Of a stretch of 64,000 nt of DNA, positions 1 through 64,000 are shown one piece after another (position 1 is the stretch's first letter; every line of letters begins with the position of its first letter). Below the pieces are notes generated by a model. It saw only the letters and a program-made list of their open reading frames with translations, was not told the origin of the DNA and ran no database searches. The stretch comes from a virus: the IMG/VR virus record IMGVR_UViG_3300035670_000019, positions 1 to 64,000 of that record; one strand, 5' to 3'. Position numbers and translations under genes: made by a program.

Positions 1-827
1 CTCCTTTAATAGTATATGGAAACGCTGCTAATTCAGCTACTATTACTTTTTTAAAAGGAAAAAACACTACTTATGGTTCTGATGATGATGAAACTAACCC
101 ATCTCCTTGGCCTTCAGCTTCATTAGTGTATGCTTCTATAAAGCAGTTATATTATAGTAATACTTTTCCTAATGATTCTCAACCTGCTATTGAAATTGAT
201 AATCAAGGAAATGTAGTTGAAGGTAGTCAAACAGCTAATGTTAATAGTAGATATGATAACTATTTACAAAGTGGTTTATATCCTATTAAAAATTTTCCAA
301 CTGGAGCAAACGATACTATATCTGTAGGAATTATACCTCAATCATTATTCGGAGACTGTATAAAACCAGGAAGTATAGGACTTTCAGGGTATGTTGATGA
401 TAGTCAAGGTAATTTATTTAATAGTAATGCTGAATATGTTGGTAATGTAATTTATACTCATGGTATAATCATCATTACAGAACCTGGTGGTCCAACAGGA
501 AACCAAAATGTAGGTTTTCGCTCTACTAGAACTGTTTATGAAACTCAATATAAATGTACTATTAGACCAGATGAATTTAATTATTCATTAAACCCAACTT
601 TATTAGCAGGTGATGAACTTACCAACCCTGTAAACTCAAATGGAGCACCCGTTAACACTAGTGGTGATGTTGAAAGTTTTATGACAGGTTCTGCTTTTGC
701 CCCTTATATAACCACAGTAGGTCTTTATAACACAAATAATGAGTTATTAGCTGTAGGTAAATTAGCTCAACCTATACCCACAAGTAGAACAGTTGATATG
801 AATATAGTTATTAATATGGATAAGTAA
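1..827 (+). CDS. Virion structural protein (baseplate/tail-associated), 5'-truncated by the window edge
   Basis: The frame is open from position 3 through the 126..827 ORF. Its C-terminal YITTVGLYNxNNELLAVGKLxxP domain is shared with the next ORF. Confidence 0.6.
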   Translation, partial: PLIVYGNAANSATITFLKGKNTTYGSDDDETNPSPWPSASLVYASIKQLYYSNTFPNDSQPAIEIDNQGNVVEGSQTANVNSRYDNYLQSGLYPIKNFPTGANDTISVGIIPQSLFGDCIKPGSIGLSGYVDDSQGNLFNSNAEYVGNVIYTHGIIIITEPGGPTGNQNVGFRSTRTVYETQYKCTIRPDEFNYSLNPTLLAGDELTNPVNSNGAPVNTSGDVESFMTGSAFAPYITTVGLYNTNNELLAVGKLAQPIPTSRTVDMNIVINMDK

Positions 828-828
828 T

Positions 829-1644
829 ATGCCGCTAACAAGAATAGACCCTACAGATTTTGTTTTTAGTAATGATGATCTCTCTATATCATGCTGGAGA
901 GATGAGAATGGTGATTCTGTAATATCACCTTCATTTGATTTTTCTACTTTTAATAATGTTACTAATTATTACATCGGCACTCCAGGAAATATACAATTTG
1001 GTTTATCTACAGCCCAAAAAAATGCTGCTGATGGTACTACAGTTAGACAAATATATGGAGCTATTCGTAATATAGTAGTTGGAGATGCTAATGCTAATAT
1101 TGAGTGGAATAACAGTGTGCCAAATTTATTTAATGTTATATCTCTTTCAAAAAATATTCCTCTCCCTCTTTCTCCAGGTAGTTTACGTTTAGGAAACCTC
1201 ACAGATGATAGTAATATAAGACCTCCTAGAATATTAAACTGTGGAAGAGCTTATAATATAGCTGGAATAACATCTGGTCCCTTTAGATTTGGTTATGGAG
1301 ATGGTACTCCTGTAGGACTTTTCCTTCCAGATGCTGGATTAATTCTTACCACTAACGCGTTAGCATCTCCTTTTAATTTAAGTACTTTAAATCCAACCCC
1401 AACTAACCATGTTTTTATAAGAGCCCGAAATGCTCAATATAACTACTCCATGAACCCAAGTTTTATTTCAGGTAGTTCAGGTTTAATAATAAATCAAGAT
1501 TGGTATGATAATCCCCAAACATATATTACAACTGTTGGTTTATACAATGATAATAATGAGTTAATGGCGACAGCTAAACTCCCTAGACCGTACAATAAAA
1601 ATTTTCAAAATGAACTATTAATACAAGTAGGTTTAAACTTTTAA
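829..1644 (+). CDS. Virion structural protein, paralog of the upstream gene
   Basis: C-terminal YNYSMNPSF...YITTVGLYNDNNELMATAKLPRP matches the upstream ORF's FNYSLNPTL...YITTVGLYNTNNELLAVGKLAQP. Confidence 0.6.
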   Translation: MPLTRIDPTDFVFSNDDLSISCWRDENGDSVISPSFDFSTFNNVTNYYIGTPGNIQFGLSTAQKNAADGTTVRQIYGAIRNIVVGDANANIEWNNSVPNLFNVISLSKNIPLPLSPGSLRLGNLTDDSNIRPPRILNCGRAYNIAGITSGPFRFGYGDGTPVGLFLPDAGLILTTNALASPFNLSTLNPTPTNHVFIRARNAQYNYSMNPSFISGSSGLIINQDWYDNPQTYITTVGLYNDNNELMATAKLPRPYNKNFQNELLIQVGLNF

Positions 1645-1647
1645 AAT

Positions 1648-2121
1648 ATGAAAAAATCTGAGCTAAAACAACTTATAAAAGAAGAAATTATTAAAGTATT
1701 AAACGAACGTGGGGTTATAGATGAAGGTTGGAAAGAAAACATTTTAGTAGGATTAGCTTCTTTAGCTGGCTCTTTAGGTTTAGGTTTAAAAGCCCAAGAT
1801 ACAGTCCAAAATATGCCTTCTAAAGAAAAAACAGAAACTTCATACTCAGCTGAAGAATCATATCAAGTTCTTATAGGATATTTAATAGAATTAGACCAAG
1901 CAGGAGCATCAACTAAAACCCCAGAAGAATTAGGTGCTATGAAAGAAGCTAGAATGTATCTTGAAGCACTTCGAGATAATCAAACTCCTAAATCTTTATC
2001 TAATCCCGCTAAAGTAGTTTTAAATTATGCTATAAAAGAGACTAAAAATTTAAGTGGTTTTGAATTAAAAAGATTATCTGATTTAGGTGAAAACATTAAA
2101 ACAATAAGTTACAATGAATAA
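1648..2121 (+). CDS. Putative internal head (cargo) protein with N-terminal tag and masked hydrophobic/signal segment
   Basis: MKKSELKQLIKEEIIKVLNE tag, then IDE|GWKENILVGLASLAGSLGLGLKA-QD. Confidence 0.55.
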   Translation: MKKSELKQLIKEEIIKVLNERGVIDEGWKENILVGLASLAGSLGLGLKAQDTVQNMPSKEKTETSYSAEESYQVLIGYLIELDQAGASTKTPEELGAMKEARMYLEALRDNQTPKSLSNPAKVVLNYAIKETKNLSGFELKRLSDLGENIKTISYNE

Positions 2122-2569
2122 CTGGTTTTGGTATGAGAATGCTCAAATTAAAGAATTTAAATCTATAGAAGATTTCCCACAGGATAGCTTTGGATTTATT
2201 TATAGGATCACAAATAGAGTGACAGGTAAATTCTATATTGGTAAAAAAAGTCTTTACCATAACATAAAGAAAAAACTCACCAAAAAAGAACTAGCTGAAC
2301 AATCTGGTCCTGGTAGAAAAGCAACTACTAAAAAAGTACATAAAGAATCTGATTGGCTAACATATTGGGGCTCTAATAAAGAAATATTAGAAGAAATAAA
2401 ATTAAATGGTAACCTAGCATTCCAAAGAGACATTATCAAAATAGTTAATACTAAAAAAGAATTAACATACTGGGAAGTCTATTACCAATGCCAGTATAAT
2501 GTTTTACGTGCAAATAGTTATAATGATAACATATTAGGAAAGTTTTTTAAAAAAGACTTTGTTTCTTAA
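2114..2569 (+). CDS. GIY-YIG-family nuclease-like protein
   Basis: GFIYRITNRVTGKFYIGKK...ESDWLTYWGS...E...YN motif set. Confidence 0.75.
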   Translation: MNNWFWYENAQIKEFKSIEDFPQDSFGFIYRITNRVTGKFYIGKKSLYHNIKKKLTKKELAEQSGPGRKATTKKVHKESDWLTYWGSNKEILEEIKLNGNLAFQRDIIKIVNTKKELTYWEVYYQCQYNVLRANSYNDNILGKFFKKDFVS

Positions 2570-2587
2570 ATAGTTTTCATACATTAT
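2558..2587 (+). promoter_or_regulatory. Possible Bacteroidota sigmaA-type promoter
   Basis: TTTG-N18-TACATTAT just upstream of the primase-like gene; a weaker match than the other five copies. Confidence 0.4.
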
Positions 2588-2593
2588 ACAAGT

Positions 2594-3526
2594 ATGGTAA
2601 ACCAGTTATTAGTAACCCTAGTGGACTCTGTTTTAGGTAAAGGTAAAAATACCTCTAAAAACAATCGGGCATACACTTGCCCGTTCTGTAAACATCATAA
2701 GCCTAAACTCGAAGTAAACATGGATACTAATGCTAAAGGTGACAACCCATGGCATTGTTGGGTATGTAATACTAAAGGTAGAAAATTATCACGTTTATTT
2801 AAACATTTAGAAACTACACCTGATAAGCTTCAAGCATTATATTCTTTAGTAGGTACCTCCAAATCAGAACATACCGAAGTTAATTTAGAGCAGGTTAAAC
2901 TACCTGAAGAATTTATTCCGCTAATTGATGTGACTTCAAATAATATTGTTGGTAGACGCGCTTTAGCTTACTTAAAACGCCGTGGTATTACCAAATATGA
3001 TATCCTAAAATACAACATTGGTTATTGTGAGCATGGACCTTATTCTAATATGATTGTTATACCTTCATATGATGAAAAAGGTAATTTAAATTATTTTACC
3101 TCTAGAGGATTTGAAGAATTTTCTAGATCCAAATATAAGAATCCAAATGTATCAAGAAATATTGTTCCATTTGAATTTTTTATAAACTGGAATGTACCTA
3201 TCATTTTATGTGAAGGCCCATTTGATATGATGGCTATTAAACGCAATGTAATACCATTACTAGGCAAAAACATCCAGGATAAATTAAAGAAAAAACTCGT
3301 TACTTCACAAGTACAAAAAATATATATAGCATTAGATAAAGATGCTATTAAACAAGCTCTTTCATTTTGTGAGGATTTATTAAATGAAGGAAAAGAGGTT
3401 TATTTGGTAGAGTTAAAAGATAAAGACCCAAGTGAAATGGGTTTTGAAAACTTTACTAAGTTAATCCAAACAACCCAACCATTAACATTCTCAAACTTAT
3501 TTGAGAAAAAACTAGAACTAGTATGA
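2594..3526 (+). CDS. DNA primase-like protein (Zn finger + Toprim)
   Basis: CPFC...HCWVC zinc-binding domain; YLKRRGI; Toprim motifs CEGPFD and IALDKDA; KDPSE. Confidence 0.85.
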   Translation: MVNQLLVTLVDSVLGKGKNTSKNNRAYTCPFCKHHKPKLEVNMDTNAKGDNPWHCWVCNTKGRKLSRLFKHLETTPDKLQALYSLVGTSKSEHTEVNLEQVKLPEEFIPLIDVTSNNIVGRRALAYLKRRGITKYDILKYNIGYCEHGPYSNMIVIPSYDEKGNLNYFTSRGFEEFSRSKYKNPNVSRNIVPFEFFINWNVPIILCEGPFDMMAIKRNVIPLLGKNIQDKLKKKLVTSQVQKIYIALDKDAIKQALSFCEDLLNEGKEVYLVELKDKDPSEMGFENFTKLIQTTQPLTFSNLFEKKLELV

Positions 3527-4332
3527 TAGAAAAAAATGTAAATGTCTATAAAAAACAAGTAACTCGTATACTTAATATAGACCCAACTTCAAAAAGAGTA
3601 AATGTATTTGATAACAGATTTTATAGTAGAAATCAAGATTATTACCCTTCTGTTACTAGTATATTACAATTTATGCCTAAAGGTAAATTTTTTGAAACTT
3701 GGCTTAAAGATGTAGGACATAACGCTGATATTATAGCTAGAAAAGCGGCGGATGAAGGTACACAAGTACATGATGCTATTGAAAAATATCTTAAAGGAGA
3801 AAAAATTCAATGGGTAAATGAAGAAGGATACTCTAATTACTCAATGGATGTATGGAAATTAATTCTTAAATTCCATGATTTTTGGACTACATATAAACCT
3901 ATCCTAATCGAAAGCGAAATTCATTTATTCTCAGATCAATATAAATATGCAGGAACATGTGATTTAGTTGTTGAAATTGATGGAGTAAGATGGTTATTAG
4001 ATATTAAAACTTCAAATTCAATTCATACATCTATGGATTTACAATTAGCAGCTTATGCTCAAGCATGGAATGAAACATTTGAAGAAAAAATAGAAAAAAC
4101 AGGTATCATCTGGTTAAAATCTTCTAAACGTGGTGAAGGAAAAGGGGATAAAATTCAAGGTAAAGGATGGGAAATATATGAACCAACACGCACATTTGAA
4201 GAAAATTTAAAATTATTTAATTCTATACATGAATTATTTAAACTTGAATATCCTAACCCAAAACCATCTTCTGAACAATTCCCTATTGAGATTCAACTAG
4301 ACCCTAATATTTATGAGAAAACTCAAGAATGA
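3523..4332 (+). CDS. PD-(D/E)xK (Cas4-like) exonuclease
   Basis: YPSVTSIL, GTQVHDAIE, YAGTCDLV, LLDIKTS, QLAAYA motifs. Confidence 0.85.
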   Translation: MIEKNVNVYKKQVTRILNIDPTSKRVNVFDNRFYSRNQDYYPSVTSILQFMPKGKFFETWLKDVGHNADIIARKAADEGTQVHDAIEKYLKGEKIQWVNEEGYSNYSMDVWKLILKFHDFWTTYKPILIESEIHLFSDQYKYAGTCDLVVEIDGVRWLLDIKTSNSIHTSMDLQLAAYAQAWNETFEEKIEKTGIIWLKSSKRGEGKGDKIQGKGWEIYEPTRTFEENLKLFNSIHELFKLEYPNPKPSSEQFPIEIQLDPNIYEKTQE

Positions 4333-5243
4333 TTTCTTTAATAAAGCTATTACATGAAGTTCTTATCGATGAAGGTGGAAATGTGTTTAAAGGTACAGAA
4401 TTTGATGCTCAAGATATAGTATTAGATAATATTAAACCTACAGTTGAAAAATTTGTTAGTGATTTAAGTAAAATTTTTCCTAATAAAAAAGCAACATTTA
4501 CTCCATTAACTGATAAAAGTAATTGGTTAGGCTCAACCGGTAGTAAACCTAAATCTGGAGACGTTGACTTAGCCTACTCATCAGAACATCTATTTAAAGA
4601 TGGAAAAGCTGATACTAATGGATGGGGTATTAATCAAAATGAATATGATGCTTTGTATGAAAAAACAAAGAAATCATCTCGTACAGCTACTGATGAAGCA
4701 GTTCAAACTAATGCTTTAATACGCTTAATTGTTAGTAAAATTAACAATGCTGGTAGTGATATATATGCTAGTGATAAAGCAGCAAATGGAGGCACTATCC
4801 ATTTCTCATACCCACAGTACACTCCAACAGGAGAGAAATTAGATTCAAGAGCCCAACTTGATATAGACACAGGAGATATGGATTGGTTAAAATTCAGATA
4901 CAATTCTGAATTACCTGAAGATAATCCTGAAATTAAAGGTTTACATAGAGGACAATTAATGTTAGCTATGTTTGCTGCTACAGGTTATACTTTTAAAAGT
5001 GGTAGAGGATTTATACGTAAAGAAACAGGTGATGTTATTGCTGATAAACCCCAAGGTGCTTTAGAAGTATTCAATCAAGAATATCAACCAACACAACCAC
5101 TAACTTTAGAGATAATTAATAATTATGATAAATTAATGAGTTATATTAAGACTAACCTTAAACCTGAAGATCAAACTAAAACATTAGAAATGTTTAAGGA
5201 AGCGTTACGAAGAGCAAATGCGTATGTCCCTGATAATATTTAA
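4329..5243 (+). CDS. Pol-beta-superfamily nucleotidyltransferase with N-terminal cargo tag
   Basis: LGSTGSKPKSGDVDLA (GS...DxD) plus distal AQLDID; N-terminus MISLIKLLHEVLIDE|GGNVF; late promoter at 4307. Confidence 0.7.
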   Translation: MISLIKLLHEVLIDEGGNVFKGTEFDAQDIVLDNIKPTVEKFVSDLSKIFPNKKATFTPLTDKSNWLGSTGSKPKSGDVDLAYSSEHLFKDGKADTNGWGINQNEYDALYEKTKKSSRTATDEAVQTNALIRLIVSKINNAGSDIYASDKAANGGTIHFSYPQYTPTGEKLDSRAQLDIDTGDMDWLKFRYNSELPEDNPEIKGLHRGQLMLAMFAATGYTFKSGRGFIRKETGDVIADKPQGALEVFNQEYQPTQPLTLEIINNYDKLMSYIKTNLKPEDQTKTLEMFKEALRRANAYVPDNI

Positions 5244-5248
5244 ATAAC

Positions 5249-7669
5249 ATGAGTGGAGCAGCAGGTGGTATCACCATTAATAAAGAAAATTTAAAAGCAA
5301 CAATTCGAGATTACAGAGATAATGTTTTAAAACCATTAGGTCTTGATAAATCTTATAATGTTACTGGGGTTCGTTCTAGACCTGAAAAAAATACCTTTGG
5401 AGACATTGACATAATTATATCCTTCCCAGGAGGTGATAAAAAAGAACTTAAACAGCAATTAGCCCAATTCCTAGAACAAGTAGAAAAAATCCCAGAAATC
5501 CCTCATAAGAAAAATAAAAAATATTTCATACATGGTTCTATAGTCTCTATTTTATACCCAATATCTGGAAGAGAAAATGAGTATGTTCAAATAGATAATG
5601 TTGTTACGTCTTCTGAAGATGAAGGTAAATTTACTTACAGAATGTTAGATTTACCTGCTCAAGAACAAGGTTTAGCTTTAGGTTTAGCTAAAACTATATT
5701 TACAGAATTAGATGAAAAACAAATAGAACAATTATTTAGAAACCTAAACATCCCTCAAGATATTGAAAAACCAGGTGAAGGAGAAGAATATGATTTTAAC
5801 CTGAACACTTCAGAATTATCTTTAAGGATTGTTCCTATAGGTAAAAATGACGGAAGAGAAATATGGAAATCTAATAAATTTTCTGATATTAAAACCTTAC
5901 TTGCTTCTTTAGGTATTGATATTGAAAAAGATAAATTTGAAGCTATAGTTGAAAAAATTAAAAAATTCAAAAGTAGAAGATCAATAGATAGACTTAAAGG
6001 AATGTTTGCTAGAAATATTCGAGTTGGTGATACTGAAATTACAAGAGAAAAAGGTATTAAAAAACAACAATCACTAGATGCTGTAGCCGCTTTAGAAGGT
6101 AAATATAGTCCTTTAGTAATGAGTTTAATTAAACCATTTATAGAGGGAGAAACTATTATTGTAGAAGATGAAAATCAATCTAAAAAAGTAATAGCAGTAT
6201 TCCCAGGCAAATTTAAACCACCTCATAAAGATCATATAGCTCGAATTAAAGCCGCAGCTAATGATGCTGATGAAGTACTTGTCTTAGTGTCTCCAAAAAC
6301 AGAACCAAGTGGTACTGATAAGAAAAGTAGAGAAAAACTTGAAACCCAAATTCCTATATCAGCAGATCAAAGTTTAAGTATTTTTAAATCACTTAATCTT
6401 CCAAAAAATGTTAAAGTATTATTATCAAATGACTCATCTTTACCTGTACCTTCACCAAGTCCTGTAGCTGCAGCTTATGAATTATTTAAAAACAATCCTG
6501 AACAACAATATATAGGGGTATTTGGAAAAGAAGAAGATTTTGCTAGATTTGGATCCACTCCTTCAAATGTAATTATTAAAAATTATGATGGGTCAGCTGG
6601 AAATTTAAGTGCTACTGACTTAAGAGCAGCTTTGAAAAATAACCAGGATATAATTTCTTTCCTACCAGACGGGATTACTTCAGATGAATATAGACAAGTA
6701 TTAGGCTTAGATAATATTGATGAAGGTGATGAAATAACATCATTTTTAGATGAATATATAAATAATAAAGATTTAGAAGATATTGATCAAATAGCTGATG
6801 AAGAATTAGATACAGATGTTGTTTTTAATAAAGGAACAGACAATCACTTTGTTAAAAGAGCTAATGAACGTGGAGTTAGTAAACAAGATTTAATAGATTT
6901 TTTTCAAGAATTAGGAGCAGCAAAAGATGAATTCAAAGATGAATTTGAAGATCTAATTAACAACTATGAACCTGGGGAACCAAAACCTGCTATAGTTGCT
7001 AAAGATGAATATACTGGATTTAGTATACCATTTGTATCTGATAATATACGTAAAATATTAGCTACAACTATACTTTCTCCTGGGATGAAACCTAAAGAGA
7101 AAAAAACATTTAGTTTTTCTGAATCAGAAAATTTTGAACCATTACCAGATATAGACTTAAACACCTCTTCAGAATCATCTAGGGTTGATTATTATAAAGA
7201 TCATATTCAAAATGTAGTACCATCTGATTTTAAAGTTGATAAACATAAAGATAAGATTGTAGTATCTAATATCACTAAAAAAGGATTAGAACATAATAAA
7301 GAATTTAAAGACAAATTAATATCTTTAACAATGTTTATGATGGATAATGGTTTAAATATTGAGCCATTACCTGATATTAATTTTATTGAAGATGATAAAG
7401 AAAATGCTGTTGATATATTAGGACGTACAGCTCATTATGACCCAAACCAAAAATGTATTACTTTATACACTTATGGTCGTCATCCAAAAGATGTATTACG
7501 TTCATATGCTCATGAGATGATTCATCATCTACAAAACCTTGAAGGTAGAATCCAAGGTATTAAAGGTCAAAATGTTAATGAAGATGATTATTTAAAAGAA
7601 TTAGAAATTGAAGCTTACAGAGATGGAAATATTTATCTCCGTAGATGGGAAAATTCAACTAAAAAATAA
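5249..7669 (+). CDS. Multidomain polyvalent protein: nucleotidyltransferase + HxxH cytidylyltransferase-like + possible RNase-like + HExxH metallopeptidase
   Basis: TGVRSRPEKNTFGDIDII/VQID; FPGKFKPPHKDH...LSATDLRAAL; NHFVKRANERG; LRSYAHEMIHHLQ...EIEAY. Confidence 0.7.
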   Translation: MSGAAGGITINKENLKATIRDYRDNVLKPLGLDKSYNVTGVRSRPEKNTFGDIDIIISFPGGDKKELKQQLAQFLEQVEKIPEIPHKKNKKYFIHGSIVSILYPISGRENEYVQIDNVVTSSEDEGKFTYRMLDLPAQEQGLALGLAKTIFTELDEKQIEQLFRNLNIPQDIEKPGEGEEYDFNLNTSELSLRIVPIGKNDGREIWKSNKFSDIKTLLASLGIDIEKDKFEAIVEKIKKFKSRRSIDRLKGMFARNIRVGDTEITREKGIKKQQSLDAVAALEGKYSPLVMSLIKPFIEGETIIVEDENQSKKVIAVFPGKFKPPHKDHIARIKAAANDADEVLVLVSPKTEPSGTDKKSREKLETQIPISADQSLSIFKSLNLPKNVKVLLSNDSSLPVPSPSPVAAAYELFKNNPEQQYIGVFGKEEDFARFGSTPSNVIIKNYDGSAGNLSATDLRAALKNNQDIISFLPDGITSDEYRQVLGLDNIDEGDEITSFLDEYINNKDLEDIDQIADEELDTDVVFNKGTDNHFVKRANERGVSKQDLIDFFQELGAAKDEFKDEFEDLINNYEPGEPKPAIVAKDEYTGFSIPFVSDNIRKILATTILSPGMKPKEKKTFSFSESENFEPLPDIDLNTSSESSRVDYYKDHIQNVVPSDFKVDKHKDKIVVSNITKKGLEHNKEFKDKLISLTMFMMDNGLNIEPLPDINFIEDDKENAVDILGRTAHYDPNQKCITLYTYGRHPKDVLRSYAHEMIHHLQNLEGRIQGIKGQNVNEDDYLKELEIEAYRDGNIYLRRWENSTKK

Positions 7670-7672
7670 AGT

Positions 7673-8242
7673 ATGTCAGATAATGTTTTAAAAAAAGAGT
7701 TCCAACAAAGGGACGTGCAACGACTTCGTAACCTAATGCAAGGTAAATACGGAGAAAAAACGTCTGTCGGAACAGGTTATACTAAACAACAAGAGTTTCA
7801 TGAGGAAGGAGATGTCTGGGAAGCTGATGGTCGTACTTGGACTATCAAAAATGGAATTAAACAAAATATTACTAAACTAGATAAAGCAAAAGAATCAATT
7901 CATTTGCCACTTTTCTGTCCTTGTTGTAATAACATCATGAAAAAGCAAAATGATAAGTTGTTTTATCTTCAATATAAAAGATGTTTTGATTGTCAAGTTG
8001 ATTTTGAAACAGAATTACGAATTAAAGGTTTATGGAGCGATTATGAGAAACACATCATCAATTCAGACATAGATGGAATCATAAATGATTTTAATATTTG
8101 GATTGATGAAGAAATAAGTGAATCCAATACTTCATATGTCACTGAAGCAGGAGATGTAGAGCGTTGGGTTGGTTCTTCAAAGCAAAAGTTGCTAGAAAAT
8201 AAAGAAGAAACAATTAAATACCTACAAAGCTTAAAAAAATGA
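7673..8242 (+). CDS. Hypothetical phage protein with Zn ribbon
   Basis: CPCC...CFDC; late promoter at 7629. Confidence 0.55.
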   Translation: MSDNVLKKEFQQRDVQRLRNLMQGKYGEKTSVGTGYTKQQEFHEEGDVWEADGRTWTIKNGIKQNITKLDKAKESIHLPLFCPCCNNIMKKQNDKLFYLQYKRCFDCQVDFETELRIKGLWSDYEKHIINSDIDGIINDFNIWIDEEISESNTSYVTEAGDVERWVGSSKQKLLENKEETIKYLQSLKK

Positions 8243-8862
8243 GTGAGATTCAAATTATTGTTCCGATCATTATTGCGTTGACAACTTCAATTTTTGGTCC
8301 GTTACTAGTAAAATGGGTTGAAAAAAGATTTATTAGCAAAATTAACAATGATCCTTTAAAAGATGCTATACAGCATAATGAAATTATTGAGCAACAACTT
8401 GACGCTATTCTGCAAGAAATAGACTGTGATCAAGCATATATAGCTCAATTCCATAATGGAGGCCATTTTTACCCCACAGGTAAATCCATCCAGAAATTTT
8501 CAGTGTTTTATGAGATCACTACTCCAGATACTAATTCATTAAAGACACTATTCCAAAACATTCCTGTATCATTATTCAGTAAACAATTTTCTGTCTTATA
8601 TGAAAAAGGAGAAATTGCTATTGAAGATATGAATAATGGACCAACATATGGTCTTGATTTATATCAAGCAGATGGCCCAGGATGTAAATCTATTTATTTA
8701 CTAGCTATCAAAGGCTTAGACAATAGAATAATTGGTATTATGGGTCTACACTATGTCCATAAAAAACATAAACTAACTCAGAATGAATGGATATTTATAC
8801 GTCAGAAAGTAGGTGCTATAGGTAACCTAATGAGTAATTATTTAAATAGTAAAAAACACTAA
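8239..8862 (+). CDS. Membrane-anchored GAF-like protein, possible T4 T-type holin
   Basis: Single N-terminal hydrophobic helix (IIVPIIIALTTSIFGPLLV), coiled segment, then GAF-like pattern (DQAYIAQFHNG...IIGIMGLHY). Confidence 0.45.
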   Translation: MSEIQIIVPIIIALTTSIFGPLLVKWVEKRFISKINNDPLKDAIQHNEIIEQQLDAILQEIDCDQAYIAQFHNGGHFYPTGKSIQKFSVFYEITTPDTNSLKTLFQNIPVSLFSKQFSVLYEKGEIAIEDMNNGPTYGLDLYQADGPGCKSIYLLAIKGLDNRIIGIMGLHYVHKKHKLTQNEWIFIRQKVGAIGNLMSNYLNSKKH

Positions 8863-8864
8863 TA

Positions 8865-9227
8865 ATGGAGTTTTCTAAATTTATTTCATATCTGTTCCAT
8901 TCAAGAACACAAACCCACATTTTCCATCTACAAACTCCTTCATATGCTGAACATAAAGCATTACAAAAATATTATGAAGGTATTATTGATCTAATTGATG
9001 GTTTAGTAGAGTCATATCAAGGTAAAAATGGTATTATAACTGATTATACTAATTTTAATCTAAAACAATACCAGAGTAAAGAACAAGTTGTAGCATATCT
9101 TGAAACATTATGTGAAGCTGCTTACCAAGCATATGAAGTAACAGAAGACAGTTATCTACAAAACCAAATTGATACTGTGACTGAATTAATCAAATCAACT
9201 ATATATAAACTTTCATATTTAAAATAA
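8865..9227 (+). CDS. Ferritin/Dps-like protein (DUF5856-type)
   Basis: HIFHLQTPSYAEHKALQKYYEGIIDLIDGLVESYQG and LQNQID...YKL ferroxidase-like pattern. Confidence 0.75.
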   Translation: MEFSKFISYLFHSRTQTHIFHLQTPSYAEHKALQKYYEGIIDLIDGLVESYQGKNGIITDYTNFNLKQYQSKEQVVAYLETLCEAAYQAYEVTEDSYLQNQIDTVTELIKSTIYKLSYLK

Positions 9228-9700
9228 TGGCTTACAAATATAAATTAGTTAAAGAAAATCTCCCTGGAGCGGAAGATATAGAATCATTTATAGACACATA
9301 TACATTAGATGCTATACCTGAATTAGGTTTCCCAAATGGTCTTTCCCTTAGGGATTTAGTAGATGATTATGTTAGAATGTATCCTGTAGGTTCACAAATG
9401 AGTGAAGATGCTGAAATGATTATTCAATTATCTTTAGAATTTAATGGTTTTGATGATAATGATATAGATGAATATATGGATAATCTTGATAGATTAAGAA
9501 CCGCTAATTTAAATGAAGGTGAAGACCCCATACAAAAATATCTTACAGCTCTTCTAAAGAGACTTAAAAGTGAACAATCACCTGAAGAAAAAGCCCAAGA
9601 TGCTGAAAATGCTCGTTTAGGTAATACTTTTATGACTCCTGAAGAACAAGGTAAAAAAAATTTAGCTTTAGAAGTTATATCTAGACTTAAAAATCGCTAA
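9227..9700 (+). CDS. Hypothetical acidic protein, possible head cargo
   Basis: Translationally coupled ORF with LVKE| and LNE| sites. Confidence 0.45.
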   Translation: MAYKYKLVKENLPGAEDIESFIDTYTLDAIPELGFPNGLSLRDLVDDYVRMYPVGSQMSEDAEMIIQLSLEFNGFDDNDIDEYMDNLDRLRTANLNEGEDPIQKYLTALLKRLKSEQSPEEKAQDAENARLGNTFMTPEEQGKKNLALEVISRLKNR

Positions 9701-9721
9701 TATTTATAATAAATTTACTAA

Positions 9722-10090
9722 ATGGAAAAAAAACTACGTACCTTAATAACTCAGTTGGTTAATGAAGAGATTTCTCTTATGGAGAAAAAGCGCAAGAAAG
9801 ATGAAGCACCATCTGAGGAAAATGTTGAACTAAACCTAGACATGCCAGCTGAAGAACCAGCTGCTGAACCTACTACTGAGCCCGCTGCTGAACCTACAAC
9901 TGAACCAGATATGGATTTAAGTGGAGGTGATTCAACAGAAAAACGTATAGGTCAAGGTTTACAAATGGCTTTAGATGCAGCTAAAGAAATGCCTGATGGT
10001 GAAAATAAAACCAAATTAGTAAGACAAATCGGAAATACAGCTCTATTTTTCCTGAAAACACAAATCCCAGGAACTGGAGATCAAGTATAA
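9722..10090 (+). CDS. Putative internal head protein with Pro/Glu linker
   Basis: MEKKLRTLITQLVNEEISLME tag; EPAAEPTTEP repeats; late promoter at 9700. Confidence 0.5.
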   Translation: MEKKLRTLITQLVNEEISLMEKKRKKDEAPSEENVELNLDMPAEEPAAEPTTEPAAEPTTEPDMDLSGGDSTEKRIGQGLQMALDAAKEMPDGENKTKLVRQIGNTALFFLKTQIPGTGDQV

Positions 10091-10119
10091 TTTATATTAA
10101 TTTAAAATCAATAAAATCT

Positions 10120-10293
10120 ATGACAACTCAAGAGTTATTTGAACAAATGCAAGGTTTATGGAACGAGTTTTCAGCTGAACACTCTAAAGCGTCTAAGGCT
10201 GCTCATGGTAGAGCCCGTAAGGCGGTTGGCGATCTGAAAAAGTTAGTGACCGAATACCGTAAAGCTTCTGTCGCAGAAGACAAAGCAAAGTAA
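10120..10293 (+). CDS. Histone H1-like (Bacteroidota Hc1-type) small basic protein; missing from the ORF track
   Basis: 57 aa: MTTQELFEQMQGLWNEFSAEHSKASKAAHGRARKAVGDLKKLVTEYRKASVAEDKAK, with the KAAxxRARKA...EYRKAS signature. Confidence 0.75.
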   Translation: MTTQELFEQMQGLWNEFSAEHSKASKAAHGRARKAVGDLKKLVTEYRKASVAEDKAK

Positions 10294-10309
10294 TGAACCG
10301 CAATAAGTT

Positions 10310-10340
10310 ATAAGGGGGGATGACCCCCTTATTCTTATTT
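10310..10340 (+). terminator. Intrinsic terminator-like hairpin
   Basis: TAAGGGGG-gatga-CCCCCTTA followed by a T-rich tail. Confidence 0.65.
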
Positions 10341-10353
10341 AAAATTGATTAAT

Positions 10354-11010
10354 ATGCCATACGAAAGAAAAGGTAAGTGTATATACAATAAAGAAACAGG
10401 TGAAAAAAAAGGCTGTTCTACTTCTGTTGGTAAAGCTAAAAAATATATGAGAGCTTTATACGCTGCTGAAAATGGTATTATTAAAGAAGAAGAAAGTGAA
10501 TTATCTCAAGCTATTCAAGATAGAGCAGAAGATATTTACCAAGCAATGAAAGCAACTGCTTTAGACTCAGCAGTAGATAGATATGAGGCTGATGCTGAAG
10601 ATGTATTACGACGTAGAGCAATAAAAATAGCTAAAAAACAAGTTAAAATGAAAAACATAGATCGCCTTAAAGAAATTATTAAGAAAAAATTAACTAAAAA
10701 ACAAGAAAAAATTGATGTTAATAATGATGGCCAAATAAACGGAAAAGATTTTAAACTACTTCGCTCTAAAAAAGCAGTCAAAGAAGAACTTGATTATGAA
10801 GGTGAAATGGCTAAATCTGAACTTCGTAACATCATCCAAAATGCTCAAGAACTAATGAACTCTTTAGATGATGACACTCAGTTAGAAGCTTGGGTTCAAA
10901 GTAAACTTACTAAAGCTAATGATTACCTAAATTCAGTAACACAATATTTAGGTTATCAAAACACTAAACAAGGCCCAACAGACGAAAAATTAGAATACAC
11001 TATAGACTAA
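10354..11010 (+). CDS. Putative internal head protein (multi-module)
   Basis: Likely start MPYERK at 10354; EF-hand-like IDVNNDGQINGKDFKLLR; helical DYEGEMAKSEL...LEAWVQSKLTKANDYL module; IKEE/VKEE sites. Confidence 0.55.
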   Translation: MPYERKGKCIYNKETGEKKGCSTSVGKAKKYMRALYAAENGIIKEEESELSQAIQDRAEDIYQAMKATALDSAVDRYEADAEDVLRRRAIKIAKKQVKMKNIDRLKEIIKKKLTKKQEKIDVNNDGQINGKDFKLLRSKKAVKEELDYEGEMAKSELRNIIQNAQELMNSLDDDTQLEAWVQSKLTKANDYLNSVTQYLGYQNTKQGPTDEKLEYTID

Positions 11011-11014
11011 TACA

Positions 11015-11563
11015 ATGGCAAGTAAACAGGAATTAATAGATAAAATTCAAACTATAGCTAAGCGAGTATACGCTTCTAAAGTTAAAGATAATACCTTAGG
11101 TGTCACACCTGATGATGTTGATTTTGATACAGAGACATTTCCTGTTTTAACAAAATTCCCTATATTAAAAAAAGTTGTAACAGATTTACTAACAGATCAA
11201 TATGAGATGTTTATATCTGATATACAATGGGTCGCCCCACGTCCTACAACATTTAAAATAATGTTAGCTAATGGACAATTCTTTTATTTTATCTATACTG
11301 AAAGATCATGGATCGCTCAGGTAGAAGGTAAAAAATATTATTTATTAAATATAAATGAGGAAGAACAAGCAGCTGATTCTATCGCTCGTATCTTAAGATA
11401 TGGTGGTAAAACAGAACCTGAAAAAGCTGAAGTACCTACAGGAGGTGAAACACCAGCAGATGAGCCTGTTCCAACAGGTGAAGAAACACCTGCTCCTGAA
11501 GGAGGAGAAGAAACTCCACCAGCTGAAGAACCAGCTGAAGTTGAACCAACAGTACCAGCATAA
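11015..11563 (+). CDS. Hypothetical protein with Pro/Glu-rich tail
   Basis: Intact ORF, globular core followed by a low-complexity C-terminus. Confidence 0.55.
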   Translation: MASKQELIDKIQTIAKRVYASKVKDNTLGVTPDDVDFDTETFPVLTKFPILKKVVTDLLTDQYEMFISDIQWVAPRPTTFKIMLANGQFFYFIYTERSWIAQVEGKKYYLLNINEEEQAADSIARILRYGGKTEPEKAEVPTGGETPADEPVPTGEETPAPEGGEETPPAEEPAEVEPTVPA

Positions 11564-11564
11564 T

Positions 11565-12359
11565 ATGTTTGAACAATTTTTAAATAAAATAGCTCATAAA
11601 TTTCCTAAAGGATATCCTGACATGAATAATGAACAGGATATTTTAATTATTGAATCTGAGTTAAAAAAATTAGGTCTTTACTTAGAAGAAGATCTTGATT
11701 CTACAATTAAGGATCTAACCAGTAAAGATAAAAAAATATCTAAACTCCAAACATTCACAGACTTAGCCACCTTAACATACCAACAGTATGATTTAGGTGA
11801 TATTAAAAAAGTATTTCCTAATCCTGTAAATACTATAAAAGATTGGAGACAATATGTTGAAAAATCATTATCTAATAAAGGTAGAGAAGTAGAAAATTGT
11901 ATTAAAAATTATGCTATCTCTCAAAATGTAGAATCAAAAGAAATATCTAAAGGAAGAGGTGAGGATGTTATAATCGGAGGTAAAACCACTGAGATTAAAT
12001 CCATGCAAGATAATAAAATTAACACTCAACTCCAAACTAGTTTTTATACTAATGACCCAAATAAATTTTATATTTTTGTTTCAAATACATCTCAAAAAGA
12101 TATTGATGTTAGGGTAGTTTCTAGTCAACTTTTATTTAGAGCTATTTTAGGTAATGATGTTGTTGATGAAATTGAAAAAACTGGAGAATCTAAAGTTTTA
12201 TTAGATCAAGTAATAAAAGGAATAGAAACATTAGATTTGAAAAAATTTATAATGACTTCTTTATTAACAGGTAAAACATCTGAAGGATCTAAATCTTTCT
12301 TTATAGGAAAAGATGATAAAATAAGAGTAAGATTTGTAATATATATTGAGCCCAAATAA
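11565..12359 (+). CDS. Restriction-endonuclease-fold (PD-(D/E)xK) protein with N-terminal leader
   Basis: True start is likely the ATG at 11565 (MFEQFLNKIAHKFPKGYPD...LEE|); NKGREVE...GEDVII...TTEIKS catalytic-like pattern. Confidence 0.55.
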   Translation: MFEQFLNKIAHKFPKGYPDMNNEQDILIIESELKKLGLYLEEDLDSTIKDLTSKDKKISKLQTFTDLATLTYQQYDLGDIKKVFPNPVNTIKDWRQYVEKSLSNKGREVENCIKNYAISQNVESKEISKGRGEDVIIGGKTTEIKSMQDNKINTQLQTSFYTNDPNKFYIFVSNTSQKDIDVRVVSSQLLFRAILGNDVVDEIEKTGESKVLLDQVIKGIETLDLKKFIMTSLLTGKTSEGSKSFFIGKDDKIRVRFVIYIEPK

Positions 12360-12361
12360 CT

Positions 12362-13042
12362 ATGAAACAACGCCTCCTAGAAATAATTAGAAAAGCATTA
12401 ACAGAACAACCTAAAAAGAAAAAATGTGATTGTGGTTGTGATAAATGTACTGATGCTCCTATGCTAAATGAGTCTAAACAATATGTTATGCCTATATCAG
12501 AGAACATGCGTTATCATTTGGATAAAAAAATACCTATCCATGATAACACATTTCGTCCTGGTTCTAAAGCTCACATTGATTTAATCCACGAAACTCGCTT
12601 ATTATGGAAAAAAGGAGTTATTGAATTACAAGGTGAAGATAAAAAGTTATTTGAAAACACAGACTTAGGTCGTTTTGGAATATATGAAGGTGAAGTAGTT
12701 CCACTTGATTATCCAATGATGGTAATTGAAACTTTAACAGAAGCAGAATTAGAAGAAGAAAAGAAACAACCTGCTTTAGGTAAACCAAAACGTGGTGGTT
12801 CTAAAAAGTTTTATGTTTATGTTAAAGATCCTAAAACCAAGCGCATTAAAAAAGTATCATTTGGTATGGCAGGTGGTGGATTACGTGCTAAATTAAATAA
12901 CCCTAAAGCACGTCAGGCGTTTTCAAAAAGACATGATTGTCCTAATAAAAAAGACAGAACAAAGGCGTCGTACTGGAGTTGTGCGTTGCCTCGTTATGCG
13001 AAACTATTAGGATTTAAAACAACATTCTCAGGATACTGGTAA
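12362..13042 (+). CDS. Tagged protein with basic C-terminal domain (KKFYVYVKDP...VSFG...RHDC...YWSC)
   Basis: MKQRLLEIIRKALTE tag; LNE/LTE/LEE sites; highly basic C-terminal domain. Confidence 0.6.
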   Translation: MKQRLLEIIRKALTEQPKKKKCDCGCDKCTDAPMLNESKQYVMPISENMRYHLDKKIPIHDNTFRPGSKAHIDLIHETRLLWKKGVIELQGEDKKLFENTDLGRFGIYEGEVVPLDYPMMVIETLTEAELEEEKKQPALGKPKRGGSKKFYVYVKDPKTKRIKKVSFGMAGGGLRAKLNNPKARQAFSKRHDCPNKKDRTKASYWSCALPRYAKLLGFKTTFSGYW

Positions 13043-13043
13043 T

Positions 13044-13427
13044 ATGAAACTAACACACATACTAAGACAACTTCTTGAGGAGCAAAAGAAAAAAGCAGAC
13101 CGCTGTAAACGCATTGCTGACCGCAAATATGATAAACCATCTGCTTACAAATCAGGCGCTATTGTTAGATGCCGTCAAGGTAAAATCTGGAAAGATTTAA
13201 AAGAAGAAGATTTAAATGAAGATGAATCACTTCATAAATGGTTCAAACGTAAAGGAACACCTGGTAAAGAAGGTGGTTGGGTAGATTGTAATACTTGTAG
13301 GGATGGTAAATGTAAACCATGTGGTAGAAAAGAAGGAGAAAAGCGCGCTAAATACCCTTCATGTCGTCCTACACCCGCTCAATGTAAAACAAAAGGCAAA
13401 GGCAAAAAATGGGGGAAAACCAAATAA
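13044..13427 (+). CDS. Tagged protein with two basic Cys-rich mini-domains
   Basis: MKLTHILRQLLEE tag; DRC...PSAYKSGAIVRCR; LNEDE|SLHKWF...WVDC..C....KPCGR...YPSCRP. Confidence 0.6.
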   Translation: MKLTHILRQLLEEQKKKADRCKRIADRKYDKPSAYKSGAIVRCRQGKIWKDLKEEDLNEDESLHKWFKRKGTPGKEGGWVDCNTCRDGKCKPCGRKEGEKRAKYPSCRPTPAQCKTKGKGKKWGKTK

Positions 13428-13442
13428 TTAAAAGATAAATAA

Positions 13443-14102
13443 ATGAGTTATTTAGTAACTAATGTCCCTCCAGTAGAGGTTTTTATTAGAAAAGAATTTT
13501 TGTATGATTTTGAATTAGACAAAAATGGAAAACTTTTAGGAAAAGGAGAATTTGAATCAGCCCATTGGATTTCAGCTAAATCTATCCCTAACCAAGCTTT
13601 ATATTTTGAATCATTAATTCATGACTATGGTGCTTTATATGATAAACTACCTTTACATGCTTATGTTTGGAAAACAAATATAAAAGAAAATGAACTGTAT
13701 CCTTTAGATTGGCTTCAATTGTGGGATTGTTTTTCATATAATATAACCACTATTAAAAAACAAAGATTACGAAACGCTAGATGTGAAGTAGTAATGAAGG
13801 ATAAAACTAAAGCCCCTGGTTATTATTTATTCACTATAGATTCATGCTCATCAGATCCAAATGAATTAGATGTTTCTTGGTCTGAGACACCAAATGAACA
13901 TAAATCTTTTAATATAATTAAATTAGATAATGGACAATTTGCAGCCCAACCTAATAATAGAGTACTTTGGAAACATCAATCTCAAACATCATCAACAGAT
14001 TTAAAAACTCCGTATTTTAGATTTTCTACTAAAACATGGATTTGTGAAAATCAAGATAGATGGACAGCTGCTAATGCTACTAAATTTAATTATGATGAGT
14101 AA
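13443..14102 (+). CDS. Conserved-type hypothetical phage protein
   Basis: Intact 219 aa ORF (LQLWDCFSY, EHKS...LDNGQFAAQPNNR). Confidence 0.6.
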   Translation: MSYLVTNVPPVEVFIRKEFLYDFELDKNGKLLGKGEFESAHWISAKSIPNQALYFESLIHDYGALYDKLPLHAYVWKTNIKENELYPLDWLQLWDCFSYNITTIKKQRLRNARCEVVMKDKTKAPGYYLFTIDSCSSDPNELDVSWSETPNEHKSFNIIKLDNGQFAAQPNNRVLWKHQSQTSSTDLKTPYFRFSTKTWICENQDRWTAANATKFNYDE

Positions 14103-14355
14103 TCCTTATAAAGACATAGAAGTCACTGACAAATATATTATTCGTGAATTTAACGAAAATATAGATCCTATTGAACTTAAATGGCATCGTGATAGAGAAG
14201 ATCGTTTAATAGAAATAATAGGAGAAACAGATTGGATGATACAACTTGAAAACCAACTACCAACTTCCCTAAACCAACCCATATTTATACCAGCAGGTGA
14301 ATGGCATAGAGTCATTAAAGGAAAAAATACTTTAATTCTTAAAATTAATAAGTAG
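14095..14355 (+). CDS. Cupin-fold protein
   Basis: WHRDREDR...IFIPAGEWHRVIKG cupin motifs; start likely 14092 or 14095. Confidence 0.7.
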   Translation: MSNPYKDIEVTDKYIIREFNENIDPIELKWHRDREDRLIEIIGETDWMIQLENQLPTSLNQPIFIPAGEWHRVIKGKNTLILKINK

Positions 14356-16925
14356 TGGAGAATATATATAAGTTTATAATACATGTTGTTTATAATCTGT
14401 TTCCCCTTAACGAATATTCTGAAGGTGAACTTAGAAATTTAATGCAGCAGTTTAAAGATGAAGCTGATGATTTAAATATCACTATCACTGATGATAAATT
14501 AAAATTTTATATCAATCGTTTTGATGCGTTAAAAAATTCACCTAAAATCACTGAAAAAGATCTACGTAAATATTCTTTATCTCAATTAATAAAATTAGTT
14601 ACTTCCTTAGCAGGTGATGAACCAGCTGAATTAGATATCACACCTGATGTTGTTTATAATAATGATGATAACACTATTGTAATTTATAACGGTAGTAAAG
14701 AAGGTAATTGCATTAGATTTGGTAAAGGAGAAAACTGGTGTATAACTAGAGGTTATTATAGTAACTATAGATATAGTTCTGATAGAGGTTATCCAACATT
14801 TTATTTAGCTAGAAATACTAATCTACCAGATAATGATAAACTAAGTTTTGTGGCTATACAAGTTAGAGATGTACCTAATGATAGTATTAGATATGTTTAT
14901 ACTAATAGGATGAATAGTCCTAATGAATCTAAACCAATGTCTTATGAATCTTTATTATCTGAAGTTCCTTGGCTGCAAGATATTCCTAATCTTAAAAATA
15001 TATTAAGATATATCCCTTTAACTTCCGCTGAAAAAGAAACTCAAAAATACAGAGCTAAACCTATTCCTTTTCAAGAATGGACTAAATTTCCATTTGAAAC
15101 TAAAAAACAATATTTAGTTGTTAGAAAAAACGACTCACAAATATTCAGTGATATAACTAATAGTGTGTTTGTAGTTAAGTATTTACCTAAATATCCTCAA
15201 ATAGCTACTTTTGTATGTCTTAACAATGGTATTATTAGTAATGAGACTATGATGCAACATCTAGATTTATTTTCAAATCAAGATGCTAAATCTTTTATAG
15301 CTAATATCCCAGGCACTGTAGGTCTTAGAAGATTAACTGATGATGAAATTTCTTTTGTAGCTAAAAAACTTTTAACTAAGTATAAAAAATGGGATACACT
15401 TCCTTCTAATCAAAGGATGTATGTGACTAAAGATGACAAGGCTATTGTTATGATAACACTCATAAAGCCTATTAAAATTGATGTTTATACTGAAGATGAT
15501 AGTTATACTAACATTAAACTTAACAAACGTACTTCTAGATTTTTATTAGATTTCCCTGAAATTGATACTATACCTTTTACTTCATTGATGGATTTAGTCG
15601 CAACTGAAGTTATAGATAGATCAACCCTAGACAGAATTCTAGCTAAAGCTAAAGAAAACCCAGATTCTGCCCTCATAATTAAAGATACAGAAGATGGACA
15701 GATTTTAGTAGATTCTAATACTTTTAGCTCTTATAAAATAGAAGATGATAAAGTAACTAGTATACCTATTGATAGTGAGGAAGTACAATCTATTCTTATT
15801 GATGAAGAAGGTAATAATGGACTTCAAAATAATGCTTTAAAATTATTAGGAAAAGATATTGATTCTGATTTAATAAATAAAGATATTTTCTTTAATATTA
15901 TTAATTCCACACCAATTGATAAAAGAAAAACATCTAATGGAAATCCTGTTATAGTAGTTAATGATGAAAATACTAAAAAAATCATTATAACTTACAGTGA
16001 TGATATAACAGCACTTTACACACCAGAATATGATTTTAATAGATTTAATTGGTATAACGTAAGAAATTATTCTCTTAGTGGAGCATCTCTTAGAGCGTAT
16101 TTTGAGTATCTTAGACAAACAAATCAAAGTTACACATCTGAACAGTTATTTAATATGGTAACTAGAAGTTATAGTGGTAATGCTAAAAAAGATGTTTTAT
16201 CTGCTAACCCACCATTATCAGATGATAACAAATATAAAATAGTTGTTAATGGTGATCTTTATTACTTATTAAATAAAGAAAATTCAAGATCAAGCCTTAC
16301 TATTTCACCTAACACAGGTAAATTAGTTAAAGCTAATATTTCCCCTCGTGATGCTGCTCAATATCTTGGCCAACCAGTCCCTGCTGGTGAAGAACCTCGT
16401 AGAAGAGGAAGAAGACCAGCTGGAGCAGAAACTCCCCAACAAGCCGCTGCTCCTGCCGCTGCTCAAGGAGCAGCTAATGGAGAAATAGCCGCTATAATAA
16501 ATCAATATGGTTTAACAAACGGATTTAACTCTTTACCTTCAGGTGTAAGAAATAGATTTTTAACTGGCGCTCTAACACCTACTTCTAGTGATAGAGGAGC
16601 TACTCGTAGAAATGGTGCTTTAGGTAATAGAGGTAGAGTTATAAGTGTTATAGCATCAGGACAAAGTAGATTCTATATTGTTCGTTTAGCAAGTAATACT
16701 ATAATAGGATCAGTTGCTACTCAACCAGATGCTCAACATTTTATAGTCACAGCTGAATCTGCATTTAGAATACCTAATGCTGGTGCGTTTGTAGATCAAT
16801 TGCGAGCTCGTAATTTAAGTGAAAATGCTAAAGCAATAATTTCATTACACGCTGAAGCAAAACCACAAGATATGAAAGAACTTAAATATTTATTAAAAAA
16901 TAAAAAGAAATATGAAACTTACTGA
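14355..16925 (+). CDS. Large hypothetical protein, possible head cargo
   Basis: 856 aa; LNE| near the N-terminus; FGKGENWCIT motif; basic C-terminal domain; late promoter at 14281. Confidence 0.55.
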   Translation: MENIYKFIIHVVYNLFPLNEYSEGELRNLMQQFKDEADDLNITITDDKLKFYINRFDALKNSPKITEKDLRKYSLSQLIKLVTSLAGDEPAELDITPDVVYNNDDNTIVIYNGSKEGNCIRFGKGENWCITRGYYSNYRYSSDRGYPTFYLARNTNLPDNDKLSFVAIQVRDVPNDSIRYVYTNRMNSPNESKPMSYESLLSEVPWLQDIPNLKNILRYIPLTSAEKETQKYRAKPIPFQEWTKFPFETKKQYLVVRKNDSQIFSDITNSVFVVKYLPKYPQIATFVCLNNGIISNETMMQHLDLFSNQDAKSFIANIPGTVGLRRLTDDEISFVAKKLLTKYKKWDTLPSNQRMYVTKDDKAIVMITLIKPIKIDVYTEDDSYTNIKLNKRTSRFLLDFPEIDTIPFTSLMDLVATEVIDRSTLDRILAKAKENPDSALIIKDTEDGQILVDSNTFSSYKIEDDKVTSIPIDSEEVQSILIDEEGNNGLQNNALKLLGKDIDSDLINKDIFFNIINSTPIDKRKTSNGNPVIVVNDENTKKIIITYSDDITALYTPEYDFNRFNWYNVRNYSLSGASLRAYFEYLRQTNQSYTSEQLFNMVTRSYSGNAKKDVLSANPPLSDDNKYKIVVNGDLYYLLNKENSRSSLTISPNTGKLVKANISPRDAAQYLGQPVPAGEEPRRRGRRPAGAETPQQAAAPAAAQGAANGEIAAIINQYGLTNGFNSLPSGVRNRFLTGALTPTSSDRGATRRNGALGNRGRVISVIASGQSRFYIVRLASNTIIGSVATQPDAQHFIVTAESAFRIPNAGAFVDQLRARNLSENAKAIISLHAEAKPQDMKELKYLLKNKKKYETY

Positions 16926-17151
16926 ACTTAAAAAAATAATTCAAGAAGAAATTACTAAAATTCTTTCTGAAGCCCCCCAAACTGCCCCATCTAAACCAGC
17001 CCCAGATGTTGAAATAGCTGAGCCTGGTACTGAAACAGCCCCTAAAACAAAACCTCGTAGAACAATTTCCCCTGAAGAACCTGTAGAAGAACCAGCTAGA
17101 GCTAAAAAGATAGCTGAAAAAATTGCTGCTCGTTTTAAAAAAGGAAAATAA
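16912..17151 (+). CDS. Small tagged internal head protein
   Basis: MKLTELKKIIQEEITKILSE tag, Pro-rich linker; late promoter at 16886. Confidence 0.55.
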   Translation: MKLTELKKIIQEEITKILSEAPQTAPSKPAPDVEIAEPGTETAPKTKPRRTISPEEPVEEPARAKKIAEKIAARFKKGK

Positions 17152-17153
17152 TC

Positions 17154-18479
17154 ATGGCTGAATATAATGACATATTTCGACCTGAGACATTAGCTAAACT
17201 AAACGCTAAATCAGCTGAAAGTGCTCGAATTTTGCTTGGTAATAGAAATCTTATCCAAGTTATGATGTCTTCTCAATCATTATTAAGTAAAATTATAAGA
17301 GCTGAATCATCATATAAAGCTCGTTTAGAGAATTTAGCTGTCTCTATGATTACTGAGATGTATCCTACTATAACTCAAGAAAATATAAATATAGACGCTA
17401 AAATTGTAGGTATGGGTGATGTAGGTGCTTCATTAGATGAAGCAACACCAAATGAAAAACGTCGTCGTGTTGTTAATGCTATTACACAAGGAGCATCTGT
17501 TAAAAGTTTAGAAGAACTTTTTCGTATTTTTAAAAGCCATATAGATGATATTAACCCGGCTTTGTATGATCAGTATAGTACAATTATGGGAGAAGTATTT
17601 GGTATATATGATAATGATGATGCTATATCTATGATGTTAGCAGCTGTTGCTAGTGGAGATAAAATGGCTGGTGGTTCTTCTAAAATTGTTATATCTGAAG
17701 CTTTAGGTATTAGAGCTAGAGCTGTTTGTTTCCCAATGTTAGTTCATGAGTTAATTAAAGGATATTACGCTATATTAGGACAAAGAGGTCTTAAAGGTGA
17801 TAAAGAAACTAAACAAGCAACTGTTAAAAAAGTAGACTTACTTAAAAATGAACCATCAGATATTCGCTATGGTAAATTCATCTACTCAGCTATTAATAAT
17901 ATCTTTTTAGCATTTGCTGACACAGATGATAAAAGAGTACAATCATTTTTCTTTCAAGACATATATGATTTAGGGGATGATGAATTCTTCTCATTTATTG
18001 AAAACGCAATTAATGAAGAATTAACCCCTCAACAAATTGATTGGGTACAAACTACTATTGAAAATATCATCTCAGATTTAAGAGCTGATGATTTTGATGC
18101 CACTGGTGTAAGTGAAAGTACTAAATTAACTGATATTGTTAAAGATATAATTCAAGAAGAATCCACTCAATATAAATTTGATGGATTACTTCAAACCGAC
18201 ACAGTAAAACGCCCCCAAAAAGATATTCTTTCTGATATTAGGTCATTACCTGGAGTAACAATAGTATCAAGCAAAGACTATGATCTATCAGGTGAAACAT
18301 CAGCTTTTAGTAATCCTAACTATTATTCTATATTAAGAATTAAAGTTGATCCACATCCGTTTATGACAAGTGGTGGTTTTAAAGATGAAGACCTCCAAAA
18401 AATGCTATCGGATGTTAGAAAAATAGATGGTGTTAAAAACTTTAAATTAACTCAAAAAGTAGAAAAATCAATAGTTTAA
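17154..18479 (+). CDS. Hypothetical protein with internal tag and separate C-terminal domain
   Basis: Helical domain (LVHELIKG), then VSE|STKLTDIVKDIIQEE| before a C-terminal alpha/beta domain. Confidence 0.55.
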   Translation: MAEYNDIFRPETLAKLNAKSAESARILLGNRNLIQVMMSSQSLLSKIIRAESSYKARLENLAVSMITEMYPTITQENINIDAKIVGMGDVGASLDEATPNEKRRRVVNAITQGASVKSLEELFRIFKSHIDDINPALYDQYSTIMGEVFGIYDNDDAISMMLAAVASGDKMAGGSSKIVISEALGIRARAVCFPMLVHELIKGYYAILGQRGLKGDKETKQATVKKVDLLKNEPSDIRYGKFIYSAINNIFLAFADTDDKRVQSFFFQDIYDLGDDEFFSFIENAINEELTPQQIDWVQTTIENIISDLRADDFDATGVSESTKLTDIVKDIIQEESTQYKFDGLLQTDTVKRPQKDILSDIRSLPGVTIVSSKDYDLSGETSAFSNPNYYSILRIKVDPHPFMTSGGFKDEDLQKMLSDVRKIDGVKNFKLTQKVEKSIV

Positions 18480-18485
18480 AAAACA

Positions 18486-19118
18486 ATGAATAAAGAGTTC
18501 CTTAAAATGCAAAAATTGGCTGGTATTATTACTGAAAGTCAATATAAAGTATCACTAGATGAAATTGAAAACATATATGAATTAGATGATACAGAAAAAA
18601 ATGTAGTTGATGATGTAAAAGATGAAATGTCTGCTATATTAAAAACTTTAGATGCTGAGTTAAATAAAGCATCTAAATCCACTGATCAACCAACAAATGA
18701 AGGTTTATTAACTGCGGCTGGCTTTATTATAGCTCTTCCTGCTATAATGGGATTAATAGCTAAATTTGGAAAAGCAGCTGGTGCTTTAGTTAATAAGATG
18801 TTAGGTAAAAAACCTAATGAAGGTGATGCTTATAATCAATGGTTAACTAAATTAAGTCATATAGCTGATGAATTACATCATTTGTATTTAGTCCCAATTG
18901 AAGGAATTGTTAAAAAATTTGTTAAAGATCCTAAAAAAGCCCATAATATATCTAATGGAATTTTTCATATTATAGTAGCTGTTTTCTTAGTAGCTTCTGG
19001 AGTCACAGCTGTGAAAGCCTTCCAAGCCAAAAATATATCATTAACCACTTTAGAAAGTGCTTTAACTGCTGTCAAATCAGGAGAAATACAAGCGTTTTTA
19101 GAAAAATTATTCGCTTAA
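18486..19118 (+). CDS. Putative head cargo protein with hydrophobic helices
   Basis: MNKEFLKMQKLAGIITE tag; TNE|GLLTAAGFIIALPAIMGLIAKFG; GIFHIIVAVFLVASGV. Confidence 0.55.
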   Translation: MNKEFLKMQKLAGIITESQYKVSLDEIENIYELDDTEKNVVDDVKDEMSAILKTLDAELNKASKSTDQPTNEGLLTAAGFIIALPAIMGLIAKFGKAAGALVNKMLGKKPNEGDAYNQWLTKLSHIADELHHLYLVPIEGIVKKFVKDPKKAHNISNGIFHIIVAVFLVASGVTAVKAFQAKNISLTTLESALTAVKSGEIQAFLEKLFA

Positions 19119-19154
19119 AAATTATATTAATATTTATAAATAAACCCTAATAAA

Positions 19155-20189
19155 ATGCAAATAGAAAGATTACGTTCTCTTATTAAAGAATCAATTCAAG
19201 AATATATTAAAGAAATTGATGAAGCAGCTGAGACTGCCGCTATGGAAGCTCGCATCGCTAAATGTGATGAAGCTATTTTAGCCCGTGAAACTAGACTCGA
19301 AAACCTTAGAAACTTAGAAGAAGCAGCTGATATGCTGGATGAAGTTAAAGTTAAAGCTATGGAAAATGAGATTAAAGAGCTTAAAAAAGCTAAAGCTAAA
19401 TTTGAAAAAGATAAAGAAAAAAAAGCAGCTAAAAAAGCTGGTAAAGGTAAAAAAGAAGTAACTACTGATGCTAAAACTGAAGACACTCCTGTTGATGAGT
19501 CTGACGTAATGGAGAAAATGGAAATGGAAGGTGAAGAACCAAAAGAAAAAGCATTAAATGAGTCATTCCTTAAAATGCAAAAATTAGCAGGTGTTATTAC
19601 TGAGGCTCAATATAATCAGAAAAAAAAAGCCTTAACTGAAAACCAAATAACTAATAACCCTGAATTCAGTAAGATAGAAGATAAAGCTTACAGTTTTATT
19701 AATAGTCCTGAAGTAACTGCTTTACTCACTAAAGAACTAAATAAACTATCACCTGAAGAAAAAACAGAATTATCAAAAAATATTATGTCCGAAGGAGGAT
19801 CAGATAAATCTGATTTTAAATCAACTATAGAAAAAGCTATGAGTGCTATCTCTTTAAATGAAGATATGCATGATGCTATTAGAAAATTAGGTGGATACAA
19901 GCCAGGCCAAGAACCTACAGTTATGGATAAAGCCGCGGGTAAAGTTTTACAAGGTTTAGGAGTGAGTAATATCATGTCAATGGGAACATTACCTAGCCTA
20001 GTAGCTATGGCTATAGATAAAGGATTTGACATTAACCTTATGAAAATGGTTTCAGATATGCTTGGAAGTACACAAGCTGCTGTTGGAGCATCAGTCTTAG
20101 GTGGATTAATAGGAGGTGCGATATTATGGAAAATAGGCAAGATTCTACAAAACGAAAAAACAACTATGGGTACTGCGTTATTTAACTAA
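19155..20189 (+). CDS. Putative head cargo polyprotein carrying both tags and C-terminal hydrophobic helices
   Basis: MQIERLRSLIKESIQE; internal LNESFLKMQKLAGVITE; AAVGASVLGGLIGGAILWKIG; late promoter at 19130. Confidence 0.55.
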   Translation: MQIERLRSLIKESIQEYIKEIDEAAETAAMEARIAKCDEAILARETRLENLRNLEEAADMLDEVKVKAMENEIKELKKAKAKFEKDKEKKAAKKAGKGKKEVTTDAKTEDTPVDESDVMEKMEMEGEEPKEKALNESFLKMQKLAGVITEAQYNQKKKALTENQITNNPEFSKIEDKAYSFINSPEVTALLTKELNKLSPEEKTELSKNIMSEGGSDKSDFKSTIEKAMSAISLNEDMHDAIRKLGGYKPGQEPTVMDKAAGKVLQGLGVSNIMSMGTLPSLVAMAIDKGFDINLMKMVSDMLGSTQAAVGASVLGGLIGGAILWKIGKILQNEKTTMGTALFN

Positions 20190-20195
20190 CATATA

Positions 20196-20270
20196 GACCG
20201 ATTCATAGCCGGTCGCTTTAACTAAAAACTAAAATGGAGCTGTGGCCCAATCATTTGATTGGGCCTTCTC
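20196..20270 (+). ncRNA. Candidate structured RNA element (hairpin + pseudoknot + second hairpin)
   Basis: GACCG/CGGTC stem whose loop CATAGC is complementary to GCTGTG (20239-20244); GGCCCAATCA/TGATTGGGCC stem. GC-rich island in an AT-rich spacer. Confidence 0.35.
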
Positions 20271-20279
20271 TATGCTTAT

Positions 20280-20311
20280 TTTGGCCTTAATAAAAAGAAT
20301 TATTATATTAA
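20280..20311 (+). promoter_or_regulatory. Bacteroidota sigmaA-type promoter
   Basis: TTTG-N20-TATATTAA. Confidence 0.55.
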
Positions 20312-20315
20312 AAAT

Positions 20316-20789
20316 ATGAATATATTTTATATTAATTCTGATCCTATTATCGCCGCTAGAGAATTAGCTGATGATCATATTCGTAAAATGCAAATTGAAT
20401 CTGCTCAAATGTGTTGTACAGCACATTGGGAAACAGGTGGTACTGCTCCATATAAACGAGCTCATAAAAACCATCCTTCAACAATTTGGACAAGACAATC
20501 AATACAACATTATAGATGGTTAGTAAAACATGGATTAGAAATTTGTAATGAATTTGAAAAACGTTATGGTAAAACACATGCTACTAAACAAGTATTGTTA
20601 TGGTGTAAAGACAATGAACCAAATTTACCTAATAATGGATTTATAGATCCACCACAATGTATGCCTGATGAATTTAGAAAGGAAAACACTATAGAAGCAT
20701 ATAAGAATTTTTATATTAATGATAAAATAAAAGTTAAAAAATTAGATTGGAAAAAATTAAATAATAAACCTGAATGGATAAACAAATAG
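20316..20789 (+). CDS. Pyrimidine-dimer DNA glycosylase (DenV-like) family protein
   Basis: MNIFY...DP..AA....D.H..KM.IESAQM; YKRAHKNHPSTIW; EFEKRYGKTH; PPQCMPDE. Start corrected to 20316. Confidence 0.75.
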   Translation: MNIFYINSDPIIAARELADDHIRKMQIESAQMCCTAHWETGGTAPYKRAHKNHPSTIWTRQSIQHYRWLVKHGLEICNEFEKRYGKTHATKQVLLWCKDNEPNLPNNGFIDPPQCMPDEFRKENTIEAYKNFYINDKIKVKKLDWKKLNNKPEWINK

Positions 20790-22069
20790 TAATAGTTGGT
20801 GCAGGAGTAGCTGGTATAAACGCAGCTACTAAATTAGTTGATAATGGTTACCCTGGTAACTTAATCACTATTATAGACAAAGGTAATGATCCACATAACC
20901 GCTTACCTGAAGAAGTAATGACAGGTATGTTAGGCGCGGGAGGATGGAGTGATGGTAAATTAACATACCATACTGCAATTGGAGGTGTATTATCAAAATA
21001 CTGTGGTGAAGAGAAAGCAATGGAATTGATGGATCAAGTTATTAATAACTTTAGACGTTTTCACCCTAAACCAGAAGAAATCTTTTGCTCTGATCCACAA
21101 GCAGAACCTGAATTCATTAAACCATACTTTGGATTACGTTTATTCCCAGTATGGCATATTGGTTCAAATTACCTACATGAGATTGCTAAAACATGGTATC
21201 AGTATTTGCTAAACAAAGGTGTTAGATTTGAATGGAATACTGAGGTTAAAAATATATACTTTGATCGTAGTAGAATCTACACATCCAATGCCTATATGCA
21301 TTATGATGAACTTATATTTGCAGTAGGCAAATCAGGTATTGACTTTGCTCAAAAATTATCAGATGAGTATAAATTACCAACTGAACCAAAATCAGTACAA
21401 ATTGGAGTACGTTTTGAAGCACCACAAAAATACTTCCAAAAATTAATTGATATTAGCTATGATTTTAAACTATATCAAAAGTTTGATAATGTATCATTAA
21501 GATCATTCTGTACTAATAATAACGCAGCTTACGTCGCAGTAGAGGAAACATATGGTGATATTACTTATAATGGTCACGCTAAGAAAGGTGAGGAATTTAG
21601 AAATGATATGACCAATTTTGGTATTTTGATGGAAATCAAAGGTATTGATAATCCATTTGAATGGTCAAGAGATGTAGTAAATAAATTGCAAATTGATGGA
21701 AAAGGATTATATTACTCACCTAACCAAACCCGCAAACCAGGATTAACATCTGAGGGTGCTACAGTATCAGCTCATCAAGTAGATGATTATTCATTAGATG
21801 ATATTAGAAATGCAATGAGTGGTTATTTCTCATATATTGAAACATTTATTGAACAAATGAATGAAGTATTTCAATTTGGTGATGATTGGGGGATATATGT
21901 TCCTGAAGTAAAATATGTCTCCGCAGAGCCTCTTGTTAATTATAATAATCTAAGTCTCACAACATATAATAATATTTACTTTGCTGGAGACGCATTATCA
22001 GCTAGAGGTATAACAGTAGCAGGTAGTCAAGGTATTTACATTGCTGAAGGTATTTTAAAAAAAATGTAA
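20774..22069 (+). CDS. FAD-dependent oxidoreductase (COG2509-like)
   Basis: IVGAGVAG dinucleotide-binding motif, GAGGWSDGKL, IGVRFE, RSFCTN, YFAGDA..RGI. Confidence 0.85.
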   Translation: MDKQIVIVGAGVAGINAATKLVDNGYPGNLITIIDKGNDPHNRLPEEVMTGMLGAGGWSDGKLTYHTAIGGVLSKYCGEEKAMELMDQVINNFRRFHPKPEEIFCSDPQAEPEFIKPYFGLRLFPVWHIGSNYLHEIAKTWYQYLLNKGVRFEWNTEVKNIYFDRSRIYTSNAYMHYDELIFAVGKSGIDFAQKLSDEYKLPTEPKSVQIGVRFEAPQKYFQKLIDISYDFKLYQKFDNVSLRSFCTNNNAAYVAVEETYGDITYNGHAKKGEEFRNDMTNFGILMEIKGIDNPFEWSRDVVNKLQIDGKGLYYSPNQTRKPGLTSEGATVSAHQVDDYSLDDIRNAMSGYFSYIETFIEQMNEVFQFGDDWGIYVPEVKYVSAEPLVNYNNLSLTTYNNIYFAGDALSARGITVAGSQGIYIAEGILKKM

Positions 22070-23084
22070 GTATTTAATTTCTGGTGATATTTATAATTAT
22101 GAAATATTATGTATATCATTGGATTAGAAAAGATACTAATGAACCTTTTTATGTAGGAAAAGGAACAGGTAATAGAGCAGGTCATAAAAAATCAAATAAA
22201 GGGTGGAAAAATATTACTTCTAAAGTTGAATGCTTTTGGGAAATTATTAAGTATTTTGATGATGAACAAACCGCTTATCTGTATGAACATACTCTTATTG
22301 AAGAATATAAAAAATTGGGGTATAAGATAATTAATCAAACTGAATATTCTAAAGGAGGAGGTACTTGGGCATATACAGATGAAGTAAAACAACGTCAAAG
22401 TAAAAATAGAAAAGGTAAAGGTTTAGGGCCTCGAAGTGAAGAATGGAAGCAAAATATTAGTAAAGCAAACAAAGGTAGAAATATATTATGGGCTAATAAA
22501 ATAGGGGATGCCCTTAGAGGAAAACCTAAAAATTATTTAAGTCATCATAAACCAATACTACAATATGATCTTCAAAATAATCTACTTAATGAATACCAAT
22601 CAGCCCAAGAAGCAGGTAAACATCTAAATAAATCAGGCAATAGTATAGCGGACTGTGCCGCAGGTCGTCAAAAAACAGCTTACGGATTTATTTGGAAATA
22701 TAAAGAATAATTCATATATTTATACTAAAATATAACTATGAAAAAATCAGAATTACAACAAATTATTAAAGAAGAGATAAATAAATTTAGACTTAAACCT
22801 GGAGATCCGGGGTACACTGATAATGGTATAGCAAATAACTATGCATCTGATTTAACTAATCGTTTATTCTATCAAAAAAATTCCTCTCCTCTACAGTGCG
22901 TAACTAATTGGGGTAATGAATTAGAAAAAGATCCATTAATAGCTGGTAGACTTACTAAAAGTCAAATAGAAGATTTAAAAAAAGAAGCAATAGCTCTTGT
23001 AGGGATTACTAAAGGAACTAGTAGGTATAAACAAGTATTAAAAGATAAAATACTTAAAGTTTTAAAAGGTGAAAAAATAAGATA
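21947..23084 (+). mobile_element. Homing-endonuclease cassette supplying a replacement 3' end for the oxidoreductase gene
   Basis: The last 40 codons of the oxidoreductase recur in diverged form at 23085-23207; a GIY-YIG gene and one passenger gene lie between. The left boundary may be slightly further upstream. Confidence 0.7.
22099..22710 (+). CDS. GIY-YIG homing endonuclease with NUMOD3/NUMOD1-type DNA-binding repeats
   Basis: YYVY...PFYVGKG..NRA; E..LI...N; SEEWKQNISKANKG; KPILQYDLQNNLLNEYQSAQEA...KTAYGFIWKY. Start at 22099, after late promoter 22087. Confidence 0.85.
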   Translation: MKYYVYHWIRKDTNEPFYVGKGTGNRAGHKKSNKGWKNITSKVECFWEIIKYFDDEQTAYLYEHTLIEEYKKLGYKIINQTEYSKGGGTWAYTDEVKQRQSKNRKGKGLGPRSEEWKQNISKANKGRNILWANKIGDALRGKPKNYLSHHKPILQYDLQNNLLNEYQSAQEAGKHLNKSGNSIADCAAGRQKTAYGFIWKYKE

Positions 23085-23085
23085 A
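22738..23085 (+). CDS. Tagged head-cargo passenger gene within the endonuclease cassette
   Basis: MKKSELQQIIKEEINK tag; own late promoter at 22716. Confidence 0.55.
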   Translation: MKKSELQQIIKEEINKFRLKPGDPGYTDNGIANNYASDLTNRLFYQKNSSPLQCVTNWGNELEKDPLIAGRLTKSQIEDLKKEAIALVGITKGTSRYKQVLKDKILKVLKGEKIR

Positions 23086-23207
23086 ATTTGTCATTAAGTG
23101 AATTCCCAAATGTACACTTTGTAGGTGATGCTTTATCTGCTCGTGGTATTACAGTTAGTGGCGCTCAAGGAATATATGTTTCTGAATATTTATTGAAAAA
23201 TAAATAA
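23085..23207 (+). pseudogene. Displaced original 3' end of the FAD oxidoreductase gene
   Basis: Translates as NLSLSEFPNVHFVGDALSARGITVSGAQGIYVSEYLLKNK* versus the gene end NLSLTTYNNIYFAGDALSARGITVAGSQGIYIAEGILKKM*; no start codon. Confidence 0.85.
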
Positions 23208-23671
23208 TGAAATTATCACAACTAAAACAAATCATTAAAGAGGAAATACATAAAGTATTGAATGAAGCTTTTGTTAATGATAAAGGAGAACTTGAAGATT
23301 TTAATTTTGAAAATGATTTAGTAGTAAAATATTTACCTGAATATTATCAAAATGAAAAACGTTATAAATTTTTCTATTGTGAAAAAGGATTAGCAGATGA
23401 CTTTGATACTAAGGATGGTAAAAAAGTAAAATATATTGTAGGATATTCACATTTTTTAGATTTACCTAATGATAAAGAATGGATTTTAGATATGCCTGAC
23501 CCAAAAACTGAATTAAATATAGCTTCAGGTTTAGCACTTGACCCAGATAGTTGTTATGATGCAGAAATGGATGTGATAGGATATATATATTCTAAAAATG
23601 GAAAAGATATTGAAACAGAATATGAAGAAGAGGAATTATGGGAGGCTTTTTATGATTCATTAGGAGCTTAA
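23207..23671 (+). CDS. Tagged acidic head-cargo protein
   Basis: MKLSQLKQIIKEEIHKVLNE tag; late promoter at 23186. Confidence 0.55.
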   Translation: MKLSQLKQIIKEEIHKVLNEAFVNDKGELEDFNFENDLVVKYLPEYYQNEKRYKFFYCEKGLADDFDTKDGKKVKYIVGYSHFLDLPNDKEWILDMPDPKTELNIASGLALDPDSCYDAEMDVIGYIYSKNGKDIETEYEEEELWEAFYDSLGA

Positions 23672-23707
23672 AATTTGATAAGTTTATACATAACCTTTAA
23701 TGTTTAG

Positions 23708-23741
23708 GGCTTGGCTTTGCCAAGCCTTTTTGCTATATTCA
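23708..23741 (+). promoter_or_regulatory. Overlapping intrinsic terminator and sigmaA-type promoter
   Basis: GGCTTGGC-ttt-GCCAAGCC-TTTTT; CTTG-N20-TATATTCA. Confidence 0.6.
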
Positions 23742-23761
23742 CTATATAAATAAAAAACATA

Positions 23762-24946
23762 ATGAATATACACGAGGACTTATCAAAAATTGGCAAGCAG
23801 TTAATGCTTAGTGAACCATTCTATGGTGTATTCTTATCTACTCTTAATAAAGTAGTTAGAAAAGATGTACCAACAGCTGGTGTTTGTTTACAAGGTATTA
23901 ATTATCAATTAGCAGTTAATGAAGAGTTTTGGAACTCACTACCAGGAGATAAACCAAAAATAGGACTACTCAAACATGAGTTGCTCCATATTTGCTTTAA
24001 TCATCTTCTTGATAGAGATGACTACCCAGATCAAGAATTACATAATGTAGCAGCTGATATTGAAATCAATCAATATATAGCTGAGGAGTATTATCCATCT
24101 AAAGATCTTCTATTACCAAGTTCATATCCTGAACTGAATTTGCCTTTAAAAGCTGGTACTAAAGTATATTATGGTTTGTTAAAACAAGCTTTAGAAAGTG
24201 GAGCTAGTCCAAAACTACAACAATTAATGGATGGTTTAAAAGGTGAAGGTCTACATCCAACTTGGAGTGAGTTTGATGGTTTAAGTGAAGCTGATGCTAA
24301 ACTAGCCAAATCACAACTTGAACATCAAATTAAAGAAATACTTAAAAGTCAATCAGATAAGGGTAGAGGTTTTGTTCCATCTGAGTTAGAAAGTTTTATA
24401 GATGATATATTAGCTGAAAGTGAACCATCATATGATTGGAGATCGTATTTTAGAAAATTTGCAGGTACATCAACTCGAGTCTATACTAAAAAAACAAGAC
24501 GTAAACTAAACAAACGTTTCCAAGAAAATCCAGCCTTAAAAATTAAAACTAAAAAGAATATACTTGTAGGCATTGATACATCAGGTTCAGTTCTTAATGA
24601 AGATTTAGCTAGATTTTTTGCTGAGATACATCATATGTACAAAACTGGAGTAACAATCACTGTAGCTGAAGGTGACGCTGCTATTCATAATGTATGGGAA
24701 TATAAAGGCGAGATGCCTAATTCTGTTACAGGTAGAGGCGGTACAAACATGAATCCGTTTATCCATTATTTTAATGAACATAAAGAATATAATAGTTTAA
24801 TTATATTAACTGATGGATTCATAGGTGAAAATAAAATTAAATCATTCAAACCAACTTTAATGGTCATAACACCGAATGGTGAAAGTTTAGATGTAATTAA
24901 AGAAAACGGATGGGGCAACACTATTAAAATGAATTTGGCCTCCTAA
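23762..24946 (+). CDS. Metallopeptidase-vWA protein (DUF2201-like)
   Basis: LLKHELLH, NVAADIEINQ; vWA MIDAS IDTSGS, GRGGT, ILTDG. Confidence 0.85.
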   Translation: MNIHEDLSKIGKQLMLSEPFYGVFLSTLNKVVRKDVPTAGVCLQGINYQLAVNEEFWNSLPGDKPKIGLLKHELLHICFNHLLDRDDYPDQELHNVAADIEINQYIAEEYYPSKDLLLPSSYPELNLPLKAGTKVYYGLLKQALESGASPKLQQLMDGLKGEGLHPTWSEFDGLSEADAKLAKSQLEHQIKEILKSQSDKGRGFVPSELESFIDDILAESEPSYDWRSYFRKFAGTSTRVYTKKTRRKLNKRFQENPALKIKTKKNILVGIDTSGSVLNEDLARFFAEIHHMYKTGVTITVAEGDAAIHNVWEYKGEMPNSVTGRGGTNMNPFIHYFNEHKEYNSLIILTDGFIGENKIKSFKPTLMVITPNGESLDVIKENGWGNTIKMNLAS

Positions 24947-24965
24947 TAAATCATTGTTATATTTA
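24934..24965 (+). promoter_or_regulatory. Bacteroidota sigmaA-type promoter
   Basis: TTTG-N20-TATATTTA. Confidence 0.6.
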
Positions 24966-24984
24966 ATTAAAATAAAGGTTACAA

Positions 24985-26181
24985 ATGGCAAAAAAAGAAA
25001 AAACAAAACATGCACAAGTGTCTCTAAATGTTAAAGAGGCAAAACAATTTCTTAAACATATTATTGATAACAATCGTTATCTACAACAACAAAACAAACC
25101 ACCTGTAGCAGTTGAAGTAATTGGTGATTCCGGTATTGGTAAAACATCAACTATTGTTCAATTAGCAAATGAGTTGGATTTGAATTTTGTTAAGTTGAAT
25201 CTCGCACAAATTGAGGAGTTAGGTGACCTAGTAGGTTTCCCAATTCGTCAATTTGAAGTATGCCAAGACAATGATAAATGTCTGTGGATAGATGAACATG
25301 CAGTTGATGAGTATACCAAACAAGGATTTAAATTTACAGGTAAAAATAGAATGAGTTATTGTCCACCTGAATGGATTAGTGGCAAATCAAATGGTGGTAT
25401 TTTGCTTTTAGATGACTGGAATCGCGCTGACATCAGGTTCATTCAAGCTGTTATGGAGCTAATTGATCGCCAACAATATATTAGTTGGGAGTTGCCTAAA
25501 GATTGGCATATTATTCTTACAAGTAATCCTGACAATGGTGATTATTTAGTTAATAGTATTGATAACGCTCAAAAAACACGATTTATATCTATTAATTTGA
25601 AATTTGATATTAATTGTTGGAGTGAGTGGGCTGAGAATGCTGAAATGGATAATAGGTGTATTAACTTCTTACTAAAACATCCTGAACTAGTATCAACAAA
25701 TACTAACTCAAGAAGCATATCAACATTCTTTAATTCAATATCATCACTAAAATCATTTGATGATGAGTTAGGATTGATTCAAATGATTGGTGAGGGTAGT
25801 GTTGGATCTGAATTCACTACAATGTTCACAATGTTTATTAATAATAAACTAGATAAGATTATATCCCCAGATACTATTATGAATCATGAAAGTGAAGAAT
25901 ATATTCTTAATACTTTAAAGGGTATTATTGGTAAAGACGATAAATATAGAGCAGATTTAGCATCAATTCTATCAACTCGTATTGTTAACTATAGTTTATT
26001 TTATAGTAAAAGCAATAAGATAGAAAAATCATATATTGATCGTTTGGCTTATTTGATGAATGAAGATATATTTGCTGTAGATTTGAAATACAAAATTGTA
26101 AAATCAATTTATAATGGCAATTCAAGCTCATTCAAAACACTAATGATGAATAAAACATTAATTAAATTCCTAAGTAAATAA
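24985..26181 (+). CDS. MoxR-like AAA+ ATPase
   Basis: Walker A GDSGIGKT, DLVGFP, Walker B ILLLDDWNRA, TSNP, DNAQKTRF. Confidence 0.85.
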   Translation: MAKKEKTKHAQVSLNVKEAKQFLKHIIDNNRYLQQQNKPPVAVEVIGDSGIGKTSTIVQLANELDLNFVKLNLAQIEELGDLVGFPIRQFEVCQDNDKCLWIDEHAVDEYTKQGFKFTGKNRMSYCPPEWISGKSNGGILLLDDWNRADIRFIQAVMELIDRQQYISWELPKDWHIILTSNPDNGDYLVNSIDNAQKTRFISINLKFDINCWSEWAENAEMDNRCINFLLKHPELVSTNTNSRSISTFFNSISSLKSFDDELGLIQMIGEGSVGSEFTTMFTMFINNKLDKIISPDTIMNHESEEYILNTLKGIIGKDDKYRADLASILSTRIVNYSLFYSKSNKIEKSYIDRLAYLMNEDIFAVDLKYKIVKSIYNGNSSSFKTLMMNKTLIKFLSK

Positions 26182-26183
26182 TT

Positions 26184-27290
26184 ATGTATATAGCACAACT
26201 AATATTTGACCCAGGTCGTAATAAACAATTTCATACTAATGGTTGGGAAAAAGTAGCAGGCATTATACCTGAATCATATAAGCAACGGTATTTAGCTTTA
26301 TATGAGGCTAATAAAGATAATAAAATTGAAAATAAAACAACAGTTTATTCAACACCATTATCTGAGTTACCTTCATATAAATTAAAAAACTACATAACAG
26401 AGAATAAACTAAATATTAAAACAGCTAGAAAATTTGATAAATTAGATGCTGTTATTATTAGTGATTTATTTATTAGAGAAAACTATACAGATCTTAAACA
26501 ATATAATTGGGATCAAACAACTAAACAATCATATTTTACCCCCAAACCATCAGAAAATCTATATATAATCCCAGTTGACTTTATTATAGATAATCCTAAA
26601 TTTTCAAAATATAGAAACCAAACAACTCAGTATGGTTATAGTAATGATATAGTTAAAGATCGTAAAGGTGAAGCATACACCCACTATGTTATTACTGAAA
26701 AAAATCTAAATGATTGGATTCAATTTGATCCTAATTTTGAGATTATTAAAAAACACTCACCTTTGCCTGGTTTTATAATTACTAGTCATCATGGTAATAC
26801 TAAGGCATGTAAAAACATTAATTTTTTCTTAAACTTAATTGACAATATTGAAAAATATAACTTAAAAGTTATTTTTGATACATCAGTCAATAATGATATT
26901 AATCAAGGTGTTGTAGTTGATTTTGATATGTATCAAACTCTTTATAATATGCTTAATAGTTCTGATGTTGAGAATTGGGAAATGGCTAGAGAAATAACAG
27001 CTAACTGCGAGTATGATACATCAAAACCATATCTGATGCATCTATATTGTAGTTTTAGTCAATTAAGAAAAGCAAATGGTTCTGCTAACTATCAATTCCT
27101 AAAAAAGAAACTAGATAAAGAAGTTAATATGGGGAGTTATGGTAGATATGGTGGTCCGTCATTCACTGCTATAACAAAGCATTTAGTTACTAAATTCCCA
27201 GCTTATAATCAAGTATTTTTAGATTGCTTTAAATATCAAGTTAATACATTTATTGGTAAAGATGTAATTAAAGAAATAACATCCTACTAA
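26184..27290 (+). CDS. Hypothetical protein, third gene of the vWA/MoxR cluster
   Basis: Intact 368 aa ORF coupled to the ATPase. Confidence 0.55.
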   Translation: MYIAQLIFDPGRNKQFHTNGWEKVAGIIPESYKQRYLALYEANKDNKIENKTTVYSTPLSELPSYKLKNYITENKLNIKTARKFDKLDAVIISDLFIRENYTDLKQYNWDQTTKQSYFTPKPSENLYIIPVDFIIDNPKFSKYRNQTTQYGYSNDIVKDRKGEAYTHYVITEKNLNDWIQFDPNFEIIKKHSPLPGFIITSHHGNTKACKNINFFLNLIDNIEKYNLKVIFDTSVNNDINQGVVVDFDMYQTLYNMLNSSDVENWEMAREITANCEYDTSKPYLMHLYCSFSQLRKANGSANYQFLKKKLDKEVNMGSYGRYGGPSFTAITKHLVTKFPAYNQVFLDCFKYQVNTFIGKDVIKEITSY

Positions 27291-27311
27291 TATTTATACC
27301 AAATAATATTA

Positions 27312-27794
27312 ATGGCAAAGATAGTACTATTAAGTTGCACTAAATCAAAACTAGACCACCCAGCTCCTGCACAGGAGCTGTACTCTGCCTCTCCAATGTT
27401 CCAAAAAACATTAAAGTATGGCCAGTCACTCAAACCAGATAAGATGTTTATTCTTTCTGCTAAGCATCATTTAGTACCTATGACTAAAAAGTTAGCACCA
27501 TATGATATGACTCTTAAAGAAATGTCTAAAGATGAGAAAGAAGCATGGGCTGATGAAACAGTAAAACAAATGAAGTCTCAAGGTTTAAACCCACAAAAAG
27601 ACAAATTTGTATTCCTTACTGGTAATGAATATATGAAGCCGTTATTCAAATATATTCCTGAAGAAAATATAGAAAAACCAATGGACGGCAAACGTATGGG
27701 TGAGCGTTTAAAATGGTTAAATAGCCAGATTGAAGGTGTAAAAGAAGTTATAAACAAATTTAAAAAGATTATCTATGAAGTATTCAAAAAATAA
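27312..27794 (+). CDS. DUF6884-like protein
   Basis: IVLLSCTKSK...PAQELYS...FILSAKHHLV...PYDMTL; late promoter at 27290. Confidence 0.65.
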   Translation: MAKIVLLSCTKSKLDHPAPAQELYSASPMFQKTLKYGQSLKPDKMFILSAKHHLVPMTKKLAPYDMTLKEMSKDEKEAWADETVKQMKSQGLNPQKDKFVFLTGNEYMKPLFKYIPEENIEKPMDGKRMGERLKWLNSQIEGVKEVINKFKKIIYEVFKK

Positions 27795-28014
27795 ACTAAA
27801 CGAATATATTGAGTTATACCTTAATGATCTTGAAGATTATGGAGGCGATGAAGATAATGTTATTTTAGCTGAGATAGCACTTAAAGAATTTAAAATGCTT
27901 CTCACTGAATCAGAGCAAGATATTGTATCACTTTTAAAAGAAGCTAAAAAAGATTCACGCCCTGCTTATCGAATTGTATATAAAAATTTCATAGAGTATT
28001 TGGAAAATATCTAA
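27775..28014 (+). CDS. Hypothetical small acidic protein
   Basis: Overlapping ORF with LNE/LTE sites. Confidence 0.45.
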   Translation: MKYSKNKLNEYIELYLNDLEDYGGDEDNVILAEIALKEFKMLLTESEQDIVSLLKEAKKDSRPAYRIVYKNFIEYLENI

Positions 28015-28022
28015 ACCACTTG

Positions 28023-28054
28023 TTTGGCTTTGTGGAAAAATGATGTTATATTTA
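28023..28054 (+). promoter_or_regulatory. Bacteroidota sigmaA-type promoter
   Basis: TTTG-N20-TATATTTA. Confidence 0.6.
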
Positions 28055-28074
28055 GTAAAATAATAAATAAACAT

Positions 28075-28332
28075 ATGGAAGAAGTAAAAAAGTATCAATT
28101 AGATCCAACATTGGAAACCAAAAAGTACACATCAACAGATGGTACAATTCGTTACATGAAAGATGGAAAATTACATAACTGGGAAGGACCAGCTGTAATT
28201 CATCCGAATGGTAAAAAGGAATATTATATTAATGGTTTCCAACATGACAAAGACAGTCACCATAAAGCAAAACGTGATGGAGTTGGATTACCTTGGTTTA
28301 AAAGTAGTGTAGGTAAAGGATCACGATCTTAG
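28075..28332 (+). CDS. Small phage protein with a GKLH..GPAV beta-hairpin repeat unit
   Basis: YMKDGKLHNWEGPAVIHPNGKKEYYING; start corrected to the ATG at 28075. Confidence 0.6.
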   Translation: MEEVKKYQLDPTLETKKYTSTDGTIRYMKDGKLHNWEGPAVIHPNGKKEYYINGFQHDKDSHHKAKRDGVGLPWFKSSVGKGSRS

Positions 28333-28387
28333 TTTTTTTTTTGATATTTATATTAAAACATACTAATTTAAAAAATAATAAAAGACA

Positions 28388-28828
28388 ATGAACAAAGAGT
28401 TCCTCAAAATGCAAAAATTGGCTGGTTTGATCACTGAAAACCAGATTAAACAAGTAAATGAAAATCAAAGTGATTTTGATACTATTGAAAAAATTATCTC
28501 TCAAACTCCTTACCCTGTTACAGATCTTGAATCATTATATGATGAAATGGAAAATACAGATTTAGTAGACTCAGTAGCGGATGCTATGGGTGGAGATTTT
28601 ACTAAGGCTCGTAAAGCTTTAGAAGCTTATGGAAATAGTAAATTTGGAAATCAAATGTCTGGTGGATCTTTAAACCAAGAAATATATATGGATTTTTTAA
28701 ATGAATTATTTAATGTTCTTGGTAATAAAGCTAACTCATATGATGATAGTACTTGGACTAATCAAGAGAAAGAGTTAGTAAAAAATATCTATAATGCTAT
28801 AGAAAGAGCAGGGATTGAAATTGCTTAA
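28388..28828 (+). CDS. Tagged head-cargo protein
   Basis: MNKEFLKMQKLAGLITE tag, VNE|; late promoter at 28344. Confidence 0.55.
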   Translation: MNKEFLKMQKLAGLITENQIKQVNENQSDFDTIEKIISQTPYPVTDLESLYDEMENTDLVDSVADAMGGDFTKARKALEAYGNSKFGNQMSGGSLNQEIYMDFLNELFNVLGNKANSYDDSTWTNQEKELVKNIYNAIERAGIEIA

Positions 28829-28839
28829 AAATAAAATTA

Positions 28840-29118
28840 ATGGTTATGGATTCACAATATATTGATGTGATTGACAGCTGCTATGATTCTAGATGGGACA
28901 CATTTAAGTGGAAAAGCACTCCTAAAAAACCTAATGGTATACTAATGGATTATGATGAGGGTGAAACGCTTACCAAAGAAGAATTTTGGGCTAATAATGA
29001 TGTAGAAAATGATAATATTCCTGTTTATGGTCAAAAAGATAATAATGGAATTTGGAGATTTCAATGGGAAGCAGGTGATGTAGGTGGATTCATAGAAGGT
29101 GAAGATTTTGATTTTTAA
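28840..29118 (+). CDS. Hypothetical acidic protein
   Basis: Intact ORF. Confidence 0.45.
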   Translation: MVMDSQYIDVIDSCYDSRWDTFKWKSTPKKPNGILMDYDEGETLTKEEFWANNDVENDNIPVYGQKDNNGIWRFQWEAGDVGGFIEGEDFDF

Positions 29119-29141
29119 TTCTTAAAATAAAATTTCAAATT

Positions 29142-29176
29142 AGGCTTGCACTTGCAAGCCTTTTTTATTATATTAT
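29142..29176 (+). promoter_or_regulatory. Overlapping intrinsic terminator and sigmaA-type promoter
   Basis: AGGCTTGCA-ct-TGCAAGCCT-TTTTT; CTTG-N20-TATATTAT. Confidence 0.6.
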
Positions 29177-29190
29177 AAATAAAACAATAT

Positions 29191-29721
29191 ATGAAGATAG
29201 GATTCTGTGGTACAATGTCAGTAGGTAAATCAACACTAGTACATGCTTTAAAAGAATTACCTGAATTTAAAGATTATTTCTTCGCTACTGAACGTAGTAA
29301 ATACTTACGTGATTTAGGTATTCCATTAAACACTGATAGTACATTAAAAGGTCAAACAATATTCTTAGCTGAACGTTGTTCTGAATTAATGAGAGAAAAT
29401 GTTATTACTGATAGAACAGTAATTGATGTGATGGCATTTGCTCAATGTGCTAAATCAATTGATGGAGTAGAAAAATTATCATTTATTCCATATGCTAGTC
29501 AATTTATTAAAGACTATGATTATATTTTCTATGTCTCTCCTGTAGGAGTTCAAATTGAAGATAATGGTGTTAGAACAACTGATGCTGGTTATCGTGATTG
29601 GATTGATAGTACTATCAAACATTTTATCAAAAAAAATCTATATTATATGAAAAACTTTGGTATTATTTCAGGTACTACAGAACAAAGAATTGAACAAATT
29701 AAAGGTTACTTAAGTCTTTGA
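29191..29721 (+). CDS. P-loop kinase/ATPase (AAA_28/NadR-like)
   Basis: GTMSVGKST, ITDRTVID, EDNGVR. Confidence 0.75.
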   Translation: MKIGFCGTMSVGKSTLVHALKELPEFKDYFFATERSKYLRDLGIPLNTDSTLKGQTIFLAERCSELMRENVITDRTVIDVMAFAQCAKSIDGVEKLSFIPYASQFIKDYDYIFYVSPVGVQIEDNGVRTTDAGYRDWIDSTIKHFIKKNLYYMKNFGIISGTTEQRIEQIKGYLSL

Positions 29722-29754
29722 TATATTTATATACTAGAACCTAATTGGTTTTTT

Positions 29755-31326
29755 ATGAGTCAAGACTTAAAACAAATAATACGAGACGAATACTTAAAAT
29801 GTGCTCAAGACCCAGCACACTTTATGAAAAAGTATTGCCACATTCAGCATCCAACTCGTGGTAGAATTATATTTAATTTATACCCATTTCAAGAAAAAGT
29901 ACTACGTTTATGGAGAGATCATCCATATGATATAGTACTTAAGTCTCGACAATTAGGTATATCAACTTTAGTAGCAGGTTATTCATTATGGTTAATGACC
30001 TTCCAAAAAGACAAAAACGTTCTTTGTATAGCTACTAAACAAGAGACAGCTAAAAACATGGTGACAAAAGTCAAATTCATGTTTGAAAATTTACCATCTT
30101 GGTTAAAGATACCTGCTGAAGAAAATAATAAATTAACGTTACGATTAAATAACGGTTCTCAAATTAAAGCAGTTTCAGCGGCAGGTGACGCAGGTCGATC
30201 AGAAGCAGTGTCACTTCTAATTATAGATGAGGCTGCTTTTATTGAAGGTATAGCTGAGATATGGGCATCTGCTCAACAAACCTTAGCAACTGGTGGTGGA
30301 GCAATTGTGTTATCTACTCCATATGGTACTGGTAATTGGTTCCATCAAACATGGGTTAGAGCTGAAGCTCAACAAAATGACTTCTTACCTATTAAACTCC
30401 CATGGTATGTTCATCCTGAGCGTGATGAAAATTGGAGAAAAAAACAAGATGAATTACTAGGAGACCCACGACTAGCAGCACAAGAATGCGACTGTGACTT
30501 TAATACTTCAGGTGATACTGTGTTTTATAGTGAACAACTAGACTTTATTTTTGCTACCTCTGTTAAAGATCCTTTAGAAAAGCGTGGTATAGATCGTAAT
30601 TTATGGATATGGGAACTACCAGATTATACACGAAGTTATATGGTTGTTGCTGACGTAGCTCGTGGAGATGGTAAAGACTTTTCAACATTTCATGTTATAG
30701 ATACTGAATTAAATACACAAGTTGCTGAATATAAAAGCCAAATATCACCAAAAGAATTTGGTTATTTACTAGTGAGTATTGCAACAGAATATAATGATGC
30801 GTTGTTAGTTGTTGAAAATGCTAACATAGGATGGTCAACTCTTGATGCAATTATTGAAAGAGGATACAGAAATTTATATTATTCTCCAAAAAGTGAGGCG
30901 TTAAATGCGGAAACTTACTTAGAAAGAACAGATGATCCATCAAGAATGACACCAGGTTTTACAATGTCTATGAGAACTCGTCCGTTAGTTGTAAATAAAT
31001 TTAGAGAATACGTTGGAGATAAAAGTGTTACCATACAATCTAAGCGTCTTCTTGAAGAAATGAAAGTGTTTATATGGAGAAATGGTAGACCTGAAGCACA
31101 ATCTGGTTATAATGATGACTTAGTTATGAGTTTTGCTATTGGAATGTATGTTCGTGACACTGCTTTAAAATACAAAACACAAGGTTTAGATCTAACACGT
31201 GCTGCTTTGAGTAATATGGCAACTGTTAGACCAAATCCTCAAGGTAACTACACTATGAATGGTGTTCCTAACCCGTATCAAATGAATATAGGTGGGCAAG
31301 ATGAAGATATAAGGTGGTTACTGTAA
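29755..31326 (+). CDS. terL: Terminase large subunit
   Basis: LYPFQ, KSRQLGIST, LLIIDEAAF, STPYG, nuclease ADVARG, VENAN, DDLVMS. Confidence 0.95.
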   Translation: MSQDLKQIIRDEYLKCAQDPAHFMKKYCHIQHPTRGRIIFNLYPFQEKVLRLWRDHPYDIVLKSRQLGISTLVAGYSLWLMTFQKDKNVLCIATKQETAKNMVTKVKFMFENLPSWLKIPAEENNKLTLRLNNGSQIKAVSAAGDAGRSEAVSLLIIDEAAFIEGIAEIWASAQQTLATGGGAIVLSTPYGTGNWFHQTWVRAEAQQNDFLPIKLPWYVHPERDENWRKKQDELLGDPRLAAQECDCDFNTSGDTVFYSEQLDFIFATSVKDPLEKRGIDRNLWIWELPDYTRSYMVVADVARGDGKDFSTFHVIDTELNTQVAEYKSQISPKEFGYLLVSIATEYNDALLVVENANIGWSTLDAIIERGYRNLYYSPKSEALNAETYLERTDDPSRMTPGFTMSMRTRPLVVNKFREYVGDKSVTIQSKRLLEEMKVFIWRNGRPEAQSGYNDDLVMSFAIGMYVRDTALKYKTQGLDLTRAALSNMATVRPNPQGNYTMNGVPNPYQMNIGGQDEDIRWLL

Positions 31327-31352
31327 TATTTATAATATATAATTCAATTTAA

Positions 31353-33242
31353 ATGGCTGATACAAGTGTTTTTTCAAGATTAAGGAAATTATTCTCAACA
31401 GATGTAATAATTCGTAATGCTGGTGGTAATCAGCTCAAAGTAATGGATGTAAATAGCATCCAAGCAACAGGTGAATTCCAAACTAATGCTTTAGTAGATA
31501 GATTCAATCGTATCTATTCTAGTAACAGCACATCACTTTTTGGAGCACAATTAAACCTCAACTGGAGATATTTACGCACCCAAGTATACTCAGATTATGA
31601 TGCAATGGATACAGATGCTATTGTAGCTTCTGCTCTTGATATTATAGCTGACGAATGTACTCTTAAAAATGATATGGGTGAAGTACTTCAAATTAAAAGT
31701 TCAAATGAGGATACACAAAAAATTCTATATAATTTATTTTATGATGTATTAAATATTGAATTTAATTTATGGTCTTGGATTCGTCAGATGTGTAAGTATG
31801 GTGATTTCTTTTTAAAATTGGAGATTGCGGAAAAATTTGGGGTTTATAACATTATTCCATACACCGCTTACCATATTATGAGAGAAGAACATTACGATCC
31901 TAAAAACCCAGCTGAAGTAAGATATAGATTCAGCCCAGATGGTTTCTCAGGTGGTGCTACAGGTTTTTATGGTGTGACAGGACAAGGCACTTATAGTACT
32001 AATAAAAATGACACATCAATTTATTTTGATAATTATGAAATGGCTCACTTCAGATTAATTACTGATGTGAATTATTTGCCTTATGGTCGTTCATATCTTG
32101 AACCAGCTCGTAAGTTGTTTAAACAATATGTTTTGATGGAAGATGCAATGTTGATCCATCGTATTGTTCGTGCCCCAGAAAAAAGAATTTTTTATGTTAA
32201 TGTAGGTTCTATTCCACCTAATGAGGTAGAAAACTTTATGCAAAAGACTATCTCACAGATGAAAAGAACTCCATATGTTGATCCACAAACTGGTGAGTAT
32301 AATTTAAAATATAATTTACAAAACTCATTAGAAGACTTTTTTATACCTGTTAGAGGTAATGATACAACTACTCGAATTGAGCCTACTAAAGGTTTAGACT
32401 ACACAGCAATTGAGGACGTAACTTACTTAAGAGATAAGTTATTTGCCGCTTTAAAAGTACCTAAAGCGTTTATGGGATATGAAAAAGACTTAACTGGTAA
32501 AGCTACTTTAGCAGCAGAAGATATTCGTTTTGCTCGTACAATTGATCGCATTCAACGTATTATACTCTCAGAATTAAATAAAATTGCTTTGGTTCACTTG
32601 TATACTCAAGGATATAGAAACGAACAATTGACTAATTTTGAACTATCATTAACTACTCCTTCTATCATCTATGACCAAGAAAGAATTGCGTTAATGAAAG
32701 AAAAAGTAGATTTAGCTAAAAACATTATTGATGGTAAATTATTACCTACAGATTGGATTTACGACAATGTATTCCACTTAAGCCAGGATCAATATGATGA
32801 GTATAGAGACTTAATCGCTGAAGATCAAAAGCGTATCTTTAGGTTTAAACAAATTGAAAATGAAGGTAACGACCCACTTGAATCAGGTAAGTCATATGGT
32901 ACACCTCACGATTTAGCCGCATTATATGGTGCTGGTAGAAATGGAATGGGTGTTCCTGATGGTTATGATAAAGATGAACCTCTAGGAAGACCTAAAGAAA
33001 AAGCATCTATTGCTGGTACACAACAAAGTACTTTAGGTAAAGATAGATTAGGTAATATTGGTATGAAGAAAGGAGATGCTACAGGTGAAGATGGATCTTT
33101 AAAAAATAATTTTAAAGGTGGGTCACCACTTGCTTTAGAGACTAAAGATAAAAACAAAACTTTATTAGAATCTTTAGATAAAAAATTATCCCTTAAAAAA
33201 GAAGAATCTTCATTATTAGATGAATCTCAAATACGAGAATAA
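31353..33242 (+). CDS. gp20: Portal protein (T4 gp20-like)
   Basis: LMEDAMLIHRIVRAPEKRIFYVNVG, EDFFIPVRG, YLRDKLFAALKVP, EDIRFARTI. Confidence 0.92.
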   Translation: MADTSVFSRLRKLFSTDVIIRNAGGNQLKVMDVNSIQATGEFQTNALVDRFNRIYSSNSTSLFGAQLNLNWRYLRTQVYSDYDAMDTDAIVASALDIIADECTLKNDMGEVLQIKSSNEDTQKILYNLFYDVLNIEFNLWSWIRQMCKYGDFFLKLEIAEKFGVYNIIPYTAYHIMREEHYDPKNPAEVRYRFSPDGFSGGATGFYGVTGQGTYSTNKNDTSIYFDNYEMAHFRLITDVNYLPYGRSYLEPARKLFKQYVLMEDAMLIHRIVRAPEKRIFYVNVGSIPPNEVENFMQKTISQMKRTPYVDPQTGEYNLKYNLQNSLEDFFIPVRGNDTTTRIEPTKGLDYTAIEDVTYLRDKLFAALKVPKAFMGYEKDLTGKATLAAEDIRFARTIDRIQRIILSELNKIALVHLYTQGYRNEQLTNFELSLTTPSIIYDQERIALMKEKVDLAKNIIDGKLLPTDWIYDNVFHLSQDQYDEYRDLIAEDQKRIFRFKQIENEGNDPLESGKSYGTPHDLAALYGAGRNGMGVPDGYDKDEPLGRPKEKASIAGTQQSTLGKDRLGNIGMKKGDATGEDGSLKNNFKGGSPLALETKDKNKTLLESLDKKLSLKKEESSLLDESQIRE

Positions 33243-33282
33243 TATCTCCATATATATTTATAACTAAAATATTACTCCTGGA

Positions 33283-34137
33283 ATGACTATAAAACATTCA
33301 AAGTATAAAAATACTGGTATCCTCTTTGAACTCTTAGTAAGACAAATTACAGCTGACACTTTATCAGGTGTTGAATCACAGGCTGTTAATATTCTTAAAA
33401 AATATTTTACTAAAACTGAATTAGGAAGAGAGTATAAATTATACGAGAGCTTTTTTAAGCATACTAACACTAGCGAAGCTAAAGCTGATATGGTTATTAG
33501 TACTCTTATAGAAAGTTCTAAGCAATTAAATCGTTCTGTTTTAAGAAGACAAAAATATAATCTAATTAAAGAAATTAAAAATCACTATGATTTAGAAGAA
33601 TTCTTTAAAACTAAGTTACCAAACTATAAAGCACAAGCTGCTTTGTTTACACTTTTAGAGGTTTACAACAGTGAAAATCTGTCTAACCCTGACCAGATTA
33701 TAGAAAATAAAACAGTTTTATTAGAATATCTTGTTAAGTCTCCTATTAATAAAAAAGAAGTTAGAGAAAATATCTTAGAAGAATTCAAAAACCAAGATAA
33801 AGATATTCGTGTGTTAGCATACAGAGTACTATTAGAAAAATTTAATGATAAGTATGCTGATTTAAATCCAAATCAGAAAGCCACATTAAAAGAATTTATT
33901 AATAGTGTTGATAACGCTCCTAAATTAAGAGAATTTTACAACACTAAAATAAACGAAATCAAAAATACTTTATTAACTCTAAACAAAAAAGTTACCAATA
34001 AAGCTATCCAGATAAAAGTAAATGAGGTTGTAAACATTTTACCAAGTCTAGGTAAAACAGATAAAGTTAATGATGATCATTTAATTAATCTCCTTCAGCA
34101 TTATCAGTTAGTTGAAGAACTAGAAACGGTAGAATGA
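33283..34137 (+). CDS. Head morphogenesis-associated helical protein
   Basis: Lies between portal and protease; late promoter at 33254. Confidence 0.55.
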   Translation: MTIKHSKYKNTGILFELLVRQITADTLSGVESQAVNILKKYFTKTELGREYKLYESFFKHTNTSEAKADMVISTLIESSKQLNRSVLRRQKYNLIKEIKNHYDLEEFFKTKLPNYKAQAALFTLLEVYNSENLSNPDQIIENKTVLLEYLVKSPINKKEVRENILEEFKNQDKDIRVLAYRVLLEKFNDKYADLNPNQKATLKEFINSVDNAPKLREFYNTKINEIKNTLLTLNKKVTNKAIQIKVNEVVNILPSLGKTDKVNDDHLINLLQHYQLVEELETVE

Positions 34138-34634
34138 GTGCTAAAGAAAAAATAAAAGAATTTGTACAGAAGCGATTAAAAGAAATAAGCGCTACAGGTA
34201 CTGGTGCTTCTACTATTCCTGGTGAAGGTATAGGTGTATCTACTAAACTTGCTTTTAATCCAAATAAAAAAGCTAAAGGTACCGCTCATAATTACTACTA
34301 CAAACTTGGTTTTAAACCTGTGAACCAAAAAGCTTTAAATAAAGCAGCTAAAGGTATTGAAGTAAAACACTTATGGGAAGAAGAAGAACCCAAATTTGAT
34401 ATTGAAGGTTTTGTTAATAGTTTAGGAGTTGATGAAGAAACAAAACAATATATAGCAGGACGATTAGGAGATTTTGATCTAATAGCAGATAAGCTAAAAG
34501 AACTTATCAAACTAATCCAGGAAGCTAAAAAAGAAACAATAAATAGCTATAGAGAAACACCAGAAAAGAAATCAGTATATGGTACTGATTTAGCTATTTC
34601 AATACTTGATAGAGCAATAAAATTATTTACATAA
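34134..34634 (+). CDS. Putative prohead core/internal protein
   Basis: MSAKEKIKEFVQKRLKE| leader; head operon position. Confidence 0.5.
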   Translation: MSAKEKIKEFVQKRLKEISATGTGASTIPGEGIGVSTKLAFNPNKKAKGTAHNYYYKLGFKPVNQKALNKAAKGIEVKHLWEEEEPKFDIEGFVNSLGVDEETKQYIAGRLGDFDLIADKLKELIKLIQEAKKETINSYRETPEKKSVYGTDLAISILDRAIKLFT

Positions 34635-34636
34635 AC

Positions 34637-35452
34637 ATGAAAACACTTCAAACACAATATAACCTTATTAAAGAAGGTAAAGGCGATAAAGCATACTTTA
34701 TGAAACTTGCTCGCTACAACTTCCCAGACCTTATTACTCCTGTATTATCATATAATGATACTATTACTGTATTAAAAAATAAAAGTATCTTATCTGAAGG
34801 TATTGGTGGTGTAGTAACTAAAGGTAAAACACCTGATTGGCATTCTATCTTTAAAGAAAATATTACTGAAGCTACTAAAGAAGCTAAAGCTGAAGAAAAA
34901 GAAACTACTAAAGAAGTAACTGACATGGCAACACGTGGTTATGACTATAAGGATGAAAAAAATTATGATAATGTATTTGGTCAAGAATTCTTAAAAGGAT
35001 TCTATACTGAAATGCAAGATCCTAAAAATGAAGATAAAACAGTAGAAGAATTAAGAGCAATTGTAGCTAAAAACTTAGCTAAAGACTGTAATTACTATGT
35101 TAAAGATGGCCAATTTGGTATTAAAGGTGTGGGTTATACTGTTGATGCTCCCGGTTTAGGAGAACCAAAACCTGCTAAAGGTAAGCATAAATCTTCAGGT
35201 TATGGTGATTTACAAGAATCAGTATTACGTTCTCAAATTTATTTGTTAGCTAAAGAAATGTTATTTGAAGAAGATAAAAAAGATTCTAAAGAAAATAAAA
35301 AATCTGAATCAAAAATAATTGATGCTTTAAGAAAAGAATATAAATTTGATTTAAAAGGTGTAGAGAATGATAAAAATTGGGACAAATTATCTACCAAATC
35401 AAAATTAAAAGTTAAAGATTATATACGATTTGATATGAATCAAGAGCATTAA
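34637..35452 (+). CDS. Putative prohead core/internal protein
   Basis: Several IKE/LSE/ITE/LQE sites; internal LQESVLRSQIYLLAKE. Confidence 0.5.
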   Translation: MKTLQTQYNLIKEGKGDKAYFMKLARYNFPDLITPVLSYNDTITVLKNKSILSEGIGGVVTKGKTPDWHSIFKENITEATKEAKAEEKETTKEVTDMATRGYDYKDEKNYDNVFGQEFLKGFYTEMQDPKNEDKTVEELRAIVAKNLAKDCNYYVKDGQFGIKGVGYTVDAPGLGEPKPAKGKHKSSGYGDLQESVLRSQIYLLAKEMLFEEDKKDSKENKKSESKIIDALRKEYKFDLKGVENDKNWDKLSTKSKLKVKDYIRFDMNQEH

Positions 35453-35454
35453 TT

Positions 35455-36066
35455 ATGAAACAAATACTTATTGAAACCCAAACATTCTCTGCCAAACCAG
35501 TCAAATTAATTGAAGGTAAAGGTAGTAATAACAATATATTAGTTCAAGGTATATTAGCAACAGCCGAAGTAAAAAACGGTAATGGTCGCTATTATTCAAG
35601 AGATTTATGGGAAAGAGAAATTAATAAGTATATGGAGAGTGTTAATGCCAATAGAGCATTAGGCGAACTAGATCATCCTGATTCTTCTATTATTAATTTA
35701 AAAAATGTATCCCATAATATTAAAAAAATATGGTGGGATGGAGATAATGTGATGGGAGCAATAGAAATTCTACCTACCCCTTCAGGCAATATATTATCTG
35801 CTTTATTTCAAAACAATATTCCAGTAGGTGTATCATCACGTGGTATGGGTTCATTAAAACAAATGGGTGAACTAATGGAAGTACAAGATGATTTTGAATT
35901 ATTATGTTGGGATTTTGTCTCAACCCCATCAAACCCAGGTTCATATATGAAAGAAAAAGGCATGATGAATGAATCTAAAACACCTCAACAATATAACCAA
36001 TATGCTAAAGTAAATTCTATTATCACAGACATACTTTGTGCTAATGGAACTTGCCCAATATTTTAA
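35455..36066 (+). CDS. gp21: Prohead core protease (T4 gp21-like)
   Basis: KNGNGRYYS, ALGELDHP, VSH, GVSSRGMGS, DFVSTPS. Confidence 0.93.
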   Translation: MKQILIETQTFSAKPVKLIEGKGSNNNILVQGILATAEVKNGNGRYYSRDLWEREINKYMESVNANRALGELDHPDSSIINLKNVSHNIKKIWWDGDNVMGAIEILPTPSGNILSALFQNNIPVGVSSRGMGSLKQMGELMEVQDDFELLCWDFVSTPSNPGSYMKEKGMMNESKTPQQYNQYAKVNSIITDILCANGTCPIF

Positions 36067-36094
36067 CCCCTCTTAAAATAGCATTTTAAGATTG

Positions 36095-36124
36095 ATGCCT
36101 CACAAAAGTGAGGCATTTCTTTTT
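36095..36124 (+). terminator. Intrinsic terminator
   Basis: ATGCCTCAC-aaaa-GTGAGGCAT-TTCTTTTT. Confidence 0.75.
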
Positions 36125-36264
36125 CCCAAAATGTAATTTTTAATAGATCCATATATATGTATATTCAAATATGCTACCCTTTCCCCTTATGTAGCATTAA
36201 TTAGTTAATAAATCTATTACGTTTCCTATTAAACGTATTTCCAAAACAAATTTATTTGAGGACA

Positions 36265-37446
36265 ATGAACAGAGAAATGCTAAAAGAATGCATTGCTGAT
36301 GCTAAAACTATTAGAGAAACAGCAATTGCAAGCGCAAAAGTAGCTCTTGAAGAAGCATTCACTCCCCAACTCACTGCTATGTTTGCTGAAAGGTTAAATG
36401 AGCTTGAATTAGAGGAAGCTGAAACTGAAAAAGAGCCAACTGATGAAATGTACAGTAATGAAGAAAAGAAAGAAGAAAATCTTGAAGAAGATTTTAATCT
36501 TGAAGAACTTCTTGCTGAGTTATCAATGGAAGAAGAACAAGAACCTACAATGGAAGGTGAAGACACGGAAGATGAGCCATTAGAAGAAAATCTAATGCTT
36601 GAAGACATGTCTGACGAAGAAATTGAAGAACTTGTTATGCAAGTCATTGATGACATGATCGCATCTGGTAAGCTTATGCCTGGTGAAGGCGAAGAAGAAG
36701 ACATGGAAGACATGGAAGACATGGGTGATGAAGAAGAAGTAGAAGATGAAGAAATCGATATTGATGAAATTTTATCTGAAGCTGATTCTGAAGAAGTTAA
36801 AGAAGAAATGGTAAATGAAGGAGCAGCAATGGAGCTTTTTCAAGCTATTTTAGATCAATTTAGCTCCGCTAAAGAATTCTTCCAAGGGTTATATGATATA
36901 ATACAACAAGGAGGAGATCCAGAAGTATACATGATGGAAAAAGGACAAAACCCTACAGTTTTAGCTGGCATTGGCTCAGCTTTAGGATTTGGGGTTTTAT
37001 TAGCTAAAGTATTTGGAAAATCTGCTGTTGATAAATTAAAAGCATTTTATCAAAAATATGGTAAAGGAGCTAAATCAACAACTGAAGCTACAAATGAAGA
37101 AATGGAAGAAACTATCAATGAGCTTCGCAAAGAACTCAACGAAGTTAATCTATTAAACGCTAAGCTTCTTTACACCAACAAAATCTTCAAAGCTAAGAAT
37201 CTTACCGAATCAGAAAAAATCAAGGTTTTAAACACGTTTGACAAAGCAGAAACTGTTAAGGAAGTTAAACTCGTATTCGAAACTTTAACTGAATCTTTTA
37301 AAGCTACTACAGCTAAAAAGAATCCAATTAAAGAATCATTAGGATCAGCTTCTAAAACAATTTCAACTGCTACCCCTAAACAACCAATTATTGAGGTTAA
37401 TAGCGCTTTTGCTCGTATGCAGCAACTTGCTGGCCTCAGAAAGTAA
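36265..37446 (+). CDS. Prohead scaffolding protein
   Basis: Very acidic coiled-coil protein between protease and capsid; many [LIV]xE sites; ends FARMQQLAGLRK. Start likely the ATG at 36265. Confidence 0.8.
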   Translation: MNREMLKECIADAKTIRETAIASAKVALEEAFTPQLTAMFAERLNELELEEAETEKEPTDEMYSNEEKKEENLEEDFNLEELLAELSMEEEQEPTMEGEDTEDEPLEENLMLEDMSDEEIEELVMQVIDDMIASGKLMPGEGEEEDMEDMEDMGDEEEVEDEEIDIDEILSEADSEEVKEEMVNEGAAMELFQAILDQFSSAKEFFQGLYDIIQQGGDPEVYMMEKGQNPTVLAGIGSALGFGVLLAKVFGKSAVDKLKAFYQKYGKGAKSTTEATNEEMEETINELRKELNEVNLLNAKLLYTNKIFKAKNLTESEKIKVLNTFDKAETVKEVKLVFETLTESFKATTAKKNPIKESLGSASKTISTATPKQPIIEVNSAFARMQQLAGLRK

Positions 37447-37484
37447 AAATTAAACATTAACAATTAAATCAATTTTTTAAAATT

Positions 37485-39155
37485 ATGGAAACAATTCAAC
37501 AATTAGTTGAGTCTGCCAACCCATGGAGATCACTTCAGAGTGATGCAGCTAAATTAGCTCGCAAGTGGGAAAAAACCGGCCTTTTGGAAGGTCTTGGTGA
37601 AGACGTCAACAAGAACAACATGGCTTTGATGTTGGAAAACCAAGCAAAGCAATTAGTAGTAGAAACATCTCAAACTGGTACTGGTGCTACTTTTACAGTA
37701 GGCACTGGTGAACAATGGGCTGGTATTGCGCTTCCTTTAGTACGTAAGGTATTTGGTCAGATCGCTGCAAAAGAATTTGTTAGCGTTCAACCAATGAACT
37801 TACCTTCAGGTCTTGTGTTTTTCCTTGACTTCCAGTATGGCACTACTAAGAGCCCATTTACCTCAGGTAATTCTATGTACGGTAATCGTACTTCAACTCA
37901 GTATCCATTTGCTACCCCAGCTGCTGAAGGTGGTTTATATGGTGCTGGTCGTTTTACTTACTCTACTAACCAATTCTCTGCTTCTGTAGCATCTGGTTCT
38001 AACGTTGTTACTCAAGCAACAATTGGTACAGCTACTTGGGCTACAGTAAATTATAATTCTGATTTATCAGCTTCAGTTGCTTCATTATACACTGTCACTA
38101 TCTCAGCTAGTGGTGTACTTTCAAACCCAGATCTAGATGCAGTTCGTGGTTTCTTAGTTAGTGGCTTAACTAATCAAGTTGGTACATACAATCTTCAAGC
38201 TTTCACTACTTATAGTAATTCAACTGATAAAATTACATTTGTAGTATCAGCTTCTTCTTCTCCAACTGGTACAGCTTTAGTAGAATATAACAAAACTACA
38301 GCTGATAACAAGCGTGGTGATTTTGAAGATGGTAGTACATATGCTATTCCTAACGCTGAAAGCTCAACAGCAATTTCTATCCCAGAAATCAACATCTCGA
38401 TGCAATCTCAAGCCATCACAGCTAAGACTAAAAAGTTAAAGGCTGTATGGACTCCTGAATTTGCTCAGGACTTGAACGCATATCAAAACTTAGATGCTGA
38501 AGCTGAATTGACTAACATCATGAGTGAGTACATCTCATTGGAAATCGACCTCGAAATCCTTGATATGTTGATCCAAGATGTTCCTTCAACCAATATTGAA
38601 TATTGGACAGCTCAAAACAATGGTGTTTATAATTCAGCTAACACTAACGGATTTGATTTCCCATCATCAACTAGCCAAACTGGATTCTACAACACTCAAG
38701 GTCAATGGTTCCAAACTCTTGGTACTAAACTTCAAAAGTTGAGCAATAAGATTCACCAGTTAACCCTTCGTGGTGGTGCTAACTTCATGGTAGTTTCTCC
38801 AACTGTAGCTACAATCATCGAGTCTATTCCTGGATTCGCTGCTAACAGCAACGGTGATGCTGCTGACATGGAATATGCATTTGGTGTACAGAAAGCTGGT
38901 CAATTCAACAGCCGTTACACTGTTTATAAGAATCCTTACATGACTGAAAACACTATCTTAGTTGGTTTCCGTGGTAAGCAATTCTTGGAAGCAGGTGCTG
39001 TGTTTGCTCCTTACATTCCATTGATCATGACACCTCTTATCTACGATCCAGATACCTTCACTCCACGTAAAGGTCTCTTGACTCGCTATGCTAAGAAGAT
39101 GTTACGTCCTGAATTCTATGGTAAAGTATTAGTAAGCGGTTTAAATACCCTCTAA
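37485..39155 (+). CDS. gp23: Major capsid protein (T4 gp23-like)
   Basis: VSVQPMNLPSGLVF, KTKKLKAVWTPEFAQDLNA, EIDLEIL, FAPYIPL, PRKGLLTRY. Confidence 0.95.
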   Translation: METIQQLVESANPWRSLQSDAAKLARKWEKTGLLEGLGEDVNKNNMALMLENQAKQLVVETSQTGTGATFTVGTGEQWAGIALPLVRKVFGQIAAKEFVSVQPMNLPSGLVFFLDFQYGTTKSPFTSGNSMYGNRTSTQYPFATPAAEGGLYGAGRFTYSTNQFSASVASGSNVVTQATIGTATWATVNYNSDLSASVASLYTVTISASGVLSNPDLDAVRGFLVSGLTNQVGTYNLQAFTTYSNSTDKITFVVSASSSPTGTALVEYNKTTADNKRGDFEDGSTYAIPNAESSTAISIPEINISMQSQAITAKTKKLKAVWTPEFAQDLNAYQNLDAEAELTNIMSEYISLEIDLEILDMLIQDVPSTNIEYWTAQNNGVYNSANTNGFDFPSSTSQTGFYNTQGQWFQTLGTKLQKLSNKIHQLTLRGGANFMVVSPTVATIIESIPGFAANSNGDAADMEYAFGVQKAGQFNSRYTVYKNPYMTENTILVGFRGKQFLEAGAVFAPYIPLIMTPLIYDPDTFTPRKGLLTRYAKKMLRPEFYGKVLVSGLNTL

Positions 39156-39177
39156 ACTAACCCAATAACTAACAATT

Positions 39178-39203
39178 AAGCCCAGAGAAATCTGGGCTTT
39201 TTT
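39178..39203 (+). terminator. Intrinsic terminator after the capsid gene
   Basis: AAGCCCAGA-gaaa-TCTGGGCTT-TTTT. Confidence 0.8.
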
Positions 39204-39236
39204 GTTCTGTTTTAATATTTATCAATAAACAAAAAT

Positions 39237-39932
39237 ATGACTGACTTTAATCGAAGTGAAGAGGCTCAACAGATTTTTAAAGAAAAACGTAAGCCAAAAA
39301 ACCCAATCTCATTTAAAATCCAACTTAATGAAGAACAAAAGTTAGCAAAACAAGTTATTTTAGATAGTCCTGTCACATTATTAAGAGGTATGGCTGGTAG
39401 TGGTAAAACATTAGTAGCATGCCAAGTTGCTTTAGATTTAGTATTTAAAAAAGATGCTGAAAGAATCATCATTACTAGACCTACAGTTGCTAAAGAAGAA
39501 ATAGGTTTCTTACCTGGTGATTTAAAAGAAAAAATGGATCCATGGTTAGCTCCTATCTATGCTAACCTTTACATGTTGTATGATAAAGCAAAGATAGATA
39601 AAATGATCCAAGACCAGACAATTGAGATTGTACCATTTGCGTTTATGCGAGGCAGAACATTTCCTGATGCTGTAGTAATTGTAGATGAATGTCAAAATAT
39701 TACTCACGGACAAACAGAAATGATATTAGGTCGTTTAGGTAAAGGTGGTAAAATGATTTTTTGTGGAGATATAACTCAAACTGACTTGAAAAACAGAAAA
39801 GACAGTGGTATTGGATTCTTCACTCGTATGGAAGAAAATATTAAAGGAGTAAAAATATTTACTTTAAAAACAAACCATAGACATGAGATTGTAGAACCAA
39901 TCCTTAAACTTTACTCAGAATATAGAGATTAA
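39237..39932 (+). CDS. phoH: PhoH-family ATPase
   Basis: GMAGSGKT, IGFLPGD, FMRGRTF, VDECQN, GDITQTD. Confidence 0.92.
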   Translation: MTDFNRSEEAQQIFKEKRKPKNPISFKIQLNEEQKLAKQVILDSPVTLLRGMAGSGKTLVACQVALDLVFKKDAERIIITRPTVAKEEIGFLPGDLKEKMDPWLAPIYANLYMLYDKAKIDKMIQDQTIEIVPFAFMRGRTFPDAVVIVDECQNITHGQTEMILGRLGKGGKMIFCGDITQTDLKNRKDSGIGFFTRMEENIKGVKIFTLKTNHRHEIVEPILKLYSEYRD

Positions 39933-39954
39933 ATATTTATAATTAAAACACATC

Positions 39955-41154
39955 ATGAATATACCTATTTGGCCCGGGTCTAGCTCTTTTGCTCTTTATT
40001 CTGCTTCTTATTATAATACACCATCAACAGGTAGTGCTCCTACTCCTTTTGGTTTATTTGATAGTGATGCTCAATTTAAAACAGATGCCGATAAAATAGC
40101 CAATTATTGTGCCAGAAGATTAGGATACCCATTAACAGATATTGAATTACAGGATATAAGTTTTTGGGCTGCTTTTGAAGATGCTATTATTACTTATGGT
40201 AATGAAGTATATTCATTTCAAATAAGAGATAATTTATTATCTTTAGAAGGAGCACCCACTTCAGCTTATGTTAATGATGCTATTATCACTCCTAATATGG
40301 GAACTATAATTAAGCTATCCCAACAGTATGCTTCTGAAGCAGGAGCAGGAGGTAATATAACTTACTATAGTGGTGCTTTAGCTTTAACCCCAGGCCAACA
40401 AACATATGACTTAAAAAATTGGGCTGTAAGCCAAAGTATATCAGGTGGGATAGAAATTAAAAAAGTATTTTACCAAGACCTACCCGCTATAAATCAGATG
40501 TATGCTCCATTTGGGGGATTTGCTGGCTTAGGAGGTTTACCTGCCGCTGGTATCTATGGTGGCATGTATGGTGGCGGCTACGGTGGAGGTTACTTAATGA
40601 TGCCGGTAGCATATGATGCTGGTGTGATTCAAGGACTTGAATTAAGTAACACCATTAGATTGTCAAATTATACATTTGAAATTATAAATAATAATATTAA
40701 AATATTCCCTATACCATCCGATAATGATGTTAGAGGAGGATTTTTATGGTTTGAATATATTAAACTAGAAGATAGATATACTGATAGTATAACTCAAACT
40801 GGAGGTGATAAAGTAACAAATATATCAAATGCCCCTTATGATTACCCAACTTATTCTTTAATAAATTCAGTTGGTAGATCATGGATATTTGATTATGCAT
40901 TGGCTCTTAGTAAAGAAATGTTAGGATATGTTCGAGGTAAATATGGAACAATCCCTATCCCAGGCCGCGAAGTAACTTTAAATCAAGCTGATTTATTAGC
41001 AGCTGCTACAGCTGAAAAAACAGCTTTAATAGAACGATTAAGAGCTTATCTTGATGAAACTTCTAAACGTTCTTTACTTGAAAGAAGAGCACAAGAAAGT
41101 GACTTTAGAAAGCAAGAAATCAATAATGTACCAATGGTAATATACATAGGATAA
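39955..41154 (+). CDS. Neck/head-tail adaptor protein (gp13-like)
   Basis: RRLGYPLTDIEL, WIFDYALALSKEMLGYVRGKY, position after the capsid gene. Confidence 0.7.
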   Translation: MNIPIWPGSSSFALYSASYYNTPSTGSAPTPFGLFDSDAQFKTDADKIANYCARRLGYPLTDIELQDISFWAAFEDAIITYGNEVYSFQIRDNLLSLEGAPTSAYVNDAIITPNMGTIIKLSQQYASEAGAGGNITYYSGALALTPGQQTYDLKNWAVSQSISGGIEIKKVFYQDLPAINQMYAPFGGFAGLGGLPAAGIYGGMYGGGYGGGYLMMPVAYDAGVIQGLELSNTIRLSNYTFEIINNNIKIFPIPSDNDVRGGFLWFEYIKLEDRYTDSITQTGGDKVTNISNAPYDYPTYSLINSVGRSWIFDYALALSKEMLGYVRGKYGTIPIPGREVTLNQADLLAAATAEKTALIERLRAYLDETSKRSLLERRAQESDFRKQEINNVPMVIYIG

Positions 41155-41663
41155 TGGCACTATTTGGCGGATCAAGAGATGTTAGTGTATTTAGACATGT
41201 CAACCGAGAGTTGCTAGGGAATGTTATCACTCAACAGTGTGCTCTATACAAATTTTCCTTAGAACAAACAACTGTTAATATGTACGGAGAAGCTTCTGGA
41301 GGTAAATTTTTACAAGGTCCATACTTATTTAATTCTTTAATTGAAGTTAATGCTACTACTTCACCTGTAAGTGAATTGGGTGTTGATTTTGATTGGGGTA
41401 TAACAGTATCTTTTTTAAGAGATGACTTAGTAGAAGCAGATGTTCATCCTGAAGTAGGTGATATTATCCTGTATCAAGAAAGTTATTTTGAAATAGATAA
41501 CACTAATGAAACCCAATATTTCGCAGGCAAAAACCCAGATTTCCCATATGAAGCTAATCCTACAAACCCAGGCTTAAGTAATTTTGGCTACAATGTTAGT
41601 ATTATTTGTACAGCCCACTACACACCAGCAGACAGACTTAATATAATCAAACAAAGATTATGA
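41154..41663 (+). CDS. Neck/head closure protein (gp14-like)
   Basis: NMYGEA, PEVGDII...YFEI; gene order. Confidence 0.65.
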   Translation: MALFGGSRDVSVFRHVNRELLGNVITQQCALYKFSLEQTTVNMYGEASGGKFLQGPYLFNSLIEVNATTSPVSELGVDFDWGITVSFLRDDLVEADVHPEVGDIILYQESYFEIDNTNETQYFAGKNPDFPYEANPTNPGLSNFGYNVSIICTAHYTPADRLNIIKQRL

Positions 41664-42925
41664 TAAATAAAAGAAAACCAATACCAAAAACACAAAGGGA
41701 ATTAAGTGTTGAAAGACAAGAACCTTATATTCCCCCGGCTGGTGCTCCTGGTTTTTCTCCTACTGGTAATCCTAATGACAGTAATCAACCTAATAGAGCA
41801 TTACAGACTTCTTTTAAAGGTGATACTGTCAAACCTATGTCTATTGGTATTCAAGATATAGATGAGGCTATAATGTATTATTTTCAAAACATTATTAAAC
41901 CATCTGTATCTCAAAATGGTGAAAGAATACCTGTACCTGTAATATATGGTTCACCTGAGAAATGGAAATCAATTCAAAAAGATGGCTATTATAGAGATTT
42001 AAATAATAGAATAATGGCTCCTCTTTTAGTGTTTAAACGTAATACTATCACTAAAGATAGAAGTTTAAATAATAAATTAGATGCTAATAACCCTCATAAT
42101 GTCGCTGTTGTAGGTCAATCATACACTAAAAGAAATGAATATAGTAAGTTTAACATGTTAAACAATGTTAAACCTGAAAAAACATATTATGTCACTGTAG
42201 TACCTGATCATTTAACAATTACTTATGATTGTGTAGCTTTTACCTATTATAATGACCAGTTAAATAAAATAATAGAAGCAATAGAATATGCTTCTGATTC
42301 ATATTGGGGTGATCCTGAAAGATTTAAATTTAAAGCTACTATTAATTCTTTTAATACCACAACAGATTTATCTGAAAGTGGAGAAAGAATAGTAAAAAGC
42401 ACTTTTACTTTAAACATCTATGGATATATTATCCCAGATACTATACAAAAAGATTTAAAAGCAGCTCGTAAATTCTCTGATAGAAATAGAGTTGTTTTTG
42501 GTTTAGAAACAACAGGTGGTAGTATAGAAAACTTTGAAGCTAACACTAAACAAACATCAGCTCAAGGTACTGGTGTAGCAAATATATTTGATTCTCAAAA
42601 TATAACTAACAATACAACCATTGTTTCTGGAGATATAGGATCTATTTCAACATATTTAAGTGCTAATAATCAAGTAACAGGAGCATATGTTGATTCAACA
42701 ACAGCTGTTTTTGCTTATGATTGGTTAGCAGCCCCATCACCTTTACCTGCTACAAACGCAGATCAGTTTGTATTCTTTGTTAATGGTCAATTAATAGAAA
42801 AAACAGCTATAGTATCATTCACTCAAGGGACTAACATAAGTACTTTAGTAATTGATTCTGTCGCTTTAGGATTTGGTTTTATATCAACAGATGAAATAAT
42901 AGGAATAGGAAAATTTGACGTATAA
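41660..42925 (+). CDS. Tail completion/sheath terminator protein (gp15-like) with C-terminal extension
   Basis: IPVPVIYGSPEKW, VP..LTITY, QLNKIIE; gene order. Confidence 0.6.
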   Translation: MINKRKPIPKTQRELSVERQEPYIPPAGAPGFSPTGNPNDSNQPNRALQTSFKGDTVKPMSIGIQDIDEAIMYYFQNIIKPSVSQNGERIPVPVIYGSPEKWKSIQKDGYYRDLNNRIMAPLLVFKRNTITKDRSLNNKLDANNPHNVAVVGQSYTKRNEYSKFNMLNNVKPEKTYYVTVVPDHLTITYDCVAFTYYNDQLNKIIEAIEYASDSYWGDPERFKFKATINSFNTTTDLSESGERIVKSTFTLNIYGYIIPDTIQKDLKAARKFSDRNRVVFGLETTGGSIENFEANTKQTSAQGTGVANIFDSQNITNNTTIVSGDIGSISTYLSANNQVTGAYVDSTTAVFAYDWLAAPSPLPATNADQFVFFVNGQLIEKTAIVSFTQGTNISTLVIDSVALGFGFISTDEIIGIGKFDV

Positions 42926-45366
42926 TGAGTATAATTAGAAAAGAACAATTAACTAATCCTCTATCAGCTTCCTATGCTTTAACAGCATCGTATGCTGAAA
43001 ATGCTTCTGTTACTATTGATACTAGTAGCTTAGTAACTACTTCAAGTTTTAACGCGTTTACTTCAAGCATAAACAACTTCACTTCATCCTATAATACAGG
43101 ATCATTTACAGGTAGCTTCACAGGTAATTTTAATGGTACTGCTAGTTGGGCAGAATATGTTGTTAATGAATCTACTACAAACACAGGTTCTCTTTTAACA
43201 ACAGCCTCTATTGTCTCAAATACTATAACCTTTACAAAAGGTGATGGATCAACCTTTCCTATAACTGTTGACACAGGATCAGGGGGTACAGGTGATACTA
43301 GTGGATTAGTAACTACTTCAAGTTTTAATGCGTTTACTTCAAGTATAAACAACTTTACATCGTCCTACAACACAGGATCATTTAGTGGAAGTTTTAGTGG
43401 AAGTTTTTATGGGACTGCTAGTTGGGCAGAGTATGTTGTTAATGCAGGAAATGTAGATACTAGTGGATTAGTTACCACTTCTAGCTTTAACGCGTTTACT
43501 TCAAGTATAAATACATTCACATCATCTTATAACACTGGATCATTCACTGGTAGTTTTAAAGGAAATTTTACTGGTTCTTTAAATGGAACTGCTACCCAAG
43601 CAAATACTGTTTATACTCAAGCACAGAATGCAAATATAGCTTACTCAATTCCATATTTAAGTGCTAATGGAACAACATATGCCGCTTTATATAATGATAC
43701 TACTCAATTAACTTATAATCCATTTTTAGGTAAGTTAACTATAAGTGGAAGTGGAATAGAGTTAACTGGTTCAATAATAGCTACTCAAGGATTTACAGGA
43801 TCATTATTTGGTACTGCATCTTGGGCTACAAATGCTTTAACAGCTTTAAATGGTTTTCCATATTTTGGTAGTGCAGCCATAACAGGTAGCTTAGTAGTGA
43901 CAAATGGAACTAACAATATTTTAATAGCTGATACGATTAATGGAAACTATCAACTAAATGATGGTAGTGGTATCCTTAGTGTAGATTGGAACAACAGAAC
44001 TTTAAATGATGGAAATAGAACCCCAGTAGACTGGTTTAATAGATATTTACAATCTTCAAATGCTGATGAGTTGTCTATTGATTGGGAAAATAGAGTTTTA
44101 TATGCGAGTGATGGCACAACTGCTCATTTAGATTGGAGTAATCCATCTTATATGCAACTAGGTTCTATAAATGAAAGCCCAATAGTAAGTGTGTTAGGTA
44201 TAGATAGTAATGGAAACATATACTCTACAGCCTCAAGTGCAATAGGTGGAGGAGGAGCAGGAGGTGATTTTGTACCTAGTAGTTGGACAGGATCAGCTGC
44301 TTCTCAATTTGCTGGAACTGCTTCTAGAGCTACCACAGCCTCTTTAGCTTTAACTGCTTCATCTTTAACAACAGGAACATATCAAATAACAAGCAGTTGG
44401 GCTACAAATGCTCTAACAGCTTCATTAGTATCAACTGCTTCGAGATTAAATGCTGATAATACTAGCATTTTTGGAGACAATAATAGAATGACTATTACTG
44501 CCTCTAATGGTATAATCATTAATGCTGGCAACCCTGGGGTAGATCTACAATCTAAAATAACTGTTACTGGTGATGTTTTGCCTGGAGGTACTATCACAAA
44601 CAATACATCTTCTTGGAGTTTAGGATCCCCTACACAAGCTTGGAAGGATTTATATGTTAGTAATGGTTCTGTGTATTTTATAAGTGGTTCTAATACTGCT
44701 AGTATTAGTTTTACTAATGGTAATATTGATTTTGGAGGAACAAATATAACTATCCCTACAGGCTCAATAGTTACTTCTGCTTCATATGCGGCTACTGCTT
44801 CTATAACTACTACTGCTACTAGTGCTTCATACGCGGCTACCGCTTCTTTATTATTAGGATCTGTAACTAGTGCTTCATATGCTGAAACAGCTTCATACAT
44901 AAGTAACGGAGTCAGTTTTATTGGAAGCGGTAGTATAATAACTGGATCCACAGCTATCTCTTCTTCCTATGGTTTGTATATTCCTGCTAATACATTTGGT
45001 GTAGGTGATTTAGTGGAAATTCATGGTGTATATACAAAACCTAATGGTGCTACTAGTACGGGATTCAATGTTTATATAAATACATCTGACCAATTATCTG
45101 GCGCTACTCAATTAGGGCAATACAGTACTACAACTTTTAGATGGATCCCATTCACCAGACTGTTGGCTATTGAATCAACTACTTCTACAGCATTATTCCC
45201 TACAAACGTATCACACTATAATGATATAATACCAATAGCAACAGCAACTGCTAGAGCATCTCTAAACATAGATTGGACAGTTGATCAATATATATTATTT
45301 GCAGCTTCAAACGCATCTTTAGCAGATAGAACAGATACATTTAGATTTTATGCTAAAAAGATATGA
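42925..45366 (+). CDS. Ser/Thr-rich fibre protein
   Basis: Three copies of LVTTSSFNAFTSSIN.FTSSYNTGSF, SASYA repeats, VDW.NR.L repeats. Confidence 0.7.
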   Translation: MSIIRKEQLTNPLSASYALTASYAENASVTIDTSSLVTTSSFNAFTSSINNFTSSYNTGSFTGSFTGNFNGTASWAEYVVNESTTNTGSLLTTASIVSNTITFTKGDGSTFPITVDTGSGGTGDTSGLVTTSSFNAFTSSINNFTSSYNTGSFSGSFSGSFYGTASWAEYVVNAGNVDTSGLVTTSSFNAFTSSINTFTSSYNTGSFTGSFKGNFTGSLNGTATQANTVYTQAQNANIAYSIPYLSANGTTYAALYNDTTQLTYNPFLGKLTISGSGIELTGSIIATQGFTGSLFGTASWATNALTALNGFPYFGSAAITGSLVVTNGTNNILIADTINGNYQLNDGSGILSVDWNNRTLNDGNRTPVDWFNRYLQSSNADELSIDWENRVLYASDGTTAHLDWSNPSYMQLGSINESPIVSVLGIDSNGNIYSTASSAIGGGGAGGDFVPSSWTGSAASQFAGTASRATTASLALTASSLTTGTYQITSSWATNALTASLVSTASRLNADNTSIFGDNNRMTITASNGIIINAGNPGVDLQSKITVTGDVLPGGTITNNTSSWSLGSPTQAWKDLYVSNGSVYFISGSNTASISFTNGNIDFGGTNITIPTGSIVTSASYAATASITTTATSASYAATASLLLGSVTSASYAETASYISNGVSFIGSGSIITGSTAISSSYGLYIPANTFGVGDLVEIHGVYTKPNGATSTGFNVYINTSDQLSGATQLGQYSTTTFRWIPFTRLLAIESTTSTALFPTNVSHYNDIIPIATATARASLNIDWTVDQYILFAASNASLADRTDTFRFYAKKI
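43015..43590 (+). repeat. Triple internal repeat in the fibre gene
   Basis: Near-identical DNA units (actacttcaagttttaaYgcgtttacttcaag...) at about 43020, 43295 and 43455. Confidence 0.8.
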
Positions 45367-45584
45367 TACTAGATATACAAACAATACCAAATGGAATAAC
45401 ATTACGAGGAGTAGATATGTATTTTACAACAACCTATTTTCCTAGTAGTGTTCAAATATATAATATATATCAACTAAGTATTGAATTAGATGAACAAATA
45501 ATATTTTTTGATTGTCGAGACACTACAATTGATGGAGTCTTTTATTTAGATTCAACTGCTTTTCAAAATACTTTAGGTTTATAA
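45363..45584 (+). CDS. Small fibre-associated protein
   Basis: Coupled (ATGA) to the fibre gene. Confidence 0.5.
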   Translation: MILDIQTIPNGITLRGVDMYFTTTYFPSSVQIYNIYQLSIELDEQIIFFDCRDTTIDGVFYLDSTAFQNTLGL

Positions 45585-45621
45585 TACTAAATCTTTTAAT
45601 ATTTATAACTAAAAGTAGTTA

Positions 45622-48600
45622 ATGGCCCAAGTCTATTTAAGTCAATATTCTAGAAGAGCAGCTGTAGCAGATTCTACAGACTCCGCATCATATGCTGCTA
45701 CAGCTTCATATATTAATCCTATTAGACTTGACCCTATTGAAGACCCAAATCCTACAGGTCTTCTATATCCTACCTCAACCTATTTATATCAAAGTGCTTC
45801 TAACACAGCTTTAGGATATGACTTATATATTCGTCAAGATGGAAATCTTGTAAAATGGAAGTGGGTAGAAGGTATGTTAAATACAGGCCTTCTTTATGGA
45901 GGAGTATTATCATACTCTGCTAGTTCTTTTCTTATAACTTCTGGAGCAGGTTTAATAGTTAATCATAATGCTGTAACTGGTTCTGAAATTAGTCCTATAG
46001 TAGAATATGTGACTTGGGGTCCTATAACTCAAAGTATTGAAAATATAGCCACTTTTCAAAATACATTTGTCTATATAGATGTTAGTGGTAGTGCTAGTCA
46101 ACAAAATGTATTTTTCTCTCCTGATCAATATCAAGAGTATATTCCTATAGGCCGAATATCACATTATGATAATGTGGTTACTAATGGTTCTAACATGAAT
46201 GTTCAAACCGCTTATGACATTGATGGACAACAAAGTGTTTTTGTTAGAGCATTTGGACCTTTAAAACTAACAGGTATAGCCACTAGTGGACAAGCTGGTA
46301 CTTTAAGATTAAATATAGGATCTGGAAGAGCATTTAGTTTAGGGCAATTCTATCCCTACAACCCAGAAACACCTAGTACATATGATGTATCAACTTATAA
46401 TACAGCTAGTATTATAAAAATATATAGAGATGGTGCTGGAGAGTATGTTTTTGATAACAATAGTGGAAATTATTATACTACTATAACTACTAATCTATAT
46501 GATGATGGAACAGGTACTTTAGCTGCAGTTGGTAATAATGAGTGGACTATTCAGCGTGTGATGGTAAATCCTGTCACAGGTAGAGCCCACGTTTATTATG
46601 GACAAAATGTTTATCCTACTTTTGATGAAGCAGTAGCAGATATATTTGCAGATGAATTTGTAGAAAGTGATGCTACAGCTTATTCTTATGTTTTTTCAGC
46701 TTATTTAGTTGTAAAAGGATTAACATCTGATTTAACAGATGATACTGAAAATAAAATAGTTCAAGCTGGTTTATTTAGAAATATAGCTGGTGGAGGAGGA
46801 GCAGGAGGTGGAGGAGTACCTGGTGGTCAAGACACTCAAATACAGTTTAATAATAATGGTGTATTTGATGGTGAACCTGAATTTACTTATAACTACACTG
46901 ATAGTATTGTCACATTAACAGGTTCAATGTTTGTAAGTGGAGCAATTTCTGCTTCATATGGACCTAGTACTGTAGGGTTTTATGGTACAGCAAGTTGGGC
47001 TGTGAGTGCTTCTCAAGCAGTATCTGCATCATATGCTTTTTCTGCCTCTTATGCTTTATCAAGTTCAAGAGCAACAACTGCTTCTTATGCTTTAACAGCT
47101 AGTTTTGCTACTACATCATCATATGCTTCTTCTAGCCCTAACTTTGCTAATACTGATTTAGTATTTACTTCTAATAGAAAACATGATACTAATAGATATT
47201 CTTATTTTATATATAGTGATTTAGTAGGAGGTGATGAAACAGATCCTTTTCAAGGATTTGGTGTTAGTGGTAGTTTCCATTACTTTAACACAGGATCAAA
47301 TGTTTTAGGAACAGCAGCTGGATCAACAAGTACTTACACTTACATTGAGATAACATCTCAATCTATTGATTTAAGTTTTAACGCTGATCCTGCTGTACCA
47401 AGTTCTTATACTTTTACTAAAAACTCTGCTTCTTTCTCTAGTTCTTTAACTGTAACCAAATCAGTATATTTTCCTGGTTTAACATCTGCCTCACGACCAA
47501 ATGTTGTAATGATAGATACAGCTTCAGGTCAACTATATTATTTAGACTCTTCTTCTTTAGGAGGAGCTACAGCAGATATAGCTATATCATCTTCAGGCAC
47601 TGGATTAACAGCAACTGTAGAATCTATAAACTTTGCAGGCGCTGGAGTGGTAGCTACAACTGTTGGAAACAATGTAACAGTGACTATTCCTGGAGGAGCA
47701 GGAGTTGCAGGTGGAGCAAATACTCAAATACAATTTAATAGTGGAAGTGAATTTAGTGGAAGCGGAAACTTCTCATTTAATTATGACAATAATATTGTTT
47801 ATTTAACAGGTTCAATGATAGTAAGTGGTAGTACCACATTAACAGGCTCAATGTTTGTTAGTGGTGCTATTTCCGCGTCATTTGGGCCTAACACTGTTGG
47901 ATTCTTTGGTACTGCATCTTGGGCTCAAAGTGCATCTCAAGCTGTAAGTTCAAGTTATAGTTTAAGTAGCAGTTACGCCTTATCAGCATCATATGCTTTA
48001 TCAAGTTCTTATGCTTTAAGTTCAAGTTATGCTTTATCTTCTTCGTATGCATTAAGTAGTAGCTATGCTTTAAGTTCATCTTACGCCTTAAGCTCTAGTT
48101 ATACTTTATCAAGTTCTTACAGTCTAAGTAGTTCTTATGCGTTAAGCTCTAGTTATGCTTTATCAAGTTCATATGCTCTTAGCGCGTCATACTCTTTAAG
48201 TAGTAGTTATGCTTTAAGTGCTTCATACAGTGATACAAGTTCATTCTCATTTACTTCATCATTAGCATATACTGCTTCGTTTATAACCGCTTCTAATGTA
48301 TGGGGACCATTTGGTTCTAGTAGTGTTGCAAGTGCATCCTTTGCTTCATCATCTGTTAGTGCGTCTTATGCTACTACAGCAGTAACCTCTTCTTACCCAA
48401 TTAATGTAACAGGTAGTACCTTGTATTCTGTAGCTCCTGTTTCTGGAATACCTAATATACCATCAGCTGATAATAGCATATTTTTTGGTTCTGAATCTGG
48501 TCTTAATGCTGTAAGTGCTTCATATTCAAACTTTATAGGTACCCAAGCCGGTAGGGAAGCAACCACAGCCTCATATTCAAACTTTATAGGCAATCAAGCT

Positions 48601-50196
48601 GGTAGAAATGCTTCTCGAGCTAATAATTCAAACTTCATAGGATATTTAGCAGGCAATGAAGCCACAACTGCTAGTAATTCTAACTTTATAGGAAACAGTG
48701 CTGGTAACAATGCTGCAAACGCTAATAACTCAAACTTTTTAGGGGACTCAGCGGGTAGGAGTGCTACAAATGCCTCATACTCAAATTTTTTAGGTGTTAA
48801 TGCGGGCAATGAAGCCACAAATGCTCCATACTCAAACTTTTTAGGATCTGGCACAGGTCAATCATCTACAAACGCTAACAACTCAAACTTTTTAGGTTAT
48901 CGTGCTGGTTATCAAGCTACAGACGCTTCATACTCAAACTTTATAGGTAGACAAGCAGGTTACATTGCTCTTAATGCTCAATATTCTAACTTTATAGGAA
49001 ACAATGCTGGTAACAATGCTGCAAACGCTAATAACTCAAACTTTTTAGGTAACCAGGCTGGTATTTTAGCTGCTAATGCTTCCCACTCAAACTTTTTAGG
49101 TAACGAGGCTGGTTACCAAGCCGCTTCTGCCTCATATTCAACATTGATTGGTTATCAAGTTGGATACGCTACTCATCCTTCTATGAGTATAGGTTCTAAC
49201 AATATTATAGTAGGTACTAATATAACACTTCCAACAGGTAGTAAAAATTCAATTAATTTAGGAGGAATTATATTTGCCACAGGATCATATGCTAATACTA
49301 CATTTGCTACATTCTCAGGTTCAGCAGGCGGTAAAGTTGGTATCAATGTATACCCACCAGAGTATAATTTACATGTATCAGGAACAGTAGCATTTCCTAA
49401 CTTAACAAATTCATCGCAGATTAATCTTGTTGTTGTAGATACAGCTTCAGGACAATTATTTTACTTACCTACATCTTCAGTTGGAGGAGGAGGAGGTGGA
49501 GGTGATATAACAGCAGTTAATGCTGGAGATGGTTTAAGCGGAGGAGGTTCATCTGGAGATGTAACCTTATCATTAAATACAGGATCAACCCATTTTATAG
49601 ATGGAGTGTATGCTTTAACAGGAAGTTTATTAACAACATCTTCCTTTAATAACTGGACAGGATCAACCACTAGCCAATTTGCTGGAACTGCTTCATATGC
49701 TACTTTTGCTAGTGCCGCATATGCTGCTCCTTCTGATACTTATATTCAATTTAATAGTGGAGGATTATTTTCAGGATCACAAAACTTTATTTTTGATTAT
49801 ACTGCAAATCAAGTCATTGTGACTGGTTCTACAGTAACATTAGGCACTTCATCCATTGATGGTATAGCTTTAATAGGCACTTCCTCAGCGTATGCTTTAT
49901 ACACTACAGCTAAAATTACAACTGTAAGTGGTATTAACACTATTTATTCTTTACAAACAGCCTCATATGATGGAGCATTTTTTGATTATACATTAATATC
50001 AGGATTAAATGCTAGAGCAGGACAAATAATGTCTATATGGAGTGGTAGTGAAGTAAGATACACAGAAACAACAACAACAGATATAGGATCAACCTCTGAA
50101 TTTATATTTTCAGTAGCATTAACAGCAGGTTCTGCTTCACTACAAGTGACAGGATCTACAGGTGCAGTAATAAAAACAATAATAAAAAGTATATAA
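45622..50196 (+). CDS. Long modular fibre protein
   Basis: 1524 aa; TQIQFN modules, SSSYAL repeats, 17-aa SNF(I/L)G repeats, poly-Gly hinges. Confidence 0.75.
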   Translation: MAQVYLSQYSRRAAVADSTDSASYAATASYINPIRLDPIEDPNPTGLLYPTSTYLYQSASNTALGYDLYIRQDGNLVKWKWVEGMLNTGLLYGGVLSYSASSFLITSGAGLIVNHNAVTGSEISPIVEYVTWGPITQSIENIATFQNTFVYIDVSGSASQQNVFFSPDQYQEYIPIGRISHYDNVVTNGSNMNVQTAYDIDGQQSVFVRAFGPLKLTGIATSGQAGTLRLNIGSGRAFSLGQFYPYNPETPSTYDVSTYNTASIIKIYRDGAGEYVFDNNSGNYYTTITTNLYDDGTGTLAAVGNNEWTIQRVMVNPVTGRAHVYYGQNVYPTFDEAVADIFADEFVESDATAYSYVFSAYLVVKGLTSDLTDDTENKIVQAGLFRNIAGGGGAGGGGVPGGQDTQIQFNNNGVFDGEPEFTYNYTDSIVTLTGSMFVSGAISASYGPSTVGFYGTASWAVSASQAVSASYAFSASYALSSSRATTASYALTASFATTSSYASSSPNFANTDLVFTSNRKHDTNRYSYFIYSDLVGGDETDPFQGFGVSGSFHYFNTGSNVLGTAAGSTSTYTYIEITSQSIDLSFNADPAVPSSYTFTKNSASFSSSLTVTKSVYFPGLTSASRPNVVMIDTASGQLYYLDSSSLGGATADIAISSSGTGLTATVESINFAGAGVVATTVGNNVTVTIPGGAGVAGGANTQIQFNSGSEFSGSGNFSFNYDNNIVYLTGSMIVSGSTTLTGSMFVSGAISASFGPNTVGFFGTASWAQSASQAVSSSYSLSSSYALSASYALSSSYALSSSYALSSSYALSSSYALSSSYALSSSYTLSSSYSLSSSYALSSSYALSSSYALSASYSLSSSYALSASYSDTSSFSFTSSLAYTASFITASNVWGPFGSSSVASASFASSSVSASYATTAVTSSYPINVTGSTLYSVAPVSGIPNIPSADNSIFFGSESGLNAVSASYSNFIGTQAGREATTASYSNFIGNQAGRNASRANNSNFIGYLAGNEATTASNSNFIGNSAGNNAANANNSNFLGDSAGRSATNASYSNFLGVNAGNEATNAPYSNFLGSGTGQSSTNANNSNFLGYRAGYQATDASYSNFIGRQAGYIALNAQYSNFIGNNAGNNAANANNSNFLGNQAGILAANASHSNFLGNEAGYQAASASYSTLIGYQVGYATHPSMSIGSNNIIVGTNITLPTGSKNSINLGGIIFATGSYANTTFATFSGSAGGKVGINVYPPEYNLHVSGTVAFPNLTNSSQINLVVVDTASGQLFYLPTSSVGGGGGGGDITAVNAGDGLSGGGSSGDVTLSLNTGSTHFIDGVYALTGSLLTTSSFNNWTGSTTSQFAGTASYATFASAAYAAPSDTYIQFNSGGLFSGSQNFIFDYTANQVIVTGSTVTLGTSSIDGIALIGTSSAYALYTTAKITTVSGINTIYSLQTASYDGAFFDYTLISGLNARAGQIMSIWSGSEVRYTETTTTDIGSTSEFIFSVALTAGSASLQVTGSTGAVIKTIIKSI
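47947..48234 (+). repeat. 16 x 18-bp coding repeat (S[SA]SY[AST]L)
   Basis: Direct count from the translation. Confidence 0.9.
48475..49170 (+). repeat. About 14 x 51-bp coding repeat (SNF[IL]Gxx[AT]GxxAxxAxx), beta-solenoid-like
   Basis: 17-aa period in the translation. Confidence 0.85.
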
Positions 50197-50200
50197 CAAA

Positions 50201-50953
50201 ATGAGTATTTCAATAGGTGGAAAAATAGTAACAGATGGATTAGTAATACATTTAGATGCTTTAAACCCCAGATCATATCCTGGAAGTGGCACAGACTGGA
50301 TTGATTTAACTCTATATAATAATACAGGTAGTTTTTTAAATATTACCCCTACTGTAGCAAATGGTTATGCATCTTTTACTGGAGAAAACGATACTTCAAG
50401 GGTGTTTATAGATAACATTAATGAAATTACATCCACTACATATTATGTCACTGTTGATATGTGGGCTCGAATTAATAACCCACCATCATTCCCTGGAGAT
50501 ACCAGTGCTACAATGCTTTGTGGTTTTGGAGACCAATCCTCATATAGTGTACAAATAAGAGCTGCTAATGATTTTTTAGGTTTTACTACTGGAACAACTG
50601 ATATATATGGAATTGATACTGTAACTGAGCTAGGATTATTAGATAATTGGAAACACTATTGTTTTGTGATGATAGACACAGAACACACAGCCCTAACCGA
50701 AGATGATCAAAAAATATACATTAATGGACAATCTCAAGTTTTAAGCCAACAAGTTAACACCTTTGGCTCTAGTTACTTTAGTCTTAACCAACCAAATAGC
50801 TCATTCGGATTCCCAGGAAGAGCTTACACTAATGGTGGTATTGTTTTAACAAATATGGATATAGCTCTTGTAAAAGTCTACAATCGCGAACTTACCCAAG
50901 CAGAAGTAACTCAAAACTTTAACGCACATAAAGGAAGATTTAATATTTATTAA
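50201..50953 (+). CDS. LamG/concanavalin-like lectin domain virion protein
   Basis: IVTDGLVIHLDA..RSYPGSG..WIDL; WKHYCFV; KIYING; VKVYNRELTQAEV.QNFNA. Confidence 0.75.
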   Translation: MSISIGGKIVTDGLVIHLDALNPRSYPGSGTDWIDLTLYNNTGSFLNITPTVANGYASFTGENDTSRVFIDNINEITSTTYYVTVDMWARINNPPSFPGDTSATMLCGFGDQSSYSVQIRAANDFLGFTTGTTDIYGIDTVTELGLLDNWKHYCFVMIDTEHTALTEDDQKIYINGQSQVLSQQVNTFGSSYFSLNQPNSSFGFPGRAYTNGGIVLTNMDIALVKVYNRELTQAEVTQNFNAHKGRFNIY

Positions 50954-50986
50954 TAACAAATCTTGGATAGGGAAAAGATTTAAATT

Positions 50987-52096
50987 ATGGCAAATGAATT
51001 TGTAATAAAAAATGGATATTTCTCCCAAGGAAATTCCAATGTGACTGGATCGTTACAAGTAACTGGATCTGTAGGTGTTACTGGATCTGCTTCTATAACT
51101 GGTTCATTAACATCAATTGGTACATCAACATTTTCTGGTTCTGTTTTAATGACAGGATCATTAAACGCTATAGTATCTGGAGCTATAGATTTAACTGGTT
51201 TTATAACAGCCTCTAAAATCTTTATTACAAGTTCAAATGGAAACCAGTTGACTGTAATAGGATCTGGTTCAACTATAGCTCAAGTATATGGTTCTCAAGG
51301 TAATCTATTAACAGTAAATGATACTTTTTCTGGTTCTATATTCACAGTCACAGACATTTCTGGCTACCCAATATTAGATGTTACTTCTGATTATTATACT
51401 GGGTCTGTGTTTTTACCTATGATGCAATCACAATCACAACAGCATGTTGTGGTGTATGATTCTCAATCCGGATTGTTAACATACACACTAGCAGATGCTG
51501 TTGGTGGAGGTATATCTTTTCCTTATACTATAACTAGTAGTGCGGTAGTACCTATATTTAATGTGTCTGGAAGTTATTATTTTGAAATAGGTCGAGATGG
51601 ATCAGGTGAGAGGTTATTTAGAATGCAATATGATGAAGCTACTGGAGGTGGAGGCGTTGTTGTTGAAATGGGAGGAATTACAGCTGGTGATACTATTCTT
51701 ACTGTCAATCAAGCTTTACAAACTATTGATATTAATGCCCCCACAGCTAGTATTCAAGGTTTAACAAATGTAGCTCAAACTAATGTTGTGACAATTGACA
51801 CAGTTACAGGCCAATTATTTTATACAGCTTCATCAGCCATTGGGGGTGGAGGTCCAAGTACTTTTAATTCAACTTCTTCCGTTATTGGAGATGGAGCACT
51901 CACAACTTGGGATATCAATCATGGTTTTAATACAAGAAATTTACACATAACAGTCTATGAAAGTAGTTCAAATGGAGTAACAGGTAATGGTGAAACAGTT
52001 TACCCTGATATAAGAAGAATTAATGAAAATACAGCAAGTATTGTATTTGCTAACCCACCAACATCATTACAGTATATAGTTTATGTATCACAATAA
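50987..52096 (+). CDS. Fibre/adhesin-like virion protein
   Basis: VTGS repeats, IDTVTGQLFY module shared with the other fibres, C-terminal INHGFNTR domain. Confidence 0.65.
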   Translation: MANEFVIKNGYFSQGNSNVTGSLQVTGSVGVTGSASITGSLTSIGTSTFSGSVLMTGSLNAIVSGAIDLTGFITASKIFITSSNGNQLTVIGSGSTIAQVYGSQGNLLTVNDTFSGSIFTVTDISGYPILDVTSDYYTGSVFLPMMQSQSQQHVVVYDSQSGLLTYTLADAVGGGISFPYTITSSAVVPIFNVSGSYYFEIGRDGSGERLFRMQYDEATGGGGVVVEMGGITAGDTILTVNQALQTIDINAPTASIQGLTNVAQTNVVTIDTVTGQLFYTASSAIGGGGPSTFNSTSSVIGDGALTTWDINHGFNTRNLHITVYESSSNGVTGNGETVYPDIRRINENTASIVFANPPTSLQYIVYVSQ

Positions 52097-52239
52097 TGGC
52101 AAAGTTTTTAACTGAAATACAATTTGTATCCACAAGCTCAATGGAAACACCAGAGCCTGGATTTGTAACAGTATATATGAATACTAATGGATATTTATAC
52201 GCAAAATTTCCTAATGGGGAACAAGCTAGGTTAAGTTAA
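52096..52239 (+). CDS. 47-aa protein similar to the N-termini of the two downstream Gly-rich proteins; missing from the ORF track
   Basis: MAKFLTEIQFVSTSSMETPEPGFVTVYMNTNGYLYAKFPNGEQARLS; TAATG coupling to the upstream gene. Confidence 0.6.
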   Translation: MAKFLTEIQFVSTSSMETPEPGFVTVYMNTNGYLYAKFPNGEQARLS

Positions 52240-52245
52240 TATGTT

Positions 52246-53376
52246 ATGAGTAAAATATTAAAAAGTTTACAATTTGTGACTCAATCTGCTTCACCAAGTA
52301 CTCCTAGTGCTGGTACTGGGGCTTTATTTGGCAGTGGTAGTAGCTTTTATTTTGAAAACTCTTCTGGTACAGTATTTGATTTAGCTGCTTCTAATGGTTA
52401 TATTGTTACTAGATCATATACTGGTTCAACCACAGGAGTAGATGTTCCTTACACTTGGAGTAAATCACCTAGTTTAAAATTTTTAGAAATTTGTTGTGTT
52501 GGGGGTGGAGGTGGTGGTGGTGGTGGTCGATCAATAGCTATTAATAATCAACAAGTAACAACAGGAGGTGGTGGGGGTGCTATAGCATATCTTTGGTTAG
52601 AAGCCTCACAATTAAGCTCTTCTCCATATGTTATCACTGTTGGTAGAGGAGGCACTCCTGGAGCCGCCCGGGTTAGTACTGGAACAGCATTAACAAGTAA
52701 TACCGGGTCACGTGGTGGAAACACATCATTTGGTTCATTGGTAGTAGCTGAAGGAGGACAAGGTGGGCAAAGCACAACATTTGCTTCAGGTGGATTAGCC
52801 ATTAATTGTGTACCTTCTAGTGGACCATGGATAATATCCGGAGTCCCATCTGGCCCAGCTGGAGGGACAAATGCTACTACTAATCGAAGTCAAGATGTTT
52901 TTGATCCTCTTGGTGTTTCAACATTAGTTTCTACTGTTACACGAAATTCAATTATATTTTATGGACAAGGTGGCGCAGCGGGTGGTAGTGGGGGAGGTAG
53001 AGATTCAGTAGTAGGATTGTTCGCTGGAAGAACAGGATCAGGAATAGACTCTACAGTAATTGCTGGTGGTTACCCGGGTCCAACTCCTGGATCTTCTGGG
53101 ACTGTTGGTGGTAATGGTGGAAATGGAGTTAATAATGTATTAACCTCATTATTATTGTTATCTGGATCAAATTTTGGATATGGTTTAGGTACAGGTGGAT
53201 CTGGAGGAGGAAGTGGAACAACACAAGGAGGTAATGGAGGAAATGGAGGATACTACGGAGCCGGAGGAGGAGGTGGAGGCCTACTATTTGGATTAGGCTC
53301 AGCATCCTTTCCCTCATCATCAGGAGCAGGAGGTTCTGGATCTTCAGGATTATGTTTATTAATTGAATATTATTAG
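52246..53376 (+). CDS. Glycine-rich virion/fibre tip protein
   Basis: VGGGGGGGGG, ITVGRGG, GNTSFG, GAGGGGG, terminal LIEYY. Confidence 0.7.
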   Translation: MSKILKSLQFVTQSASPSTPSAGTGALFGSGSSFYFENSSGTVFDLAASNGYIVTRSYTGSTTGVDVPYTWSKSPSLKFLEICCVGGGGGGGGGRSIAINNQQVTTGGGGGAIAYLWLEASQLSSSPYVITVGRGGTPGAARVSTGTALTSNTGSRGGNTSFGSLVVAEGGQGGQSTTFASGGLAINCVPSSGPWIISGVPSGPAGGTNATTNRSQDVFDPLGVSTLVSTVTRNSIIFYGQGGAAGGSGGGRDSVVGLFAGRTGSGIDSTVIAGGYPGPTPGSSGTVGGNGGNGVNNVLTSLLLLSGSNFGYGLGTGGSGGGSGTTQGGNGGNGGYYGAGGGGGGLLFGLGSASFPSSSGAGGSGSSGLCLLIEYY

Positions 53377-53390
53377 AGGAATATTTTTAT

Positions 53391-54503
53391 ATGTCTAAAT
53401 TACTAAACACTACATTTTTAGTTACAATGTCATTCGCTACACCAGAAGGTGTAGGTTATGGTAGTTTATATGCTAGTAGTAGTAAAATTTACTTTACTTC
53501 TTCTTTAGGTAATTTCGATTTGACTGATGCTAAGGGTTATATTCTTATTAGAGAATATGTTTCTAACACAATATGGAGTCCACCTGCTAATGTAAAATAT
53601 GTACGTTTATTAGCAGTTGGAGGCGGAGGTGGAGGAGGTGGTGGTTCTAAACGACTCAGCTCACTTTCAGCTAATTCACCTGGAGGAGGAGGAGGAAGTG
53701 GGGGAATAATGGTTAATTATATGTACCCCGCTTCAGCATTCACTAGACCTGAATATAATGTAACTATAGGAGGTGGTGGTAATTCTGGCTCTGGTAATAC
53801 AAACGCAGCTGGTGGAAGTGGTACTAATGGTGTTAATGGTGGTATCACTGGTTTAACTAGTGGTAGTATTGTAATGATTCGAGCTGCTGGTGGTATTTTA
53901 GGACAAGGTGGTGTTAATAATGGAGCATCTATACCTGGGGGGGTATCTGTTATCGGGTCAACATTTCCCTCGTCTTTACCATACGCTCGTTTTAGTGTAA
54001 ATGGAGGATATGTACAAAGTTATGTTGGATTTAATGCTAATTTAAGCTCTACTATAGAACTAGTATCAACACATGCTTTAAATGGCCTACGTGGTACTGC
54101 GGGTGCAGGAGGAGGAGGTGGCTTTACCACCTCAACAACATTAACCCGTGGAGGATCTGGTTCTGGAGTATTTGTTAATAATACTGTTTTAAATGCTAGT
54201 GCTCCTGGAGCTACAGGCACAGGCAATGCAGGTACTGATGGAGTCAATGATGTATTAGACATTATGACTTTATTTTTTACTTCTGGTAGTAGTAATATCA
54301 CATCATCTTATGGATTTGGAAGTGGTGGAGGTGGTGGTGCTGGAGGAAATTTAAGTGGTACTATTGGAGGAGGCAAGGGAGGAAATGGAGGTACAATTGG
54401 AGCAGGAGGTGGAGGTGGTGGAGCTTGTAATACTGGTTCATTGGCAGCTGGAAATGGAGGACGTGGTGGGGATGGTTATTTAGCTATAATAGAATATTAT
54501 TAA
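53391..54503 (+). CDS. Glycine-rich virion/fibre tip protein, paralog
   Basis: Same architecture, ends AIIEYY. Confidence 0.7.
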   Translation: MSKLLNTTFLVTMSFATPEGVGYGSLYASSSKIYFTSSLGNFDLTDAKGYILIREYVSNTIWSPPANVKYVRLLAVGGGGGGGGGSKRLSSLSANSPGGGGGSGGIMVNYMYPASAFTRPEYNVTIGGGGNSGSGNTNAAGGSGTNGVNGGITGLTSGSIVMIRAAGGILGQGGVNNGASIPGGVSVIGSTFPSSLPYARFSVNGGYVQSYVGFNANLSSTIELVSTHALNGLRGTAGAGGGGGFTTSTTLTRGGSGSGVFVNNTVLNASAPGATGTGNAGTDGVNDVLDIMTLFFTSGSSNITSSYGFGSGGGGGAGGNLSGTIGGGKGGNGGTIGAGGGGGGACNTGSLAAGNGGRGGDGYLAIIEYY

Positions 54504-54524
54504 TAAAAAAATAATTTTTAACAA

Positions 54525-54740
54525 ATGGAAAAACGATATTGGTTTGTAATAAAAGATAACTATGTTATTGATTATGTTATATGGGATGGTGTGACGTCCT
54601 GGAATTATCCATATCCTTATGATTCTTTAAAAGAAGACACTACATATATGCCTGGTGTTGGTGATTGGTATGAAGCATCAGAAGATATTTTTTACCGCCC
54701 ACTAGGAAAGACACCCCCAGATTTTCCAGGAAATCCTTAA
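54525..54740 (+). CDS. Small fibre-associated protein
   Basis: VIWDG...GVGDWY...FY.P; follows the Gly-rich genes. Confidence 0.55.
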   Translation: MEKRYWFVIKDNYVIDYVIWDGVTSWNYPYPYDSLKEDTTYMPGVGDWYEASEDIFYRPLGKTPPDFPGNP

Positions 54741-54756
54741 ATATTTATAATAAATT

Positions 54757-55011
54757 ATGAAAATGGAAACAAAAGTTTTAACCCAAGAAGAGATTACACA
54801 ATTAAAAGCAGTTCAACAAGAACGATATTCTTTAGTAGATAAATTTGGTACTATTGAAATCCAATTCCAAGAATTAGAATCTACTAAACAGAAACTAAAA
54901 CTTGAATACGAAAAACTAAAACAAAAAGAAGAAGTTTTAGGAAAACAGTTACAAGCAAAATATGGTGATGGTACTATCAATTTGGAGAAAGGAGAATTTG
55001 TAAGCGCCTAG
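54757..55011 (+). CDS. Small coiled-coil protein
   Basis: Coiled coil ending KYGDGTINLEKGEF; late promoter at 54741. Confidence 0.6.
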   Translation: MKMETKVLTQEEITQLKAVQQERYSLVDKFGTIEIQFQELESTKQKLKLEYEKLKQKEEVLGKQLQAKYGDGTINLEKGEFVSA

Positions 55012-55080
55012 TTTTTCGAATCACTTTAGGATATTTATCATCAAACCCCAATTAAAAAACAATTTAATTAAACAAATAAC

Positions 55081-56799
55081 ATGGCAGAAATTTTATTATC
55101 CCCCGGTGTTTTATCTAGAGAGATAGATACCTCATTTATAGCAGAACAACCACCACAGATTGGTGCTGCTATCATAGGCCCAACTGTTAAAGGCCCTGTT
55201 GGTATTCCTGTAACTGTTACATCTTATACTGATTTCACTAGTTATTTTGGTGAAACTGAAGTTATAGCCGGTACTGGATCATTTTCATATTTCACTTCTA
55301 TAGCAGCTTACAATTACTTCCAAAACGGAGGTGAAACATTATTAGTGACTCGTGTAGTATCTGGTTCTTACACTTCAGCTACAGCTTCAGTTTATGGTAG
55401 TGGTTCATCAACTTCTGATATAGCATTTACTTTGGAAACTATTTCTCAAGGTGCTAATATGAATGCTACAGGTAGTATGGATGCTAATGGAGCATTAGCA
55501 ACAGCTTCAATTCATAGTGTTCGTTTCCAAATTGTAGCTCCAAATACTGCTTCTGGTACGTTTAACCTATATATTCGCAGAGGAGATGATGATAACAGAA
55601 ACCCAGCTATTTTAGAAACATATACTGGATTATCATTAGATCCATTATCTGAAAATTATGTAGCTAGAAGAATTGGTGACTATAAATTCACTCAAACAAC
55701 TTTAGATGGTGAAGCTACATTGCAAATTACGGGTACTTATCCTAACAAATCAAGATATGTAAGAGTAGGTACAGTTAATAAACCAACCCCTCAATACTTA
55801 GTAGGTGGTGTTGCTAATTCAGCTTACACATCTTCTATCCCAGTAACTACAGGTCTTAATGGTACTGGTTCATTTGGTAGTGCTGTAGGACAATTAGTAG
55901 CAGGTGCTAAGTTCTATAATGATATCACTGTTGATAATATTCAAGGTGTAAGCGCTAGTGCTTATACAGCTTCTATTAACTTACTAGCTAGTGCTAATGA
56001 CTATCAATTTAATGTATTAATAACTCCTGGTCTAAATTACACAGACCATGAAGATACAATGAGTTTAGCTCTTACTAATACTGAAAACAGAGGCGATAGT
56101 GTTTACGTAATGGATTTAGGTGATTATAGTGCTTCAGCTAGCCAAGTTATTGAAACAGCTATTGATATTGATTCATCATATGGTGCCGCTTATTACCCAT
56201 GGTTACAAACACTTGATCCAGCCACTAACCAATATGTTTGGGTTCCAGCTTCAGTAATGATCCCAGGTGTTTATGCTTATAATGATAGTGTAGCTGAGCC
56301 ATGGTTCGCTCCAGCAGGTATCAACAGAGGTGGATTAAGCACTGTAATTAGAGCTGCTTCTAAATTATCTCAAAACACTCGTGATAACTTATATCAAGGT
56401 AAAGTTAACCCAATCGCTACATTCCCAGGACAAGGTGTTGTAGTATACGGTCAGAAAACCTTACAAACTAAAGCTTCTGCTCTTGATCGTATCAACGTTC
56501 GTCGTTTGATGATTGCTCTTAAGAGATATATTGGTCAAATTGCTAATGGATTAGTATTCCAACAGAACAACGCTGCTACAAGAAACGGTTTCTTAGCTCA
56601 AGTAAACCCATATCTTGAATCAGTTCAGCAAAGACAAGGTTTGTATGCGTTTAAAGTAGTAATGGATGACTCTATTAACAACGCCGCTGTAATTGACAGA
56701 AACGAGTTAGTAGGTCAAATTTACTTACAACCAACCAAGACAGCTGAATTTATTTACTTGAACTTCACCCTTACTCCAACAGGTGCTGTTTTCCCATAA
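55081..56799 (+). CDS. gp18: Contractile tail sheath protein
   Basis: SPGVLSREID, GPTVKGP, EPWFAPAGINRG, GQKTLQ, LDRINVRRL, PTKTAEFI. Confidence 0.95.
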   Translation: MAEILLSPGVLSREIDTSFIAEQPPQIGAAIIGPTVKGPVGIPVTVTSYTDFTSYFGETEVIAGTGSFSYFTSIAAYNYFQNGGETLLVTRVVSGSYTSATASVYGSGSSTSDIAFTLETISQGANMNATGSMDANGALATASIHSVRFQIVAPNTASGTFNLYIRRGDDDNRNPAILETYTGLSLDPLSENYVARRIGDYKFTQTTLDGEATLQITGTYPNKSRYVRVGTVNKPTPQYLVGGVANSAYTSSIPVTTGLNGTGSFGSAVGQLVAGAKFYNDITVDNIQGVSASAYTASINLLASANDYQFNVLITPGLNYTDHEDTMSLALTNTENRGDSVYVMDLGDYSASASQVIETAIDIDSSYGAAYYPWLQTLDPATNQYVWVPASVMIPGVYAYNDSVAEPWFAPAGINRGGLSTVIRAASKLSQNTRDNLYQGKVNPIATFPGQGVVVYGQKTLQTKASALDRINVRRLMIALKRYIGQIANGLVFQQNNAATRNGFLAQVNPYLESVQQRQGLYAFKVVMDDSINNAAVIDRNELVGQIYLQPTKTAEFIYLNFTLTPTGAVFP

Positions 56800-56849
56800 T
56801 AAAAAGTTAACTGTTTAAATATTTATTAACAAATAAAAACTAAAAGAAA

Positions 56850-57338
56850 ATGGCAATTATAGACGCAAATGAAATGTTTTTTACAGCGTTTGAACCAAAA
56901 CAGGCTAACCGATTTATCCTGTACGCTGATGGAATACCAACATGGATGATTAAAGGAGTAAGTGCAGTGAACTTAACTCAAGGTGAAGTAATATTAAACC
57001 ACATTAACGTTTTACGTAAAGTAAAAGGTAAAACAGTTTGGGGTGATGTTACTATGACACTTCATGATCCGATTTCACCATCAGGTGCTCAAACAATCAT
57101 GGAATGGGTTCGCTTATCACACGAATCAGTAACAGGTAGAGATGGATACTCAGACTTCTATAAGAAGGATTTAGTTATCAATGCTCTTGGTCCTGTAGGT
57201 GACGTGGTAGCAGAATGGGTACTTAAAGGCGCATTTGTAAAAGATGCTAACTTTGGTGAATATAACTGGGATACTGAAAATACCGCTATAAACATCACAA
57301 TGACATTAGCAATTGACTACGCCGTGTTAAACTACTAA
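56850..57338 (+). CDS. gp19: Tail tube protein
   Basis: EPKQANRF, KVKGKTVWGDVTMTLHD, EWVLKGAF; follows the sheath gene. Confidence 0.88.
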   Translation: MAIIDANEMFFTAFEPKQANRFILYADGIPTWMIKGVSAVNLTQGEVILNHINVLRKVKGKTVWGDVTMTLHDPISPSGAQTIMEWVRLSHESVTGRDGYSDFYKKDLVINALGPVGDVVAEWVLKGAFVKDANFGEYNWDTENTAINITMTLAIDYAVLNY

Positions 57339-57360
57339 AAGTTAAACCCAATAACTATAA

Positions 57361-57393
57361 AAAGAGCTCGCATTTTTTGCGAGCTTCTTTTTT
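57361..57393 (+). terminator. Intrinsic terminator
   Basis: AGCTCGCA-ttttt-TGCGAGCT followed by a T-rich tract. Confidence 0.7.
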
Positions 57394-57442
57394 CTTTATA
57401 TATTTATATACAACAAATAAAATGTTATAACAAAAATTATCT

Positions 57443-58177
57443 ATGGAAAATAAGTTTAGTATGCCAACAGAAATGGTTGAATTGCCTTCAAAAGGCTTAG
57501 TCTACCCAGAAACAAGTCCTCTCTCAAGCGGTAAAATTGAAATGAAATATATGACCGCTAAAGAAGAAGATATCTTAACTAACCAATCCTACATTCAAAA
57601 AGGAACAGTATTAGATGAACTAATCAAGTCTCTTATTGTTACTCCAGATATAAAATATGAAGATTTAATTGTGGGTGATAAAAATGCTTTACTAGTAGCT
57701 GCTCGTATTTTAGGTTACGGTAAAGATTATAAGTTTACATACGGTGGAGAAGAACAAACAATTGATCTATCAACTGTAGAAAATAAAGTTATTCTTGATC
57801 ATTTATATACTAAAGGTGTAAATGAATTTGAATATACACTTCCTTCAACAGGTACTAAAATTACCTTTAAACTTTTAACAGGCCATGATGAGAAAAAAAT
57901 CAATGCTGAGTTAGAAGGTTTAAAGAAAATCAATAAAAATAATGTACCTGAATTATCAACTCGTTTAAAATATATGATTACCTCAATTGAAGGTAATACA
58001 GAACCTAAAGCAATTAGGGAATTTGTTGATAATCATTTCTTAGCTCGTGACTCTAGAGCCTTCAGAGAGTACATAAAGGAGGTACAACCAGATGTTGATC
58101 TGACCTTTTTTCCCGACGGGAGCGACACAAAAGTTAACATTCCAGTTGGACTTAGCTTTTTTTGGCCTGACCTCTGA
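57443..58177 (+). CDS. Tail assembly chaperone / gp26-like baseplate hub assembly protein
   Basis: VELPSKG, MTAKEEDIL, GDKNALLVAARILGYG, terminal FFWPD; between tube and tape measure. Confidence 0.75.
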   Translation: MENKFSMPTEMVELPSKGLVYPETSPLSSGKIEMKYMTAKEEDILTNQSYIQKGTVLDELIKSLIVTPDIKYEDLIVGDKNALLVAARILGYGKDYKFTYGGEEQTIDLSTVENKVILDHLYTKGVNEFEYTLPSTGTKITFKLLTGHDEKKINAELEGLKKINKNNVPELSTRLKYMITSIEGNTEPKAIREFVDNHFLARDSRAFREYIKEVQPDVDLTFFPDGSDTKVNIPVGLSFFWPDL

Positions 58178-58445
58178 TCTAGCTAAACAACATCGAGTTA
58201 ATCTTTTTACTCAAATACATGAGATAGTTTTTCATGGCCAAGGCGGTTATGACTGGGAAACAGTCTATAACATGCCTATTTGGCTTCGTAAGTTCACTTT
58301 CCATAAAATGAAAGAACATTATGATGAGAAAAATGGAGATGGAAATGGTGATCTAGCATCTCAAACTAAAGCTATCAAAGATGGTAAAATCCAACTCCCA
58401 GACCATTTTAAAGGTAAATTAGCCAATAAAGCTCCAAAGTATTAA
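58158..58445 (+). CDS. Probable +1 frameshift extension of the tail chaperone
   Basis: Overlapping +1 frame entered at the T7 run 58157-58163; no convincing start codon before the conserved-looking IHEIVFHG..GYDW..VYNMP.WLR segment. Confidence 0.6.
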   Translation, partial: FFGLTSDLAKQHRVNLFTQIHEIVFHGQGGYDWETVYNMPIWLRKFTFHKMKEHYDEKNGDGNGDLASQTKAIKDGKIQLPDHFKGKLANKAPKY

Positions 58446-58472
58446 TATTTATAATATATACTTTATCACAAC

Positions 58473-61400
58473 ATGGCTGAAGAATCTAAGTTATCAAAAG
58501 CGGAAATACAAGAATTAAGAGCCCTTATAAGACTTCTTAAGGAAGAAATGACTGATGTTGAGTTTGATAACTTAATCAAATCAGGTCCAGCAGCTAAAAA
58601 ACTATTAACAGAATTAAGAGTAGAAAATGGCTCTTTTAGAGATAGCATTTCAGATGCTCGTGAAGCATTTAAAAGACTTTCTGATGAAATTAAAGGTACT
58701 CAATCTGGTGTAAAAACAGTAGCCTCTATCTATAATAAAACAGCTAGACTAGCTGAAGACATCCAGCGATACCAAAAAGGTATAGTTGATTATAATGAAA
58801 AAGATATATCTAAACTTCAAGAAAAATCAAAAATTCAAAAATTAGATCTTGAAAATGCTGATAAAGTTTTAAAAGCTGAAGAAAAAGATTTAAAATTAGC
58901 TGAACAAAACAAAAAACTCCTACAAGATCAATTACTACTCCAGTACGACCTTAAAAAAGCAGCTCTACAGAGACAGGGGATAGATATTAAAAATAACAGA
59001 GAGTTAAAAGAACTTGAAAAACAATACAATAAAGTAGATAAAGAGCTTGAATCTATTAGTGAAAAACTAGAAAAGAATAGAGACACTCAAGGTGAAATTA
59101 GTGGAGCATTAAAAGATCAAGATGGTTTTTACAATGTATTAAATGCCTCTATAGCAGATCTTAATAGTAAATTAGAACAACAGAATAAATTATTAGGATT
59201 AGGTGGTGCGGTTGTAGCAAGTTTAGACACAGCTTTAAATGGTTTAGGATTAGGTAGATTAGCTGGTGCTTTAGGTATTAGTGAAGCTAAAAACGAAATG
59301 GATGAATTTTCTAAGAAAATTCTTAAAGATCGTGAAGAGCAATTAATTTTAGAAAAAGAAATTAAGGATGAGATGAAAGCTAGAGCAGGAGGTAAAGGTC
59401 AACTTTCACCTGAAGTTTTAGCTGAAAAGTATAAACAATTAAATGCTCTTAAAGCTCAAAATGCTCAATATGATGGTATAAATGGTAAGTTAGCTGTATT
59501 GAAGAAAGGTATTTCTTCAATGGGAGCGTCTTTGCTTAAAAATCTAACTGACCCTGTATCTTTAGCTGTAGCAGCAGTAGGAGCATTAATTAGTACTTTA
59601 AAAGCATCAGACCAAGCAACAGGAGAATTAGCTAAAAATTTTGGTACAAGCTACAGAGAAGCTTCCAAAATGCGACAAGAATTAAATGAAGTAGCTAACT
59701 CCACAAGTAACATTAATGTTACAACTGAAAAACTACAAAAAACTCAAATGGCTGTTGCAGCAGCTGTTGGTTCTACCGCTATGCTAAATCAAGAAGATTT
59801 AGTTACCATGACTGAAATGGTAGAACAAGCTGGCTATCAGTATGATGAGGTAATGAATATTCAAAAATTATCTCTAGCACAAGGTAAAACATTAAAAGAT
59901 AATACAACACAAATACTAGGAGCTGCTAAAGCATATGCCTCTAGAAACAAATTAGTTATAAATGAAAAAGAAGTTCTTAAAGAAGTAAACAAAATGTCAG
60001 CCTCCTTAAAATTATCATTAGGTGGTAGCGCTGATAAAATGGCTGAAGCTGTTGTTAAAACTAAAGCTCTTGGTTTAAGTATAGAACAAGCTGAAAAAAT
60101 GGCTGATGGGTTATTACAATTTGAGTCTTCTATTTCTTCTGAAATGGAAGCTGAAATGTTAACCGGTAAAGCTTTAAATTTTGAAAAAGCAAGATTATTA
60201 GCTTTAAATAATGATGTAGCAGGGGCAGCTGAAGAAATAGCTAAACAGGTAGGTACTTCCGCTGATTTTGCTAAAATGAACCGCATCCAACAAGAAGCAT
60301 TAGCTAAAGCTGCTGGTATGGAGAGAGATGAGTTGGCTCAATCGTTAATGGATAGAGAAGCATTAGCCGCTTTATCTGATGTTGAAGGTAAAACAGCTAA
60401 AGAACGTTTTGATAATTTAGTTAAAGAAGTTGGAATGGAAGAAGCTAAAAAACGTCTAGGAAACGATGAATTAGCCCAACAATATGAATCCCAATCAATA
60501 CAAGAAAAATTCCAAGCCACAGCCCAAAAAGTCATGGATATTTTTGTATCCATGGCTCAACCTATATTAGATATAGTTAACGCTTTAACCCCTGTTTTCA
60601 AATTTGTTGGTTGGATAGCTAGTGGAATAGGTTCAATTGTAAATCTTTTAAATAAAGCTACCTTTGGTATGCTTCCTGCTCTTATAGGTGGTTTTGCAGT
60701 ACTTAAATTACTATCAGGTGATATAGGTAAATCATTACTTAAAGGCTTAGTTTATCCTTTTAAAGCAGCTAAAGAAGGACTTTCCTCATTAAGTGGTGGA
60801 CTTAAATCAATGTTTTCCGAAATCAAAGAAAAAGGAATTGGAGGAGCATTTAAAGACGCATTTACATCTGTTAAAGATAAAATTTCAGGTAAATCAAAAG
60901 CTAAAGACCTAGCTTCGAAAGTTGCGGAAATGAAAAAGCAATCCCCTGGTATGACTTCTAAAGAAGCTCTAGAAAAGATTAGAGCATCAAACAAAGACGT
61001 AGCAGGAGGAGCAGCGGATAAAGCAGGTAACTTAGCAAATAAAGCTAAAGATAAAGCTGATAAAGTATCTGATAGCACTAAAGGTGGAGATAAAGCTAAA
61101 AACTTTGCTGATAGAATGAAAAATATAGCTAAAGGTATAGCAGCCTTTGGCACTAAAGAAGTATTATTCGGAGCATTAAACCTTATCCCAGTATCCGTTG
61201 GTTTAATAGCTATGCTTCCTGGTTTTTTAGGTGCTAAAGCTATTGAAAAACTTGATGGTAAAAAATTAAAAACCTCATTAGAAGGTTTAGCTAAAGGTAT
61301 TGAAGCTATGGCTAAAGGTAAAGTAGCTTTAGGAGCATTAGCTTTAACAGCCGCTGGAGTAGCTTTAGTTGCTGCTCTTCCAGGCATGATAGCGGCTGCT

Positions 61401-62546
61401 GCTTTAGGAACTATAGGTCCATTAGTTGAAAAAGGTCTTACATCATTTGCAAAAGGTATTGAAAGATTAGGTACTGGTAAAGTATTTTTAGGTGCTGCTG
61501 CTTTAGCAGCGTTAGGAGCATCTTTAATCCCAGCAGCCATTGCTTTTAAAATGTTTGCTGATATAGATTGGGAAGATATGGGTAAAGCAGGAGCTGCATT
61601 AGTTGGATTAGGAGTAGCAGGGGCTGCATTTGGTGCTTTAGGTGAATCTGGATTGCTTTTTGTAGGAGCAGCAGCGATAGCAGCTTTAGGAGCTTCATTA
61701 ATACCATTTGCTTATGCTTTAAACCTAATGGCTCCTGCTTTAGAAAAATTTACTCCAATAATTGAAGTATTTGGTAACGTTATATCAAAAACATTTTCAG
61801 GAATAGCCAGTGTAATTACATCAGCATTTGATGGATTATCAAATCTATTTAAAACTTTAGGTGAAGTTGATCCTATTAAATTATTCGCTATAGGACCCGC
61901 TTTAGCAAGTATAGGAGCAGGTTTAGTAGCTTTAGGAGGTGGAGGTTTAGTTGGAGGTATATTAGGTAGTGTAGGTAAATTATTTGGTGGAGATATAGTT
62001 GAAAAATTCAATCATTTAGCTTCTATAGATTCAAGTAAAATATTAACATTAGCTGATGCTATTAATAAATTAAGTGAATCTTTAGCTAGTTTTACTATAG
62101 CAACTGCTAATATAGGTGATACATCAAATATAGAAAAAACTATTGCTAAATTAATAGATTTGCATGATGAGTTTGAAGATACACCTATGGAAAAAGTTAT
62201 CAATACAGCAGTAACAGGAGTTAGTAATTTATTTGATAAAGCTTCATCATTTGTTTCTTCAGTATTTACTCCATCTGAAACTTCAGAAAATATGCCTGAA
62301 ACTCAGATGATGTCTCCTTCAAATATTAACAATGTTAATCAATCATCAACCTCTATTAACAATACATCATCTAATATAGATAATACTAATGTTGTAACTA
62401 TATTAAAAGAAGCTGTAAGTGTATTAAAAGCTATCCAAGCTAAAGATACAAGTGTGCAATTAGCTGTAGATGGTGAAGTTATAGCTAAAAAAATAACTCC
62501 TAATGTTAGTAGAGAACAAGTTAGAACATACTCATCAGTTTCATAA
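58473..62546 (+). CDS. Tape measure protein
   Basis: 1357 aa, Ala/Leu/Lys-rich helical protein with hydrophobic repeats; follows the chaperone genes. Confidence 0.88.
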   Translation: MAEESKLSKAEIQELRALIRLLKEEMTDVEFDNLIKSGPAAKKLLTELRVENGSFRDSISDAREAFKRLSDEIKGTQSGVKTVASIYNKTARLAEDIQRYQKGIVDYNEKDISKLQEKSKIQKLDLENADKVLKAEEKDLKLAEQNKKLLQDQLLLQYDLKKAALQRQGIDIKNNRELKELEKQYNKVDKELESISEKLEKNRDTQGEISGALKDQDGFYNVLNASIADLNSKLEQQNKLLGLGGAVVASLDTALNGLGLGRLAGALGISEAKNEMDEFSKKILKDREEQLILEKEIKDEMKARAGGKGQLSPEVLAEKYKQLNALKAQNAQYDGINGKLAVLKKGISSMGASLLKNLTDPVSLAVAAVGALISTLKASDQATGELAKNFGTSYREASKMRQELNEVANSTSNINVTTEKLQKTQMAVAAAVGSTAMLNQEDLVTMTEMVEQAGYQYDEVMNIQKLSLAQGKTLKDNTTQILGAAKAYASRNKLVINEKEVLKEVNKMSASLKLSLGGSADKMAEAVVKTKALGLSIEQAEKMADGLLQFESSISSEMEAEMLTGKALNFEKARLLALNNDVAGAAEEIAKQVGTSADFAKMNRIQQEALAKAAGMERDELAQSLMDREALAALSDVEGKTAKERFDNLVKEVGMEEAKKRLGNDELAQQYESQSIQEKFQATAQKVMDIFVSMAQPILDIVNALTPVFKFVGWIASGIGSIVNLLNKATFGMLPALIGGFAVLKLLSGDIGKSLLKGLVYPFKAAKEGLSSLSGGLKSMFSEIKEKGIGGAFKDAFTSVKDKISGKSKAKDLASKVAEMKKQSPGMTSKEALEKIRASNKDVAGGAADKAGNLANKAKDKADKVSDSTKGGDKAKNFADRMKNIAKGIAAFGTKEVLFGALNLIPVSVGLIAMLPGFLGAKAIEKLDGKKLKTSLEGLAKGIEAMAKGKVALGALALTAAGVALVAALPGMIAAAALGTIGPLVEKGLTSFAKGIERLGTGKVFLGAAALAALGASLIPAAIAFKMFADIDWEDMGKAGAALVGLGVAGAAFGALGESGLLFVGAAAIAALGASLIPFAYALNLMAPALEKFTPIIEVFGNVISKTFSGIASVITSAFDGLSNLFKTLGEVDPIKLFAIGPALASIGAGLVALGGGGLVGGILGSVGKLFGGDIVEKFNHLASIDSSKILTLADAINKLSESLASFTIATANIGDTSNIEKTIAKLIDLHDEFEDTPMEKVINTAVTGVSNLFDKASSFVSSVFTPSETSENMPETQMMSPSNINNVNQSSTSINNTSSNIDNTNVVTILKEAVSVLKAIQAKDTSVQLAVDGEVIAKKITPNVSREQVRTYSSVS

Positions 62547-62586
62547 AATATAATATTTATAATAAACCCTTAAAATCAATAATAAC

Positions 62587-62766
62587 ATGGCAGAGTACAA
62601 AGGAATTGTAAACCGATTAGAAACAGAGGGATCATTATTAACCGCTTTTGATGGTAATACTCCACCACCTGCTGTTTTTCCTGATCCATTAGAATCATCA
62701 AACTCAATTTTATCTGGATATAAAGGTATAACTCCAAAAGGATATTTGGATAATCCCCCAAGATAA
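62587..62766 (+). CDS. Small hypothetical virion protein; missing from the ORF track
   Basis: 59 aa MAEYKGIVNRLETEGS...YLDNPPR after the late promoter at 62553. Confidence 0.6.
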   Translation: MAEYKGIVNRLETEGSLLTAFDGNTPPPAVFPDPLESSNSILSGYKGITPKGYLDNPPR

Positions 62767-62770
62767 TTAA

Positions 62771-64000
62771 ATGGGTTTAGTTAATCTAAAAACCGATCTA
62801 AAATCGTTAAAGTATGGGAATGACAGACCAGGAGGTGGTTCAAGTAACCAACCCTATATTGTCACTCCTATACCTGACGGTTTAACAGCTAATGGTCCTG
62901 ACTTTTTATTGAGACAGGGAGCGTTAAAGGCTTCTTTAACAGATATTAGCCGATTAACTAAATGGTTTTCAGATACACAATCTGTAAATGGGTTATTATT
63001 TACTACTAAGCAGATAGCTTTAGAAAGACAAAATCCTAAATTAGTTAACACTAATAGAATTTATTTACCTACTTCAACTATTTCTCAAGTTGGAGCTTTA
63101 GCTGTTGGATCACACTTTAATAAACAAGGTTTAGATCCATTATCACCATTAAGTTATTTCGCTGGAGGAACTGAAGGGTATTATTTTACTACTAGAGGTA
63201 TAGGTGAATATCCTACATTTCAAACTTTACCAAATGGAGAAATTGAAAATAGATTAACCATAGCTTATACAGCTAAAATAGCTAACCAGTCTTTAGGTGG
63301 TTTAGCTATTAACCCATTTGGAATAACTACTCTTAATCCAACCACTTTATTATCTTACTCAGGTGGTCCTAATGCTGTTTTAGGTTTAGGTTCAACTAAC
63401 ATCAGAATTCAAAACCCAACCATTAAACTTAAAGATGTTTATGAAGATGGTGAGGCTAGAACCGCTGAAATATATAATAATCCTAATAATGTATCTGCCC
63501 TAGAAGGCCAGAATTTTTTATCACATAAAATACCTACTTGGATATATAATCCTTCTTATAAAAATCCTGGAGCTTCATTTGAGTACCAAGTATATGCTAG
63601 TGAGAATGGAGTTGATGATGGGTATTTATTTAGACAATTATATAATGATAATATTTCTAATATTTTAAATAGAGATACTACCACTATATATAATAAACCT
63701 TTAGGTAATACTGGGGTTTCTATTAACTATGTTTCTACTGATCCTAGTAAACCTGGTTATTTGACTCCTAAAGGAGAAAAAGGGAATGTTGCTCCTACCA
63801 ACAATTACAATATTGACCAAATAATGTCTGTTGGGGCCAGCCAAAATTATTTTGATATATACAAAGATAAATTAGGTGAAGGAGGAGGATTTAGATTATT
63901 ATCTACTGAACCAAAAGAGATTGTAGAAAGAAATAGTGCTACTAGCCCTATAAGATTTCCTGAATTTAGAGAAGAAGCCACCACTAAAATAGAATACACT
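62771..64000 (+). CDS. Probable baseplate protein, 3'-truncated by the window edge
   Basis: ATG at 62771 (MGLVNLKTDLKSLKYGNDRPGGG...); the frame appears to run off the end; lies after the tape measure. Confidence 0.6.
   Translation, partial: MGLVNLKTDLKSLKYGNDRPGGGSSNQPYIVTPIPDGLTANGPDFLLRQGALKASLTDISRLTKWFSDTQSVNGLLFTTKQIALERQNPKLVNTNRIYLPTSTISQVGALAVGSHFNKQGLDPLSPLSYFAGGTEGYYFTTRGIGEYPTFQTLPNGEIENRLTIAYTAKIANQSLGGLAINPFGITTLNPTTLLSYSGGPNAVLGLGSTNIRIQNPTIKLKDVYEDGEARTAEIYNNPNNVSALEGQNFLSHKIPTWIYNPSYKNPGASFEYQVYASENGVDDGYLFRQLYNDNISNILNRDTTTIYNKPLGNTGVSINYVSTDPSKPGYLTPKGEKGNVAPTNNYNIDQIMSVGASQNYFDIYKDKLGEGGGFRLLSTEPKEIVERNSATSPIRFPEFREEATTKIEYT

Follow-up and report, generated by a model that had tools for sequence, protein, structure and literature searches.

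A conserved scaffold-tail peptide shared with unrelated small proteins suggests a prohead-addressing tag in T4-like phages

The C-terminal peptide of the scaffold protein recurs on dozens of small proteins that are otherwise unrelated to one another in a group of T4-like phages that is very abundant, which suggests that such phages load head cargo by imitating the scaffold's docking peptide. We propose, with a probability of roughly 0.7, that this peptide of about 16 residues, N-x-x-F-x-[RK]-M-Q-K-L-A-G-[ILV]-I, is a docking peptide that addresses proteins to the prohead. Conservation of the scaffold tail, reuse of the tag, the accompanying [ILV]-x-E sites, an S77-type protease and a common promoter-like motif all fit a prohead-addressing peptide released by proteolysis. 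An earlier sequence-only reading held that cargo proteins mimic the capsid-binding peptide of the scaffold, dock on the inner shell and are freed at an adjacent I-T-E site. The shared, protease-released peptide fits our results, and docking on the inner shell is retained as a candidate only.

The window, a 64-kb stretch of DNA, is the first part of a 163-kb T4-like phage genome that has Flavobacterium phage immuto among its kin. It contains the head genes for a gp20 portal, an S77 (gp21-type) prohead protease, a scaffold at the gene-22 position and a gp23 capsid protein in the same order as in T4, with profile E-values of 1.1e-68 (Portal_T4), 1.8e-29 (Peptidase_S77) and 2.6e-72 (Gp23). The H and S sequence contexts of the protease agree with those of T4 gp21. 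The scaffold open reading frame (ORF) adjoins the gp23-like gene on its upstream side; its start is most likely at 36265 (ATG) and not at 36256 (TTG), given the 393 residues of the database protein. The capsid protein shows high conservation over about 60 N-terminal residues, a putative propeptide, as far as an invariant E60. Pfam and PHROG searches returned no match for the scaffold or for the three cargo proteins of the window. The promoter-like motif ATAT[TG]TATA, which occurs 44 times on the + strand vs 5 times on the - strand, is found 5' of the terminase and portal genes and also of the tagged genes starting at 19155, 28388 and 95320 (Table 1).

Table 1. Positions of the head genes, tagged genes and related features discussed in the text
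Feature	Position	Strand	Remarks
Tagged cargo gene 1, 210 aa	18486..19118	+	tag = residues 1-17 (18486-18536), ending I-T-E
Promoter-like motif of tagged gene 2	19130		5' of the gene
Tagged gene 2, 344 aa	19155..20189	+	internal tag, residues 135-150 (19557-19604), ending I-T-E
Promoter-like motif of tagged gene 3	28344
Tagged cargo gene 3, 146 aa	28388..28828	+	tag = residues 1-17 (28388-28438)
Prohead protease, Peptidase_S77 (T4 gp21 family)	35455..36066	+	enzyme expected to cut [ILV]-x-E sites
Scaffold (core) protein, gene-22 position	36265..37446	+	acidic helical body; N-terminus resembles T4 gp22
Predicted three-helix domain of scaffold	37111..37308		residues 286-351 (numbered from TTG 36256)
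Scaffold tail	37387..37443	+	I-I-E site (37387-37395), then 16-residue terminal peptide with the shared motif
Major capsid protein, gp23 family	37485..39155	+	candidate peptide receptor
Fifth copy, 90-aa ORF	95320-95592 of genome		N-terminal tag, beyond the window

The motif F-x-[RK]-M-Q-x-L-A-G is present in four copies in the window and in one further copy at 95320 of the genome. Three small ORFs carry it N-terminally and one carries it internally, whereas in the scaffold it lies at the very C-terminus and makes up the final 15 residues (37399-37443) of the ORF ending at 37446. A six-frame scan of the whole window with [RK]-M-Q-x-L-A-G returned just these four known copies, in agreement with the positions given by the sequence-only reading (18486, 28388, about 19560 inside 19155, and the scaffold end). 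In all cargo copies of the window, I-T-E comes straight after the motif. The bodies attached to the tag differ in character. That of 18486 has two hydrophobic helix-like segments and belongs to no known family, and that of 28388 is a member of a small family that is also tagged in three viral contigs. The 19155 ORF begins with a helical, charged, scaffold-like part, and its tag is followed by a 194-residue body with Gly-rich hydrophobic segments.

The sequence-only reading depended on the scaffold C-terminus being conserved in relatives, and this is indeed what we observed. A search with the C-terminal domain of the scaffold retrieved 3139 cluster representatives at E<=1e-3; among the best 148, whose tails were inspected, 125 have R-[MWF]-Q-[KQ]-L-A-G at the C-terminus with 1-6 residues (mostly 1-3) after it, and the remainder mostly terminate in near variants of this tail. 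Moreover, in viral contigs, every gene found immediately upstream of a gp23-like gene (77/77) ends in the scaffold tail. An I-[VILM]-E sequence lies ahead of the tails, with the E present in 111 of the 125. Remoter variants occur in Mel-JY01, RM378 and a 484-kb phage. The K-L-A-G pattern detected no tag in Mel-JY01 though the scaffold tail is present there, and the tail would therefore have a role independent of cargo. At 50% identity the scaffold family forms 3139 clusters, a number that rises to more than 7900 at 90%; its members come from metagenomes, aquatic ones among them. An AF2 model of the last 112 scaffold residues predicts a three-helix domain, joined by a low-confidence linker of 31 residues to a short terminal helix over the motif (residues 383-391; AF2 fragment residues 99-107). 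The three-helix domain, just upstream of this tether, is highly conserved; in a Foldseek search of the PDB no match to the model reached E<=0.001, and the structures returned were generic three-helix bundles only.

A survey of the motif and the domains fused to it in relatives, which the sequence-only reading had suggested, revealed a tag carried by many unrelated proteins. Among the matches listed, more than 118 viral contig stretches contain the tag followed by I-T-E, 92 of the 114 distinct tag copies are N-terminal, and the 84 distinct tagged bodies fall into at least 57 BLASTP clusters. Fifty of 56 cargo cluster representatives had no Pfam family, the other six matching scattered weak families, and a search of the ESM Atlas with the cargo proteins returned viral hypothetical clusters only. 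All five long contigs examined (102-159 kb) have a motif-ended scaffold and 2-4 tagged ORFs each. Divergent tags retain [ILV]-x-E at unchanged spacing, and in two contigs non-scaffold proteins carry the peptide at the C-terminus, after an [IL]-x-E site.

At positions left free by the search pattern, the 109 tags and 125 scaffold tails that we compared are in agreement. N at position -10 is found in 76/109 tags and 82/125 scaffolds, F at -7 in 95/109 and 68/125, and position -5 is R or K in 78/109 tags and R in every scaffold (125/125). Tag and tail do not co-vary tightly within a genome: in immuto, where gp083 is an example of a tagged protein, the scaffold has W and the tag M at -4, a mismatch that is tolerable for a hydrophobic pocket and that gives no positive support.

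At the DNA level, the three N-terminal copies of this genome have 46-48 of 51 nt in common. For the 18486 and 28388 copies, near-identity followed by divergence had been described in the sequence-only reading, and the counts bear this out (46/51 nt in the tag, 12/30 after it). A degenerate DNA pattern of the motif gave 3 matches, compared with none in 100 shuffles; the scaffold copy is not among the 3 because its codons differ. Identity at synonymous codons is 0.68 for tags of the same genome and 0.59 for tags of different contigs, and most of the DNA identity is therefore attributable to amino-acid conservation and AT-rich codon bias. The idea that the tag is shuffled as a DNA cassette thus retains modest support, although modular reuse itself is clear from the unrelated bodies, from tandem arrays of tagged genes and from one double-tagged ORF. 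The agreement between the N-terminal copies could also be ascribed to a translation-initiation or RNA element at 5' ends, or the likeness to chance convergence of amphipathic helices. We regard this as very improbable, since the scaffold copy lies at a 3' end, internal and C-terminal tag copies occur, and amino acids are kept across contigs while synonymous codons agree at just 59%. With codons varying between copies while the amino acids stay, a role of the tag as an RNA or DNA element was discarded.

We propose that the system works as follows. In the scaffold, the peptide is the last stretch of the chain and is predicted to form a short amphipathic helix at the end of a flexible tether of about 30 residues; in candidate cargo it sits N-terminally, less often internally or C-terminally, on small, fast-evolving, unrelated proteins that would be made from late-type promoters alongside the head genes. 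During prohead assembly, a tagged protein would take the site usually occupied by a scaffold tail and so become enclosed. The activated gp21-type S77 protease would then cut [ILV]-x-E beside the peptide, at the C-terminal end of the peptide in cargo and at its N-terminal end in the scaffold, leaving mature cargo free inside the head and the scaffold body off its anchor. Since the site follows the cargo tag and precedes the scaffold tail, both are predicted to be clipped off as ~16-mers. There is about an even chance that cargo leaders in this large clade are copies of scaffold assembly peptides, the C-terminal tail having given rise to this tag and an internal helix possibly to a second class. 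Any protein that rivals the scaffold at its docking site could then be loaded, and the protease that dismantles the scaffold would free it.

As to the receptor, our best guess, a tentative one, is the inner face of the capsid protein or its N-terminal propeptide region. Complex prediction for the capsid protein (69-row alignment) with the last 112 scaffold residues scored 0.00 and, run without controls, counts neither way. Mutual information between the scaffold residue at -4 (M/W/F) and capsid columns in 69 paired sequences picked variable columns only and is uninformative; switches from L-A-G to L-A-F between close relatives come with no evident capsid change. Nearly as likely, though still doubtful, is a receptor within the scaffolding core, for example the three-helix domain of neighbouring scaffolds. 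The scaffold would then polymerise through the peptide, and cargo would enter the core by mimicking a chain end, as is thought for T4 leaders. Such a partner is harder to reconcile with the coat-binding role of the extreme C-terminus in scaffolds characterised so far (P22, phi29, herpesvirus, 80alpha), and with the unusual conservation of the N-terminal ~60 capsid residues, as expected of the partner of a conserved peptide. The core remains a serious rival because T4 leaders are described as giving affinity for it (PMC9026906, PMC5694885); the highly conserved domain right upstream of the tether points the same way, and a second leader class, which seems to resemble an internal scaffold helix, suggests scaffold-scaffold contacts.

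Two further explanations would dispense with docking or with delivery. Every motif copy adjoins [ILV]-x-E, and scaffold and cargo are both expected substrates, so the motif might be a substrate-recognition element (exosite) that marks proteins for cleavage by the prohead protease. We consider this quite improbable: the motif is N-terminal of the cut in cargo and C-terminal of it in scaffolds, which is awkward for one geometry, the capsid protein's own propeptide site has no motif, and T4 gp21 needs little besides a short site (PMC9026906). The tagged proteins might instead be accessories of the core or of assembly that share the scaffold's fate of degradation and expulsion, with a peptide inherited from scaffold gene fragments. 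Pointing to this are the helical, acidic, scaffold-like N-terminal part of the 19155 family, which ends in the tag, a weak likeness between the 19155 body and the middle region of the scaffold (E=0.012), and the 8 contigs in which the ORF stops at most 25 residues past the tag. We consider this unlikely, as most bodies are small, diverse, fast-evolving and unrelated to the scaffold (57 clusters), a pattern like that of the injected effectors known as T4 internal proteins (PMC3012670), and a single clean site right after the tag suggests that the body is released intact. Some tagged proteins, the 19155 family for one, may be minor core proteins and not delivered cargo.

The closest parallel to the proposed addressing peptide is the capsid targeting sequence (CTS) of T4 IPI, IPII and IPIII, reportedly described by Mullaney and Black in 1996. 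N-terminal leaders of 10-19 residues target T4 internal proteins to the core and are removed by gp21 (PMC9026906, PMC5694885), and a 2023 review calls the mechanisms of protein localisation to the scaffolding core "mysterious" (PMC9958956). As with the CTS (PMC9026906, PMC9958956), a short N-terminal leader is common to unrelated small proteins at the protein and DNA levels; in the T4 record, the ipII and ipIII leaders are identical at 32/32 nt. The leader likewise ends at an I-x-E site, the target of gp21 in T4, with cleavage predicted here. The genes are scattered beyond the head module, some adjoining a denV-like gene in both phages, and the cargo set is diverse and fast-evolving. Unlike in T4, the tag has 17 or more residues with a conserved extension beyond the cut, internal or C-terminal placement is possible, and the tag matches a conserved C-terminal peptide of the scaffold, a tail that T4 gp22 does not have. 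We found no sequence likeness between the motif and the ipII and ipIII leaders of the T4 record. Judged from the sequences, the tag system works like the CTS and is no homologue of the T4 leader. A parallel between the T4 leader and the N-terminus of T4 gp22 was dropped, the likeness being confined to the I-A-E-A cleavage context.

Scaffolds bind coat protein through C-terminal elements in P22 (gp8), phi29 (gp7) and herpesvirus (UL26.5), and scaffold termini are mimicked in 80alpha gp46 vs SaPI1 CpmB, in the herpesvirus protease UL26 and in lambda C/Nu3; the HK97 protease has a C-terminal targeting tail. In these systems, as proposed here, a short terminal element mediates incorporation and other proteins enter the procapsid by carrying it. 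The tail described here has some traits of a coat-binding element, being extreme C-terminal, conserved and, in the model, a short helix on a flexible tether. Known mimics, however, are limited to one or two dedicated proteins, and a nested or paralogous gene is usually the source of the common tail, whereas here the peptide has moved to the N-terminal end of dozens of unrelated proteins and its proteolytic removal is predicted. The cargo-loading peptides of encapsulins offer an analogy, since a short terminal peptide sends arbitrary cargo into an HK97-fold shell, but they are C-terminal, uncleaved, unrelated in sequence and used without scaffold or protease. As is predicted here, a gp21-related protease in phiKZ and SPN3US cuts N-terminal propeptides of ejection and inner-body proteins after glutamate, and paralogues have identical N-terminal stretches; those propeptides mostly exceed 100 residues, have A/S-x-E sites and show no reported match to a scaffold terminus (PMC5694885, PMC10052503).

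Taken together, we regard the tag system as a variant of the T4 capsid-targeting-sequence system that is new in its link to the scaffold tail. Neither this link nor the six-letter core of the motif was found in the literature searched and, by their titles and abstracts, none of the papers mentioning immuto is on head assembly. How T4-like phages select proteins for encapsidation is an open problem in the field (PMC9958956). With the leader being a family-wide scaffold terminus, the question becomes testable: the partner of the scaffold tail would be the cargo receptor. The tag also points to a large set of candidate injected proteins, nearly all of them uncharacterised, with at least 57 unrelated families in a small sample; the analogy with T4 internal proteins makes them likely effectors of anti-defence or host takeover. 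It can serve as a search handle for such proteins and as a compact natural tag for packaging proteins in phage capsids. If cargo leaders are indeed copied scaffold peptides, this would be the first sequence-level explanation of T4-type capsid-targeting leaders, and it would define a peptide-receptor pair to seek in a cultivable system, immuto on Flavobacterium.

The source record is a single virus of 163,030 bp (32% G+C), its first 64 kb forming the window, where the + strand holds nearly all genes and the head module follows the T4 order. By capsid protein, its closest cultured relatives are Flavobacterium phage immuto (56%), Microcystis phage Mel-JY01 (50%) and Rhodothermus phage RM378 (35%), and an uncultured 484-kb phage stands at 47%. 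A six-frame scan of the window found [RK]-M-Q-x-L-A-G four times and no more, each time in a + strand ORF and where the sequence-only reading had placed it; the core, searched as a degenerate DNA pattern, was matched 3 times vs 0 in 100 shuffles. I-T-E directly follows each of the three non-scaffold copies. A fifth copy lies outside the window in a 90-aa ORF (genome 95320-95592), beside GroES/GroEL-like genes.

Features of the head module, the tag copies and their surroundings (window positions unless marked genome)
Feature	Location	Strand	Remark
Large terminase	29755-31326		
Portal	31353-33242		gp20-type
Three unassigned ORFs			between portal and protease
Prohead protease	35455-36066		Peptidase_S77 (gp21)
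Scaffold	36265-37446		acidic helical protein
Major capsid protein	37485-39155		gp23-type
Tag, N-terminal copy	ORF at 18486	+	
Tag, N-terminal copy	ORF at 28388	+	
Tag, internal copy	ORF at 19155	+	residues 135-150
Motif, C-terminal copy	scaffold	+	last 15 residues
GroES-like and GroEL-like phage genes	genome 93072-95024		directly upstream of fifth tagged gene
ATAT[TG]TATA, examples	19130, 28344, 29723, 31326, 33254		
Second-class leaders	1648, 22738, 23207; genome 90966, 91615, 150926		also N-terminus of 19155
Gly-rich segment	36820-37098		inside scaffold; hydrophobic, non-acidic
Degenerate tag-like stretch	26244-26285		W-E-K-V-A-G-I-I-P-E-S-Y-K
NUMOD-domain homing endonuclease	22084-22710		adjoins oxidoreductase gene
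DUF2201 metallopeptidase/VWA protein with MoxR-like AAA ATPase	23762-26181		paired genes

In its ORF (26184-27290; 368 aa, no known family), the degenerate stretch starts 20 residues from the N-terminus; since the upstream F and R/K are absent, it may be chance or the remains of a tag. Small ORFs that are otherwise unrelated share another, second class of leader, M-K-K-S-E-L-x-Q-I-I-[KR]-E-E-I ... L-N-E; by eye, the segment D-L-K-D-L-I-R-D-I-V of the immuto scaffold fits this class, and the window's own scaffold fits it less well.

The protein upstream of the capsid gene is called the scaffold because of its gene-22 position, its acidic and helical character, an N-terminus like that of T4 gp22, and a C-terminal domain whose family is very large (>7900 clusters at 90% identity, 3139 at 50%); it had no family match in Pfam or PHROG. 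Conservation of its C-terminus in relatives, which the sequence-only reading had set as a test, held clearly. R-[MWF]-Q-[KQ]-L-A-G plus 1-6 residues (mostly 1-3) closes 125 of the best 148 among the 3139 50%-cluster representatives, and in most of the remainder the ending is a close variant in which F or N replaces G. This ending is also found on the gene immediately 5' of the capsid gene in 77/77 contigs with an upstream ORF, from a set of 80 viral contigs gathered by way of the capsid protein. The tail is present, progressively more divergent, in immuto, Mel-JY01, RM378 and the 484-kb phage; T4 gp22 lacks it. Modelled with AlphaFold2 from a 69-row alignment, the last 112 residues form a three-helix domain, predicted with confidence, then a linker of 31 low-confidence residues and, at the end, a short helix that covers the motif; as modelled, the C-terminal part is built like a docking peptide on a tether. 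A conserved I-[VILM]-E (E in 111/125) lies eleven residues ahead of the invariant R and is by its sequence a T4-type protease site, at which the scaffold body would be cut from the terminal ~16-mer. The Gly-rich segment of the scaffold is weakly similar to part of the 19155-20189 body (BLASTP E=0.012), and the 18486 protein has hydrophobic helix-like segments too.

A survey of the motif in related genomes and of the domains fused to it, proposed earlier, showed the tag to be family-wide and modular: a DNA pattern search found the tag core with I-T-E in >118 stretches of the viral contig collection. Among the matches listed, 92 of 114 distinct copies stand at the N-terminus, where the motif Met follows the start Met by 6-14 residues, and 21 others are internal, the ORF stopping <=25 residues from the site in 8 of them. 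The mature bodies in these matches (84 distinct) fall into 57 BLASTP clusters, and 50/56 cargo cluster representatives have no Pfam family. Tags and scaffold consensus also agree at positions that the search left unconstrained (N at -10, F at -7, R/K at -5). Past the tag's site, a conserved stretch runs to a second L-N-E, which recalls the redundant sites of phiKZ-type propeptides (PMC9026906). A motif-ended scaffold and 2-4 tagged ORFs occur together in each of five long contigs, two of which are complete. Two non-scaffold proteins carry the peptide C-terminally after an [IL]-x-E site (an 85-aa ORF in L010 and a 412-aa ORF in L065; I-E-E or L-N-E), suggesting that it would work at either end, with the cut always on the body side.

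The proposal that the tag is shuffled as a DNA cassette stood only in part. Modular reuse is evident: three consecutive small genes are tagged in one contig (L042:86-1150), and one ORF has two tandem tags (L214; G002:C1 about 67.9-68.1 kb) and looks, from its sequence, as if a 19155-like protein had been joined in frame to a tagged cargo gene. Each of these two cases is a direct sign that modules have been rearranged at the tag. The DNA identity, by contrast, is mostly expected from amino-acid conservation and AT-rich codon bias. The three N-terminal copies in this genome match at 46-48/51 nt, with background identity beyond. Between contigs, the synonymous codon identity of tags is 0.59; within genomes it is 0.68, with 0.73 for this genome and 0.86-0.92 for tandem arrays.

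Taken together, we read tag and tail as a shared prohead-addressing peptide, with a probability of roughly 0.7. The scaffold would use it as its own terminal anchor, cargo proteins would carry a copy of that anchor, and the gp21-type protease would sever both from it. The inner shell is a plausible, tentative candidate for the receptor on two grounds: scaffold C-termini bind coat in P22, phi29, herpesviruses and 80alpha, and the N-terminal ~60 residues of the capsid protein are strikingly conserved. The scaffolding core, to which the T4 literature points, seems to us nearly as probable a receptor as the shell. Reviews describe the T4 leaders as conferring core affinity and being cut off by gp21, possibly as a general loading route for varied proteins in T4-like phages (PMC9026906; PMC5694885; PMC3012670), and the localisation mechanism has been termed mysterious (PMC9958956). 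The T4 leaders share the anatomy of the tags described here: ipII and ipIII have a common 10-residue leader (32/32 nt identical, then divergence) that finishes in I-A-E. Both adjoin denV (ipIII-ipII locus, T4 stretch L205 64939-66415), and the tagged 18486 and 19155 are directly followed by a denV-like gene for a pyrimidine-dimer glycosylase (20259-20789); this could be ancient internal-protein-locus synteny or coincidence.

Genome-wide, ATAT[TG]TATA occurs 44 times on the + strand vs 5 on the - strand, in 32 cases with an ORF start 10-60 nt downstream. Among the genes that it precedes are those for terminase, portal and further large structural proteins as well as the tagged genes 19155, 28388 and 95320. 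Because head/structural and tagged genes have it in common, it is a likely late promoter, the late timing being suggested by its association with structural genes. Around H and S, the window's protease retains the sequence contexts of T4 gp21; the protease contexts and the shared ATAT[TG]TATA support a head-assembly role.

The concept of a capsid-targeting leader is already known, and so are single borrowers of a scaffold's terminal element: the herpesvirus protease, lambda C/Nu3, the HK97 protease tail and SaPI1 CpmB. In the literature searched, we found neither the motif core nor a description of a conserved scaffold C-terminal peptide serving, throughout a huge clade of phages, as a cleavable leader on dozens of unrelated proteins. 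The RM378 gene upstream of the capsid gene (p142; L122:1863-2711) terminates in R-I-K-R-L-A-G-L. The 484-kb phage has a scaffold (L121 about 18650-20399) terminating in R-M-Q-K-L-A-D-I-S and, near it, an ORF (L121, 2875) opening with the leader R-F-Q-E-L-A-G-V-L-S-E. The system therefore extends to very distant relatives.

Follow-up and report, generated by a model that had tools for sequence, protein, structure and literature searches.

The FAD-dependent oxidoreductase gene of an uncultured phage (genome 163 kb), studied here in a window of 64,000 nucleotides of that genome, is a hybrid of a native body and an imported 3′ end, and the native 3′ end survives as an orphan behind a free-standing homing endonuclease gene (HEG) and a passenger gene. 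The explanation that accounts best for the locus, and that we hold to be probable, is co-conversion combined with one-sided repair: the HEG is normally an intergenic, free-standing gene with which the neighboring 3′ end is carried along through co-conversion, and the orphan is the scar of a repair event that closed with an illegitimate right-hand junction.

All features lie on the plus strand. The oxidoreductase gene (20774–22069, 431 aa) carries the imported, HEG-linked end, designated C1 type, at 21918–22069, preceded by a left crossover interval (21899–21917) in which both haplotypes are identical in sequence. Its stop codon (22067–22069) is followed after 29 nt by the ATG of the HEG (22099–22710, 203 aa), which is thus a separate open reading frame. 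Next come a passenger module (22714–23086), consisting of a short upstream block and a 115-aa ORF of unknown function (22738–23085), the orphan (23086–23207, about 40 codons and a stop) and gene X (23207–23671, 154 aa, function unknown). A terminator-like hairpin at 23706–23728, a pattern match from a consensus scan with a 10-bp stem, six GC pairs and a subsequent T-run, would close the unit; a sigma-70 promoter scan performed no better than shuffled sequence (24 sites against 23.9 expected). As claimed in an earlier note on this DNA, the oxidoreductase end is present twice, its last 41 codons occupying 21947–22069 (the expressed copy) and 23085–23207, and the orphan keeps an open frame whose TAA (23205–23207) overlaps the ATG of gene X (23207–23209) as TAATG. 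The distance between the copies, put at about 1.14 kb in that note, measures 1136 bp and holds the HEG and the passenger gene. At the protein level the copies share 25 of 38 identical and 34 of 38 positive residues (BLASTP, E 4e-19); at the base level 42 of 102 compared positions differ, corresponding to about 59% identity. A six-frame search of the whole 163-kb genome returned a single additional copy of the gene end (E 1.5e-11). A DNA repeat search missed the duplication, the copies having diverged too far in their bases, and listed a shorter repeat shared by the beginnings of the passenger gene and gene X. An assembly artefact was ruled out, as the junctions are spanned and reproduced by a JGI contig (L186, 99.98% over 4184 nt; L numbers denote compared loci or contigs of relatives) and a Logan contig (L187, 100% over 2970 nt).

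The oxidoreductase matches Pfam Pyr_redox_2 and other Rossmann-type families as well as phrog_12409 ("dehydrogenase"), and a conserved GD(A/S)LSARG stretch in the replacement end would, judged by analogy with such flavoenzymes, be the C-terminal FAD-binding GD motif. A nucleotide search of phage GenBank with 20700–23800 gave one 69-nt match at chance level, and a protein search of cultured phages gave only dehydrogenases of about 25% identity, in Campylobacter phages; there is therefore no cultured relative. The gene body is 95–100% identical in nucleotides to HEG-free L001 up to about 21900, after which identity falls to 55–70%. Positions 21918–22069 are 82–98% identical to HEG-carrying L005 against 55–72% to L001, and the stretch 21845–22717, imported from about 21918 onward, is 93% identical to L005. 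Informative sites change from L001/L002 type to L005/L098 type within 21899–21917, so that the imported tract begins 30–50 nt upstream of the duplicated part, a correction to the earlier note. Expressed in amino acids, HEG-free L001–L003 resemble the window in the body (89–95%) and much less in the end (61–63%), whereas HEG-carrying loci show 65–82% in the body and 74–93% in the end. The C1 haplotype occurs in HEG-carrying L005, L012, L057, L098 and L088 (84–93% aa) and in none of the HEG-free alleles examined, with the reservation that such counts of HEG against end type are not phylogenetically independent. L005 and L001 form an occupied/empty pair, with syntenic flanks (86–88% nt) and differences in HEG and end type.

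The orphan belongs with the native lineage. It is 95.4% identical in nucleotides to the 3′ end of L003/L004 (5 of 102 bases differ from L003, three of them synonymously) and 92% to L001, and the gene ends of HEG-free relatives are 89–92% identical in amino acids to the orphan against 61–63% to the expressed end. The proposal that the orphan is the ancestral end is thereby borne out, with up to 95% of bases matching. In L002, the closest syntenic relative, window positions 20774–21949 align to 2247–3422 and 23086–23187 to 3421–3522; body and orphan thus abut to the base in L002 coordinates, relative to which the window resembles a single-point insertion, with microhomology of at most 1–3 nt at the left junction of the orphan. 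Gene X is absent from L002. The direct junction of oxidoreductase end and gene X expected in relatives was found in L086/L087, where both are contiguous and align as one block with the orphan and X (75% nt, 23086–23679). The duplication itself, which in HEG-free relatives would have spoken against the earlier reading, occurs in 0 of 62 HEG-free alleles examined. In this hyperplastic region the sequence downstream of the oxidoreductase is as a rule unrelated.

The HEG product matches phrog_314 ("homing endonuclease") and combines a GIY-YIG-like N-domain, a NUMOD3 linker (20.4 bits, at the cut-off) and a C-terminal NUMOD1 DNA-binding module (33.2 bits, cut-off 22.8), the NUMOD modules being the modular C-terminal DNA-binding region typical of GIY-YIG homing endonucleases. 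As to the N-domain, the protein has no Pfam GIY-YIG match at E≤1, PF01541 is matched by four of eight homologues (best E 3.8e-4), and TIGR01453 ("group I intron endonuclease") scores 31 bits (E 1.9e-7), under its curated cut-off of 56. The catalytic domain of the family is a beta-beta-alpha-alpha-beta-alpha fold with Tyr, Tyr, Arg, Glu and Asn residues; in the present protein a YVY...YVG motif is visible, and Y6, Y18, G20 and N79 are invariant in the eight homologues. Fold comparison of an AF2 model gave I-HmuI, by its DNA-binding region, as top match, followed by the GIY-YIG domains of PD-T4-3 and UvrC and by I-TevI, all at weak E-values; the modeled N-domain (pLDDT about 80) superimposes on the UvrC and I-TevI GIY-YIG domains with TMt 0.55–0.60, at likewise weak E-values. 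Foldseek with the whole two-domain model returned the expected families and no match at E≤0.001, and a sequence profile made from the HEG alignment found only marginal matches in the PDB. We assume the enzyme to be active on the grounds of family resemblance and intact length; it is 95% identical in amino acids to the L005 HEG. Presence/absence polymorphism among syntenic genomes is seen for L005 versus L001 and for the window versus L002. In IMG/VR, all 18 HEGs of at least 35% identity, drawn from the best 80 loci listed for the HEG profile, lie directly downstream of the oxidoreductase gene (more than 597 oxidoreductase loci, best 80 listed per search). An Rfam search of 21700–23400 with permissive filters gave no intron match, in agreement with the intron-less element described earlier. 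An intron or intein carrying the HEG was rejected for this reason and also because the gene closes with a stop codon ahead of the HEG and because the orphan is a second version of the gene end and no continuation of it.

The passenger module has a different affinity. Over a stretch that opens 24 nt ahead of the ATG and closes with the stop codon, it is 79% identical in nucleotides to L103 (537–906), where its counterpart sits in a context without HEG. The protein belongs to no Pfam or PHROG family, and no relative was found in IMG/VR; homologues of 55–72% identity occur in metagenomes, one of them directly after another GIY-YIG gene. Among the homologues from a larger protein collection none lay in a HEG–passenger–oxidoreductase context fit as donor, and no donor with the HEG–passenger junction was found. 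The view of the cassette as one unit does not hold, since 3′ end and HEG (93%, L005) and passenger (79%, L103) point to different relatives.

Orphans are present at four loci, namely the window, L060, L088 and L164, and the pattern recurs independently in at least two other phages. In L060, body and orphan are closest to HEG-free L034 (94.6% and 93.3%), whereas the expressed end is closest to HEG-carrying L116; L088 is a mosaic of the same kind, with body and orphan differing in affinity from the expressed end. The window, L088 and L060 have orphans whose left ends fall within about 20 nt of each other; these three orphans begin at different codons of the gene and have unrelated passenger genes upstream. 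Some 20 other occupied loci have the same HEG family between genes, with the linked 3′ end but orphan-free, which makes the orphan an occasional by-product and not the normal mode of insertion. Of the earlier reading, in which the element inserts into a coding region without inactivating it by bringing a diverged 3′ end, the core stands, in that the ends of HEG-free relatives are orphan-like, the gene is complete and the window resembles a single-point insertion relative to L002; as the normal insertion mode it fails on these occupied loci, where the HEG lies between genes.

It could be argued that what is transmitted is the block in its entirety, with the orphan, and that once formed it homes on two sides as an intragenic insertion at codon ~392, the gene body serving as left arm and the part of the 3′ end beyond the cut as right arm; the window would then have gained it through ordinary two-sided homing and not through an illegitimate join in its own lineage. 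The single-point relation to L002 and the existence of four orphan loci would suit such a unit, and under it the orphan would likewise be expected to match the recipient lineage. We nevertheless consider it rather unlikely: the three best-studied orphans, which begin at different codons and have unrelated passengers before them, are separate events, the passenger was found beside the HEG in no second genome except copies of the same phage, the imported tract reaches upstream of the duplication, and some 20 occupied loci are free of an orphan. That the orphan is what remains of a second, once complete and then mostly deleted oxidoreductase paralogue seems very unlikely. The gene is indeed a rearrangement hot spot, with split or partly duplicated versions in L087, L114 and L155, but body and orphan share one lineage and meet exactly, to the base, on the L002 sequence, and among more than 100 loci examined none has two full copies. 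A tandem duplication in place, followed by divergence of the two 3′ ends and later HEG insertion, is hardly credible: beyond the existence of two copies in the same orientation nothing speaks for it, and the copies are closer to other genomes (93% L005, 95% L003) than to each other (about 59%), with the expressed copy running directly into HEG DNA from that same donor lineage. A further proposal, that the orphan is kept for a function, either as a translated 39-aa peptide or as a coupling or leader sequence for expression of X, concerns retention rather than origin and is compatible with co-conversion and one-sided repair. The open frame with its stop overlapping the ATG of X, the presence of a start codon (TTG in the window, ATG in L088) and the annotation of a 39-aa ORF in L186 by one gene caller are in its favor. 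We think it unlikely, as the L060 orphan lacks a start codon for any ORF of at least 30 aa and the 5/102 nt change relative to L003 is at the level of a recent event, at which an open frame needs no selection.

The preferred explanation, co-conversion with one-sided repair, can be drawn as follows. A Seg-like free-standing GIY-YIG/NUMOD HEG resides just downstream of a conserved phage FAD-oxidoreductase gene and probably cuts HEG-free alleles inside the final ~130 nt of the coding sequence. Repair from a HEG-carrying co-infecting genome would copy the HEG together with the adjacent 3′ end, an end heavily recoded in its bases and presumably immune to cutting. The left side of the repair would be a homologous crossover at 21899–21917. 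On the right side homology would be missing because the donor carried other downstream genes, and the new DNA, comprising the imported end, the HEG and, then or later, the passenger module, would therefore have been joined illegitimately at 23086 to the right side of the break. The final ~40 native codons, attached to X, would remain as an untranslated or at best incidentally translated orphan, and the oxidoreductase would stay whole because the element supplied a complete replacement end.

The anatomy of the locus, the lineage of its pieces, the linkage of HEG and end type and the recurrence in other phages are shown by the comparisons above; cleavage, its position, immunity and the repair pathway we infer from these patterns and from the recoding of the imported end. 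The differences among C1 alleles are mostly synonymous (212 versus 76 codon differences). Recoding also goes further than the protein would require: a Leu-Ser-Leu is kept while seven of its nine bases differ, and an arginine is written CGT versus AGA. A candidate target, CCTGAACCATTA, is intact in 65–79% of 62 HEG-free and 5–10% of 21 HEG-carrying alleles. A single diagnostic base at anchor alignment position 20 (CCA to CCT) held in the first eight HEG-carrying alleles but not in all of the 13 added later, and is kept only as regional enrichment. The recoded cluster is incomplete in L098, whose HEG is 92% identical, and native-like hexamers are retained by L116 and L166; because of these exceptions we define no single immunity determinant.

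It is a tentative possibility that the portable recoded 3′ end is itself an adaptation permitting invasion of loci whose region downstream of the oxidoreductase is unrelated, with orphans marking cleavage. If so, homing would need one homology arm only and would always leave the target gene alive. The orphans, of which at least four are independent, would be natural footprints of the cleavage position, and this position would fall in the P-E-P-L-V codons immediately before them; the shared NUMOD1 with swapped GIY-YIG/HNH heads would be the outcome of an arms race in which a single target site is contested. More generally, the locus offers a natural, population-level picture of free-standing homing endonucleases reshaping phage genes, in which many endonuclease variants have one gene end as their target, the linked end moves with the endonuclease across lineages with bodies only 65–82% identical, and repair lacking downstream homology leaves a datable scar. 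The orphans give a testable prediction of where this uncharacterised enzyme would cleave. In annotation, short ORFs that lie beside HEGs and lack an explanation may be displaced gene ends, and phylogenies should avoid the 3′ ends of HEG-adjacent genes.

Among phages, the T4 free-standing enzymes SegF, SegG, SegB and MobE home without introns and with co-inheritance of flanking gene sequence (PMC2988022, PMC2330249). The present locus likewise has a GIY-YIG-like/NUMOD enzyme between genes, presence/absence polymorphism and co-inherited neighboring sequence; in T4 intronless homing, however, both flanks are homologous and no end is duplicated, whereas in the window one junction is illegitimate and the enzyme is known by sequence. 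Experiments in T4 demonstrated one-sided illegitimate homing (Parker et al. 1999, summarised in PMC2988022), with homology on one side and microhomology junctions, and we propose this mechanism for the right-hand junction; the T4 case was an intron-bearing laboratory construct, and the window holds a natural product with a free-standing HEG. In phage Aeh1, nrdA is split in pieces by mobE (Friedrich et al. 2007, as cited in PMC2988022). There, too, an intronless HEG lies inside a coding region, and the oxidoreductase is split in this way in L086/L087, L114 and L155, with no intron found by Rfam in the split gene of L087; the oxidoreductase in the window is by contrast unsplit and complete, with its end replaced. 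In the papers searched we found no phage precedent for a HEG-associated duplicated gene end, which does not prove that none exists. The closest likeness is to the gene hybrids made by mobile ORFs (mORFs) in fungal mitochondria, described for Allomyces macrogynus atp6, Glomus atp6, atp9, cox2 and nad3, Rhizopus atp9 and Mortierella cox2, and to the C-terminal duplications of atp6 and cob beside GIY-YIG or LAGLIDADG ORFs in Endoconidiophora; in these hybrids the native remnant is 91–98% identical in nucleotides to relatives and the inserted copy 64–81%, and they were read as endonuclease-driven horizontal transfer (PMC3630166, PMC6279837). Gene core, in-frame foreign C-terminus, endonuclease ORF and native C-terminal remnant are shared with them (PMC3630166), as is the contrast between native and foreign identity, here 95% versus 59%. 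The phage locus differs in lying outside an organelle, in the extra passenger gene inside, in a HEG that is a separate ORF and not, as in some mORFs, fused in frame, and in population data that show the orphan-free intergenic state as the usual one. The architecture is thus already known from fungal mitochondrial mobile ORFs and is here recurrent in natural phage populations, so that the mitochondrial "gene hybrid" and the one-sided illegitimate homing of the T4 laboratory system meet in wild phages.

The 431-aa FAD/Rossmann oxidoreductase of this phage is encoded at 20774–22069, and its last 41 codons (21947–22069) recur as a second copy at 23085–23207 with 25/38 residues identical (E 4e-19), bearing out the earlier note's observation that some 40 terminal codons are present twice. 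A search of the whole genome, a complete 163-kb IMG/VR virus record whose initial 64 kb make up the window, returned just this one other copy. Between the two lie an endonuclease gene (203 aa, 22099–22710) and a passenger ORF (115 aa, 22738–23085), and the TAA of the displaced, orphan copy shares its last base with the ATG that opens the following gene, X (23207–23671), giving TAATG, again as had been noted. Two other assemblies of the same phage match at 99.98–100% identity with every junction spanned, and the structure is therefore real. A pyrimidine-dimer DNA glycosylase-like gene (Pyr_excise in Pfam, phrog_624; 20259–20789) overlaps the oxidoreductase start by 16 nt and also precedes it in many relatives, as a conserved gene pair. 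A nucleotide search of GenBank phages gave nothing useful as a cultured close relative, and oxidoreductase homologues in cultured phages were those of Campylobacter myoviruses, at only ~25% identity; IMG/VR holds more than 597 oxidoreductase-relative loci, the best 80 of these being 77–92% identical, which made comparative tests possible.

Among 73 distinct alleles compared, the expressed end type of the window (C1, 21918–22069) occurs only where a homing endonuclease gene (HEG) follows (L005, L012, L057, L098, L088 and the window). All 62 HEG-free alleles carry the orphan-like end type and none has a duplicated end, in line with the earlier note's tying of the duplication to the endonuclease. 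Body and gene-end identities to the window are discordant: 89–95% aa (body) and 61–63% aa (end) for HEG-free L001–L003, versus 65–82% and 74–93% for HEG-carrying loci. In a sliding comparison, the gene body is 95–100% identical in nucleotides to L001 up to ~21900 and 55–70% thereafter, while 21845–22717, whole HEG included, is 93% identical to L005, which forms with L001 an occupied/empty pair with syntenic flanks; informative sites place the left crossover within 21899–21917. The imported end diverges from the native one far beyond protein requirement, with Leu-Ser-Leu unchanged yet 7/9 of its bases different, and Arg encoded by CGT versus AGA. Codon differences among C1 alleles (212 synonymous versus 76 others) are mostly silent, which argues that the imported end functions as coding sequence.

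The expectation that HEG-free relatives would end like the orphan, with that end joined directly to X, held, the direct junction with X being seen in L086/L087. The orphan (23086–23207) shares 95.4% of its bases with the gene end of L003/L004 and 92% with that of L001, and with X it forms one aligned block with the oxidoreductase end and X of L086/L087. It differs from L003 at 5/102 bases, 3 of them synonymous, and since its divergence is about that of the gene body it is not decayed. Against L002, the closest syntenic relative (91.6% over 4.8 kb downstream), window 20774–21949 aligns with 2247–3422 and 23086–23187 with 3421–3522, the pattern of an insertion at one point. X itself is an insertion/deletion difference (window 23188–23687 versus L002 3523–3543), the L002 oxidoreductase being directly followed by a DUF2201/VWA gene; homologues of X (68%) are present, too, at L083–L085, loci lacking an upstream oxidoreductase.

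The endonuclease carries a NUMOD1 and a NUMOD3 module that reach or exceed the Pfam cut-offs, matches phrog_314 ("homing endonuclease") and scores E 1.9e-7 with TIGR01453, under that model's cut-off. Its N-terminal domain bears YVY...YVG and is modelled by AlphaFold as a beta-beta-alpha-alpha-beta-alpha fold, for which GIY-YIG domains and the DNA-binding regions of HEGs are the best structural matches, with weak E-values. Because of these weak values, and because Pfam GIY-YIG is matched by 4/8 homologues and missed by the window protein, we call it GIY-YIG-like only, with putative catalytic competence. Among the 80 loci listed by a HEG-family profile search, all 18 HEGs at least 35% identical to the window enzyme lie directly 3' of the oxidoreductase gene, even where the oxidoreductase is only 44–54% identical. 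These enzymes share a nearly identical C-terminal stretch of ~55 residues (the NUMOD1 module) behind varying heads, with GIY-YIG N-domains of three or more types and an HNH head in L155 (4116–4385) and L164 (6374–7321), a pattern that fits nuclease heads being swapped on one DNA-binding tail at a single target, as if shuffled nucleases attacked one region. Elsewhere in the oxidoreductase gene, a different, 266-aa GIY-YIG gene splits it near aa 172–175 into 173- and 257-aa ORFs (L087, 1756–3926), with mid-gene splits also in L086, L114/L115 and L155; Rfam found no group I intron at the split, and the arrangement resembles the genes-in-pieces of Aeh1 nrdA/mobE. In L155, residues 175–237 seem present in both pieces. 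The hypervariable stretch 21250–21310 (18–60% nt identity to most relatives, 93–96% to L001) coincides with this mid-gene site.

The earlier note's single cassette stood in part: HEG and passenger do lie between the copies, but imported end plus HEG and passenger are two modules, since homology to HEG-carrying relatives stops at 22717, 7 nt past the HEG stop, and the passenger has other relatives. The stretch 22714–23086 matches L103 at 79% identity; on this metagenome contig a passenger homologue lies by itself between hairpins. Another homologue lies directly 3' of a different GIY-YIG gene, itself downstream of a dCTP deaminase gene. Passenger and X share a 60–70-nt block comprising the upstream region and first ~17 codons (MKxSxLxQIIKEEI). 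The block marks the starts of small genes with nothing else in common, both in the window (1644–1695, 16886–16952, 22714–22790 and 23186–23262) and in many related loci; it may serve as an N-terminal tag or as a substrate for recombination that shuffles gene modules. Microhomology at the passenger-module/orphan junction is at most 1–3 nt.

Comparable loci recur. In L060, whose HEG has a head unlike the window's and the same tail, body and orphan are closest to HEG-free L034 (94.6% and 93.3%) and the expressed end to HEG-carrying L116; in L088, with a third head type and a C1-type end (89% aa), the orphan is closest to HEG-free alleles. The first codon of the orphan differs between the window, L088 and L060, with all three starts inside ~20 nt, and the passengers ahead of them are unrelated; these are therefore separate events converging on one place. 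L164 has an orphan oxidoreductase 3' fragment (6230–6340) directly upstream of its HNH-NUMOD gene and may be a mirror case in which a HEG-linked end has turned orphan; some 850 nt separate the fragment from a divergent full-length oxidoreductase upstream of it.

A duplication that arose in place and then diverged is excluded, since either copy is closer to other genomes than to its partner, and an intron or intein is excluded by the lack of an Rfam match and by the stop codon ahead of the HEG, as the proposal of an intron-less element implied. That the orphan is the remnant of a deleted second paralogue is unlikely, given that body and orphan abut exactly and that none of the more than 100 loci examined holds two copies. 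The orphan might have a function, for instance in coupling its translation to that of X, though none is necessary to account for its state. Possibly, too, the block once formed homes as a unit with the orphan region as right arm, but junctions differing between loci speak against this as a general route.

Read most economically, the locus reflects intronless homing that co-converted the neighbouring gene end, in the manner of the Seg and Mob systems of T4 (PMC2988022). Homing in this lineage would have been finished by one-sided repair, with homologous recombination at 21899–21917 on the left and illegitimate joining of the right end of the break, where the donor had no homology; one-sided events with junctions at microhomologies have been demonstrated for T4 intron homing, according to a summary in PMC2988022. 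Together, the left crossovers (21899–21917; anchor positions 14–20 of the gene-end alignment in L088) and the orphan boundaries would place the break between them, in the P-E-P-L-V-x-Y codons (native equivalent ~21925–21948). CCTGAACCATTA is intact in 65–79% of HEG-free alleles versus 5–10% of the 21 HEG-carrying ones, alleles that are phylogenetically non-independent, and this distribution is consistent with such a placement. That the imported end is immune to cleavage can reasonably be inferred; judging from L098, L116 and L166, immunity would have no single simple determinant.

The limited literature searched yielded no phage description of a HEG-linked duplicated gene end, though one may exist. 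The anatomy and history of the phage case have good support, its biochemical activity being predicted, and a useful context comes from the population: many HEGs with swapped heads at a single gene end, orphans that recur, and a second site, in mid-gene, at which the same gene is split in two. The gene-hybrid architecture is already known, and that of the phage locus is the same as in established hybrids of fungal mitochondria, where an in-frame C-terminus of foreign origin adjoins the gene core, an endonuclease ORF comes next, and what is left of the native C-terminus, closer to relatives, lies last: Allomyces atp6, Glomus atp6, atp9, cox2 and nad3, Rhizopus atp9 and Mortierella cox2 (PMC3630166), and atp6 and cob in Endoconidiophora (PMC6279837).
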